A DNA stretch of 37,789 bases, taken from positions 1 through 37,789 of the forward strand of contig JBIOKB010000004.1 in NCBI GenBank assembly GCA_044451405.1, read 5' to 3'. The DNA is from Candidatus Babeliales bacterium (GTDB lineage: Bacteria > Babelota > Babeliae > Babelales > Vermiphilaceae). Under the pieces are notes generated by a model. That model searched no databases. It saw only the letters and a list, made by a program, of their open reading frames with translations, and was not told the DNA's origin. Positions 1 to 37,789 of this stretch are shown here, one piece after another (position 1 is the stretch's first letter; the number at the start of each line of letters is the position of its first letter). A program made the translations under genes and the position numbers.

Positions 1-318
1 ATTGAGGTTGCCATCATCTCTAATTGGGATCCCGCATCATTTGCTCTGCTTAAAGCACATCTGCCTGAATTCTTTAATCTGTTTAATGAAAAGCATATGG
101 TGATTCCTCAGATGATTGGTAAAACAAAGCCATCAGCAGAGATCTATGAATACACGGTAAAAATTCTGGGCGTTGATCCCTTAGATTGCTTTTTTGTTGA
201 TGATAGCGCAATTAATGTTGCAGGGGCTCAACAATGTGGTATTAAAGCCGTACATCATAAAAATTGGCAGGATACAGAGCGAGAGTTGCTGCAAATAGGG
301 CTCATGCTTACTAAATAA
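1..318 (+). CDS. HAD-superfamily phosphatase, 3' part (5' truncated by window edge)
   Basis: Frame +1 is open from base 1 (IEVAIISNWD...); contains KP motif and FFVDDSAINVAGA (HAD motif IV). Confidence 0.85.
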   Translation: MEVAIISNWDPASFALLKAHLPEFFNLFNEKHMVIPQMIGKTKPSAEIYEYTVKILGVDPLDCFFVDDSAINVAGAQQCGIKAVHHKNWQDTERELLQIGLMLTK

Positions 319-337
319 GCGCTTATGCTCTACTCTT

Positions 338-357
338 TGGTGTGCACTGGCACACTA
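338..357 (-). repeat. Family-3 mini-hairpin (TAGTGYGC-N4-GCRCACCA)
   Basis: Reverse complement tagtgtgc-cagt-gcacacca. Confidence 0.65.
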
Positions 358-418
358 TTTTCCATTTTGCTATCCTCACACCAGTATTGTTTTTCCTCAT
401 AACAAAAAGGATTGTTCT

Positions 419-658
419 ATGAACCAACCATCAAGAAATGTAACATTGCTTACGCTGTTAGCTATTGCGCTTGCAACGTGTGCACCAACTATCTACGCAG
501 CAAATGAGTCTGCGCAAGTACAATCACAAGAAGCGCCAGTTACTATGACTAAATTGACAGGAGATCAAAAGAATATGGTGGCTCAAGTTGTAGGGGGAAC
601 TCTTATTGCGCTAGCAATAATAGTAGCAGCAATCGTAATTAAGAAACAATTGAAATAA
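419..658 (+). CDS. Small exported/membrane-anchored hypothetical protein
   Basis: Signal peptide, C-terminal hydrophobic helix plus KK; AAGGGA RBS; paralogue of 793..1092. Confidence 0.7.
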   Translation: MNQPSRNVTLLTLLAIALATCAPTIYAANESAQVQSQEAPVTMTKLTGDQKNMVAQVVGGTLIALAIIVAAIVIKKQLK

Positions 659-665
659 AATAATC

Positions 666-696
666 TAATCTGAGCCTGGGTATTCGCGCCAGGCTC
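666..696 (+). repeat. Degenerate copy of sufC 5' segment (1165-1194); hairpin, possible terminator
   Basis: taatctgagcctgggtattcgcgccaggctc vs taatctgagcctggatatagcaccaggctc; stem gagcctgg/ccaggctc. Confidence 0.7.
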
Positions 697-702
697 TGTG
701 TT

Positions 703-723
703 TGGTGTGCGTTAGGCACACTA
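703..723 (-). repeat. Family-3 mini-hairpin
   Basis: Reverse complement tagtgtgc-ctaac-gcacacca. Confidence 0.65.
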
Positions 724-792
724 TTTATTACTCTTTTCTCTATTTTTGGTATCCTTCCTAATAATATTTTCTTTAACCAGTAAGGAGTTTTT

Positions 793-1092
793 ATGCATAT
801 TCGATCAAAAAAAGTAGCAATGATGGCACTCGTAGCATTATCTCTTTCAGCTGGCGCGCCAATCATGTGTGCCGCTGATGAACCTGCTCAAGCACAGACC
901 CAAATTCCAGTAACTGATGAGCAAATCCGTAAAGATTGGCCTGAAGTTATGAGAATGATTAATCGAGTAAATGTTCAACTCGATGCACAAGAAGCTGCGC
1001 AGAGAAGAGCAATAGTTTTTCTTAAGGGTGTTGGAATATGTGCAGGAGTAGGGTTTGCAGGGCTCATACTTGCTGCATTGGCCGGCCGATAA
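793..1092 (+). CDS. Small exported/membrane-anchored hypothetical protein
   Basis: AAGGAG RBS, signal peptide, C-terminal TM; AADEPAQAQTQIPVT resembles AANESAQVQSQEAPVT of the upstream gene. Confidence 0.75.
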   Translation: MHIRSKKVAMMALVALSLSAGAPIMCAADEPAQAQTQIPVTDEQIRKDWPEVMRMINRVNVQLDAQEAAQRRAIVFLKGVGICAGVGFAGLILAALAGR

Positions 1093-1111
1093 ACTTTAAT
1101 AAACCTATTTC

Positions 1112-1876
1112 ATGCTCTCAATTAAAAACCTTACGGTAACGTTAGAAACTCATTCAATTATCAATAATCTGAGCCTGGATATAGCACCAGGCTCGTTGCA
1201 TGCATTAATGGGTCCTAACGGATCAGGAAAAAGTTCGTTGGCCCATGTGATTATGGGGCATCCACGGTATGCAGTGCAAGGGGCAATTTCTTATGCAGGC
1301 CAGGATATCACCACGTTATCTCCCGATAAGCGTGCGCAGTTGGGCATCTTTGTAGCTTTTCAACATCCGTATGAACTTCCCGGCGTTACCGTGTTTCAGT
1401 TTTTAAAAGAGGCGTATCAAGCACGAACTAATATCCAGACTGAAGTGAAACAATTTCAGGAACTTCTTAACCCCATACTTACGAGTGTTGGGTTGGATAC
1501 ATCGTGCGCACAGCGTTCTGTGAATGTTGGCTTTTCGGGCGGAGAAAAAAAGCGCCTTGAAATTGTGCAGATGTTGTTATTGCAACCATCGCTTATTATT
1601 CTTGATGAAATTGATTCGGGTCTTGATGTGGATGGGCTTGCACTAATTGCGCAAGCAATTAATAATACACGCAAGCAAAATCCCAATTTGAGTGCCATCG
1701 TCATCACCCACTATCAACGGCTCTTTACCTATCTACACCCTGATCATGTACATATTATGCATCAGGGATCTCTCATACACTCAGGTGATCAATCGCTGAT
1801 TCATGAACTCGAACTTACCGGCTATCAACCCTTTATTCAGCACGTAGGCGGATCATCACATGGATTATCAATTTAA
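1112..1876 (+). CDS. sufC: Fe-S cluster assembly ATPase SufC
   Basis: GPNGSGKS Walker A, FSGGEKKR, LDEIDSGLDVD, ITHYQR. Confidence 0.97.
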   Translation: MLSIKNLTVTLETHSIINNLSLDIAPGSLHALMGPNGSGKSSLAHVIMGHPRYAVQGAISYAGQDITTLSPDKRAQLGIFVAFQHPYELPGVTVFQFLKEAYQARTNIQTEVKQFQELLNPILTSVGLDTSCAQRSVNVGFSGGEKKRLEIVQMLLLQPSLIILDEIDSGLDVDGLALIAQAINNTRKQNPNLSAIVITHYQRLFTYLHPDHVHIMHQGSLIHSGDQSLIHELELTGYQPFIQHVGGSSHGLSI

Positions 1877-3203
1877 AACAGCACCGGGTCTTTCACGTGA
1901 TGTGGTTATCCAGATTTCGCAAGCCAAACAAGAACCAGGATGGATGACCGATTTTAGGTTGAAAGCGCTTGAGATTTTTGAGCGCATGCCCATGCCGACC
2001 TGGGGTGCCGATTTATCAGAACTTGATCACAATACCATTCATTATTACCTTAAGCCGCTTGAGAAAAAAGCCCAGACGTGGGAAGAGGTACCAAGTACAA
2101 TAAAAAATACGTTCACTGCATTGGGAATTCCCCAAGCAGAACAAAAATATTTAGCCGGTGTTGGTGCGCAATATGAATCAGAAGTGATTTATAAAAGTTT
2201 GCGCAAACGGTGGGCAGATAAAGGTGTTGTTTTTTGTGATATGAGTGAAGCAATAACCGCATATCCTGAGATCGTTAAAACCTATTTTGCAACCATCATT
2301 CCTGCACATGATAATAAATTTGCAGCACTTAATTCTGCAGTCTGGAGTGGTGGCTCATTTGTCTATGTCCCTGCAGGCGTATGCATAGAAGAGCCGTTAC
2401 AAGCTTATTTTAGAATTAATGCAGCACGCATGGGGCAGTTTGAGCGTACCTTAATTATCGCTGAACCAGGAAGTTCCATACACTATGTGGAAGGCTGTAG
2501 CGCGCCACTCTATCAAAGCCATTCATTGCATAGTGCGGTTGTTGAATTGGTAGCGCTCAAAGATGCACACATTCGTTATACCACTATTCAAAACTGGTCA
2601 TCCAACGTATACAATTTGGTCACTAAACGTGCCGTAGCGTATGAAAATGCGCGCGTTGAGTGGGTTGATGGTAATTTTGGGAGCAAAGTTACCATGAAAT
2701 ATCCGTGCATTATTTTAAAAGAGCCGCGCGCACAAGGGCAGATCATTTCTATTGCCGTAGCACGCAAGGGTCAGTATCAAGATGCCGGAGGAAAAATTAT
2801 TCATTGTGCTCCCGATACCAGATCAAACATTGTATCAAAATCAATAAGCAGTGAAGGTGGGCGTTCCAGTTATCGCGGATTATTAAAAGTTACCAAGCAA
2901 GCACGTGGTTCAAAAGCTACCGTAAAATGTGATGCACTTCTGCTGGATGCTGCATCACGGTCTGATACCTATCCAACCATTGATATTGCACATGATCAAG
3001 TAGATGTTGGCCATGAGGCATCGGTGAGTACCATTAATGATGCGCAAGTGTTTTATTTAATGAGTCGGGGATTGAGCGAAAGTAAAGCGCGCGCGCTTAT
3101 TGTGAACGGTTTTATTGATGCGTTTGTGCAAGAGTTGCCGATGGAATATGCGGTTGAAATTAATCGCCTGATTGCGCTCGATATGGAAGGTTCTATAGGA
3201 TGA
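1860..3203 (+). CDS. sufB: Fe-S cluster assembly protein SufB
   Basis: GVGAQYESEV, FAALNSAVWSGGSF, GQFERTLI, LPMEYAVE, MEGSIG. Confidence 0.98.
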   Translation: MDYQFKTAPGLSRDVVIQISQAKQEPGWMTDFRLKALEIFERMPMPTWGADLSELDHNTIHYYLKPLEKKAQTWEEVPSTIKNTFTALGIPQAEQKYLAGVGAQYESEVIYKSLRKRWADKGVVFCDMSEAITAYPEIVKTYFATIIPAHDNKFAALNSAVWSGGSFVYVPAGVCIEEPLQAYFRINAARMGQFERTLIIAEPGSSIHYVEGCSAPLYQSHSLHSAVVELVALKDAHIRYTTIQNWSSNVYNLVTKRAVAYENARVEWVDGNFGSKVTMKYPCIILKEPRAQGQIISIAVARKGQYQDAGGKIIHCAPDTRSNIVSKSISSEGGRSSYRGLLKVTKQARGSKATVKCDALLLDAASRSDTYPTIDIAHDQVDVGHEASVSTINDAQVFYLMSRGLSESKARALIVNGFIDAFVQELPMEYAVEINRLIALDMEGSIG

Positions 3204-3991
3204 GTGCGCCTATTCAACTTCCCTATGCTCAATTTATGCAACACTACTCTCACATTGCTGAGCATTATGATCTTACATCTGCTACACAGATTTTATATGT
3301 GCCGCCACATACGGTAGTACATGAACCAATACATCTACATGCACATGAACAGCTGTGTATTATTGCTGATGAGTATGCGCAGGTGTGTATCATCTCTGAT
3401 CAAACGAATATACAAAATCCCATTTGGGGTGCCGTTCGCCTCTACGCACATCACAATGCCTCAATCACCTACACAGTTGCATATGTTGGTAGTGGTGAAC
3501 ACTCCATAGAATTATTTTTGCTTGGCCGGGGTGCCTCCATAACATGCAACGGCCTGTACGGTATAACTGATACACAGCGTTGCATAATAACCACCAAGCA
3601 AGAGCACACGGTTCCTGGTGCTACCAGCTCCGTGCTGATAAAAGGAGTTGTAGGCGGACATGCAGTGGCTGAATATACCGGGATGATTACCATTGCTGAA
3701 CCGGCAACCCAATCAGATGCAACCCAGCAGGCAGCAACCTTGATTTTAAGCCCCCATGCACGGGCTCGGTCCGTACCCAGTTTGCAGGTTTTAACTAATG
3801 ATGTACGCTGTAAACATGGCAGTGCGGTAGGCCAGTTAGATCCCGATCTTCTGTTTTATGCCCAGGCGCGAGGAATATCCCACGAGCAATCTAAGCGCAT
3901 GCTGCTACATGGATTTCTTGCACAAGCAGCTGTACATATACCAGCTGAGCTCGCACCAACCATACTTGAGCGTATTCTAAACATAGTTTAA
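3200..3991 (+). CDS. sufD: SufD-family protein (short)
   Basis: PSLQVLTNDVRCKHGSAVG, LFYAQARGI; ATGA overlap with sufB. Confidence 0.9.
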   Translation: MSAPIQLPYAQFMQHYSHIAEHYDLTSATQILYVPPHTVVHEPIHLHAHEQLCIIADEYAQVCIISDQTNIQNPIWGAVRLYAHHNASITYTVAYVGSGEHSIELFLLGRGASITCNGLYGITDTQRCIITTKQEHTVPGATSSVLIKGVVGGHAVAEYTGMITIAEPATQSDATQQAATLILSPHARARSVPSLQVLTNDVRCKHGSAVGQLDPDLLFYAQARGISHEQSKRMLLHGFLAQAAVHIPAELAPTILERILNIV

Positions 3992-4014
3992 ACAGTTTTT
4001 AAGTTAGCCCAACG

Positions 4015-4074
4015 CAGCCAGACGTAGCTTAACACTGCCTGAGGTTTAACTTCGATAGAAAGAGCGGAGACTGG
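4015..4074 (+). repeat. Family-1 modular palindromic element, cargo B
   Basis: ccagacGTAgctt-aacactgcctgaggtttaacttcgatagaaa-gagcGGAgactgg; near-identical to the reverse complement of 31286-31346. Confidence 0.9.
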
Positions 4075-5279
4075 TGGACCACCTACGTAACGATTTTCCA
4101 CTATTCAAATTTGATAAATCGCTTATCTATTTTGATAACGCGGCTACTACTCAAAAACCACAGATTGTTATTGATGCCCTCGTTGATGTGTATGCGCGGC
4201 ATAATGCAAATGTGGGCCGTGGTGTGTATGCGTTAAGTGAACAGGCAACAAAAGCCTACGAAAATGCACGTGCAATCGTAGCAGCTTTTATTGGTGCTCA
4301 TGCCCATGAGATTGTATTTACCCGTAATACGACGGAAAGCATCAACCTCGTAGCATGTACGTGGGCGCGGCATAATCTTGGTGCTGATGATGAAATTCTT
4401 ATTACCGAATTAGAACATCATTCAAATATACTACCGTGGCAATTGATCGCACGCGCAGCAGGAGCGCGCTTAGTGGTGCTTCCGGTAACCGATCAAGGCC
4501 AATTGCGCTTAGATCTGCTTGATACCTTAGTTACTCCAAAAACAAAATTAATAGCCATTACGCATGTTTCTAATGCGTTGGGTTCTCATACTGATGTTGC
4601 CCGGATTAAACAGGCAGCGGCACGCGTGGGAGCACGGATGCTTATTGATGCCGCTCAATCAATAGCGCACCAACAGATTTCAGTTGTTGATCTTGGCTGT
4701 GATTTTTTAGCATTTTCAGGCCATAAACTTTTAGGGCCGACTGGTATAGGGGTTCTCTATATTAATGAGAAGCTCCATGATGGGTTTCCTCCCTATCAAG
4801 TAGGAGGCGGCATGATTTATGAAGCTGATTTTACCCACGCAACGTTTTTACCGCTCCCTCATCGTCTTGAAGCAGGTACCCCATCTATCGCCCAAGCAAT
4901 AGCCTTAGGGGTGGCGATCACCTATATCAAAGACCATATTGATTTTACCCACTTGCGTGCCCATGAAGCGGCGTTATGCACCCAACTTATTGAAGGGCTT
5001 CAAAATCTTGCCGGGGTAACTATCCTCGGTCCCGTGGAAGAACTTAAAGAACGGGGGCATTTGGTAAGTTTTTCTGTTGCCGGGATTCATCCCCATGATG
5101 TTGCTGCGTACCTTGATACTAAGGGTATCTGTGTACGGGCAGGGCACCATTGCGCCCAACCTCTGGCTAAACGGTTAGGGTTAGATGCCTCGGTACGGGT
5201 GAGTTTTTATGCCTATAATACTCCTGGGGAAGTTCAGAAGCTTTTAGAGGCCTTGGAAGGGCTGTTGCGCTCCTCTTAG
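4074..5279 (+). CDS. sufS: Cysteine desulfurase SufS
   Basis: YFDNAATTQKP, FSGHK (PLP lysine), RAGHHCAQP catalytic Cys; GTG start. Confidence 0.97.
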   Translation: MDHLRNDFPLFKFDKSLIYFDNAATTQKPQIVIDALVDVYARHNANVGRGVYALSEQATKAYENARAIVAAFIGAHAHEIVFTRNTTESINLVACTWARHNLGADDEILITELEHHSNILPWQLIARAAGARLVVLPVTDQGQLRLDLLDTLVTPKTKLIAITHVSNALGSHTDVARIKQAAARVGARMLIDAAQSIAHQQISVVDLGCDFLAFSGHKLLGPTGIGVLYINEKLHDGFPPYQVGGGMIYEADFTHATFLPLPHRLEAGTPSIAQAIALGVAITYIKDHIDFTHLRAHEAALCTQLIEGLQNLAGVTILGPVEELKERGHLVSFSVAGIHPHDVAAYLDTKGICVRAGHHCAQPLAKRLGLDASVRVSFYAYNTPGEVQKLLEALEGLLRSS

Positions 5280-5337
5280 GAGAAGCTACACTGATAGTAT
5301 GAGGTTATAGAGGTTATTATCAAAATGGAGTATTTCT

Positions 5338-6462
5338 ATGGTTATCTCACGTTTACTTAATCTAGCCATATTACTTGGTTCCCTTCTGGGGGCAGTACCT
5401 ACCTATGCTATGGGTGGCAGACTTGCCTATGCGCCTAAAAGTCGCCTTGCAGCGCTTGCCTTAGGTTCAGGGGGACTATGGAGCTATTTTTCAGGTAAGC
5501 AGAAACAGCAACAATCACAGTTTTCTAGATTCCCTGCATCTGTTACATCTCCCTATGCTCATCTTGATTTAAACCCGCGTGGGTTATTCCACTCGCTTCC
5601 TAAACCAAAAGTAGTGCCTCTGAGTATACCGGCACCAGCAATAGATGAGGGCGCCCCATTATTTGATGTGTTGTCTTTGACGCTAATGCCAGCAATGGCA
5701 GCATGGGGTAGTTATGATGCTACACCTGTATGTATATACGAAAAAATTAGGCGATATGACAGCTTTCTTGCAAGCAAAAAAGATAATAATGCACCACGAT
5801 TTACAAAAGAAGAGATAAAACAATTGACCGTAGATGTACCCGAACCAGAGGTAGAAAAAATTGCGGAACAAAATGCAATACAAACTGGGGTAAGAGCTGC
5901 GACAATAGGAGCATTATCAGTTGGGCTTTCTAAAGGTATTGAGTTTGCTACGGGAGTCGATACGGAATCAGTAGAAGAAATAGGGGAATTTGTAACAACT
6001 ACGATGGAAAAAGATTCGCTTAGTGATGATGAGAGAAAAGAATTTAATATGCCATCAACAGTGAAGCTTGTATTTAAACTTGGATTAGTATGGCTTGCCT
6101 TTCAAGGTCTTAAAAAATTATTTACGTATACAACTGGCTATCAATGCCAGTGTCCAGCATTGCCATCATCAATAGTAGGTACTGGTAAGTTTTCAAAAGT
6201 TTTAAAAAGCTTCATAGAAGGTGCAACACGAATGTCTGTTAAAGCAGCAATAGCATCAAGTGTGGTGATGCCATTATTAAGTATGAAAGAAACTAATACG
6301 GCACCTGTTTCAGATGTGCGTATAGAGAGCATGCTACATAAGAAACTTGAAGACAAGTCTATCAAGGAAAAAGATCGCAATGAACTATTGAAACAGTTTA
6401 GAGAATTTAAGAAACAGCAAGACAAGGAAAAAGAAGAAGTAGAGATGGCAGTTCCTGCATAA
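5338..6462 (+). CDS. Hypothetical exported/membrane protein
   Basis: 374 aa ORF, GGAG RBS, signal peptide, terminator downstream. Confidence 0.8.
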   Translation: MVISRLLNLAILLGSLLGAVPTYAMGGRLAYAPKSRLAALALGSGGLWSYFSGKQKQQQSQFSRFPASVTSPYAHLDLNPRGLFHSLPKPKVVPLSIPAPAIDEGAPLFDVLSLTLMPAMAAWGSYDATPVCIYEKIRRYDSFLASKKDNNAPRFTKEEIKQLTVDVPEPEVEKIAEQNAIQTGVRAATIGALSVGLSKGIEFATGVDTESVEEIGEFVTTTMEKDSLSDDERKEFNMPSTVKLVFKLGLVWLAFQGLKKLFTYTTGYQCQCPALPSSIVGTGKFSKVLKSFIEGATRMSVKAAIASSVVMPLLSMKETNTAPVSDVRIESMLHKKLEDKSIKEKDRNELLKQFREFKKQQDKEKEEVEMAVPA

Positions 6463-6484
6463 AACCAAAACTATGCAAATATCC

Positions 6485-6511
6485 AATAGGCGGCTACGGC
6501 CGCCTATTTTT
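6485..6511 (+). terminator. Rho-independent terminator
   Basis: aataggcggc-tacg-gccgcctatt followed by T run. Confidence 0.85.
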
Positions 6512-6572
6512 ATACAAAAAAAATTAGCTCCTATATACTTGGCTTTATTTCTAAAGCTTTTGCACATCTGAG

Positions 6573-7430
6573 GTGATCATGAACACGCGTGATCTTTTAT
6601 TATTAATTTTCTTAAGTATTACTGTAACTTTCCCCTGCTGTGCAGATAGTTCTGCGATGTCACCTGATACTCAAGCAGCTATTAATTCCGTTGAGCACAT
6701 GATTAAGCAATCAGAAGATACGCAAGAAGATGATAGCGATCTCGTTGGCGTGACGCTGGAGGGAACACTACAGGCTGCAGTTATAAATGGGTTAAAATAT
6801 GCTACAGGATATTATTTGTTAGATGCGAGTATGAAACGAACATCCCGGAAGCTAGTAAGAATTGATCGTAAGTTAGAATGGCGTATTAATTGTGCTTTAC
6901 TTAGGCCGTTACGTGATTTTGAAAAAAAAAGAATCAAAGCATTATCAAGTGATCGTGATATTGAACACGGTATTATTATTCTGGAAGCATTAAAACCCAC
7001 GAAATATAACATACATCTTTTTAGCGCCCTGGCTGCCCAATATGCGGGAGCAACACTTGCATACGGTGCTCTTCGCGCAGCTACTAAAGAACTAACCGAT
7101 TGTGATGCAGCACCGATTGTGCAAGATTCTCTCGAGGCGATAACAAGACAAACTATTGGTTACTATGTAGCACCAGCATCACCAAACATTAAACTATTTT
7201 CTCAGAATCAGATTGCTTCTTACGTAGCAACAGATTTAACGGTTGCTGCCAGTATGTATGCGTATAAAGAAATGACGGGCAAGAAATTAAGTTGTCCAAA
7301 ACTTCCTATCCCTGCTGCATTGCGCGGTACCTATATCAATGAAAAAAATATAGGAACTGGTATCTATTATGGCACCAAATATATCCTGCGTACATTAGTT
7401 ATGGACAAACTTTGTGGCGTACCGGCGTAA
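6573..7430 (+). CDS. Hypothetical exported protein (start may be ATG 6579)
   Basis: 285 aa ORF, GAGGT RBS, signal peptide; C-terminus resembles that of 5338..6462. Confidence 0.8.
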   Translation: MIMNTRDLLLLIFLSITVTFPCCADSSAMSPDTQAAINSVEHMIKQSEDTQEDDSDLVGVTLEGTLQAAVINGLKYATGYYLLDASMKRTSRKLVRIDRKLEWRINCALLRPLRDFEKKRIKALSSDRDIEHGIIILEALKPTKYNIHLFSALAAQYAGATLAYGALRAATKELTDCDAAPIVQDSLEAITRQTIGYYVAPASPNIKLFSQNQIASYVATDLTVAASMYAYKEMTGKKLSCPKLPIPAALRGTYINEKNIGTGIYYGTKYILRTLVMDKLCGVPA

Positions 7431-7432
7431 CG

Positions 7433-8071
7433 TTAAGCCACCTTCTTATTACTATACAACACATACACAATTAGTGAGCTGATGAGTGCTGCAAAAAAGC
7501 ACCAGATAGAAGCAACATGGGATGTTTCCCATGCATGGCTGCCAATAAAGCTTATGAGTGTACCAATACCAAATAATCGCATGTGCCGCGTTGTGGCAAT
7601 ACATGGTGGTACGGTGATGGTAATCAGATACCAGAATTGTAAAAAGCTATACGGTGTGTGTTCTGGGGTATCAACGGTATAGGCAATATGTTGCGTGACG
7701 TGTGCATGAACAGGATAAAGAGCTAATGCTATGTATGCGACACTTGTGTACACAACTCCCATCCCTATAAAAAGATACATATCATGTGCACGTTTCCTGC
7801 TTTTTTCCATGAGCCATACGGCAACCGGTATGATGGTTGACCAGGATGATGCGATTATTAAAAACACGTAAGGAGCAGCGGTAGCCCACCAGTTAGTAGG
7901 GTTAGTGTGCGTTGTCCATATGATGCCTTCCATGGTTTGTTGTACAGCAAAAAGAACGGGTATTAAAGCAAGAAGCCGCTGATTGTTGGTACGTGTTTGT
8001 GAAAGTGCAGCAATACCCATACCGGTTAAAAAAAGTGCAGAACCAAAACTTGCGTGTGCAGAAAAACACAT
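7433..8071 (-). CDS. Multi-pass membrane protein, DUF6629-like
   Basis: MCFSAHASF N-terminus, PVLFAVQQ..EG..W, SIWCFFAA. Confidence 0.8.
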   Translation of the reverse strand: MCFSAHASFGSALFLTGMGIAALSQTRTNNQRLLALIPVLFAVQQTMEGIIWTTHTNPTNWWATAAPYVFLIIASSWSTIIPVAVWLMEKSRKRAHDMYLFIGMGVVYTSVAYIALALYPVHAHVTQHIAYTVDTPEHTPYSFLQFWYLITITVPPCIATTRHMRLFGIGTLISFIGSHAWETSHVASIWCFFAALISSLIVYVLYSNKKVA

Positions 8072-8085
8072 GGAATTATTCCCCC

Positions 8086-8133
8086 TGTCCTTCGTAGCTT
8101 GCCGAGCTGATTGCCCGGATAAGCGTAGTAGGA
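8086..8133 (+). repeat. Family-1 modular element, cargo A
   Basis: tgtccttcGTAgctt-gccgagctgattgcccggat-aagcGTAgtagga. Confidence 0.9.
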
Positions 8134-8294
8134 TCCGTTAGATAACCATTCTGTTATTAATGTACAGATGCGCATATCCAAAAGACAAGAGTATTGTGTG
8201 TTAAACACGGTACAGTAACATCTATTTTTTATTGTGATAAATGGGGTAGAGTAAAAATGTAGATCAGTAATAAGCTGTTATCAAATGAGTTTGA

Positions 8295-8346
8295 TCCAGC
8301 CTACGCTTATCCGGGTTGTCAGACTCGGCAAGCTACGGCGGACAAG
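8295..8346 (-). repeat. Family-1 modular element, cargo A
   Basis: Reverse complement tgtccgccGTAgctt-gccgagtctgacaacccggat-aagcGTAggctgga. Confidence 0.9.
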
Positions 8347-8359
8347 AAGGGGGATAGCT

Positions 8360-9133
8360 ATGACGCGTCAGTTACGTATATTTTTTGTGGGTATTATGTG
8401 TATAGGGCTTATGACATCATCCATACGGGCAGGTGGGACAGAAGATATCATGAGTCGTTCTCCTGTAATTGCGATATTAGTCGCAGTATGTGCAGCAATG
8501 GGATATTATATCTACGGTTATATCAAAGGTCATGATACCGTTTCAATCAAGCTTGCTACTGTTGAAGGTGGCGTTCAAAAAGTAAATGCAGATCTTGGAG
8601 CATTTAAAAAAGAAACAGAAAGCAATTTTAATGCGGTACTCGGTGGACAAGTTGCTTTGGTAAAAGGCCAGGAGGGATTACAGGAAAAAGTAGCTCAAGT
8701 TGATGATAAAGTAACTGCAGCACAGAGAGAAATTGAGGGACTTCGTAAACTTACAACTGAGATTAAAACAGATACTACTGATATAAAAAAACGTGCACAT
8801 GAAATACACATTAAATTGCTTGAAATTAATAGTAGATTGGATATCCAAACAGGTGAAATCTCTTCAATGAAAACAATTCTCGAGTCAGTTGCCACCAAGT
8901 ACGATGTTGAAAAACTCCAAGAATCAGTGGATGGATTAAAATCTGAAGTATCTGGAATGCGAAAGGTTATTCTCACTCAAGGTCATATGTCACAGATTAA
9001 ACAAGTGGTGGGACAGGCGATAGATGATAGAATTGATCGTGCACGTGCTGGATATACTAAGCAATTGGAGGATGCACTTGAACCACATAAAACGGCACCA
9101 CGCCAAATGTTAAAACAGACTGCAACTGCATGA
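8360..9133 (+). CDS. Signal peptide + TM + coiled-coil hypothetical protein
   Basis: ATG 8360 follows AAGGGGGA; the ORF-track start at 8285 translates the repeat; heptad-rich body. Confidence 0.8.
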   Translation: MTRQLRIFFVGIMCIGLMTSSIRAGGTEDIMSRSPVIAILVAVCAAMGYYIYGYIKGHDTVSIKLATVEGGVQKVNADLGAFKKETESNFNAVLGGQVALVKGQEGLQEKVAQVDDKVTAAQREIEGLRKLTTEIKTDTTDIKKRAHEIHIKLLEINSRLDIQTGEISSMKTILESVATKYDVEKLQESVDGLKSEVSGMRKVILTQGHMSQIKQVVGQAIDDRIDRARAGYTKQLEDALEPHKTAPRQMLKQTATA

Positions 9134-9150
9134 AGCAATGAAAGGATCTA

Positions 9151-9831
9151 ATGAAATTGAATACAAAACTTATGACATTACTCATCATGGTAGTGAGTAT
9201 CGTAGCTCTTATTCGTATCAGTGGTGTAACCTCATTAGTCACCTTAGATCGTATTAAAGAAAAAAGTCTTGAATTAAAGCAGATGGTTCATGATCATTAT
9301 CTGCAATCGGTAGCAATGTATACGGGGCTTGTTCTCATTGTTGCAGCAACCTCGATTCCCATAGTAGTTATCCTTGTTGTAGCAGGTGGATTTTTATTTG
9401 GTACCTTGTTGGGCGCGCTCTACGCAACTATAGGAGGTCTGGTTGGCGGCATTATTGCCTTTCTTATGTTCCGGTATTTTTTGCGTTCTGTGGTTGAAGA
9501 ACACTATGGAGCTCAACTTGCACGCTTTAATGAGAAGATACATGTGTACGGATACAACTACATTATAATTCTTCACTATTTAACGGTAATACCCTTATTT
9601 ATTATTAATATGTGCGCTGCCCTCACTCCCATTTCATTAGGCCATTTTGTTTGGATAACATTGTTGGGTTCGGCACCATTATATGTGGTGTATGCCCTTG
9701 CAGGACGTGAATTGGCTACCATTAGATGTGTGCAAGATATTTTTTCTGCGCAGATTATTCTTGCATGTGCATTGCTTATTGTAGTGGCATTAATTCCAAT
9801 GCTTATAAAGCGATACCAGGCACGGCATTAA
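9151..9831 (+). CDS. TVP38/TMEM64 (DedA/VTT) family membrane protein
   Basis: GGFLFG, AFLMFRY, PLFIIN, multiple TMs. Confidence 0.9.
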   Translation: MKLNTKLMTLLIMVVSIVALIRISGVTSLVTLDRIKEKSLELKQMVHDHYLQSVAMYTGLVLIVAATSIPIVVILVVAGGFLFGTLLGALYATIGGLVGGIIAFLMFRYFLRSVVEEHYGAQLARFNEKIHVYGYNYIIILHYLTVIPLFIINMCAALTPISLGHFVWITLLGSAPLYVVYALAGRELATIRCVQDIFSAQIILACALLIVVALIPMLIKRYQARH

Positions 9832-10693
9832 TAGGGGAATTCAATGCAGTAAGATATGCACATGCTGCATCAAAATCAGGAACATGCTTCCACGGTTGTA
9901 GCCATGAGAATGCTGGGGTAATAAGATGGGCTTGCATACCACATGCGCGTGCAACGCTAATATTTTCAGGGCGATCATCAAAAAAGGTGCACGCCGATGC
10001 AGGAATTCCGAGTGTATTGGTAATATGTGTATATGATGCAGGATCAGGCTTCATGAAGCCTGTGTGCCCAGAGATGAAGATGCGATCTTCAAAGAGATTA
10101 AAAAAATCAGGATCTTGTTGTTTTAATAACTCAAATGATTCACGTGCCCAGGTAGAATGAATGCATGGCTTTAATCCACGTGCAACACACTCCTGCACAA
10201 ACGCTTTTCCTTCAGGAACAATATATTGTGTCTTTATAAAACGTTCAGGGGTGAACATCATGGAGGTTAATGCGCGGATCATGGTTGTTTCTATGTGGTT
10301 AAGGTAAGCAAGGGCTTTAAGAGCAGCATCAATGTTAGTACGTACCTGCTCGTCAGTTATCCCTCCCTTAAAGTGGGTACACATAATTTGGGGGAGTAAT
10401 CTCCCTTCAGGATCACGGGCAGCTACTTGGTTTGGGTTTCGTTCTTCAACTGATGTTAAAAAGGGGAACAATAATTCATCGTATATCATCTTTTTTAATA
10501 CAAAGATGCGGGTAATATTAGCAAGGGCGTACTGTATAAATGGGGTATAGCCAACTTCTTTAAAAGCAGCTCTTTTATCAGTTTTTACTAAAACCTCTCC
10601 TAAATCGAAAATAGCATGGGTTACCGGCCCCTGGGCAACAAGCCCTAGGCTGATACTCAGTGAACAGAGGAGAGCAATGATAATACTGCGCAT
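9803..10693 (-). CDS. HAD-family hydrolase with N-terminal signal peptide
   Basis: IFDLGEVL, KPDP, FFDDRPENISVA; hydrophobic N-terminus. Confidence 0.85.
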   Translation of the reverse strand: MRSIIIALLCSLSISLGLVAQGPVTHAIFDLGEVLVKTDKRAAFKEVGYTPFIQYALANITRIFVLKKMIYDELLFPFLTSVEERNPNQVAARDPEGRLLPQIMCTHFKGGITDEQVRTNIDAALKALAYLNHIETTMIRALTSMMFTPERFIKTQYIVPEGKAFVQECVARGLKPCIHSTWARESFELLKQQDPDFFNLFEDRIFISGHTGFMKPDPASYTHITNTLGIPASACTFFDDRPENISVARACGMQAHLITPAFSWLQPWKHVPDFDAACAYLTALNSPINAVPGIAL

Positions 10694-10783
10694 ATATACC
10701 TCAACAATAGGTTTTTTTCTTTATTCTCTAGCCTAGAAAAGTGGCTAAAAAAAGCAAATGGTATGCCCCCTTGTAGGGGCAGA

Positions 10784-10811
10784 TTGACATTGATAGGGGA
10801 CTATCTATACT
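10784..10811 (+). promoter_or_regulatory. Sigma70-type promoter
   Basis: TTGACA-16 bp-TATACT upstream of 10878. Confidence 0.7.
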
Positions 10812-10877
10812 TGATCCACAACTGCGAGGTTAAGTACAAGTGTTATACGTTCAATAACAACAAACAAAGGATATTCT

Positions 10878-11228
10878 ATGATGAAAAAAAGTATGTTAGC
10901 GGTAGCGCTTTTAATGGTTGGTGGTGCAGCGGTTGCTGGTGATGCAGATACAGCAACAGGATGCTCACACAAGAGCATGGTAGGACGTGCAGCATGTGGT
11001 GTGAAACACTATGGGTATACAGTACCTGCAGAATATGTTGTCAAACCATCAGTTGATTATGCATGGCATGGTAAACATTCAGGTACCACAGTAACAACAT
11101 GGCTTGATAGAGGCGTACGTTTTACTGGTTTATGGTATGCGCTTACTTATGGAGTAGTACCTGCAACATCATATGTATACAAAGCAGTTGCAGCTCAAGT
11201 TAAAACATTGAAAGCAGATCGCAAGTAA
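10878..11228 (+). CDS. Small exported hypothetical protein
   Basis: AAGGA RBS, signal peptide, own promoter and terminator. Confidence 0.8.
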   Translation: MMKKSMLAVALLMVGGAAVAGDADTATGCSHKSMVGRAACGVKHYGYTVPAEYVVKPSVDYAWHGKHSGTTVTTWLDRGVRFTGLWYALTYGVVPATSYVYKAVAAQVKTLKADRK

Positions 11229-11234
11229 ATTACA

Positions 11235-11254
11235 CAGTGCGCACACGCGCACTT
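11235..11254 (+). repeat. Family-3 mini-hairpin
   Basis: cagtgcgc-acac-gcgcactt. Confidence 0.6.
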
Positions 11255-11277
11255 ATAATGCACGAACGTAAAAACAC

Positions 11278-11312
11278 AATAAGCGATGATGAAAGTCATC
11301 GCTTATTTATTT
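11278..11312. terminator. Terminator between convergent genes
   Basis: aataagcgatga-tgaaag-tcatcgcttatt with T-rich tail. Confidence 0.8.
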
Positions 11313-11327
11313 TAGTTCCAAGATATT

Positions 11328-12869
11328 TTAGCTGTGAGCTAATGCTAATGACGGTGGAGGTGTTTGTGCTTTTCTCTTCTGTTCAGTCTGCTCAACCCCA
11401 TCTTTTTCCAGTGCACTAGATGGACGTTGCTGCGTAAGAGCAGATAGAGCCCCAAGCGAGTCCTGCCCAGTGGGACGTAATACTGGTGATGACAATGGTG
11501 CTACTGCTGGAGTGCTGCCTTTTCTTTTCCACCATCTTTGTTTTTCTTGTGCTGATTGTGGTCTTTGAACAGCTGCTGATGCACCTGCTCCGCCAACTGG
11601 TGCTGATTGAGGTGATGAAGCAACAAGCGGTTTGGTTCTTAACAACTGAAGCAATTGCTCTTCTCCTCTTTTAATTTTTTGTACTAATTGAAGAATCTCT
11701 TGTTGTTGTGATTGTAATTTGGTTGTTATCTCTTTCATATGCTCTTTATTCTGTTGCAGATCGTGAACATTATCAGTGATTGTTGCAAGATTGCCCGTTG
11801 CTTGTTGAGTAAATTCTATAATTTTCTTTTTTAATTCCTCTTCCTGTTCAGCTACCGTTTTAAGTGTAAGCTCTAACTGTTGACGATTTACCTGTTCAGC
11901 GCGTGCTAATTGTTCATTAATTGTTTTGTGAATAGCAGCGTGTGTTTGTTTAAGTTCAAGATGGATAGCCTCTGATTGTTGTTGCGTTACTATGATCGCT
12001 TCGCCCATTTGCCTTTTATGACTAATTAATTCTTTTCTAAGATCGTCCGTCTCTTTTTTATACGGATCAGCGACCCACTGCTTAAACTTATACCACAGAA
12101 CACCAATGCCAATGAGCGCGATTACTGGGCCGATTACTGCTTTGAGCGCAGTGAGTAATGCAGGGCCTTCAAGGCCCGTAAATTTTTTATCACCGCAGCA
12201 TTCTTTATAGATGCGAAATGGATTAATCTTTGCAGCCCACGCTAGTGCTCCTGCCGCACCTCCGAGAGCAGCTGCGGCAACTAGGCGTGGATTAACAGAG
12301 CCTGCCTGCTGACTGGTTGTATTGATATATTCGAGCGCTTTTTTTTCATGCTCGGTGAGGTCATTTTCATTTTTTAGAAGTTGCCGGCTTAATTTTTCAA
12401 GCTTTGCAATAGACTGCTCTATTTCTGTAATTTCTCCTTCAAATTCAGGTGTCGGCATTATAGGGTTCACCGGTTGTGTATTAACAGCGCTCAGATCAAG
12501 GTTTCCAATACCAATGCCACTATCATGCGTTTGTAGTGGCGTAGGGCGTCCTCTTTTGCCCTTGGGAGAACGATTTTTTACCGGGGTGTTAAAAGGTGTT
12601 TTGGCAGCAAGCACCAGTTGTGCTGCACCTGCGGTAGCATCATCATCATCGGATTTTCTTTTATGCTCTGCCTGATGTTTCCCATGAATATGATCTCCTA
12701 ACACGGTAAGTTCTACTTTGAGTGGCTCTAATGCAGGATTTCCTGATTCGCGGATAGTAAGAACAACCTGCTCAGGTGTTAAAGGTGGAGTTTTATCATC
12801 CATGCCATATATAGTGAAAGAAGTGAGCATTAGAAGAGTAGATAGGGGGTAACGGTGACTCATGTTCAT
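11328..12869 (-). CDS. Exported protein with two hydrophobic segments and a long coiled coil
   Basis: 513 aa ORF, AAGGA RBS, signal peptide, Q/E/K heptads, disordered S/P-rich ends. Confidence 0.85.
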   Translation of the reverse strand: MNMSHRYPLSTLLMLTSFTIYGMDDKTPPLTPEQVVLTIRESGNPALEPLKVELTVLGDHIHGKHQAEHKRKSDDDDATAGAAQLVLAAKTPFNTPVKNRSPKGKRGRPTPLQTHDSGIGIGNLDLSAVNTQPVNPIMPTPEFEGEITEIEQSIAKLEKLSRQLLKNENDLTEHEKKALEYINTTSQQAGSVNPRLVAAAALGGAAGALAWAAKINPFRIYKECCGDKKFTGLEGPALLTALKAVIGPVIALIGIGVLWYKFKQWVADPYKKETDDLRKELISHKRQMGEAIIVTQQQSEAIHLELKQTHAAIHKTINEQLARAEQVNRQQLELTLKTVAEQEEELKKKIIEFTQQATGNLATITDNVHDLQQNKEHMKEITTKLQSQQQEILQLVQKIKRGEEQLLQLLRTKPLVASSPQSAPVGGAGASAAVQRPQSAQEKQRWWKRKGSTPAVAPLSSPVLRPTGQDSLGALSALTQQRPSSALEKDGVEQTEQKRKAQTPPPSLALAHS

Positions 12870-12967
12870 ACGTATTCCTTTTCAAAAATGATCGTTTTAC
12901 AGTGATCACCATTTAGATATACTGAATTTACCTAATTTCTGTATACGATTTTCTTAAATAAGAATAT

Positions 12968-13324
12968 ATGAACATATACCAAGCAACCTTAATGGATCAT
13001 TATAAAAATCCCCGCAATCGCGGTACGTTGCCCATGCCTGATTTTAGTTCAGAGCAGTTGAACCCTTCTTGTGGTGACCAGATCTGTATGGCAGGTTTGC
13101 TACAGGGTGATGTGGTTACTAACGTAGTATTTCAAGGTACTGGCTGTGTTATTAGCCAAGCAACGGCATCGTTATTAACAATCCATGTTGTGGGCTTTTC
13201 ACGTGATATGATTCTTGCTATGGATAGCGCTGCTCTCTGCAACCTTATTGGCATGGAGCTGGGACCTACCCGGCTGAAATGTGCGCTGTTACCATTGCAG
13301 GCATTACAGCAAGGGCTACGGTAA
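12968..13324 (+). CDS. sufU: SufU/IscU-family Fe-S scaffold or sulfur-transfer protein
   Basis: DHYKNPRN, NPSCGD, GCVISQA, RLKCALL. Confidence 0.9.
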   Translation: MNIYQATLMDHYKNPRNRGTLPMPDFSSEQLNPSCGDQICMAGLLQGDVVTNVVFQGTGCVISQATASLLTIHVVGFSRDMILAMDSAALCNLIGMELGPTRLKCALLPLQALQQGLR

Positions 13325-13329
13325 GTTGT

Positions 13330-14451
13330 ATGTTGGATCGTTCAAAAGTATTGCGTGCCTTACAAGAACAAACACATCCATTATTTTATGATCATGAGCA
13401 TGAATATGCCTATGCGCGTACGCTTTGGCAGCAGATATGCGCTGATCCTACCTTTCCCTATAAAGTGCATGAAGCAAAAACAGATCTTCCCATTCCTACG
13501 TGGCACGGATCGTTAGGCGATGTTATTGAGTGTGGTCACCTTTTAGGGCCACATCAGGTTATTGGTGTTGATGGCTCTCAGATGTACCCCGATCGGCATC
13601 AGGGTCTTGTCTGTTACTTAATTAATATTGGTGCGGTGATACTTACCTACGGAGATAAAAATAAGCCAGTTTGCTTTCAATCAGATCCGTATGTGTTTGT
13701 GGGTGATACGGAGTATGAAGGTATCCCACTCTCCCCTGATGTTATTAATTGCCGACGTGATGTGTATGAATTTGCAGCGGGAGTGCGATTAAGCCGAGAA
13801 TTTAAACAAGCGCAGCTCAAGCGGTTGTTGCTTTTTGATGGCACTCTTATTTTTTGGCATTTGGAAGCAAAAGATCAGATTTTTAAGCAAGTATTTCTGC
13901 AACTGTATATTAAAGAACTGCATGCATTGTATGAACAGCGTATGTTGTGTGCCAGTTATGTGAGTATGCCAAAGCATAAAGAAGTTTCTCATCTTCTACG
14001 TCTTGCTGCATGTAATTTTGTGTTGGATGCGTGTACAGAGCTTGAACATCTTGAGCATATTAATGATGCAGCGCTCGTGCGATTATACGTAAAACCCTAT
14101 GCACGTACAACAGTATTTACCTACCAAGGCGCGTTAAAAGATAGTTACCCGCCTCATCTGCGGCCCCACTTTTTTTATATTAATAGCGGTACTGAAGTTG
14201 GCCGTGTTGAAATTCCTGCATGGATTGCCCGTGATGTACAGTTAATTGATACCGTTGCGAGTATTATTGTAGATCAATGTAGAAAAGGTAATGGGTATCC
14301 TGTTGTGCTTGCTGAAGCGCATGAACAAGCAGTTATTAAAGGCCCGGATCGTGATTTTTTCTATCATCTGATTGCTAAAATGAGCATTGATCAGAATTAT
14401 CGTATTACGCGATCGCAAAAAAGTATGAAAAAGCGGGGCATTGGGATTTGA
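13330..14451 (+). CDS. nurA: NurA-family nuclease
   Basis: GVDGSQ, LFDGTL, GRVEIPAW, GYPVVLAEAHEQAVI; likely start ATG 13330. Confidence 0.88.
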   Translation: MLDRSKVLRALQEQTHPLFYDHEHEYAYARTLWQQICADPTFPYKVHEAKTDLPIPTWHGSLGDVIECGHLLGPHQVIGVDGSQMYPDRHQGLVCYLINIGAVILTYGDKNKPVCFQSDPYVFVGDTEYEGIPLSPDVINCRRDVYEFAAGVRLSREFKQAQLKRLLLFDGTLIFWHLEAKDQIFKQVFLQLYIKELHALYEQRMLCASYVSMPKHKEVSHLLRLAACNFVLDACTELEHLEHINDAALVRLYVKPYARTTVFTYQGALKDSYPPHLRPHFFYINSGTEVGRVEIPAWIARDVQLIDTVASIIVDQCRKGNGYPVVLAEAHEQAVIKGPDRDFFYHLIAKMSIDQNYRITRSQKSMKKRGIGI

Positions 14452-14464
14452 GTTGGCGCGTTAT

Positions 14465-14493
14465 TTTACATCCCCATTTTTGTGTGGTATAAC
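14465..14493 (+). promoter_or_regulatory. Extended -10 promoter
   Basis: TTTACA-17 bp-TATAAC with TGn. Confidence 0.55.
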
Positions 14494-14548
14494 ATACAGC
14501 ACCTTTATAGAACAGTGTTAATCATCTCATACATAGGAGTTTTACATT

Positions 14549-15256
14549 ATGAACATGAAAATGTCGGCGGTAGTAATTACCTCAGCATTAGTTGGCATGC
14601 CAGTACAAGCGATGGATATTCTTGTAAAAGCGGCGAAAGATAATCCAGTAATAGCAGCAGTAGGTGCAGTTGCACTCTTAGGCGGCGCTGGTGCAGCTGC
14701 TGTAAGAGTTAATCAAGCTCAGCCTGTTGCAGTGGATGTAGAGCAAATACCAGAACCATATACTCCAAGAAGTTGGAAGCAAGTAAAAAAATTACAAGCT
14801 AAGAAAAGACAGATTGCTACAGACGCACAGCGTTCAGAGTCAACTATTGATGGGGAAATTGAAGCAATTGAAAAAACAAAATCAGCTGAAGCAAAGCAAA
14901 AGGCAGAAGAGGCAGAAAAGACAAGAAGAGCTCGTTCAGAAGAAGCTGAATTAGCAGCATTAGACAGAGAATTAAAAGATATAAAGAATAGTATGAACAG
15001 TCTTGAAGGGAAGAGAATATTTGTAGCTGCGTATAGAAGAGCTAGAGCAGAAGCACAGAGCTCATCAGCTGCCCCAGCACCATCATCAGCATTAGTACCT
15101 GCTATACCAGCATATTCATCTCCTGTAGCACCAGCTCAAACTGCCACTCCTGCTCCATTTAGAGTTCCTGCACCATCAGGAGAAGTGGTTGCCGTTCGTG
15201 TGGACGCAATCGAAAGAACAGAAGGAAAAAGAGAAGCAGTAGAACAAAAAGCATAA
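14549..15256 (+). CDS. Signal peptide + TM + coiled-coil hypothetical protein
   Basis: AGGAG RBS; A/P-rich tail. Confidence 0.85.
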   Translation: MNMKMSAVVITSALVGMPVQAMDILVKAAKDNPVIAAVGAVALLGGAGAAAVRVNQAQPVAVDVEQIPEPYTPRSWKQVKKLQAKKRQIATDAQRSESTIDGEIEAIEKTKSAEAKQKAEEAEKTRRARSEEAELAALDRELKDIKNSMNSLEGKRIFVAAYRRARAEAQSSSAAPAPSSALVPAIPAYSSPVAPAQTATPAPFRVPAPSGEVVAVRVDAIERTEGKREAVEQKA

Positions 15257-15279
15257 TACATGCATCATAGATAAAAACT

Positions 15280-15307
15280 AAGGCCCTTGTAATGAGGGCC
15301 TTTTTTA
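15280..15307 (+). terminator. Rho-independent terminator
   Basis: aaggccctt-gtaat-gagggcctt followed by T run. Confidence 0.85.
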
Positions 15308-15395
15308 TGCACATTTTGTCCATCTGGACGTTTGTAATCACCTGTGGTATATCTCATCCGGTATCGTAATAACCAACTCATGAAAAGGGAATGCA

Positions 15396-16430
15396 ATGAT
15401 TAAAAAAATACAGTACATGCTGGTAATTGCAGTTGCATTATCAGGGATTCCTGTGCACGCAGCTGACGCATCATTAATGAGCAATGTATGGAAAAATAAG
15501 GCGATTATAACAGTAGGCATTGCAGGATTGGTGCTCAGTATATTAGCACTGCTGTATGCTAAAAAACATCGCGGTGGCCAACCGGTAGGAAATGCATCGA
15601 GTGCAAGACCAGCGGCTCCAGCAAGTGACGCAGCGGGACAAGGAGCGGTGGAGAAAGCGGTAGAGAGTGCAAATGTGCGTACGCAATTACAACAATTGCA
15701 GGGGAATTTTGCAGCAATTGTTGGAGATGTTCGTGGGTTACAACAAGATCATGCTACTATGCGACAAACAACAGGACAATTAGCACAAAAACAAGAAGAA
15801 ATATCACAATTAATGCAAAAAGAAAGAGAGAAGCCTCTGGTTTCTACAGCAGTGGATTTAGCACCAGTAAATGGAGAAATTGCTCAGTTGCATGAACAAG
15901 TAAAAAAATTGCAAGAGCAGCTCGCAGAAAAACCATCTAGGAATGCTTTTGATCAATTGAACGGCGAGATTGCCAAAAGGCCGACTGATGCGACATTGCG
16001 TAAAAGAGATCAAGATTTTGTTACAAAAGCAGGTTTGCAGCCACTTAGTGAACAGGTAGTGGCGATACAACATCAGATTGCCTCAATAGATGCGCTTTAC
16101 AAGTTATGTTTCTTAAGAGAAGATGCACAGCAACATGCAAGCGAAATATCAAGTCTAAAAGAACAGCTTACACATTTGCAGACAAAGCTTGGTAGTACTT
16201 TGACAGAATTGTCAGAGCGAGTAGATAAGCTTGCCATTATTAGAAAAGCAAATCGGAGTCTTGATGAATTTAACGCACAACAGGTTGCATTTGGTCCTGA
16301 TACAGTTAAAGTCATGTCGCCACTTCCATCACCAAAAGCACGCCGTGATGGCACTGGGGCGAGTGTAGATGTATCGGTTGAACCAGCTGCTGCAGAAGAA
16401 CCTGTTGCGGTAGTTGTGACCACTGCATAA
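15396..16430 (+). CDS. Signal peptide + TM + coiled-coil hypothetical protein
   Basis: AAGGGA RBS; N-terminus paralogous to neighbours (LVLSILALLYAKK vs VVLSLVGIALYKQ). Confidence 0.85.
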   Translation: MIKKIQYMLVIAVALSGIPVHAADASLMSNVWKNKAIITVGIAGLVLSILALLYAKKHRGGQPVGNASSARPAAPASDAAGQGAVEKAVESANVRTQLQQLQGNFAAIVGDVRGLQQDHATMRQTTGQLAQKQEEISQLMQKEREKPLVSTAVDLAPVNGEIAQLHEQVKKLQEQLAEKPSRNAFDQLNGEIAKRPTDATLRKRDQDFVTKAGLQPLSEQVVAIQHQIASIDALYKLCFLREDAQQHASEISSLKEQLTHLQTKLGSTLTELSERVDKLAIIRKANRSLDEFNAQQVAFGPDTVKVMSPLPSPKARRDGTGASVDVSVEPAAAEEPVAVVVTTA

Positions 16431-16457
16431 TGCACTAAGCAAAAAAAGATGTATAAT

Positions 16458-16490
16458 AAAGGGCCCTGAGTAGATTCGGGCCCTTTTTAT
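16458..16490 (+). terminator. Rho-independent terminator
   Basis: aaagggccc...gggcccttttt. Confidence 0.8.
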
Positions 16491-16507
16491 TTAGTAAGGA
16501 ATTAATT

Positions 16508-17773
16508 ATGAAAAAAATAATAATCACATCATTGGTATGTATGCATGTATTAGCAACACCAGCGCTGCACGCATGGCAGTTGCCTAAACAACTTGATGGA
16601 AAACAACTGGGAATTATTGCGGCAGTTACGGCAGTAGTTTTAAGTCTTGTGGGAATTGCTTTGTATAAGCAGGCAAGGAAGGCGCACGTTGGAGCAGTTC
16701 AGCAGCCGGGTGATGGTAGGATAACAGTACAATTTACAAATGAGCAATGGGAAGAAGGCCGTCGTATTTCTAAAGAACAACAAAAGGCCGAGTTACAACA
16801 AGCATTATCTACACATCAAGAAAATTGTGTTCGTATCCTTCGACAAGATCAGGACGAACGGATTAATGAATTACGCCAAGAATTTGCGGCTAAACAAGCG
16901 CATGAAGATAGAGCCGGTGTTGCAGCAGTTCCACAACAACCAGAACAAGAAGATTCCCAAGGTCAAGCCATAGGTCTGCTGTTAAGAAATTATCTGCAGG
17001 TGAAAGAAGAAAATCAGAGTATGTGTAAAGCTATGGTAGACTTGGCAAAACGAATAGAAGGACAAGAAGGAGACGTAGCATTTGTGGCTAGTCAAATAAG
17101 TGGAGCGCTGGAAACGTTAAATAAAAATGAAAAAGTTATTACTAATCTTGGTACTACAGTTGAACATCACAGAAGTCTTATGATGGGTGAATCGATCACT
17201 TTTGGCAAACTGATGCAAAGAGTGACTGCTTGTGAAAAACTGTTGCAACATATTCAAGAACAGACGGGTATAAAAGCAGAGAATGAGGGTTGGATTAAGC
17301 TTAATACCGCTGAGAAAGAAGCGTTACAAGAAGGAACACAGGCGCGACAACTTCGAGCTGCTGTGCAAGTAAAAGAAGTACAAGGCGCTGGTTCAGGTCA
17401 ATTATCAACCGTAGAGCAGCAACGTTTAGAACGAGCACAAAAAATGAAAGAAGGGCAAGCTATTCGAGCTCAAATACGGCAACAACGAGAAGCACAACAG
17501 ACAAAGCCACTTGAACATACACCAACACCCTCTGAGCTTGGGGTTTCATCGCCATGCGTAGGGAACGAGCATCCACTTTTTGCCCCGAGCGCTTCTGTTG
17601 AAGAACAGCCTGCAGATTGCGCACTACCACCAGTAGCTGAAGGTGATGAAACGAGAAAAGAGTCTTTGGGCACACTTCAAGTACATCAAATGTTTGTTGA
17701 TGGACACATGAAGACAGCTCATAAGGAAGAGTTGCAAGAACTTCTTGCTGCAGAAGAAACTGCGACTTATTAA
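16508..17773 (+). CDS. Signal peptide + TM + coiled-coil hypothetical protein containing an in-frame repeat
   Basis: AAGGA RBS; Q/E-rich. Confidence 0.85.
   Translation: MKKIIITSLVCMHVLATPALHAWQLPKQLDGKQLGIIAAVTAVVLSLVGIALYKQARKAHVGAVQQPGDGRITVQFTNEQWEEGRRISKEQQKAELQQALSTHQENCVRILRQDQDERINELRQEFAAKQAHEDRAGVAAVPQQPEQEDSQGQAIGLLLRNYLQVKEENQSMCKAMVDLAKRIEGQEGDVAFVASQISGALETLNKNEKVITNLGTTVEHHRSLMMGESITFGKLMQRVTACEKLLQHIQEQTGIKAENEGWIKLNTAEKEALQEGTQARQLRAAVQVKEVQGAGSGQLSTVEQQRLERAQKMKEGQAIRAQIRQQREAQQTKPLEHTPTPSELGVSSPCVGNEHPLFAPSASVEEQPADCALPPVAEGDETRKESLGTLQVHQMFVDGHMKTAHKEELQELLAAEETATY
16829..16861 (-). repeat. Family-2 palindromic element inside a CDS
   Basis: Reverse complement ccgttcgtcctgatcttgtcgaaggatacgaac; encodes VRILRQDQDER. 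Confidence 0.9.
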
Positions 17774-17788
17774 TTATCTAAGATTGGA

Positions 17789-18934
17789 TTAGCTTACAAA
17801 TCGCTTAAAAAATCCGGTTATGCTGCTCTCATGTTCAGTAGCTTCATTCCCCGTTGCTTGCGCATAATCATTGAGCGCTTTTTTAGCATTAGTACTCAAT
17901 TTTTTAGGAATAATACATTGGGTAATCACTACCAAATTCCCTTTGGCATTTCCACGAACGTGTGGAAACCCTTTTCCAGGCACAATGATATGTTCGTTTA
18001 CCGGGCATCCCTTGGGAATTTTAATGGTAACTTTGGATCCATCGATACTTTCTATTTCTACTTGACCGCCTAATACGAGCTGTGGGTAGGTAAGCATGAT
18101 AGAACATTCAAGGTCATCACCAACACGCTTAAATTTCTTGTCGGACATTACATGTACTTTGATAAACAGATCGCCGGTACTGCCGCCATACACACCCGCA
18201 TCACCTTTATCTTTAATGCGCAGTTCAGCGCCATCATAGATACCGGCAGGGATGTTGACTGAAAATTTCTCATATTCACGGGTTCTAGAACTTCCTGAGC
18301 AGGTAGAGCAGGGGGAGGCTATTTTATACCCAAGGCCGTTACAGCTGGTACACGGTTGTGTGTACATGAAAAAGCCTTTGGTAAAGTGCATTTGCCCTTG
18401 GCCGTTACATGATTTACAGGTTTCTATTTTGGTGCCAGGTTTTGTGCCAGATCCCTTACAGGTAGCGCATGATACAAATCGTTGGTAGCCAAGGTCTTGT
18501 TTGCACCCAAGAAACGAATCTTTGAGCGTGATTTGAACTTCTTTAGCTAAATCGTGGCCCCGTTGTGGCGTTGGGCCACTTTTTTTACGTCCATGCCGTT
18601 GTTGTCCGCCAAACATATCACCAAAGATATCGCCAAAGGCACTAAAGATATCATCCATATTCATATCATGAGGACCATGCTGTCCGCCCATGCCGCCCAT
18701 ACCTTCAACGCCGGCAGCGCCAAATTGGTCATAGCGCTTGCGCTTATCAGGGTCAGACAAGACTTCATATGCCTGGGCCGCTTCTTTAAATTTATTCTCA
18801 GCCTCTTTGTTGTCTGGGTTACGGTCCGGGTGATATTTGAGGGCTAATTTGCGGTAGGCAGCTTTGATGTCATCCTGGCTGGCCGATTTGGCGATCCCTA
18901 AAATGCCATAATAATCTTTGTTTTCCATGCTCAT
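17789..18934 (-). CDS. dnaJ: Chaperone DnaJ
   Basis: J domain with HPD, G/F region, four CxxCxG repeats, C-terminal domain. Confidence 0.97.
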
Positions 18935-19017
18935 GGTTTTTATCTACTAATTAAGGGTTTTTGCGTTCTGATATGGGGAAAAGTATAACAGAAACTGAGC
19001 TAGTTATATAGCGCCGA

Positions 19018-19078
19018 CAGCCCGGCGTAGTTTAAAGCTTCCTCGGGTTTTTCTTCGATAGTAAAAACGTAGAGGGGC
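19018..19078 (+). repeat. Family-1 modular element, cargo B variant
   Basis: cagcccggcGTAgttt...cttcgatagt...aaacGTAgagggg. Confidence 0.8.
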
Positions 19079-19136
19079 AAACCTGAAGCTCAGGTTCGAA
19101 AATAAATAAATAACAATATATTAAAACAATAAACCA

Positions 19137-19166
19137 TTGATTTAATAGTGTTTTATTTCATATAAT
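19137..19166 (+). promoter_or_regulatory. Possible sigma70 promoter
   Basis: TTGATT-18 bp-TATAAT. Confidence 0.45.
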
Positions 19167-19216
19167 TTCAATTAGAAAAGTATGTAGGTTAAAAAACTAA
19201 CACAATAAGAGGTTGT

Positions 19217-19930
19217 ATGAAGAAGATTATGATAGTTGCGCTCCTAGTTGCCCTAGTAGCAGGTGTGTGGACGCCAATGGTTCAAGCGGATGCAAAGGCT
19301 GATTTACAGCAAGCAGGTAATATTGCCGGAATAGTTAAAGGTTTTGCTGGAACTATTTGTAATCAGAAAAATCCAGCTACTGGCAACAATGATATGTGTC
19401 CTAGCGATGTCCTCACTAAGGTTAAAATGGTAATTGATCTTGGTTCAACTTCATTGATTACTGCAGCTACATTAAGCCAAACGGCAGATCAATTTCCAAA
19501 TAAGACCAGAAAAGCTATTGCAGATCTTCAACTAGCAGCCGCAGGTGTTAATACTGCTTCAATTGGGGTAAAAAATGCAAAAACAGCTCAAGATCAAATA
19601 GATACTTTAATGACGTATTTAAATGCGCAAGGTAAATTTATTGGTGTTATTGCTGATTATCTGGATAGTTTAGAGTCAGATATTTTTAACCCTATATTTA
19701 GTCTTATTGAAGCTATGCCATTTGTAGGATCTAAAGTAGTTATTGATGGTAAGCCAGTAAGCCTTGTAGTTGGTAACATGTTAAGTGCACTTAAAAAGAG
19801 AAATGATACATTTTTAAAAGCTGTCAGTGTATTGCCAACAGTGATTAAATCGGTTGAAGCAGCAGCAACAGGTGGAACTGCGCCTGCAACGGCGGCACCG
19901 GTAGTTAAAGGCGAAGAATTTGGATTCTAA
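19217..19930 (+). CDS. Exported helical hypothetical protein
   Basis: GAGGT RBS, signal peptide ending VQA. Confidence 0.85.
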   Translation: MKKIMIVALLVALVAGVWTPMVQADAKADLQQAGNIAGIVKGFAGTICNQKNPATGNNDMCPSDVLTKVKMVIDLGSTSLITAATLSQTADQFPNKTRKAIADLQLAAAGVNTASIGVKNAKTAQDQIDTLMTYLNAQGKFIGVIADYLDSLESDIFNPIFSLIEAMPFVGSKVVIDGKPVSLVVGNMLSALKKRNDTFLKAVSVLPTVIKSVEAAATGGTAPATAAPVVKGEEFGF

Positions 19931-19954
19931 TAATTTTCAATAATACGTTAACGA

Positions 19955-19983
19955 GCGCTTGTGGGCATTAAGTTCGCAGGCGC
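19955..19983 (+). terminator. Stem-loop between convergent genes
   Basis: gcgcttgtgggc-attaa-gttcgcaggcgc (G-U rich, no U tail). Confidence 0.45.
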
Positions 19984-19984
19984 C

Positions 19985-20042
19985 CTGCCCTTCATAGCCT
20001 TCACAGCTCTTGTTTGACCTTCGAAGAAAAGGCGACGTAGGG
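19985..20042 (+). repeat. Family-1 modular element, diverged cargo B
   Basis: ctgcccttcATAgcctt...ccttcgaag...aaggcGACgtaggg. Confidence 0.7.
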
Positions 20043-20045
20043 TTT

Positions 20046-20597
20046 TCATTTTACAAAAAATGTTTTCTTCATGTTATACGCCAGTGACAACTGCTGATTG
20101 GTTGTTGGCTGAAATTGCTCAGGCAGATAATGGGTCATGAGCTCAAAGCTGCCCTGTTTTATCTGCGGTTCTACGCTTTCAGGAATCGTAAGCACGACAT
20201 AAAAAATATTAGTTAACCCCAGTGTTTGCTTCTGATCAAAATTAAATAAGAGCGTTTGATTTGCCGAATCCCACGTGCCATCACAGACTAAATTTTCTTG
20301 TATTGCTAAAAAATCTTTGTCTTCTGGTTTTTTGTACAATGAAGCTACCTGCGTATCAAGCTGATGCCCGTGCCAACGCAAATAAAGCCGCGTAAGGTTA
20401 ACTGGTTCTTTAGCTTTTTTTCTGAAAATGATGCTGCCAATGATCACCCATTTTCCGCCAAATTCTTTGCATTTATTATCATCACATTCAATAATTTGCC
20501 AGGTTGGATCTAGCGTGATTACAAAATCATCAATGCGGCTTGCTGCAAAAGTAATGCTACCTATGCTTATGGCAATAATGTAGAAAGAGTGCTTCAT
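20046..20597 (-). CDS. Hypothetical exported protein
   Basis: Likely start MKHSFY after GGGAGA; signal-like N-terminus. Confidence 0.75.
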   Translation of the reverse strand: MKHSFYIIAISIGSITFAASRIDDFVITLDPTWQIIECDDNKCKEFGGKWVIIGSIIFRKKAKEPVNLTRLYLRWHGHQLDTQVASLYKKPEDKDFLAIQENLVCDGTWDSANQTLLFNFDQKQTLGLTNIFYVVLTIPESVEPQIKQGSFELMTHYLPEQFQPTTNQQLSLAYNMKKTFFVK

Positions 20598-20666
20598 GGT
20601 CCCATCTCCCCAATTAGGAATTGTTCTCCTGTAGCGTAACAAAAAAAGAAATAGGTAATGAAGGCT

Positions 20667-21638
20667 TTACTCATAAATGAGATCGTACATGTGTGTTCCT
20701 GCATGGCCGCGAATACCAAGCGGATAACTTAAGGTGATGGTATCCACATCAAATTGTTTTGGTATGGGTGGGAATAATCCGGCTTTGTACACAGCGTTTA
20801 ATAATGAACGTTCAATTTGTATGATATCAAGTGTTTTTTTCGGATGCTGCAATTCTGCAGAAACTAATTTTCCTACTTTATCGATAGTAAGTACAAATAC
20901 TGCGTGGGTATGAATATCATCTAATAACTGGGTTGGTGATTTATAGGCGTTATATGATTGACGTAGGAGTGACCAGACTCGGGTCCCGTACCGCTGGCGC
21001 GCTAATTGTTCTGCATTTAATGATGTTGGTTTGCCACCACTTTCTTGCGCCATGCTTTTTAAAAACCCTTTGGCGATGTCGGCCATGGTGATATTGCCGA
21101 TGCCGGAGGATGCACGCTCCTGCTGCGCAGGAGTTGTTTCTGTAACCGTTCGATATGGTTCGTCAGGCTCACCACGAACGGATTTATTATTTTCTGCGGT
21201 GAGAATTTTTTCTTCTTCGAGTGTTCTTGTTTTATTTTTTTCGATTGATTCTATTTCCCGTTCGTCCTGAGCTTGACGAAGGATACGAACGGCGTCTTGG
21301 GACACACTTTCATCAACTACTTCTTCTTTTTTTTGAGCATCTTCCGCCTTCGCATACGGATCAAACGGTGCGTCAGCAGTGGCACTCACCGGCTCATTGC
21401 TTACGCTCGCTCCCATTTCCTGCAGTGTAGGCTCATCATAAAATATTACCGTCGCATCCTCACTTTCCATCGGGCTTTGGGCAAGGATATTTGCCAGCTC
21501 ATCAAGGTGGCGAGAGGAATTAAAGGGATTTTCTCCCGTGATAGCAATAAACATAAGAATTAAGAGAAGGAGGTGGATGAGTAAGGAACCGCTTATAATA
21601 AGCGCTTTTTTACGCGAAGATAATGCGGTATAATCCAT
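20667..21638 (-). CDS. TonB/TolA C-terminal-like membrane-anchored protein
   Basis: SLLIHLLLL anchor, charged linker, LTIDKVGKL...FPPIP domain; likely start MDYTA. Confidence 0.75.
   Translation of the reverse strand: MDYTALSSRKKALIISGSLLIHLLLLILMFIAITGENPFNSSRHLDELANILAQSPMESEDATVIFYDEPTLQEMGASVSNEPVSATADAPFDPYAKAEDAQKKEEVVDESVSQDAVRILRQAQDEREIESIEKNKTRTLEEEKILTAENNKSVRGEPDEPYRTVTETTPAQQERASSGIGNITMADIAKGFLKSMAQESGGKPTSLNAEQLARQRYGTRVWSLLRQSYNAYKSPTQLLDDIHTHAVFVLTIDKVGKLVSAELQHPKKTLDIIQIERSLLNAVYKAGLFPPIPKQFDVDTITLSYPLGIRGHAGTHMYDLIYE
21146..21181 (-). repeat. Family-2 element inside a CDS
   Basis: Reverse complement ccgttcgtggtgagcctgacgaaccatatcgaacgg; encodes SVRGEPDEPYRT. Confidence 0.88.
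21258..21292 (+). repeat. Family-2 element inside a CDS
   Basis: ccgttcgtcctgagcttgacgaaggatacgaacgg; encodes VRILRQAQDER on the minus strand. Confidence 0.9.
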
Positions 21639-21692
21639 TACAAGTCCTATTTTTAATCCTGATATCTTACTGACAATAAAAAAGATAATCAA

Positions 21693-22322
21693 ATGAGCGT
21701 TATAATACCATCAACCCCACTTTCACGTGACTTTTATGCCCGAGATACAGTAACCGTAGCCCAAGATTTATTGGGTAAAGTACTCGTGCGTGAAGTTGAT
21801 GGTGTCCTACTTGCGGGCATTATCGTAGAAACGGAAGCCTATCGATCAGATGATGCTGCATGTCATGCATACAAGGGGCAAACCCCACGTACGGCACCGT
21901 TGTTTGGTCCGGTGGGTTATACGTACGTCTATTTTATTTATGGAACTCATTTTTGTGTAAACTTTGTATCGCGTGATGCATCAGTAGCTGCCGGCGGGGT
22001 ACTTATTCGAGCACTTGAGCCGATTGCAGGTATTGCGTATATGCAACAACGGCGCGGCGTATCTGGGCACACACATCTTACCAACGGACCGGGAAAGCTT
22101 ACAAAAGCGCTCGCAATTACGCGTGATCAGATTGGTATTGATGCAACTCAACTTGGCTCATTGTATGTGGGAGAAGGCAGAAGCTATAGCGCATCTGATA
22201 TTGTTGCAACGCCGCGAATTGGTATTTCACAAGCACAAGATCTTTTATGGCGATTTTTAGTGAAGGGTAATGGCGTCAGCCCGGCGAAGCCTAATGATGC
22301 TTCAACGTTATTCTCTAAATAG
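21693..22322 (+). CDS. mpg: DNA-3-methyladenine glycosylase (MPG/AAG family)
   Basis: IVETEAY, YVYFIYG, VLIRALEP, TNGPGKL, TPRIGI. Confidence 0.95.
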   Translation: MSVIIPSTPLSRDFYARDTVTVAQDLLGKVLVREVDGVLLAGIIVETEAYRSDDAACHAYKGQTPRTAPLFGPVGYTYVYFIYGTHFCVNFVSRDASVAAGGVLIRALEPIAGIAYMQQRRGVSGHTHLTNGPGKLTKALAITRDQIGIDATQLGSLYVGEGRSYSASDIVATPRIGISQAQDLLWRFLVKGNGVSPAKPNDASTLFSK

Positions 22323-22351
22323 TGCGCCTATGCGCACCAGGCGAAGAGGGG
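22277..22351 (+). repeat. Family-1 element with nested family-3 hairpin (22320-22339)
   Basis: cagcccggcGAAgcct...tagtgcgcctatgcgcacc-aggcGAAgagggg. Confidence 0.8.
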
Positions 22352-22358
22352 GTTCGTT

Positions 22359-23351
22359 TCAAAGGTGTGACTCTTTTACAATGCTGGCAATGCCGTTCTT
22401 CTTCCTGATCCCCCACCCCGAGTAGAGCTGATGTTCTTTATTTCCCGGTTGTTTTAAAAAGCGCATAACTTCGTCAAGCAGTGCTTGGCTTGGTTGAAAG
22501 GGAACCTGCACTTTGCAAAACCAGTGAATGAGTATGCGGTGTTGAAGTGCAGGGTGCAATGCTAAAAATTGAGCGAGATCAATTGCTTCAAAACCTACAG
22601 CTTCAACGCGCAGAGTCTGATACGTTTGCTGCGTAAGCGCATCTAAGAAATTTTCCGTCTCCTGTAATCGTTTGATCGTAGTTGCCATGTTTGCATCAAA
22701 GCGCGCGTCGCATAACCTGAGTGCAGGAATTACCTGTGCTCTAATTCTATTGCGTAAAAAATGAGGCGACGTATTGCTTGGGTCAGTAAGGTAGGCAATC
22801 TGATGTTCATGCAGATAGGAAAGAATATCCTGCTTATACACACCAAGCAGCGGGCGAATGTAGCGCCCTTGTTTCCACTTAATGCCAGTAAGGCCGCTCA
22901 AACTGGTGCCCCGTATTAAGCGAATAAACAACGTTTCATGCTGATCATCAGCATGATGGGCAAGGGCAGTATGGTGGGCATGATAGGTATCAGCAACCTG
23001 TTCAAAAAAATAACGGCGCGCCTTGCGTCCCCATTCTTCTTTGGACCCATTAAATTTCAACGACAATCTCAATTCTGAAATCTTGGCGGTAACCAAACGT
23101 ACCCCCAGTGCTTGCGTAGCACTGAGACAAAATTCAGCATCTTTGTATGAATCAGGGCGCCATTCATGATCAAGATGTGCTGCAATAAGGGTAATTTGTT
23201 GAGTTGCCTGTAATGGAGAAAGCGCATGGAGTAAAAAGAGGGAATCGGGGCCACCAGAAAGACCAAGAATGATGGTTGACCCGGGAGTGATGAGCTGATG
23301 CTCATTGATATGGGAATGTACGGTAGAAATAAGGTTTTTTGCGGTATTCAT
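22359..23351 (-). CDS. tilS: tRNA(Ile)-lysidine synthetase
   Basis: SGGPDS, AHHADDQ.ET, RPLL, DPSN, RNRIR. Confidence 0.96.
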   Translation of the reverse strand: MNTAKNLISTVHSHINEHQLITPGSTIILGLSGGPDSLFLLHALSPLQATQQITLIAAHLDHEWRPDSYKDAEFCLSATQALGVRLVTAKISELRLSLKFNGSKEEWGRKARRYFFEQVADTYHAHHTALAHHADDQHETLFIRLIRGTSLSGLTGIKWKQGRYIRPLLGVYKQDILSYLHEHQIAYLTDPSNTSPHFLRNRIRAQVIPALRLCDARFDANMATTIKRLQETENFLDALTQQTYQTLRVEAVGFEAIDLAQFLALHPALQHRILIHWFCKVQVPFQPSQALLDEVMRFLKQPGNKEHQLYSGWGIRKKNGIASIVKESHL

Positions 23352-23388
23352 GACTATTTATAGTAGCAGATTGGCGGTAAATACAAAA

Positions 23389-23408
23389 TAGCGCGCCTCA
23401 GCGCACAA
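23389..23408 (+). repeat. Family-3 mini-hairpin
   Basis: tagcgcgc-ctca-gcgcacaa. Confidence 0.55.
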
Positions 23409-23497
23409 GGGGAAATAACTGATTTCTTTATTTTTATGTGTGTATCTGTCCATAGTAAGAACGTACGATTATTAACTTTATTACCAAGGAGTAGTGT

Positions 23498-23938
23498 ATG
23501 AAGAGTATACGCATGTGCGTTGTTGCAGGGCTTATGGCAAGTAGTGTGCTGTTTGCAGGGAAAGAATTTGATAAGGCGATTAAAGAAAGCAAAACAGAAA
23601 GAAGTGCAACCTACATTGCACGGTTACAAGATTTAGCAACGTGGATGTTCTTTGAAGCAATTCACTGGAATGCGGCAAACAATAGTATGAAGGATATTAG
23701 TCAAAAATGTGAGAACTATGTGATAGAGTGGGGATATGCAACTGATGCACTTGCATCGTATATAAGTTCGCCGGCTATTAAAGAAATTGATGCAGAACTT
23801 ACTACACTCAACAGTGCGTCAGCAAAACTTGCTAGGCTGCAGGATTACTATACGCAGGTATATAAAGCGTTAGCTAATAAAGGCCAAAAAGCGCTTGAAG
23901 GTTCATTTAAAATGTTCACACCAAACTTGCCTTCATAA
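23498..23938 (+). CDS. Exported hypothetical protein
   Basis: AAGGAG RBS, signal peptide. Confidence 0.8.
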   Translation: MKSIRMCVVAGLMASSVLFAGKEFDKAIKESKTERSATYIARLQDLATWMFFEAIHWNAANNSMKDISQKCENYVIEWGYATDALASYISSPAIKEIDAELTTLNSASAKLARLQDYYTQVYKALANKGQKALEGSFKMFTPNLPS

Positions 23939-23947
23939 GAAAAACAA

Positions 23948-23970
23948 AGGGCTGGCATTACACCAGCCCT
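23948..23970 (-). terminator. Terminator between convergent genes
   Basis: agggctgg-cattaca-ccagccct; A run on the left gives a U tail on the minus strand. Confidence 0.75.
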
Positions 23971-23977
23971 CAATTAC

Positions 23978-24631
23978 TTAGGATCTTCTAGGATTAATTT
24001 GCCAATCTTTTTTTTCCATTTCCTCATGATGCACAAAGTCGAGCGTGAGTAATTTTCGACTCTGTTCTTCTGAAAGAGGTTGCGGCTCAACTTCCATTGT
24101 AAGAAGTCCTTCCACATCAAGATCATCTGAACCAGCAAGATTTACTATTGTTGTAGCTTCAATATCTTTTTTATTGTGAACAACGGTTGTTCTTTCAAGA
24201 TCTTTGCGTGCTTTTTGTGCAGCGCGTGGCATGCGTGCTTTTTTTGTTATGTGAGATTTTGTTAGTGGAACCGCTAATGTTTCTTCTTCTGCGATAACAA
24301 CCAGTGTTTGTGGCACAAATGTGCTTGGCATTTTATCTGCTCTGCCCATTGCTGTGTCGAGTAGTTCTTGCTTTGCTGGTCCAATATCGCGCACCATTTT
24401 AGTTGTTTCGCCTATTTTGATTTGAGTGCCATAACCAAACTCATCTTTATCTGGTTTGGAATGAGCTCCAAGCGCAAGGCGAGGATTTGCAAACAATTGC
24501 GTTTGTCCAATACCAAGAGCTGCTAATTTTGCACGAGCTGAAGCAAGAGTTCCAGGTTCTACTTTTTGAGCTGCATATGCAGCAATCGACATGCTTCCTA
24601 CTACCACTACTCCTAAAGTTCGTATCTTCAT
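23978..24631 (-). CDS. Exported hypothetical protein
   Basis: Signal peptide ending AYA; AAAGGG RBS. Confidence 0.75.
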   Translation of the reverse strand: MKIRTLGVVVVGSMSIAAYAAQKVEPGTLASARAKLAALGIGQTQLFANPRLALGAHSKPDKDEFGYGTQIKIGETTKMVRDIGPAKQELLDTAMGRADKMPSTFVPQTLVVIAEEETLAVPLTKSHITKKARMPRAAQKARKDLERTTVVHNKKDIEATTIVNLAGSDDLDVEGLLTMEVEPQPLSEEQSRKLLTLDFVHHEEMEKKDWQINPRRS

Positions 24632-24707
24632 GATGAACCCTTTCGTTCTATGTTTATACGATGTACTTCTTGAGTATTTGCATGAGGTTATAGAGGCACG
24701 CTATTTT

Positions 24708-25064
24708 TTAGTGAGCCGCTATTCTTACTGCTATCGGGCGCATTTTTGGTGACGCTGATATTCGTCGGGTTAATGCGAGTGGTGATGGTGGAATCAACGC
24801 CATTACTTCTTTTACAACTACTTTGGGTGAGCTGCATTTGTTTGTTTCATCTTCGTTGTGTTGATCACATAATTCAGTAAGCGCTTCAAAGATTACTTGT
24901 TGTGGTGAGAGTGAGCGTGCATTTAATTCTGCAACTGCCTCTGCAGCTTCTCTTCTAATGCTTAGTTCTTCTTCGTATGACAATGAGCTTTTTTGTTGTT
25001 CGCCTGCATTAACTATCGCAGTAACTGTAGCCATAACAATGGCTACCCACACTGTATTTTTCAT
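24708..25064 (-). CDS. Small exported hypothetical protein
   Basis: Signal peptide ending VNA; starts 14 bp after the gyrB stop. Confidence 0.7.
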   Translation of the reverse strand: MKNTVWVAIVMATVTAIVNAGEQQKSSLSYEEELSIRREAAEAVAELNARSLSPQQVIFEALTELCDQHNEDETNKCSSPKVVVKEVMALIPPSPLALTRRISASPKMRPIAVRIAAH

Positions 25065-25078
25065 AGTTCCATACTTTC

Positions 25079-27700
<2,622 letters not shown>

Positions 27701-27704
27701 TCAT

Positions 27705-28193
27705 ATGCACACACGCGCTACCCCATTTGGTCATGAACGTGATCAATATTACATGAATCAAGCACTCGTATATGCGCGCAGAGCATATGCGTCTAACGAA
27801 GTGCCTATAGGCGCTCTTGTTGTTGATGGCGATGGTGCTATTATTGGTCGCGGCTATAACCGCGTAGAAGCGTTGCATTCCCAAACAGCGCATGCAGAAA
27901 TGCGGGCAATTGCTGCTGCTACCAAAAAACGTAACGATTGGCGTCTTGCCGGGTGCTGGCTCTATGTTACCCTTGAACCGTGTAGTATGTGCATGGGGCT
28001 TATTACCCTGAGTCGCGTGCAGGGGGTTGTGTTTGGTGCAAGCTCCCCACTCTTTGGCTATCGTCTTGACAACGATGCGGGCAATTCGATATACAAAATA
28101 GATGCGGTGCACACTATTGAAGGGGTCGGTGTAGTACAAGCTGCAGAACTATTAAAACAGTTTTTTCAAAAACAAAGGAAGAGGCGTGGGTGA
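27705..28193 (+). CDS. tadA: tRNA adenosine(34) deaminase
   Basis: EVPIGA, AHAE, TLEPCSMC. Confidence 0.9.
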   Translation: MHTRATPFGHERDQYYMNQALVYARRAYASNEVPIGALVVDGDGAIIGRGYNRVEALHSQTAHAEMRAIAAATKKRNDWRLAGCWLYVTLEPCSMCMGLITLSRVQGVVFGASSPLFGYRLDNDAGNSIYKIDAVHTIEGVGVVQAAELLKQFFQKQRKRRG

Positions 28194-28572
28194 AGCAAAA
28201 AAAGTATCGCGTGAATTTGCTACGGTACACAAAGAACTTTTAAAACGTAAACTAGAACTTGAACAAGAGATGCAAGCATTAAATAGTCAAAAGTTCTCTG
28301 ATGATCAAGTGCAAGATGTGGGGGATCAAGCGCTTACGTCAACCATGGATAGCCTCACCAGTTCCATACAAAATACCAAAATTGATGAATATAAACGGAT
28401 TGTGCGTGCCCTTGAAATGATAGAAGAAGGAACGTACGGCGTATGTGTTGATTGTGGTAATCCTATTTCTGAAAAGCGGTTAAAATCATTCCCGAATGCT
28501 ACTCGGTGTTTGTTGTGCCAAGAGGCGTATGAAGATGGCATACCGGCTCGAGTGCCTGAGAGTGAGATTTAA
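28186..28572 (+). CDS. dksA: DksA/TraR C4 zinc-finger protein
   Basis: DVGDQA (DxxDxA), YGVCVDCG...RL...CLLC; GTG start. Confidence 0.85.
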   Translation: MGEAKKVSREFATVHKELLKRKLELEQEMQALNSQKFSDDQVQDVGDQALTSTMDSLTSSIQNTKIDEYKRIVRALEMIEEGTYGVCVDCGNPISEKRLKSFPNATRCLLCQEAYEDGIPARVPESEI

Positions 28573-28583
28573 GACTGTGGCGC

Positions 28584-28651
28584 CAGCCAGGCGAAGTTTG
28601 CCGAGCTTGAAAGCCCGGATAAGCAAAGTAGTGCGCTTTAGCGCACCAGAC

Positions 28652-28654
<3 letters not shown>
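28584..28654 (+). repeat. Family-1 element (cargo A) with nested family-3 hairpin (28629-28648), abutting the tRNA CCA
   Basis: cagccaggcGAAgttt-gccgagcttgaaagcccggat-aagcAAAg-tagtgcgctttagcgcacca-gactgg. Confidence 0.85.
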
Positions 28655-28727
<73 letters not shown>

Positions 28728-28778
28728 AATCAAGGCCAAAAGTATAACACAGGGTATGGCAGGATGAGAAGGTCAATT

Positions 28779-28806
28779 TTGACATTTCCCCACAGGCGTG
28801 TAACCT
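28779..28806 (+). promoter_or_regulatory. Probable rpsI promoter
   Basis: TTGACA-16 bp-TAACCT. Confidence 0.55.
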
Positions 28807-28857
28807 AATAAACCATAATATTATAGGTACAGTGTACACAAGGAACGTTCAAGACGT

Positions 28858-29325
28858 ATGGAAAAAACTAAAGTTAAAGCATCAGCAAAGCCAGCTGCTC
28901 CAAAGGCTAAAAAAACTACGATCAAGACCCCTAAAGTGGTTCCCGTTTCTCATGGCGTAGGTCGCCGTAAGTCTGCTGTTGCCCGTGTATGGATGCGTCC
29001 AGGCAAGGGTTCTCTTCAAGTAAATGGCAAAGATTTTAAAGACTATTTTGACACCGATGTTACTCGTACCGATGCAACTATCCCTTTCCACGTTGTACCG
29101 GTAAGCCGCGAGTTTGATGTACAAGTAAATGTTGCTGGTGGGGGCTTATATGCCCAGGCTGGCGCTATCAAGCTTGGCATTGCTCGTGCATTAGTGCGTT
29201 ATGACGAATCTCTCCGTCCCTTGTTAAGACAGCATAAGCTATTAACCGTGGACGCTCGTCGCAAGGAACGTAAGAAATATGGACAGCCAGCGGCACGTCG
29301 TAAGTTCCAATTCGTGAAACGTTAA
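28858..29325 (+). CDS. rpsI: 30S ribosomal protein S9
   Basis: GRRKSAVARV, GGG..AQAGAI..GIARAL, KERKKYG; K/A/P-rich N-terminal extension. Confidence 0.98.
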   Translation: MEKTKVKASAKPAAPKAKKTTIKTPKVVPVSHGVGRRKSAVARVWMRPGKGSLQVNGKDFKDYFDTDVTRTDATIPFHVVPVSREFDVQVNVAGGGLYAQAGAIKLGIARALVRYDESLRPLLRQHKLLTVDARRKERKKYGQPAARRKFQFVKR

Positions 29326-29333
29326 GAATCAAG

Positions 29334-29369
29334 GCCACCGGTGATACGATACCTCGTGTTGCCGGTGGT
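29334..29369 (+). other. Strong intercistronic stem-loop between rpsI and glmS
   Basis: gccaccggtgatacga-tacc-tcgtgttgccggtggt; no U tail. Confidence 0.7.
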
Positions 29370-29389
29370 GCTCGTCTCAAGGAAGCAGT

Positions 29390-31234
29390 ATGTGTGGGGT
29401 AGTTGGATATATCGGTAATCAGTATAGTAGAAAAATTATTTTAGATGGCCTATCTCGCCTCGAATACCGGGGATACGATACTGCGGGTTTTGCCTGTTTA
29501 AATCCTGATGACAATCGCCTGGTTTATCAAAAATCTGAAGGACATCTGCATAATCTAGTTAAAAAGATTGACCAATCGCCCATTGATGGTCATTTAGGTA
29601 TTGGCCACATTCGCTGGGCAACCCATGGCAATTCATCTGAAATCAATGCTCATCCCCAATTTGATTGTGAAAAAACGTTATCGCTCGTGCATAATGGCAT
29701 CATTGAAAATCATCTTGCAATAAAAAGACGGTTAGAAGAAGACGGACACGTTTTTCATTCCCAAACTGATTCTGAAGTTATTGCACATCTTTTTGAAGCA
29801 TTATTAGTTTCCCATTCTACTTTTAAAGCAGCTATTGTTGAGCTCGTTAAAGAGCTTGAAGGTGCGTATGCTTTTGTAGCCATTATGCAGAATTTCCCTG
29901 ATCGCATGGTGCTGGTACGCAAGCGTTCTCCGTTATGTATTGGTATTGGTGATGGGGAAATGTTTGTAGCATCAGATCCTATGGCTTTTAATGGTAAAAC
30001 ATCAAAAGTGCTTTTTTTACCTGATGAAAGTTTTGCTATTGTACGTACCGATTTAGTCTCGCTCTATGATTTTCATGGCAATGCGTTAGCTGTGCAAACG
30101 CAGGATATTCAATCCCAGTGGGGTGATTATGAAAAGCAGGGTTATGAACATTTCATGCTCAAAGAAATTTATCAGCAAAAAGGTGCTATCCAGCAAACGG
30201 TGACCTCATTGCGTTCATTAACTCATCGCATATGGGATGATCTTAATCTTACAGCTGACTATGTAAAACAGCTTAACACCATAAACTTAATCGCATGCGG
30301 TACGTCATGGCATGCAGCACGTATTGCCCAATTTTATTTTGAAACGGTCTGTTTAATTCCTACGCGGGTACATTTAGCGTCAGAATTCCGCTACACATCA
30401 TTTTTCCCTGAACAAAATAGTGTGTATGTATTTATTTCCCAATCGGGAGAAACGGCGGATACCCTTGAAGCATTACGCTTAGTGCTTTCTTTACAGTTGC
30501 CTACGCTTGCAGTAACGAATGTTCCCTCAAGTTCCTTGGTGCGTGAATCTGATGGTTTTATATTAACCCATGCCGGGCAAGAAGTTGCCGTTGCTTCAAC
30601 AAAAGCATTTTCAACGCAGATGGCAGCACTCTATTGGCTTGCGCATCGTATCGCGTTAGAGAAACAGTGTATTACCCATGAGCAGATGCATCAGGCAGAA
30701 GAAGACCTGTTGGTGATAGCAGAGGTGCTTGAAAATACCATTGAAAATTACAAGATGCCGATCATACAATCACTTGCTAAAAAATATAGCGGTGTCAAAC
30801 AAGCGATCTTCTTGGGTCGCCATATTAGTTATCCCTTTGCCCTAGAAGCAGCACTTAAGTTTAAAGAAATCTCCTACATTGCTGCTGATACCTATCCTGC
30901 TGGTGAGCTTAAGCATGGTCCACTAGCGTTAGTTGATGAGCATACGCCGGTATTCATCTTCTCCTGTAAAGATCCTATTATTTATTCAAAGCTCACGGCT
31001 AACGCCCAAGAGGTTAAGGCCCGTGGGGGGCGCATTATAGCCTTTGCGTTTGAAGGGCAAACGGAGCTCTGTTCGCTGGCTGATGATAGCTTTATAATAC
31101 CGCGGGTTAAGCCGCTATTAGGGCCACTTGCTATGACCGGGGTTATGCAGTTTTTTATCTACCATATTGCCCGTGAGTTAGGCAGACCGATTGATAAACC
31201 CCGTAATTTGGCTAAATCAGTGACGGTGGAGTAG
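29390..31234 (+). CDS. glmS: Glutamine-fructose-6-phosphate aminotransferase
   Basis: MCG, RLEYRGYD, RWATHG, SQSGETADT, GELKHGP, PRNLAKSVTVE. Confidence 0.98.
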   Translation: MCGVVGYIGNQYSRKIILDGLSRLEYRGYDTAGFACLNPDDNRLVYQKSEGHLHNLVKKIDQSPIDGHLGIGHIRWATHGNSSEINAHPQFDCEKTLSLVHNGIIENHLAIKRRLEEDGHVFHSQTDSEVIAHLFEALLVSHSTFKAAIVELVKELEGAYAFVAIMQNFPDRMVLVRKRSPLCIGIGDGEMFVASDPMAFNGKTSKVLFLPDESFAIVRTDLVSLYDFHGNALAVQTQDIQSQWGDYEKQGYEHFMLKEIYQQKGAIQQTVTSLRSLTHRIWDDLNLTADYVKQLNTINLIACGTSWHAARIAQFYFETVCLIPTRVHLASEFRYTSFFPEQNSVYVFISQSGETADTLEALRLVLSLQLPTLAVTNVPSSSLVRESDGFILTHAGQEVAVASTKAFSTQMAALYWLAHRIALEKQCITHEQMHQAEEDLLVIAEVLENTIENYKMPIIQSLAKKYSGVKQAIFLGRHISYPFALEAALKFKEISYIAADTYPAGELKHGPLALVDEHTPVFIFSCKDPIIYSKLTANAQEVKARGGRIIAFAFEGQTELCSLADDSFIIPRVKPLLGPLAMTGVMQFFIYHIARELGRPIDKPRNLAKSVTVE

Positions 31235-31285
31235 GGAGAAGGACTGGCCCCTATTTTACCCAACCTCACAGAAGCTCGTTTGGGA

Positions 31286-31346
31286 CCCAATACTTCGCTC
31301 TTGCTATCGAAGTAAGACCTCAGGCAGTGTTAAGCTACGCCGGGCA
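31286..31346 (-). repeat. Family-1 modular element, cargo B
   Basis: Reverse complement tgcccggcGTAgctt-aacactgcctgaggtcttacttcgatagcaa-gagcGAAgtattggg. Confidence 0.9.
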
Positions 31347-31786
31347 ACTTTCGCCATATGAGTTTCTTTACACCTGCGTTGCCAGCCCAGCGAAAGTTGA
31401 CAAACTATCCGGCATAAGGCATCATGAATTATGAGTTTAATGATAAGCTCAATTACGCATAAAATAATAGAATCATGAAAAGATCATATAAGAATCGATT
31501 ATCTATAACATTGTTTGCGAGTTGTGTTTTCATCTTTCTATTTGAAATTTCGCATAGAAATCCTCCTCAAAAGAGCTCCTCAGTTAAACAGAGCTATCTT
31601 GGTACGCATGAGCGTGTCGTTTTTTCACATAGTATTTCAAACTTTAACGAGTGATAGAGTTTAGCTGAAAGGCAAATGAATTAATGTTTTTTAAGAGAAG
31701 GGTTTGAAAATATATAAGAAATAGAAGATAAGAAGAATTTAAACTAGATGTATTTTATTAATTATTAATTATTAGGTATCGCGTAT

Positions 31787-32110
31787 ATGAATATTTACGT
31801 TGGAAATGTAGCAGCAGGTGTTAGTGAAGATCAATTGAGATCTTTATTTGGTCAACATGGCACAGTAAAAAAAGTAAGCATCATCAAAGATAAGTTCACT
31901 GGTGAACATCGTGGTTTTGCCTTTGTTGAAATGTCAACTATGGATGAAGGTAATCAAGCAATCAACGCATTAAATGGTGTTGAAGTTGGTGGGCAACGTT
32001 TAAGAATTAACGAAGCTCGTCCACGCGAAGATCGTCCACGTCGTCCATACAATGGTGGCGGACATCGTGATGGTGGTAATGGTGGCGGTAGTCGCTTCCC
32101 TCGCTACTAA
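31787..32110 (+). CDS. RRM RNA-binding protein with Gly/Arg-rich tail
   Basis: RNP2 IYVGNV, RNP1 RGFAFVEM, INEARPRE. Confidence 0.95.
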   Translation: MNIYVGNVAAGVSEDQLRSLFGQHGTVKKVSIIKDKFTGEHRGFAFVEMSTMDEGNQAINALNGVEVGGQRLRINEARPREDRPRRPYNGGGHRDGGNGGGSRFPRY

Positions 32111-32129
32111 TTTTCTGTAGTGAAAATTT

Positions 32130-32171
32130 AAACCCCCGGCATTTCAGTGCGAAATGCCGGGGGTTTTTTTT
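32130..32171. terminator. Bidirectional Rho-independent terminator
   Basis: aaacccccggcatttc-agtgc-gaaatgccgggggttt followed by T run. Confidence 0.92.
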
Positions 32172-32190
32172 ATGTCTTATGTGGTGTACT

Positions 32191-33315
32191 TTAACCTTTG
32201 ATGCGCAAAGCGAAGGTAATTATATAGTATAGTGCCGCAGTAGCTACCGGAGCGAGTGCAGCATACATAGCAGTTGCACGAGTGATATCAGCGGCATTTT
32301 TGGTGATCTTTACATTAGTAAAAGTATAATTAGCTATAAGAGCTGTCAGTATATTGTTTGGTAGTGAAACAAATATACGTTTTTGCTCTTGAGTTAAGGT
32401 CAATGCGTCACTAGATTGTTTTTTTACGGCATCTTCTTGTGATGCATATAACCAAGCTAAAAATTTCAGCTGTTCTTCAGAGAGTTCTTCAAATTGTGCT
32501 CGTGTTGCATCATCTACCTTAAAGATGGTGCCTCTGTTGGTATAGTGTAACGCATTAAATTCTTTAGGTTTAATATCAAGTTGGTTTCGCTCAGAGACTA
32601 GGTGAGGAAAATACTCGTTGTGTCCTTGAATTAAACGGGATCCTAAATGGCCCCGTTCTAATATAACACGGCTATCAGCCTGCACATAAAGGCGTGGATC
32701 ACTGGCATCAGGTAATAGTCCATGCGCATTTGTCGCGAGGTCTATTAGAAGATCATTACCTCGTATTTTAACAAGGTCAATACAATCAAAAAGTTTTCTC
32801 TTGGTGGCAAGATAATCTCCATAGGGAAATACTGCAGGGATGATATGCGCTCCACCATGCTGCATCATTAATCGCTTTTTGCGTATTTCTTCCCCTCCGC
32901 CAACAAGCTTCCAAATAAGTCTATGAATATCAGCGGGTAACGATGCTGCTGCTGCATACGTCGTTTCTAAAGAAAATGGGAGTTGTGTGCAACTGAGCAC
33001 TATGACGTTTATACTTTCTTGTACTGCTTTTTCACGTTCTAATTTTTGCGCTTGCTTTTCAGGTTTTTGATCTTCTTCTTTCCATCGTTGCCATCGTTCA
33101 TCGGCAGAGCGTGAGTCTCTCACTGTTGGTATTATTACATCGTCATTATCATCAGCTTTTGCTGTTATTATTAAAGCTGCTACAGCATCTGTTTTTTCGA
33201 GTGCAATTGCACAAAAAAGATCTTCTTGAACCTTGGCTTTACGCTCCTCTTCACTGGCATACAGACCAGAAGTGAGGGTTAGTAGGGCTACCCCTCGTAT
33301 TACTATAGCTTTCAT
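32191..33315 (-). CDS. Exported chimeric paralogue of the ankyrin genes with C-terminal TM
   Basis: Shares LLTLTSGLYASEEERKAK; GGAGG RBS before ATG 33315. Confidence 0.85.
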   Translation of the reverse strand: MKAIVIRGVALLTLTSGLYASEEERKAKVQEDLFCAIALEKTDAVAALIITAKADDNDDVIIPTVRDSRSADERWQRWKEEDQKPEKQAQKLEREKAVQESINVIVLSCTQLPFSLETTYAAAASLPADIHRLIWKLVGGGEEIRKKRLMMQHGGAHIIPAVFPYGDYLATKRKLFDCIDLVKIRGNDLLIDLATNAHGLLPDASDPRLYVQADSRVILERGHLGSRLIQGHNEYFPHLVSERNQLDIKPKEFNALHYTNRGTIFKVDDATRAQFEELSEEQLKFLAWLYASQEDAVKKQSSDALTLTQEQKRIFVSLPNNILTALIANYTFTNVKITKNAADITRATAMYAALAPVATAALYYIITFALRIKG

Positions 33316-33950
33316 AAAATCCTCCATACTAAATTATCGTTTTTATCTTGCTCGCGAACCATGCAAAACCCAGAAGACTTTTTAAATACCCATTTAATAT
33401 TTTGATCTTCAAATATCGCATGAAGTTTTGCTTTATCTGCTCCATGCCTTCCGCAGAAATAATCAGCTACAATGCTAGCTACATCTAAAGAAAACATAGG
33501 AAGAAATTCATATAGAGTGTCTAATTTTTTACGGTGTTCATCTAAAGTAAGAATAGTATCACGCGTAGGAATTCGCGTGTAATCATCACCGGCGTTTTCT
33601 GTTAATTTGATATGCAAAATATCAAGAACAGCACGATTGAACTTATTAGGAATGTTAGGATTTACTCCAAATTCAAGTAATAGCGTAATAATGTTGTGTC
33701 GTTTTTCATTGCGAGTTCTCTCGCCATAACCACCAATTGCGGCATGGAAGAGGGGAGTTTCACCAAATAATGGATCTTGCGTATTAACGTCGGCTTTTGT
33801 TGTTAATAAAGCTTCTATTTCATCTGTCTTTTCGCGTATAATTGCATGCATAAATTCTTGTTGAATCTTAGCTTTACGCTCCTCTTCACTGGCAGAGAGG
33901 CCAGAGGCGAGGGTTGCTAATCCAAGAATTAATGGTAATAATTTTTTCAT
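33312..33950 (-). CDS. Exported ankyrin-repeat protein
   Basis: ADVN...GETPLFHAA, LLLEFGVNPN. Confidence 0.9.
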   Translation of the reverse strand: MKKLLPLILGLATLASGLSASEEERKAKIQQEFMHAIIREKTDEIEALLTTKADVNTQDPLFGETPLFHAAIGGYGERTRNEKRHNIITLLLEFGVNPNIPNKFNRAVLDILHIKLTENAGDDYTRIPTRDTILTLDEHRKKLDTLYEFLPMFSLDVASIVADYFCGRHGADKAKLHAIFEDQNIKWVFKKSSGFCMVREQDKNDNLVWRIL

Positions 33951-34786
33951 GATAATTCTCCACGTTTACGTAAGTCTTGAATCAGTTCTGTATATTTTTC
34001 ATAGAGAGCTTCAAGTTTTTTCTTATCAGCGCCATGTTTTCCACAGAAATATTCAGCTACAACGCCAACTACATCTAAAGAAAACATGGGAAGTGATGCA
34101 CCTAAAGCATCAAGTGTTTTACGGTGTTTTTGTAATACACGAAGGGCTAGGCACGCGGGAATTTTAAAATTTAAACGATCATCGTCTGATGTAATGAGTG
34201 GCTTACTGTCTAACCTCTCATCTAACGTACGTAAGACAGTATAATCATCTTTAGTGGCTATGTTAGGATTTGCTCCATGTGCAAGAAGTAATTCAACTAC
34301 TTGCGGAGTGGCGGTATTTTTCTGTACAAGCGTGTGAATTGGGGTGTTTCCATTTTTATCTTGCTTATTGATATTGTCACCATGCTTAAGTAATGTACGA
34401 ATACATTTTTCTCTGCTAGTTGCATCATCAATTGATTCACATATGTAATTGAGGCCGCTTCCCCAGTTGTATGTTGCTCGCATACACATACAATCTACAT
34501 CGGCCTTATGAGTAAGTAATAATTCCATTATAGCTGGACTGCCTGCAGCACAACGTAAAGGTGAACGTCCATGAGAAACTGTTTCATTTAGATCGGCTTT
34601 TGCGTCTATTAAAGATTGTATGTGTTCTAATTGTTCTTCTGTTGCTTCGTTTCCATTGCATACAGTTACGGCAGTAATTGCTCTGAAAAACTCTTCTTGA
34701 AGCTTAGCTTTACGCTCTTCTTCACTGGCATAGAGGCCAGAGGTGAGAGTGAGTAGGGCGACCCCTATCGTTACTATGATTTTCAT
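33947..34786 (-). CDS. Exported ankyrin-repeat protein
   Basis: GRSPLRCAA, INKQDKNGNTPIH, LLLAHGANPN; start MKIIV after GGAAGGG. Confidence 0.9.
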   Translation of the reverse strand: MKIIVTIGVALLTLTSGLYASEEERKAKLQEEFFRAITAVTVCNGNEATEEQLEHIQSLIDAKADLNETVSHGRSPLRCAAGSPAIMELLLTHKADVDCMCMRATYNWGSGLNYICESIDDATSREKCIRTLLKHGDNINKQDKNGNTPIHTLVQKNTATPQVVELLLAHGANPNIATKDDYTVLRTLDERLDSKPLITSDDDRLNFKIPACLALRVLQKHRKTLDALGASLPMFSLDVVGVVAEYFCGKHGADKKKLEALYEKYTELIQDLRKRGELS

Positions 34787-34833
34787 AAAACCCTTCCAAT
34801 TTTTAAAAATGGCTAATTTTAGTTGCATTTTTA

Positions 34834-34861
34834 ATTATAATTCTTATTTGTAATAATGCAA
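34834..34861 (-). promoter_or_regulatory. Probable promoter of the ankyrin operon
   Basis: Minus strand TTGCAT-16 bp-TATAAT. Confidence 0.5.
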
Positions 34862-34885
34862 GTGGGGGGGGAGGGGTTGAACCTG

Positions 34886-34914
34886 AAAAGGCCCCTATGG
34901 AGTAGCATAGGGGC
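34886..34914 (-). terminator. Terminator of the S41 protease gene
   Basis: Minus strand gcccctatg-ctactc-cataggggc-ctttt. Confidence 0.8.
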
Positions 34915-34940
34915 TAGGGGATTGTTTTACAATAACTATG

Positions 34941-36422
34941 CTATGACTTAACTTCCTCAATTTTGAGTTCGTCATTGGTAACATAAATACCCCTTAAGAA
35001 CTTCACCGCTTTATCCCGATTACTTACTTCATTAGGGCAGTAGGTTTTTGCCATTGAAAGTAAGTTGATCAACGTGATGGCTTCTCTAAATTGATTATCA
35101 TTATCTAATAGATCTTTGGCGCGATCAGACCAGTTTTTTTCTTTGGATGATTTTTCATTCTTTTTCTCATCCTCATCACTGGTTCCGTTGATATTGATAT
35201 AATTTTCTAATGTGCGTTCTCTGCCATAAAATTTGGTAAACCAGGTGATTTGATTGGTTGGTGGAAACCGTTTTTCGATATCAAAATCTGGCTCGATGCC
35301 AAGGCCTTGGATAGAGGTGTCGTTTGGTAAGAAATAGAGTGATGTGGTTAATTTCATGGCACAGTTGTTTCCGATAGGAATAACTTCTTGCACCGATCCT
35401 TTACCAAAGGTACGAGTGCCTACTAAAAAGACCATTAATTTTTTCTGCGTACCATTCTTTTTTGCATAATTCTCTGAATGTATCTTTAAACAGCCGGCAA
35501 GAATTTCAGCGGCGGATGCGCTGTAGTTATTAATTAAAATAAAGAGCGGTATGCCATTATTGGCAATAGGCTCACTGGTTGTTACATAGCGCTCAGTTTC
35601 TTTATTCTGTTTATCCTTAGTTGCTACTACCAAGCTTCCTTTATCAACAAACAGTCCGGCAATATCAATACCAACATTTAAAAGGCCGCCGGAGTTGTTG
35701 CGTAAATCAAGAATCAGCGCACGGCATGGTTTTTTACGTGTTTGATGTAACAGATCTTTAATTTGTTTTGTTGCCGTATCAGTAAACATAGCAAGAGAGA
35801 GATAATAGATCTGTTGTTCTGGCAAGTAAAAGCAAAGGGAATTTTGTTCTTTAATAACATCACGTTTGATATCAAATGATAACAGATCAGGGCTGTTTTC
35901 TCGCAACACTTTTATATGCACTGATGAGTGGCGTTCACCTTTTAATTTTGCCGTTGCTTCTTCTGTTGATATGCCTTCAAGTGGTTTTCCATCAATTTCA
36001 ATAATTTTATCAAGGGCTTTCATGCCTGCATTATCTGCTGGGCCGCCAAGTACCGTATCAATCACGAGTAAAAACTTATCTTTGGGTTGCCGCGTATTAT
36101 CAATAACAATACCGATACCAAAAAATTCACCACTCGTACTTTCTAAAATGCTTTTATAGGTTTTAGGATCAAGAAAATTTGAGTGGGGATCAAGGCAGGT
36201 TAAAAAGCCATCAATTGCTTTAATCATGCAATTTTCAGGATTAGTTACTTTGTAATGTTTTTGATTGGTTGTTTGGAGAACTTCAGCAAAGGTGCGTGAC
36301 CAATCGTAGATAACTTCGTCAAAATTGGTACTCGGCTCTTTTTTTGCTACTCCCGCCATGCAGGTTAAAGAGGCATACAAGGGTGGCAACAATATGAGAT
36401 AATGGTATGAACGCATACGCAT
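34941..36422 (-). CDS. S41 carboxyl-terminal processing protease (CtpA-like)
   Basis: LDPHS, PDZ (FFGIGI), LDLRNNSGGLL, SASAAEI, TFGKGSVQ. Confidence 0.95.
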   Translation of the reverse strand: MRMRSYHYLILLPPLYASLTCMAGVAKKEPSTNFDEVIYDWSRTFAEVLQTTNQKHYKVTNPENCMIKAIDGFLTCLDPHSNFLDPKTYKSILESTSGEFFGIGIVIDNTRQPKDKFLLVIDTVLGGPADNAGMKALDKIIEIDGKPLEGISTEEATAKLKGERHSSVHIKVLRENSPDLLSFDIKRDVIKEQNSLCFYLPEQQIYYLSLAMFTDTATKQIKDLLHQTRKKPCRALILDLRNNSGGLLNVGIDIAGLFVDKGSLVVATKDKQNKETERYVTTSEPIANNGIPLFILINNYSASAAEILAGCLKIHSENYAKKNGTQKKLMVFLVGTRTFGKGSVQEVIPIGNNCAMKLTTSLYFLPNDTSIQGLGIEPDFDIEKRFPPTNQITWFTKFYGRERTLENYININGTSDEDEKKNEKSSKEKNWSDRAKDLLDNDNQFREAITLINLLSMAKTYCPNEVSNRDKAVKFLRGIYVTNDELKIEEVKS

Positions 36423-36532
36423 GCTACAATCCTTTTCTTTTAATCTGCATTACCGTATTCTAATAAAATAAATCTACATAACCTACTGCTTATTGCAAGA
36501 TATCGTGGCACGATGGTTTAAGGTGATTATTT

Positions 36533-37483
36533 ATGATGCACAAAGCTATGATTAAATCGCAGGTTTTTTCAACCATGAACATGCACACACACCATGCACA
36601 GATTGTTATTGTTACGGGGTATTCTGGAGCAGGCAAAAGTAGTGTGTTAAAAGCGCTAGAAGATAGTGGTTTTTTGTGTATCGATAATTTACCTATTGCG
36701 CTCTTTGATGTCTTTTTTAAGTCGGTTGCACAAACCAGTACGCCTGATACGTATAAGAGGGTAGCGCTTGGCTTGGATGTGCGCAGTGATAGCACCATGG
36801 AGTTGCTCAAACATGAATTGCGCAACGTATCAGGGAATCCACCGATAAAGATTGTATTTGTAACATCAAGTGATGCCATATTGGTAAAACGCTTTCAAGA
36901 AACACGCCGCACACATCCACTCGCACAATCGTGCGATTTGTTAGGAGCCATAGCGCAAGAAAAAAAGCTTATGGATCCGCTTAAAATGATGGCGGATATC
37001 ATTGTAGATACCGATCAGTTAACTATTCATCAGTTGCGTAAATTAATACACACCTCATTTGCAGCACCAACAACGCAACGTATTTCAGTCAGTTTAGTAT
37101 CCTTTGGTTTTAAATATGGCGTACCGCCTGAAAGCAATTTCGTCTTTGATGTGAGTTCATTGCCAAATCCCTATTTTATGCCCGCATTAAAACCATTAAC
37201 TGGTGTTGATCAGCCAATTCAGGATTACCTGTTTGCATTACCGGAAGTGGTTGATTATTGGCACAAGGCGCGTGATTTTGTACGCTTTGCTATTGAACGT
37301 TCCTATCAAGAGGGGCGCTTATTTATTACCATTGCTATAGGTTGTACCGGAGGGCGGCATCGTTCCGTTGCTTTTGTGCATAAATTGGCGCAGGAAGTAA
37401 TTCCACATGCACAATTTTTAATAAAGCATCGTGATGTTGCGCATGATAATGAACAATATATCAGGAGATCAGATGAATTATAA
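36533..37483 (+). CDS. rapZ: RNase adapter RapZ/YvcJ (true start may be 36575 or 36581)
   Basis: TGYSGAGKS, IDNLP, ETRRTHPL, SFGFKYG, GCTGGRHRSV. Confidence 0.95.
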   Translation: MMHKAMIKSQVFSTMNMHTHHAQIVIVTGYSGAGKSSVLKALEDSGFLCIDNLPIALFDVFFKSVAQTSTPDTYKRVALGLDVRSDSTMELLKHELRNVSGNPPIKIVFVTSSDAILVKRFQETRRTHPLAQSCDLLGAIAQEKKLMDPLKMMADIIVDTDQLTIHQLRKLIHTSFAAPTTQRISVSLVSFGFKYGVPPESNFVFDVSSLPNPYFMPALKPLTGVDQPIQDYLFALPEVVDYWHKARDFVRFAIERSYQEGRLFITIAIGCTGGRHRSVAFVHKLAQEVIPHAQFLIKHRDVAHDNEQYIRRSDEL

Positions 37484-37754
37484 ACCGTATCTGTTGCGTG
37501 GTTTTTTTGGTATAGAAGTACTCGTGTTTGCGTGGCTCTATTTTTTTGGTGCGCAGGGGTTGCACACGCTGTGGCGCATGCAGCATGAACATAGTACTGC
37601 AGAGCATACGCTTGTAGTTATGCAAAAAGAAGTAAACTCACTTGAACATGAACTTCATGCATGGCAGCACCATCCGTTTTATAAAGAAAAGTTAGCGCGG
37701 GAACAATTACAAATGGCACGCCCTGGTGAACAGATATATTATTTGAGGAGTTAA
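37473..37754 (+). CDS. Septum formation initiator (FtsB/DivIC family)
   Basis: TM, coiled coil, EKLAREQLQMARPGE; AGGAG RBS. Confidence 0.85.
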   Translation: MNYKPYLLRGFFGIEVLVFAWLYFFGAQGLHTLWRMQHEHSTAEHTLVVMQKEVNSLEHELHAWQHHPFYKEKLAREQLQMARPGEQIYYLRS

Positions 37755-37757
37755 GCA

Positions 37758-37789
37758 ATGGCATACACGTTACCCCCGTTACCCTATGC
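37758..37789 (+). CDS. Fe/Mn superoxide dismutase, N-terminus only
   Basis: MAYTLPPLPY after GAGGAG; only 10 codons visible. Confidence 0.75.
   Translation, partial: MAYTLPPLPY

Follow-up and report, generated by a model that had tools for sequence, protein, structure and literature searches.

Clamp-bearing palindromic elements in Babeliales genomes and a candidate GIY-YIG partner gene

What are the eight short, imperfectly palindromic repeats that lie in a 37,789-nucleotide stretch of Candidatus Babeliales bacterium DNA (the whole of contig C4, hereafter the window), and what might move them? A first-pass annotation had described them as a non-autonomous mobile element or structured nucleic acid module with swappable inserts. 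The host genome is a 1.02-Mb metagenome-assembled genome (MAG) from the Babeliales (Dependentiae), 95.7% complete and in 89 contigs. Our preferred reading, to which as a whole we assign a probability of about 0.55, is that the eight copies belong to an order-wide Babeliales family of small (~45–75 nt) palindromic mobile elements, similar in kind to the REP and RPE families, that has a GIY-YIG nuclease as its partner and some copies of which the host has co-opted. The repeat is a hairpin-forming sequence that has spread through the reduced genomes of intracellular Babeliales, with some copies lodged inside essential genes, and a tiny GIY-YIG nuclease gene found next to the elements may, to judge from sequence, be what moves them.

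A profile search with nhmmer recovered all eight copies to within a few bases of where they had been reported, with no additional copies in the window at E ≤ 1e-3 (Table 1). Each copy comprises an outer stem (CCNN.. / ..NNGG), a symmetric, purine-rich internal loop in which C-GNA-G faces C-GNA-G, a 4-bp stem and an exchangeable apical module, or cargo. The clamp is constant whilst the cargo varies, both between copies and between genera. The outer stem usually contains one further mismatch, often G.A, adjoining the C-G pair, and we infer that the GNA/GNA loop itself forms sheared G.A pairs.

Table 1. Clamp elements and associated features of the window, with their genomic surroundings
Feature	Position	Strand	Support	Surroundings
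Clamp element, cargo type B	4015..4077	+	nhmmer 4015-4076, E 1.7e-8	82-nt spacer between SufBD-core gene (3200-3991) and class-V aminotransferase/SufS gene (4074-5279), same strand as both (neighbours by Pfam)
Clamp element, cargo type A	8084..8135	+	nhmmer E 1.4e-14; RNA fold z -3.12	Antisense to DUF6629 gene (7433-8071, -), just ahead of that gene's GGGGGA (Shine-Dalgarno-like) and ATG
Clamp element, cargo type A	8292..8346	-	nhmmer E 2.4e-16; RNA fold z -2.44	Antisense, 13 nt upstream of likely true start (ATG ~8360, preceded by AAGGGGGA) of + gene ending 9133
Clamp element, cargo type B	19018..19081	+	nhmmer E 3.4e-16	Divergent spacer, dnaJ (17789-18934, -; Pfam DnaJ) / ORF 19217-19930 (+)
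Clamp element, cargo type B, loops CATAG / CGACG	19984..20045	+	nhmmer E 2.6e-10	Convergent spacer 3' of ORF 19217-19930
Clamp element, cargo type C with nested small hairpin	22274..22350	+	nhmmer E 5.5e-9	Supplies last 16 codons and stop (translation) of methylpurine-DNA glycosylase gene (21693-22322); Pfam domain ends at residue 193 of 209
Family-3 mini-hairpin (TA-GTGCGC-loop-GCGCAC-CAG)	22320..22340	+		Nested in type C copy
Clamp element, cargo type A with mini-hairpin in 3' arm	28583..28654	+	nhmmer 28583-28631, E 1.1e-11; RNA fold z -1.79	Starts 11 nt past stop of DksA-type zinc-finger gene (28186-28572); terminal TGG is complement of tRNA-Thr CCA end
Family-3 mini-hairpin	28629..28649	+		Nested in 3' arm of type A copy
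tRNA-Thr (CGT)	28652..28727	-	ARAGORN; Rfam tRNA 69.1 bits	3' CCA continues straight into reverse complement of element
Clamp element, cargo type B	31286..31349	-	nhmmer 31291-31346, E 1.6e-10	~55 nt downstream of, and antisense to, glmS (29390-31234, +; Pfam SIS/GATase)

The claim that structure is conserved more than sequence, with an inner stem that covaries around a retained GNA/GNA loop, is confirmed along with the scaffold itself. In an alignment of 95 type-A copies from many genomes, 96.1% of cells are paired (at most 49% in slid-register controls), compensatory change is seen in 9 of 15 pairs, and there are 130 double-change cells versus 34.9 in shuffled alignments, none of 500 shuffles reaching 130. 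In both C-GNA-G loops the G and the A are unpaired and near-invariant, on one strand only. Compared with shuffled sequence, only type A has a more stable fold (RNA z −1.8 to −3.1); B and C do no better than shuffles (RNA z −0.4 to −0.9; DNA z +1.4 to −0.2), a point against our preferred reading. Minimum-energy folding recovers the clamp in five of the eight window copies. The division of the cargo into discrete types stands for A and B; the copy at 22277, previously set apart as the only carrier of a 'family-3' hairpin, represents a third type, C, and the copy at 28584 has a hairpin of this family too. Copies can have other small elements nested within them.

Beyond the window, 87 copies are found at E ≤ 1e-3 in the 1.02-Mb genome (45 with cargo A, 20 with B and 22 with C), scattered over at least 40 contigs. 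A generic clamp pattern, CCNNCGNAG-N(12-42)-CGNAGNNNGG, has 40 matches in the host genome and none when read backwards as a control, and the copy count is thus far above chance. Across 61 genomes of the same family, the pattern is matched 342 times versus 52 for the control, and the clamp is present in most of the families sampled from the order, exceeding its control in many of the 21; each genus brings new cargos. In Rfam only tRNA reaches the gathering threshold and none of the eight matches at E ≤ 5 overlaps a copy, the elements corresponding to no family there.

Copies have entered new sites in UTRs, in operon spacers and, in frame, in the coding sequence of housekeeping genes. In TruB the element forms a 16-column insert that none of 12 orthologues has; in PotA the insert is 22 residues long and missing from all 23 orthologues compared, and in PheT it adds a net 10 residues, missing from all 22. 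The first-pass annotation's picture of a dispersed, modular element is supported. Crude ORF calls place 16 antisense and two sense copies deep in ORFs, three of them confirmed by orthologue alignment; the antisense strand of type A, read directly, is open in all three frames, and copies within coding sequence are nearly all in the orientation that lacks stops. Over 52 nt two type-A copies are identical, and their flanks are unrelated. In the related genome G065, ~225 nt of stacked elements separate two neighbouring genes, which carry no annotation and which we read as TolQ- and TolR-like; in its congener G017 the gap is 10 nt. That the elements form a mobile palindromic family is, in our view, highly probable.

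In 78 anchored copies the flanks show neither conservation nor duplication, apart from a 5' [A/T]G; no target-site duplication is visible, and an exact element boundary could not be defined. Were the repeats MITEs, that is, deletion derivatives of a DDE-transposase IS sharing its terminal inverted repeats, each copy should be flanked by such a duplication. In favour of this origin are the imperfect inverted repeats at the ends, the variable interior and two DDE_Tnp_1 ORFs on the small contigs C71 and C80. Neither contig contains an element match, however, no parent IS with matching terminal repeats was found, and the host genome has no rve or TnpB genes. Moreover, the 'inverted repeats' covary as a stem whilst keeping a non-complementary GNA/GNA bubble, and the elements are much shorter than MITEs usually are. 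We regard this origin as very improbable.

The first-pass annotation had pointed to RAYT/HUH genes flanked by copies as possible partners. In common with the REP/REPIN–RAYT systems, the clamp elements are short imperfect palindromes present in great numbers; one strand carries a conserved, purine-rich tetranucleotide (G-N-A-G), and a small nuclease gene adjoins some copies. REPs are also used secondarily as terminators or mRNA stabilisers. Y1_Tnp genes occur in 20 of the 61 family genomes, yet Y1_Tnp (PF01797) has no match in the host genome or in the copy-rich genomes G001, G016 and G017, its presence is not associated with clamp count (odds ratio 1.05), and six Y1_Tnp loci of relatives have only marginal matches to the element profiles (E 0.1 to 5). 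Unlike the REP tetranucleotide, which lies at the 5' foot, GNAG is present in both arms, within the stem as a 3x3 internal loop, and REPs are extragenic whereas many clamp copies, 18 by the crude calls, are intragenic. The clamp elements' candidate partner, moreover, has the GIY-YIG fold. A REP/REPIN family moved by a RAYT (Y1 HUH), or a palindrome-associated IS200/IS605 derivative, is thus largely refuted by the absence of Y1_Tnp from copy-rich genomes and its lack of association with clamp count, and its likelihood is close to negligible.

Searches of the host genome for other candidate enzymes yielded none besides GIY-YIG; the only tyrosine recombinases were two ~310-aa XerC/D-like genes. 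With 95.7% completeness and 89 contigs, an unassembled transposase is conceivable. The earlier statement that neither transposase nor nuclease lies nearby is correct for transposases in the window, which does hold a NurA-domain ORF (13279-14451), ~5 kb from the nearest copy.

Could the clamp instead be primarily a host RNA signal (a terminator, a tRNA 3'-processing or stabilising hairpin, or an mRNA UTR hairpin) that has spread through ordinary duplication and recombination with no enzyme dedicated to it, the GIY-YIG gene using it as a leader or landing place? About 13 of 33 host tRNA genes continue exactly at the CCA into the reverse complement of an element, all 13 elements being antisense. 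An intrinsic terminator would be a G+C-rich hairpin with a T-run behind it on the transcribed strand; several of these tRNA-linked copies have a T-run, some by eye with at least four Ts past the last segment, and dispersed copies mostly have none. This design recurs at most of the tRNAs looked at in G017; it is present in G009 too, where the cargos are minimal. The three segments 3' of the tRNA allow two mutually exclusive hairpins. Directly ahead of a Shine-Dalgarno sequence and ATG there are 11 antisense copies versus one sense, and the first 45 nt past a stop codon hold 23 sense copies and 14 antisense ones. The clamp is, in addition, conserved across the order, and this conservation and the fixed place after tRNAs also fit a host function. 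Against this stand the in-frame inserts absent from all compared orthologues, the identical copies with unrelated flanks, the nesting of other small elements, the 17 copies in divergent spacers and the lack of an orientation preference after coding sequences. Furthermore, in the orientation-biased contexts (tRNA trailers, 5' UTRs and ORFs), the RNA carries the strand opposite to that of the conserved GNA loops, a point that also counts against the preferred reading; the near-invariant G and A are missing from the tRNA and 5'-UTR transcripts. A host RNA signal as the primary identity is, on balance, distinctly unlikely. The tight link of the elements to tRNA 3' ends and 5' UTRs had escaped the first-pass annotation.

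Among known repeats, the Rickettsia palindromic elements (RPEs), too, are palindromic repeats of small size whose host is an obligate intracellular bacterium with a reduced genome; in the portion of the literature available, they have no transposase assigned to them. As with RPEs, clamp elements are found in frame in conserved protein genes (TruB, PotA and PheT). RPEs are roughly 100–150 nt in length. The clamp elements are shorter and differ further in their conserved GNA/GNA bubble, their exchangeable apical modules, their fusion to tRNA 3' ends and their candidate GIY-YIG partner gene. Membership of the RPE-1 to RPE-8 families is unlikely, given the different phylum and length. Integron attC sites likewise keep structure over sequence, with a few fixed unpaired bases on one strand and a centre of variable length. 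The clamp copies form no cassette arrays, however, and are dispersed, intragenic and tRNA-linked; the lack of an integron integrase or cassette array and the scatter over contigs speak against attC membership.

GIY-YIG genes beside copies, which the first-pass annotation had also raised, do occur: as a candidate trans-acting nuclease the host genome encodes a small protein of 80 aa in three genes, all outside the window, and each begins within a same-strand type C-like copy or no more than 25 nt behind it. A scan for Shine-Dalgarno-preceded starts (ORFs of at least 60 aa) within 45 nt of the 3' end of the GNA strand found one for 1 of 87 elements and missed these three genes. At least two CGNAG motifs are present on the sense strand in the 120 nt upstream of 25 of 29 homologues within the family and 15 of 27 in other families. 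The antisense strand gives 3/29 and 4/27, and background windows give 25/936 and 24/816 (about 3%). The upstream element has one fixed orientation and distance across the order, and the gene always lies beside an element, never between its two halves.

The gene is found in 41 of the 61 family genomes, in up to eight copies and with pseudogenes. With the genomes being kin and the figures descriptive only, clamp count and GIY-YIG count have a Spearman correlation of 0.44, and the gene is present in 26 of 30 genomes with at least three clamps versus 15 of 31 others. It is absent from G006 (17 clamps, 61% complete). The link between nuclease and elements depends on adjacency and on a correlation that is phylogenetically non-independent. 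An 80-residue GIY-YIG domain, moreover, lacks a DNA-binding module. The proposal that this protein is the mobilising enzyme is tentative, at somewhat less than even odds.

On the preferred reading, the stand-alone 80-residue nuclease, its multi-copy gene immediately 3' of a same-strand element, would keep the family moving by recognising the folded clamp, with its GNA/GNA bubble on one DNA strand, and nicking at the clamp or at the target; repair-driven copying would then spread copies that have no ORF, by analogy with REP elements and RAYT or MITEs and their parent IS. The host may have co-opted copies in two settings: behind tRNA genes, where they would be the standard 3' trailer and terminator hairpin, and in 5' UTRs, where they would form hairpins directly in front of ribosome-binding sites.

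The gene could equally be a separate selfish gene homing into the repeats. In the fuller form of this idea, the elements are mobile but owe this to some other activity, and the nuclease gene, free-standing and independent of them, homes to the repeated clamp or to the tRNA flank. There is a precedent in phage T4, where, in the portion of the source available, segB is a free-standing GIY-YIG gene in a tRNA gene cluster with selfish behaviour comparable to that of the multi-copy Babeliales gene (PMC2330249). Consistent with homing, the gene sits beside and not within the elements, and 7 of the 18 genomes that lack any clamp match carry it nonetheless. Unlike SegB, though, the Babeliales protein is chromosomally encoded, multi-copy and always behind a structured repeat, and it consists of the catalytic domain only, with no DNA-binding module, which is unlike sequence-specific homing enzymes. 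Together with the fixed arrangement of the upstream element and the lack of other candidate enzymes in searches of the host genome, this makes independent homing rather unlikely.

The protein matches the Pfam GIY-YIG domain (PF01541; E 4.4e-16 and 6.7e-17), and at least 90% of 51 gapless sequences keep the consensus ..VY..Y.G.T..R..HN..FE.YLK.., with its catalytic-type Tyr, Tyr, Arg, His/Asn and Glu. No NCBIfam model matches it, and our literature search found no published link between small GIY-YIG proteins and repeats. The closest solved sequences are UPF0213 proteins (PDB 1zg2 and 1ywl; E 3.8e-5 and 5.5e-4), a family for which we know of no function, and there are weaker matches to the structure-specific nuclease SLX1.

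The first-pass annotation described eight copies, within the window (one complete contig of 37,789 bp), of a small hairpin repeat in which an outer stem, a loop of C-GNA-G facing C-GNA-G and a 4-bp stem carry an exchangeable apical cargo (the clamp element). All eight are present where they were placed and are retrieved by profiles of genome-wide copies with E values from 1.7e-8 to 2.4e-16, whilst the profile search finds no further window copies at E≤1e-3. Extended to the whole genome (1,023,543 bp in 89 contigs, completeness 95.68%), the search yields 87 loci at the same threshold, which divide into cargo types A (45), B (20) and C (22). The cargos are indeed discrete, as the annotation held, with the addition of type C, which it left unnamed and to which the copy at 22277, with its nested small hairpin, belongs. 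When the clamp alone is sought, whatever its cargo, the pattern CCNNCGNAG-N(12-42)-CGNAGNNNGG has 40 matches in the genome vs none when read backwards. A suggested comparison with Rfam places the window copies outside every family, with no match even at E≤5.

Evidence for the hairpin comes from an alignment of 95 type-A copies drawn from numerous Babeliales genomes, assembled from 119 pattern matches, 93 of them with a full 5' clamp, together with two complete window copies; the search pattern pre-set part of the inner hairpin and left the outer stem and 5' GNA free. In the proposed structure 96.1% of cells are paired (at most 49% when the partners are slid), and double-sided changes occupy 130 cells compared with 34.9 ± 4.6 in shuffled alignments, none of 500 shuffles being as high. 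Compensatory change is seen at 9 of 15 pairs, two examples being C-G (69 copies) replaced by U-A (26) and G-C (73) by A-U (22), with zero mismatches in both. C16, A19 and G20 never vary and at least 90% of copies conserve G17; the 5' C-GNA-G is therefore kept although unpaired. In the window genome's own copies the loops are mostly GTA or GAA and the position outside the C-G is usually mismatched, often as G.A. A strong structural claim is weakened by the folding energies: type A exceeds shuffled sequence in stability (RNA z -3.12, -2.44 and -1.79), but types B and C show no such excess (RNA z -0.36 to -0.89; DNA z +1.41 to -0.23), and the minimum-energy fold recovers the clamp in five of the eight window copies.

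A strict type-A pattern matched 12 of 41 relatives, all in one family, but a looser clamp pattern reveals this apparent restriction to be an artefact of the pattern. The generic clamp has 342 matches in 61 genomes of the family vs 52 in the control, and many of the 20 other families sampled lie well over control (19 vs 1, 12 vs 1 and 12 vs 1, for example). The cargos differ by genus and include variants of type A, variants of type B and several new ones, which bears out the idea of a constant clamp with interchangeable cargo.

Copies are also found within genes. Amongst those deep in ORFs (by crude ORF calls) 16 are antisense and two sense, a bias that arises because no stop codon interrupts any of the three frames on the reverse complement of type A, the GNA strand (that bearing the near-invariant loop G and A) containing TAG, TAA and TGA. 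Comparison with orthologues in the family's other genera identifies 16 alignment columns at a type A copy in TruB that are missing in 12 of 12 proteins, a 22-residue insert at a type B copy in PotA missing in 23 of 23, and a net 10-residue insert at a type A copy in PheT missing in 22 of 22; in these protein alignments the inserts show as clean, in-frame and lineage-specific. A copy in MutL was dropped as a proven insertion, the hypervariable linker around it being unalignable. In the window, the final 16 codons of a methylpurine-DNA glycosylase gene derive from a type C copy, the Pfam domain ending at residue 193 of 209. Of the contig segments C13:1-385 and C64:1-359, the second duplicates the beginning of the PheT gene at 97% identity and stops within the same element; the assembly thus breaks inside a copy, whether from heterogeneity between strains or from a break that the repeat induced.

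Elsewhere, two type-A copies are identical across 52 nt with unrelated flanks, and one spacer measures 10 nt in G017 vs about 225 nt in its congener G065, where it consists of stacked small elements, one of them a clamp element. The neighbouring genes are unannotated, and appear TolQ- and TolR-like from their sequences. The site is polymorphic, with stacking and divergence blurring the base-level ends and any target duplication. At the flanks of copies no target-site duplication is seen, the sole regularity being a 5' [A/T]G ahead of YCC. A query of JGI metagenomes for close relatives via the TruB protein gave 304 pattern matches, none confirmed, and no nucleotide-level empty site for the species. 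Taken together, these results show that the clamp repeat is structured, modular and order-wide and that it inserts at new sites, including coding sequence.

What might move it? The annotation pointed to RAYT/HUH or GIY-YIG genes. The former is rejected as very unlikely: neither the window's genome nor the copy-rich relatives G001, G016 and G017 match PF01797 (Y1 transposase/RAYT), the multi-copy IS200-like genes that do match it in 20 of 61 family genomes show no association with clamp number (odds ratio 1.05), and their loci bear no resemblance to clamp elements. Six relatives (G047, G049, G053, G054, G060 and G062) have IS200/IS605-type Y1 transposase genes, with 5-9 matches per genome and fragments at contig ends; they form an IS family that is active in some Babeliales and has no relation to clamp elements. 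The window's genome has no match to TnpB, reverse transcriptase or rve integrase; it encodes two XerC/D-like recombinases and two DDE_Tnp_1 ORFs, the latter on small contigs without element copies. The only nuclease-family gene of the window has a NurA domain (E 2.2e-19); no link to the repeats is seen and the nearest copies are about 5 kb away.

The GIY-YIG genes are a different matter. PF01541 matches three small ORFs of 80-82 residues in the window's genome, each behind or within an element, as well as a 425-aa ORF. Homologues occur in 41 of 61 family genomes (up to eight per genome, several with stops or truncated) and in 26 of 46 genomes sampled across the order. On the strand of the gene, CGNAG motifs cluster within 120 nt upstream. 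A stricter clamp detector finds only 2 of 29 (family) and 6 of 27 (other families) of these upstream regions, since, on reading the sequences, the variants there often have enlarged loops.

Coordinates of features in the window and of small GIY-YIG ORFs elsewhere in the genome
Feature	Location	Remark
Clamp copies	window 4015, 8086, 8295rc, 19018, 19985, 22277, 28584, 31286rc	
tRNA-Thr	window 28652-28727	tRNA with element trailer
Small GIY-YIG ORF	C62:137-379	type C copy ends about 20 nt before ATG; second copy downstream
Small GIY-YIG ORF	C29:10345-10593	25 nt behind a C-like copy, within a cluster of tRNAs and elements
Small GIY-YIG ORF, degenerate	C28:98-346	begins inside element directly after a tRNA
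Second mini-repeat	window 22320-22340, 28629-28649; also about 340(-), 705(-)	
NurA-domain ORF	window 13279-14451 (+)	
RRM-domain gene	window 31787-32110 (+)	107 aa
Three tandem paralogous ORFs	window 32191-34828 (-)	

GIY-YIG genes, and background windows, with at least two CGNAG motifs
Region	Family	Other families
Upstream, sense	25/29	15/27
Upstream, antisense	3/29	4/27
Downstream, sense	3/29	3/27
Downstream, antisense	4/29	5/27
Background windows	25/936	24/816

The 51 GIY-YIG proteins align without gaps at a median identity of 55%. Positions of the motifs typical of the fold are kept in at least 90% of them, which speaks for the small proteins being active enzymes. Amongst solved sequences, two UPF0213 proteins (1zg2 and 1ywl) lie closest, with SLX1 a weak match, and no NCBIfam model matches the small protein. 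Clamp number and gene number are correlated (Spearman 0.44) and the gene is present in 26 of 30 genomes with at least three clamps vs 15 of 31 with fewer, both comparisons being descriptive only as the genomes are kin. We infer that the nuclease is the partner of the clamp elements, one main rival being that the gene merely homes into the repeats. Several GIY-YIG units (loci L302, L303, L317 and L319; genomes G048, G053 and G012) have upstream a conserved ..GTTCTAAAATAGTCG.TTGTGGGACGCCA that ends in CCA like a tRNA; by eye it has no T-arm, and the usual hairpin of a trailer comes next. This stretch may represent the 3' terminus of some other stable RNA, or what is left of a tRNA that travels with the unit.

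The other main rival is that the clamp primarily serves a host RNA function. Amongst 33 tRNAs, 13 have a profile-detected element at the 3' end, all antisense, with two more degenerate examples found by eye. The element's reverse complement begins exactly at CCA, giving the design tRNA-CCA-NNC-TNC-GC..cargo..GC-TNC-GNNTGG-C-NNN-GCCA(G), with a T-run after some, in which the middle segment could pair with either the CCA end or the last segment. The same design follows most of 23 tRNAs examined in G017, and is present in a further relative, G009, with cargos down to a 5-nt loop. In G017, the 10-mer from the second C of CCA recurs as its reverse complement 25-300 nt downstream of 10 of 22 tRNAs (control 1 of 22), directly preceding a GNA-oriented element; this recurrence is seen for 3 of 30 tRNAs in the window's genome and 0 of 21 in G009. 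At G017 tRNA loci (L188-L216, e.g. L209 and L211) a conserved AT-rich spacer, ..TTAAGGATTG..TTGACATTAATAGCA.., separates the trailer hairpin from the GNA-oriented element that comes next. The spacer resembles a -35/-10 promoter, positioned such that transcription would begin at the element.

Upstream of genes, 11 antisense copies vs one sense lie within 45 nt of an SD-like motif and start codon. In this antisense manner a divergent promoter region is bordered by two type-A copies, one at 8292, placed by script, and one at 8084, placed by reading its flank. No strong orientation preference is evident within 45 nt of stop codons (23 sense vs 14 antisense), and 17 copies lie in divergent spacers. 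In the three biased contexts (tRNA ends, 5' UTRs and ORFs) the RNA would bear the strand opposite the conserved GNA loops. Besides the GIY-YIG partner, we infer a recognition step on folded single-strand DNA and co-option of elements by the host at tRNA ends and 5' UTRs.

In the boldest reading, a stand-alone, 80-residue UPF0213-like GIY-YIG nuclease would recognise the folded single-strand clamp with its GNA/GNA bubble and would drive the order-wide spread of modular hairpins with freely exchangeable apical cargo, which the host would then recruit as tRNA trailers and UTR hairpins. We give roughly one chance in three to this reading, under which these GIY-YIG-driven elements constitute an undescribed class of prokaryotic mobile element. 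In its behaviour the family resembles REP and RPE elements; on the defining tests of each it falls outside REP/RAYT, MITE, attC and all Rfam families. Searches of the literature outside subscription journals brought up no paper that links Dependentiae or Babeliales to such repeats and none that couples GIY-YIG genes to palindromic repeats.

To our knowledge, selfish palindromic DNA within protein-coding genes has until now been a Rickettsia hallmark. Its presence in a second, unrelated phylum of intracellular bacteria, whose genomes are of 1 Mb, shows that this lifestyle leads to it repeatedly. The clamp family differs from the Rickettsia elements in offering a candidate enzyme that can be tested and a clear-cut structural signature, and the movement of mini-elements is therefore open to experiment. 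If correct, the boldest reading would add a third enzyme solution to RAYT/REP and DDE/MITE and provide the orphan UPF0213 proteins with a function; the link may account for the widespread small GIY-YIG proteins of this type, so far function-less. Annotation of Dependentiae is affected through extra peptides in TruB, PotA, PheT, MutL and others, artefactual ORF extension, assembly breaks and tRNA gene ends set by elements.

The genome also harbours a second family of mini-repeats, (A)AATA-GTGYGC-loop(3-6)-GCRCAC-CA, with 49 oriented matches, 11 of them within, or no more than 30 nt from, a clamp element; GTG-stem hairpins as a whole number 150 vs 24-44 in shuffles. The opposite strand reads as a hairpin followed by TATTTT, for which reason this repeat may be a terminator that also moves. 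The window (41.5% G+C) further encodes a glycine-rich RRM-domain RNA-binding protein (E 7.4e-20) about 440 nt from the clamp copy at 31286-31349, a single-strand binder amid many structured repeats. Its other genes, including those for the Suf system, DnaJ, GyrB, GlmS, TilS, ribosomal protein S9, many secreted coiled-coil proteins and ankyrin-like paralogues, are consistent with an intracellular lifestyle. Three tandem paralogues have in common a signal-like segment at the N terminus and an ASEEERKAK motif, and can be read as ankyrin-repeat-like proteins, typical of effector families of intracellular bacteria.

Follow-up and report, generated by a model that had tools for sequence, protein, structure and literature searches.

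The locus considered here raises the question of how two short palindromic sequences in opposite orientation came to lie within the coding sequence of a TonB/TolA-like gene of a Candidatus Babeliales bacterium, whether they arrived separately or as a single unit, and what their presence means for the encoded protein. The window, i.e., the whole stretch of 37,789 nucleotides of DNA that was analysed, has a G+C content of 41.5% and a coding density of 89%, and the features within it that are relevant to this question are collected in Table 1. Throughout, F denotes the orientation of the strand carrying the TGAGC...CGAA loop of the palindrome, and R the opposite orientation.

Table 1. Positions of the palindromic elements, the spacer and the host genes in the window
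Feature	Position	Strand	Remarks
Element A	21146-21181	minus	imperfect palindrome, 36 nt; F orientation on the coding strand of the gene
Spacer	21182-21257	minus	76 nt, A+T-rich; encodes EIESIEKNKTRTLEEEKILTAENNK
Element B	21258-21292	plus	imperfect palindrome, 35 nt; F orientation antisense to the gene
Element C	16827-16861	minus	third, solitary copy; outer stem decayed
TonB/TolA-like gene	20667-21638	minus	323 aa; ORF 20667-21692, probable ATG at 21638
Linker-coding DNA	21021-21521	minus	aa 40-206; contains element A, spacer and element B
Element C host gene	16508-17773	plus	421 aa; N-terminal signal or membrane segment; no known family

The protein hosting elements A and B consists of a membrane helix (aa 8-34), a disordered linker (approximately aa 40-206) and a folded C-terminal domain (aa 207-323), with the AlphaFold model giving a pLDDT below 50 for linker residues 40-206 and of 62-88 per block of ten residues for the C-terminal domain. 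The best fold matches in the PDB are H. pylori TonB-CTD, HasB-CTD and TolAIII, found with probabilities of 0.87-0.97 but with E-values of only 5e-3 to 9e-2 and TM-scores by target of 0.39-0.63, and the nearest clusters in the Atlas are TonB, with a score of 0.96. Pfam TonB_2 scored 13.3 bits (E 0.09) on this protein, under its cut-off of 22, and NCBIfam gave no match. The label "TonB-like" used in the original prediction can thus be kept only insofar as it refers to the TonB/TolA fold, no curated sequence model passing its cut-off. ExbB/ExbD or TolQ/TolR partners were found neither among the 30 window ORFs upstream of position 28572 that were scanned with Pfam, nor among the 27 window ORFs scanned with NCBIfam, which was the sole scan to extend beyond 28572. 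Sub-threshold NCBIfam matches among the window ORFs include chlamydial CT392 (E 0.002), CT214 (E 0.0014) and ankyrin repeats, from which no conclusion is drawn.

Two inverted palindromes, 76 bp apart and translated in frame, had been predicted within this gene, and they are present at the coordinates listed in Table 1, occupying 147 nt in total together with the sequence between them. The minus-strand gene reads through both without a stop codon, element B giving VRILRQAQDER and element A giving SVRGEPDEPYRT (peptide (S)VRGEPDEPYRT). A pattern derived from B matches the reverse complement of A with no mismatches (0 of 100 shuffles match), the inner stem pairs being swapped between TGG..CCA in A and TCC..GGA in B and C; these compensatory changes, also part of the prediction, are real and represent a polymorphism that runs through the whole repeat family described below. 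The terminal heptamer CCGTTCG occurs seven times in the window against 1.47 occurrences expected, a number reached in 0 of 100 shuffles. Taken singly, the hairpins of A and B are modest when compared with shuffled sequences (-13 to -14 kcal/mol, z about -2), and the G+C content of the elements is 51-58%, compared with 44% for the TonB-like gene.

Element C, too, is in frame, but in a different gene; with respect to the coding strand its orientation and frame are those of B, and its peptide is VRILRQDQDER. The protein that hosts it has nothing else in common with the TonB-like protein; an Atlas search with it gave no usable match, and the element peptide is missing from P0010, the only homologue that turned up, which is 42% identical across 60% of the query.

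Elements A, B and C are confirmed members of a dispersed hairpin repeat family. A search pattern of 23 nt with 18 fixed bases, built from the three window copies, matched at least 124 loci in the genomes of many phyla (596 Gb, two strands), while approximately 17 chance matches would be expected for this amount of sequence under the assumption of equal base frequencies. The family consensus measures 33 nt. Its 10-bp stem has CCGTTCG/CGAACGG as the outer part and two covarying inner pairs, and its 13-nt loop is nearly invariant, including where the pattern had left positions free. Among the 136 distinct matches listed, three of the five free positions were occupied by A in 135, by C in 135 and by A or G in 131, respectively, and the two other free positions complemented the 5' side, with 96-97% Watson-Crick pairing; the inner pairs GG/CC, GC/GC and CC/GG were all common in the same 136 matches, and G-T pairing is also present in family stems.

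Further evidence was obtained with a covariance model (R1) built from 32 foreign copies and no window copies, with which the foreign copies themselves score 19-63 bits. Strong matches to the family model in the window correspond exactly to A (37.6 bits, E 8e-10, minus strand), B (36.1 bits, E 2e-9, plus strand) and C (30.0 bits, E 2e-7), the 3' arm having an insert of 3 nt in A and of 2 nt in B; the next distinct site reached 9.4 bits (E 0.68), and neither the family model with filters off nor mismatch scans revealed further copies in the window. The three copies represent a local variant of 35-36 nt with a bulge of 2-3 nt in one arm, this insert being absent from all 32 foreign copies of the model, and each of their loops departs from that of the family at a single position. 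No target-site duplication was seen by eye at A, B or C.

Among the carriers of the hairpin are Alpha-, Beta- and Gammaproteobacteria isolates, Chloroflexota MAGs with complete chromosomes, and further MAGs that bear the labels Nitrospirota, Bacteroidota, Fibrobacteres, Myxococcota and others. Of 91 elements whose placement was determined, 43 fell between genes and 7 on the edge of an ORF, while 18 were located no more than 30 aa from an ORF end and 23 in the interior of crude ORFs; one family copy lies between annotated convergent genes. The matches listed form 136 clusters, comprising 70 solitary copies, 49 F-R dimers, 9 R-F pairs and 8 others, so that the common dimer among them is F-R, its loop starts lying 24-73 nt apart. 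It may be added that, at a coding density of 89%, three intragenic copies out of three in the window are not unusual.

When 1697 crude ORFs, taken from those loci that measure at least 3 kb, were compared all against all with BLASTP, no recurrent neighbour gene emerged, the largest cluster of neighbouring ORFs involving four loci and containing a short-chain dehydrogenase (L055). A RAYT (Y1 HUH transposase) gene was found neither in the window nor as a recurrent neighbour at these loci, and the comparison tied no other transposase to the family. With Rfam, the window at gathering thresholds yielded tRNA only, and six family loci searched at E up to 1 yielded only chance microRNA-like matches below thresholds. 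Full-text literature searches with the element DNA and peptide strings returned unrelated papers at most, topic searches returned REP and Rickettsia work only, and phage records gave no match.

Seven homologues of the TonB-like protein were found (four close and three distant, 40-76% identity). The original prediction had allowed for the possibility that orthologues without the palindromes carry the same peptide; this is not the case, since both element peptides are absent from all seven. The close homologues are 319, 316, 323 and 305 aa long, compared with 323 aa for the window protein, and the linker is hypervariable among the homologues: identity to the closest of them is 144/145 in the C-terminal domain and 77/87 in the N-terminal part, compared with 23/74 in the linker. 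The element peptides and the spacer gave no significant local alignment with the homologue linkers. A frameshift relationship between the window linker and the homologue linkers was also considered and rejected, as tblastn comparisons with the seven homologues in all frames produced matches in the normal frame only.

The reading that we favour, and to which we assign a probability of about 0.8, is that A, B and C are copies of a REP-like dispersed hairpin which were inserted in genes and are read through as passenger peptides. Their arrival by insertion is suggested by the protein comparison, in a region too diverged for good alignment; the 35 nt of B and C do not make up a whole number of codons, so that the palindrome itself cannot be the exact inserted unit, and since the close homologues are not shorter by the 23 aa expected from two insertions, insertion must have been combined with other changes in linker length. 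All three window copies would have landed inside genes and been retained there. Such retention may have been possible because most reading frames of the element contain no stop codon and because the sites appear undemanding, one being the disordered and fast-evolving linker of the TonB/TolA-like protein and the other a fast-evolving protein of no known family. Of the six frames, four are free of stop codons in 31-32 of the 32 full copies, a fifth is free of them in 15, and the sixth is interrupted in every copy. The elements, presumably translated and tolerated in these proteins, would add hydrophilic peptides of 11-12 aa that are probably near-neutral passengers, and for the TonB-like protein the consequence is likely to be small, amounting to two added hydrophilic segments in an unconserved spacer region.

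Family copies in frame are also found in other proteins. LigD (L038) contains an 81-nt dimer at aa 556-583, where it separates the ligase domain from the primase-polymerase domain. Two domains of a molybdopterin oxidoreductase (L058) likewise have a dimer between them, of 78 nt and reading VRGEPVEPRT...STGSGRT, and a ribonucleotide reductase (L019) carries an in-frame copy between its TSCPD domain and a Cys-rich tail.

Whether A and B arrived together is a separate issue. According to the original prediction, a 147-bp doublet was inserted as a whole and became 49 codons; in the terms used here, this would be a single composite REPIN/BIME-like unit made up of an R element, an A+T-rich spacer and an F element, a scenario which we regard as doubtful. 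It would fit the inverted arrangement of the two copies and the fact that the total is exactly 49 codons, with 35 nt and 76 nt separately not being multiples of 3, as well as the G+C content of the spacer, which is 26% compared with 50-52% in the linker DNA on both sides; R-F pairs with a spacer G+C below that of the locus exist elsewhere too (L077, L097, L067 and L111). In addition, the central 49 aa have no significant similarity to any homologue linker, and the 147-nt stretch from A through the spacer to B folds as one long hairpin (-43.2 kcal/mol, z -6.1, 0 of 200 shuffles). An indel of approximately 49 aa in orthologues, the check named in the original prediction, was nevertheless not seen, the close homologues being 305-323 aa long against 323 aa, and A and B are each complete palindromes. 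Element C, which is solitary and in frame, indicates that single elements suffice. The order in the window pair, moreover, is R-F, the loop starts being 109 nt apart, and among the matches listed this arrangement is a minority one, accounting for 9 of 136 clusters against 49 F-R dimers; its loop spacings elsewhere among these matches are scattered from 46 to 169 nt, which argues against the existence of a fixed R-F unit.

The spacer itself also bears on this issue. The second half of its translation, EKILTA, resembles EKIITA in the homologue P0003, a similarity which counts against the composite unit but is marginal (29 of 500 shuffles as good, with 260-327 of 500 for the other homologue linkers). 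The 49-aa segment was found in no other protein of 177-566 aa (5.8 billion; only the window protein itself among 20 candidates) by a protein search that is blind to intergenic copies. What stands of the earlier interpretation is a dispersed palindromic repeat read in frame in the linker, while insertion as a single 147-bp (49-codon) unit is doubtful, given that no homologue is approximately 49 aa shorter and that the dimer arrangement is not the usual one.

It is improbable that the pair is more than a passenger and owes its retention to a role of its own, either as a long mRNA hairpin tuning translation or decay, or as a recombination or slippage hot spot generating linker variability. The folding energy of the 147-nt hairpin in the mRNA (z -6.1) would be in line with the former role and the existence of almost wholly different linkers in alleles whose C-terminal domains are identical at 144/145 positions with the latter, and the invariant loop with its covarying stem argues for recognition of the hairpin by something. 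A long hairpin is, however, the automatic result of having two inverted copies, and the linkers of homologues without the elements vary equally among themselves, which makes this variability independent of the elements. Solitary copies between same-direction genes show no orientation preference with regard to transcription, 6 being sense and 7 antisense; this speaks against a general role in mRNA. No relationship in an alternative frame was found among the linkers.

A gene that is broken or untranslated across the linker, i.e., a pseudogene or two genes between which the elements would be effectively intergenic, is very improbable: the protein as a whole has no family model above cut-off and the family favours intergenic DNA elsewhere, but the gene has 323 codons in one unbroken frame, its architecture and similar length recur in the seven homologues, and domains on either side of the linker are conserved. 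Hardly credible is a protein-level or chance resemblance, in which two proteins would have a short charged motif in common and the palindromy of the DNA would be incidental, for although B and C give near-identical peptides in two proteins, A is the same DNA element reversed and gives an unrelated peptide, the DNA fits a sequence and structure model from other phyla with E-values of 1e-7 to 1e-9, the majority of family copies are intergenic, and the two host proteins are otherwise unlike.

With insertion of REP-like hairpin copies as the preferred explanation, several known systems can be compared with this one. Rickettsia palindromic elements (RPE) are likewise dispersed palindromic repeats that occur in frame in varied host proteins, with close relatives lacking the insert. 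RPE-1-type elements are approximately 100-150 bp long and are not known outside Rickettsia, of which the gene content of the window and its G+C content of 41.5% show no apparent trace. The window elements appear to differ in that they measure 35-36 nt and belong to a multi-phylum, mostly intergenic family; as with RPE, the copies in the window are in frame in unrelated proteins, and their peptides are absent from homologues. In-frame RPE in protein-coding genes add a peptide without destroying the protein. The comparison draws in part on statements in Di Nocera et al. 2013 (PMC3733652).

Passages of the same paper (PMC3733652) report that intragenic REP dimers encode 20-30 aa, and their authors suggest that intragenic REPs may sit in flexible linkers or loops. 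REP, BIME and REPIN sequences, the GTAG- and CGTC-tagged REP super-families included, appear to resemble the present family, as seen in other genomes, in being dispersed hairpins of 20-40 nt with frequent inverted dimers and G-T stem pairs, and in being located mainly between convergent or same-direction genes, with occasional intragenic copies. CGTC REP families are described with 8-9-bp stems and 4-5-nt loops by Di Nocera et al. (PMC3733652), in contrast with the 10-bp stem and near-invariant 13-nt loop observed here. Another difference from REP and REPIN sequences is that the family starts with CCGTTCG and ends with CGAACGG, without a GTAG or CGTC tag.

Miniature inverted-repeat elements (MITEs) are also small, non-autonomous-looking repeats with inverted termini. 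Some MITEs are read in frame in genes as well. The present element differs from them in that it consists of one short hairpin, with no core flanked by terminal repeats, and in having no target-site duplication visible by eye. We know of no parent insertion sequence for the hairpin family. The kind of event seen in the window, whether RPE-like or intragenic-REP-like, is therefore already known, while the repeat family involved is apparently one with no Rfam or literature match.

Tentatively, a broader reading may be proposed, in which the hairpin family serves as a donor of linkers across phyla far beyond Rickettsia, has a near-invariant loop acted upon by a conserved protein on one strand, and is apparently undescribed. 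Recognition of one strand by a conserved protein is suggested by the combination of a near-invariant 13-nt loop with a covarying stem, and the spread across phyla would be a consequence either of horizontal transfer or of an ancient shared host factor. The length of 11 codons and the mostly stop-free frames would, in such a case, lead to repeated conversion of the element into inter-domain linker.

In conclusion, the window offers a clean example from outside Rickettsia of a hairpin repeat apparently becoming protein sequence in a disordered linker, and it ties this event to repeats that are unusually widespread among taxa and whose loop is conserved to an unusual degree. Should the family prove to be undescribed, the invariant loop would be a handle on the protein responsible for binding or moving repeats of this kind, and translated copies would explain recurrent short motifs in hypothetical proteins and inter-domain linkers; recognition of the family would help in annotating genomes and in removing spurious ORFs, and hypervariable linkers could be used for timing insertions between close strains. 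If the cross-phylum reading is true, this hairpin would act generally as a source of peptide segments, well outside Rickettsia.

Two oppositely oriented imperfect palindromes, elements A and B, lie 76 nt apart in the gene for a TonB/TolA-like protein and span 147 nt together with the spacer, which confirms the positions and gap given for them in the original prediction. The pattern derived from B fits the reverse complement of A with 0 mismatches (0/100 shuffles match), and the swapped inner stem pairs that had been proposed were found, TGG/CCA in A and TCC/GGA in B. Both are also read in frame as predicted, B as VRILRQAQDER and A as (S)VRGEPDEPYRT. Folding of either element singly brings a modest gain over shuffled sequence (z about -2); the 147-nt stretch folds as a single long hairpin (-43.2 kcal/mol, z -6.1) because it holds two inverted copies. 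The third copy, element C, matches B in both orientation and frame with respect to the coding strand and is read as VRILRQDQDER; a family-model search with filters off found no other copies in the window. The family-model alignment gives A, B and C each an insert of 2-3 nt, identically placed in one arm, and they therefore form a local subfamily.

Coordinates of the repeat elements and their host genes (L numbers denote loci of other genomes, in their own coordinates; F, orientation with the TGAGC...CGAA loop strand; R, opposite orientation)
Feature	Position	Host or strand	Description
Element A	21146-21181 (36 nt)	inside minus-strand ORF 20667-21692	imperfect palindrome
Element B	21258-21292 (35 nt)	inside minus-strand ORF 20667-21692	imperfect palindrome
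Element C	16827-16861	within another gene (16508-17773, plus strand)	third copy of the family
TonB/TolA-like gene	20667-21692 (ORF)	minus strand	probable start ATG at 21638; 323 aa
Dimer in L038	2943-3023	919-aa LigD	81-nt F-R dimer, residues 556-583, reading VRPEPVEGR...STSSART
Dimer in L058	3001-3078	1080-aa molybdopterin oxidoreductase	78-nt dimer between its two domains, reading VRGEPVEPRT...STGSGRT
Copy in L019	2990-3023	ribonucleotide reductase	between TSCPD domain and Cys-rich tail

The host protein gave a sub-threshold match to Pfam TonB_2 (residues 217-302, E 0.09) and none in NCBIfam, it adjoins TonB clusters in the Atlas (score 0.96), and the top PDB fold matches, H. pylori TonB-CTD, HasB-CTD and TolAIII, reach probabilities of 0.87-0.97 but E values of only 5e-3 to 9e-2. 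Given the sub-threshold domain match and these modest E values we label it TonB/TolA-like; the models do not appear to assign it to TonB or TolA in particular. No ExbBD or TolQR genes were found among the window ORFs scanned with Pfam and NCBIfam. AlphaFold, supplied with an 8-sequence alignment, predicted a helix at residues 8-34, a region with pLDDT below 50 at residues 40-206, including a low-confidence helix (115-136) that spans the B peptide, and a folded C-terminal domain at 207-323 (block pLDDT 62-88), so that A and B are both predicted to lie within a disordered linker.

The first protein search returned seven homologues of this protein, four close (66-76% identity; 319, 316, 323 and 305 aa) and three distant (40% identity), and all seven lack both the A and the B peptides. 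Identity with the closest homologue, P0002, amounts to 77/87 in the N-terminal part, 23/74 in the linker and 144/145 in the C-terminal domain, which shows the linker to be hypervariable among very close relatives, and nearly all of the linker (DNA 21021-21521) differs from that of P0002. The motifs ELTT... and EE.KP are common to the linkers of the four close homologues and are missing around B in the window allele. Comparison with the homologues ruled out that the linkers are frameshifted versions of one another. Alignment of the element peptides and spacer with each homologue's linker gave nothing significant, the best being spacer against the homologue P0003 (EKILTA/EKIITA), with a score equalled by 29/500 shuffles. 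For the protein hosting C, the sole homologue found (P0010, whose gene shares a 54-kb contig with that of P0002) lacks the C peptide, and that region is poorly conserved too.

It had further been proposed that A, spacer and B were inserted in a single event as one 147-bp unit, which we consider doubtful. Speaking for it, A, spacer and B add up to exactly 49 codons, G+C falls to 26% in the spacer from 50-52% on either flank, and R-F pairs with A+T-rich spacers were found in other genomes. However, none of the seven homologues is shorter by about 49 aa, or even by about 23 aa (the close ones have 305-323 aa against 323 aa), R-F is a minority arrangement without fixed spacing, A and B are each complete palindromes, C is solitary, the spacer is marginally like the P0003 linker, and the 49-aa segment recurs in no other protein of 177-566 aa.

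A pattern of 23 nt, 18 of them fixed, drawn from A, B and C, matched at least 124 loci in a scan of one genome per species, against about 17 expected by chance according to our own arithmetic. Record titles of the matches listed include isolates of Sphingomonas, Altererythrobacter, Porphyrobacter, Methylobacter, Crenothrix, Moraxella and Solimonas, many Burkholderiales, Nitrosomonadales, Methylococcales and Lysobacterales, and complete Chloroflexota/Dehalococcoidia MAG chromosomes; MAGs labelled Nitrospirota, Bacteroidota, Fibrobacteres, Anaeromyxobacter, Thermodesulfobacteriota, Dadabacteria and Binatia are also among them, labels that are possibly wrong. Isolates and closed chromosomes alone already cover at least two phyla. 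In the 136 distinct matches listed, the loop positions left free by the pattern are A (135/136), C (135/136) and A or G (131/136), and complementarity to the 5' side is kept throughout at the two free stem positions (96-97% Watson-Crick), where GG/CC, GC/GC and CC/GG are each frequent, a regularity that chance matches would lack. The 32 full hairpins aligned had been chosen for at least 9/10 pairs, which accounts in part for their 95% pairing; nevertheless, two pairs show changes of both partners, in 9 and 15 sequences respectively, and 0/500 shuffles reached the covariation score observed. A model built from these 32 copies in other genomes scores A, B and C at 37.6, 36.1 and 30.0 bits (foreign copies, 19-63 bits). 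No Rfam family corresponds to the repeat, and its DNA and peptide strings were found in no paper, figures, subscription journals and differently written sequences lying outside the search; the family is apparently, though not provably, undescribed.

Counted by loop motif, the matches listed form 136 clusters: 70 solitary copies, 49 F-R dimers, 9 R-F pairs and 8 tandem or mixed arrays. Loop starts are 24-73 nt apart in 50 of the 51 F-R spacings and 46-169 nt apart in R-F pairs. A Nitrospirales MAG (L057, 890-1402) contains a tandem array of at least four copies, head to tail, repeating every 47 nt, and a Burkholderiales MAG (L011, 2909-3319) one that is dense and mixed. By crude ORF calling in loci of at least 3 kb, 43 of 91 elements are intergenic (23 between same-direction genes, 12 between convergent and 5 between divergent ones, 3 undetermined); an ORF edge is touched by 7, another 18 are no more than 30 aa from an ORF's end, and the remaining 23 lie further inside, many of them in small, probably spurious ORFs of high-G+C sequence. 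Annotated records show copies on Methylobacter, Comamonas, Novosphingobium and Sphingobium megaplasmids, none of them covered by an annotated CDS. One copy is located between convergent genes. Phage records gave no match, and no recurrent protein family was found adjoining the elements. This pattern in the other genomes resembles that described for REPs.

Departures from Watson-Crick pairing lean towards a G-T (G-U) wobble on the F strand (38/60, 39/85, 42/78 and 48/55 at four stem positions), those giving wobble on the opposite strand making up 13/79, 15/79 and 14/59 of such cases, which suggests that one strand is the folding strand. Since solitary copies between same-direction genes have no preferred orientation to transcription (6 sense, 7 antisense), the asymmetry may stem from single-stranded DNA or from plain descent from master copies.

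Small repeat families appear to be plentiful in this genome. Another dispersed repeat, about 53 nt long, has copies at 4017-4069, 19020-19072 and 31293-31345 (two direct and one inverted, 77-89% alike) and no Rfam family at the gathering threshold. All three are located between ORFs: one precedes the class-V aminotransferase (SufS-like) gene, one separates dnaJ from the following ORF, and one follows glmS. Three copies of a short G+C hairpin (GTGCGC, 4 nt, GCGCAC), alike in their flanks, were found: at 22317-22340, between convergent methylpurine-glycosylase and tilS genes, at 23386-23409 and at 28626-28649, the last abutting one copy of a further, 33-nt repeat (8305-8337, 28592-28624), next to a tRNA gene (28655-28727). 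Three adjacent minus-strand ORFs (32191-34828) contain internal direct repeats of 119-138 nt, 67-82% alike, and look like a tandemly duplicated ankyrin-repeat gene cluster; ankyrin-repeat hits to Dot/Icm effector families were obtained for two of them but are weak, every one well short of its cut-off. Sub-threshold NCBIfam matches to the chlamydial inclusion-membrane families CT392 (E 0.002) and CT214 (E 0.0014) were obtained at 14549-15256 and 11328-12869 and hint weakly at the lineage of the source organism.

Across the 32 full copies, stops are absent from four of the six frames in 31-32 copies and from a fifth in 15, while the sixth is never open. In-frame copies between protein domains are also present in unrelated bacteria, in LigD, the molybdopterin oxidoreductase and the ribonucleotide reductase. 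Thirteen large element-bearing ORFs were scanned with Pfam, giving domains in 6/13. The LigD dimer lies between the ligase C-terminal domain (end 545) and the primase-polymerase domain, and VRGEPVEPRT of the oxidoreductase is nearly the A peptide. An M20 peptidase (L059) is a possible further in-frame case; for L055 and L079 a position in untranslated DNA is more likely.

According to Di Nocera et al. 2013 (PMC3733652), REPs occur within genes of several species, dimers encode 20-30 aa, and intragenic REPs are suggested to sit possibly in flexible linkers or loops. The present family differs from the GTAG/CGTC REP classes described there, having no such tag and a loop of 13 nt instead of 4-5 nt. 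The original comparison with Rickettsia palindromic elements holds, A, B and C being dispersed repeat copies in frame in proteins for which the homologues found lack the peptides, the same behaviour as that of intragenic REPs. A, B and C are copies of a REP-like hairpin repeat, carried in frame at sites probably tolerant of extra hydrophilic residues.
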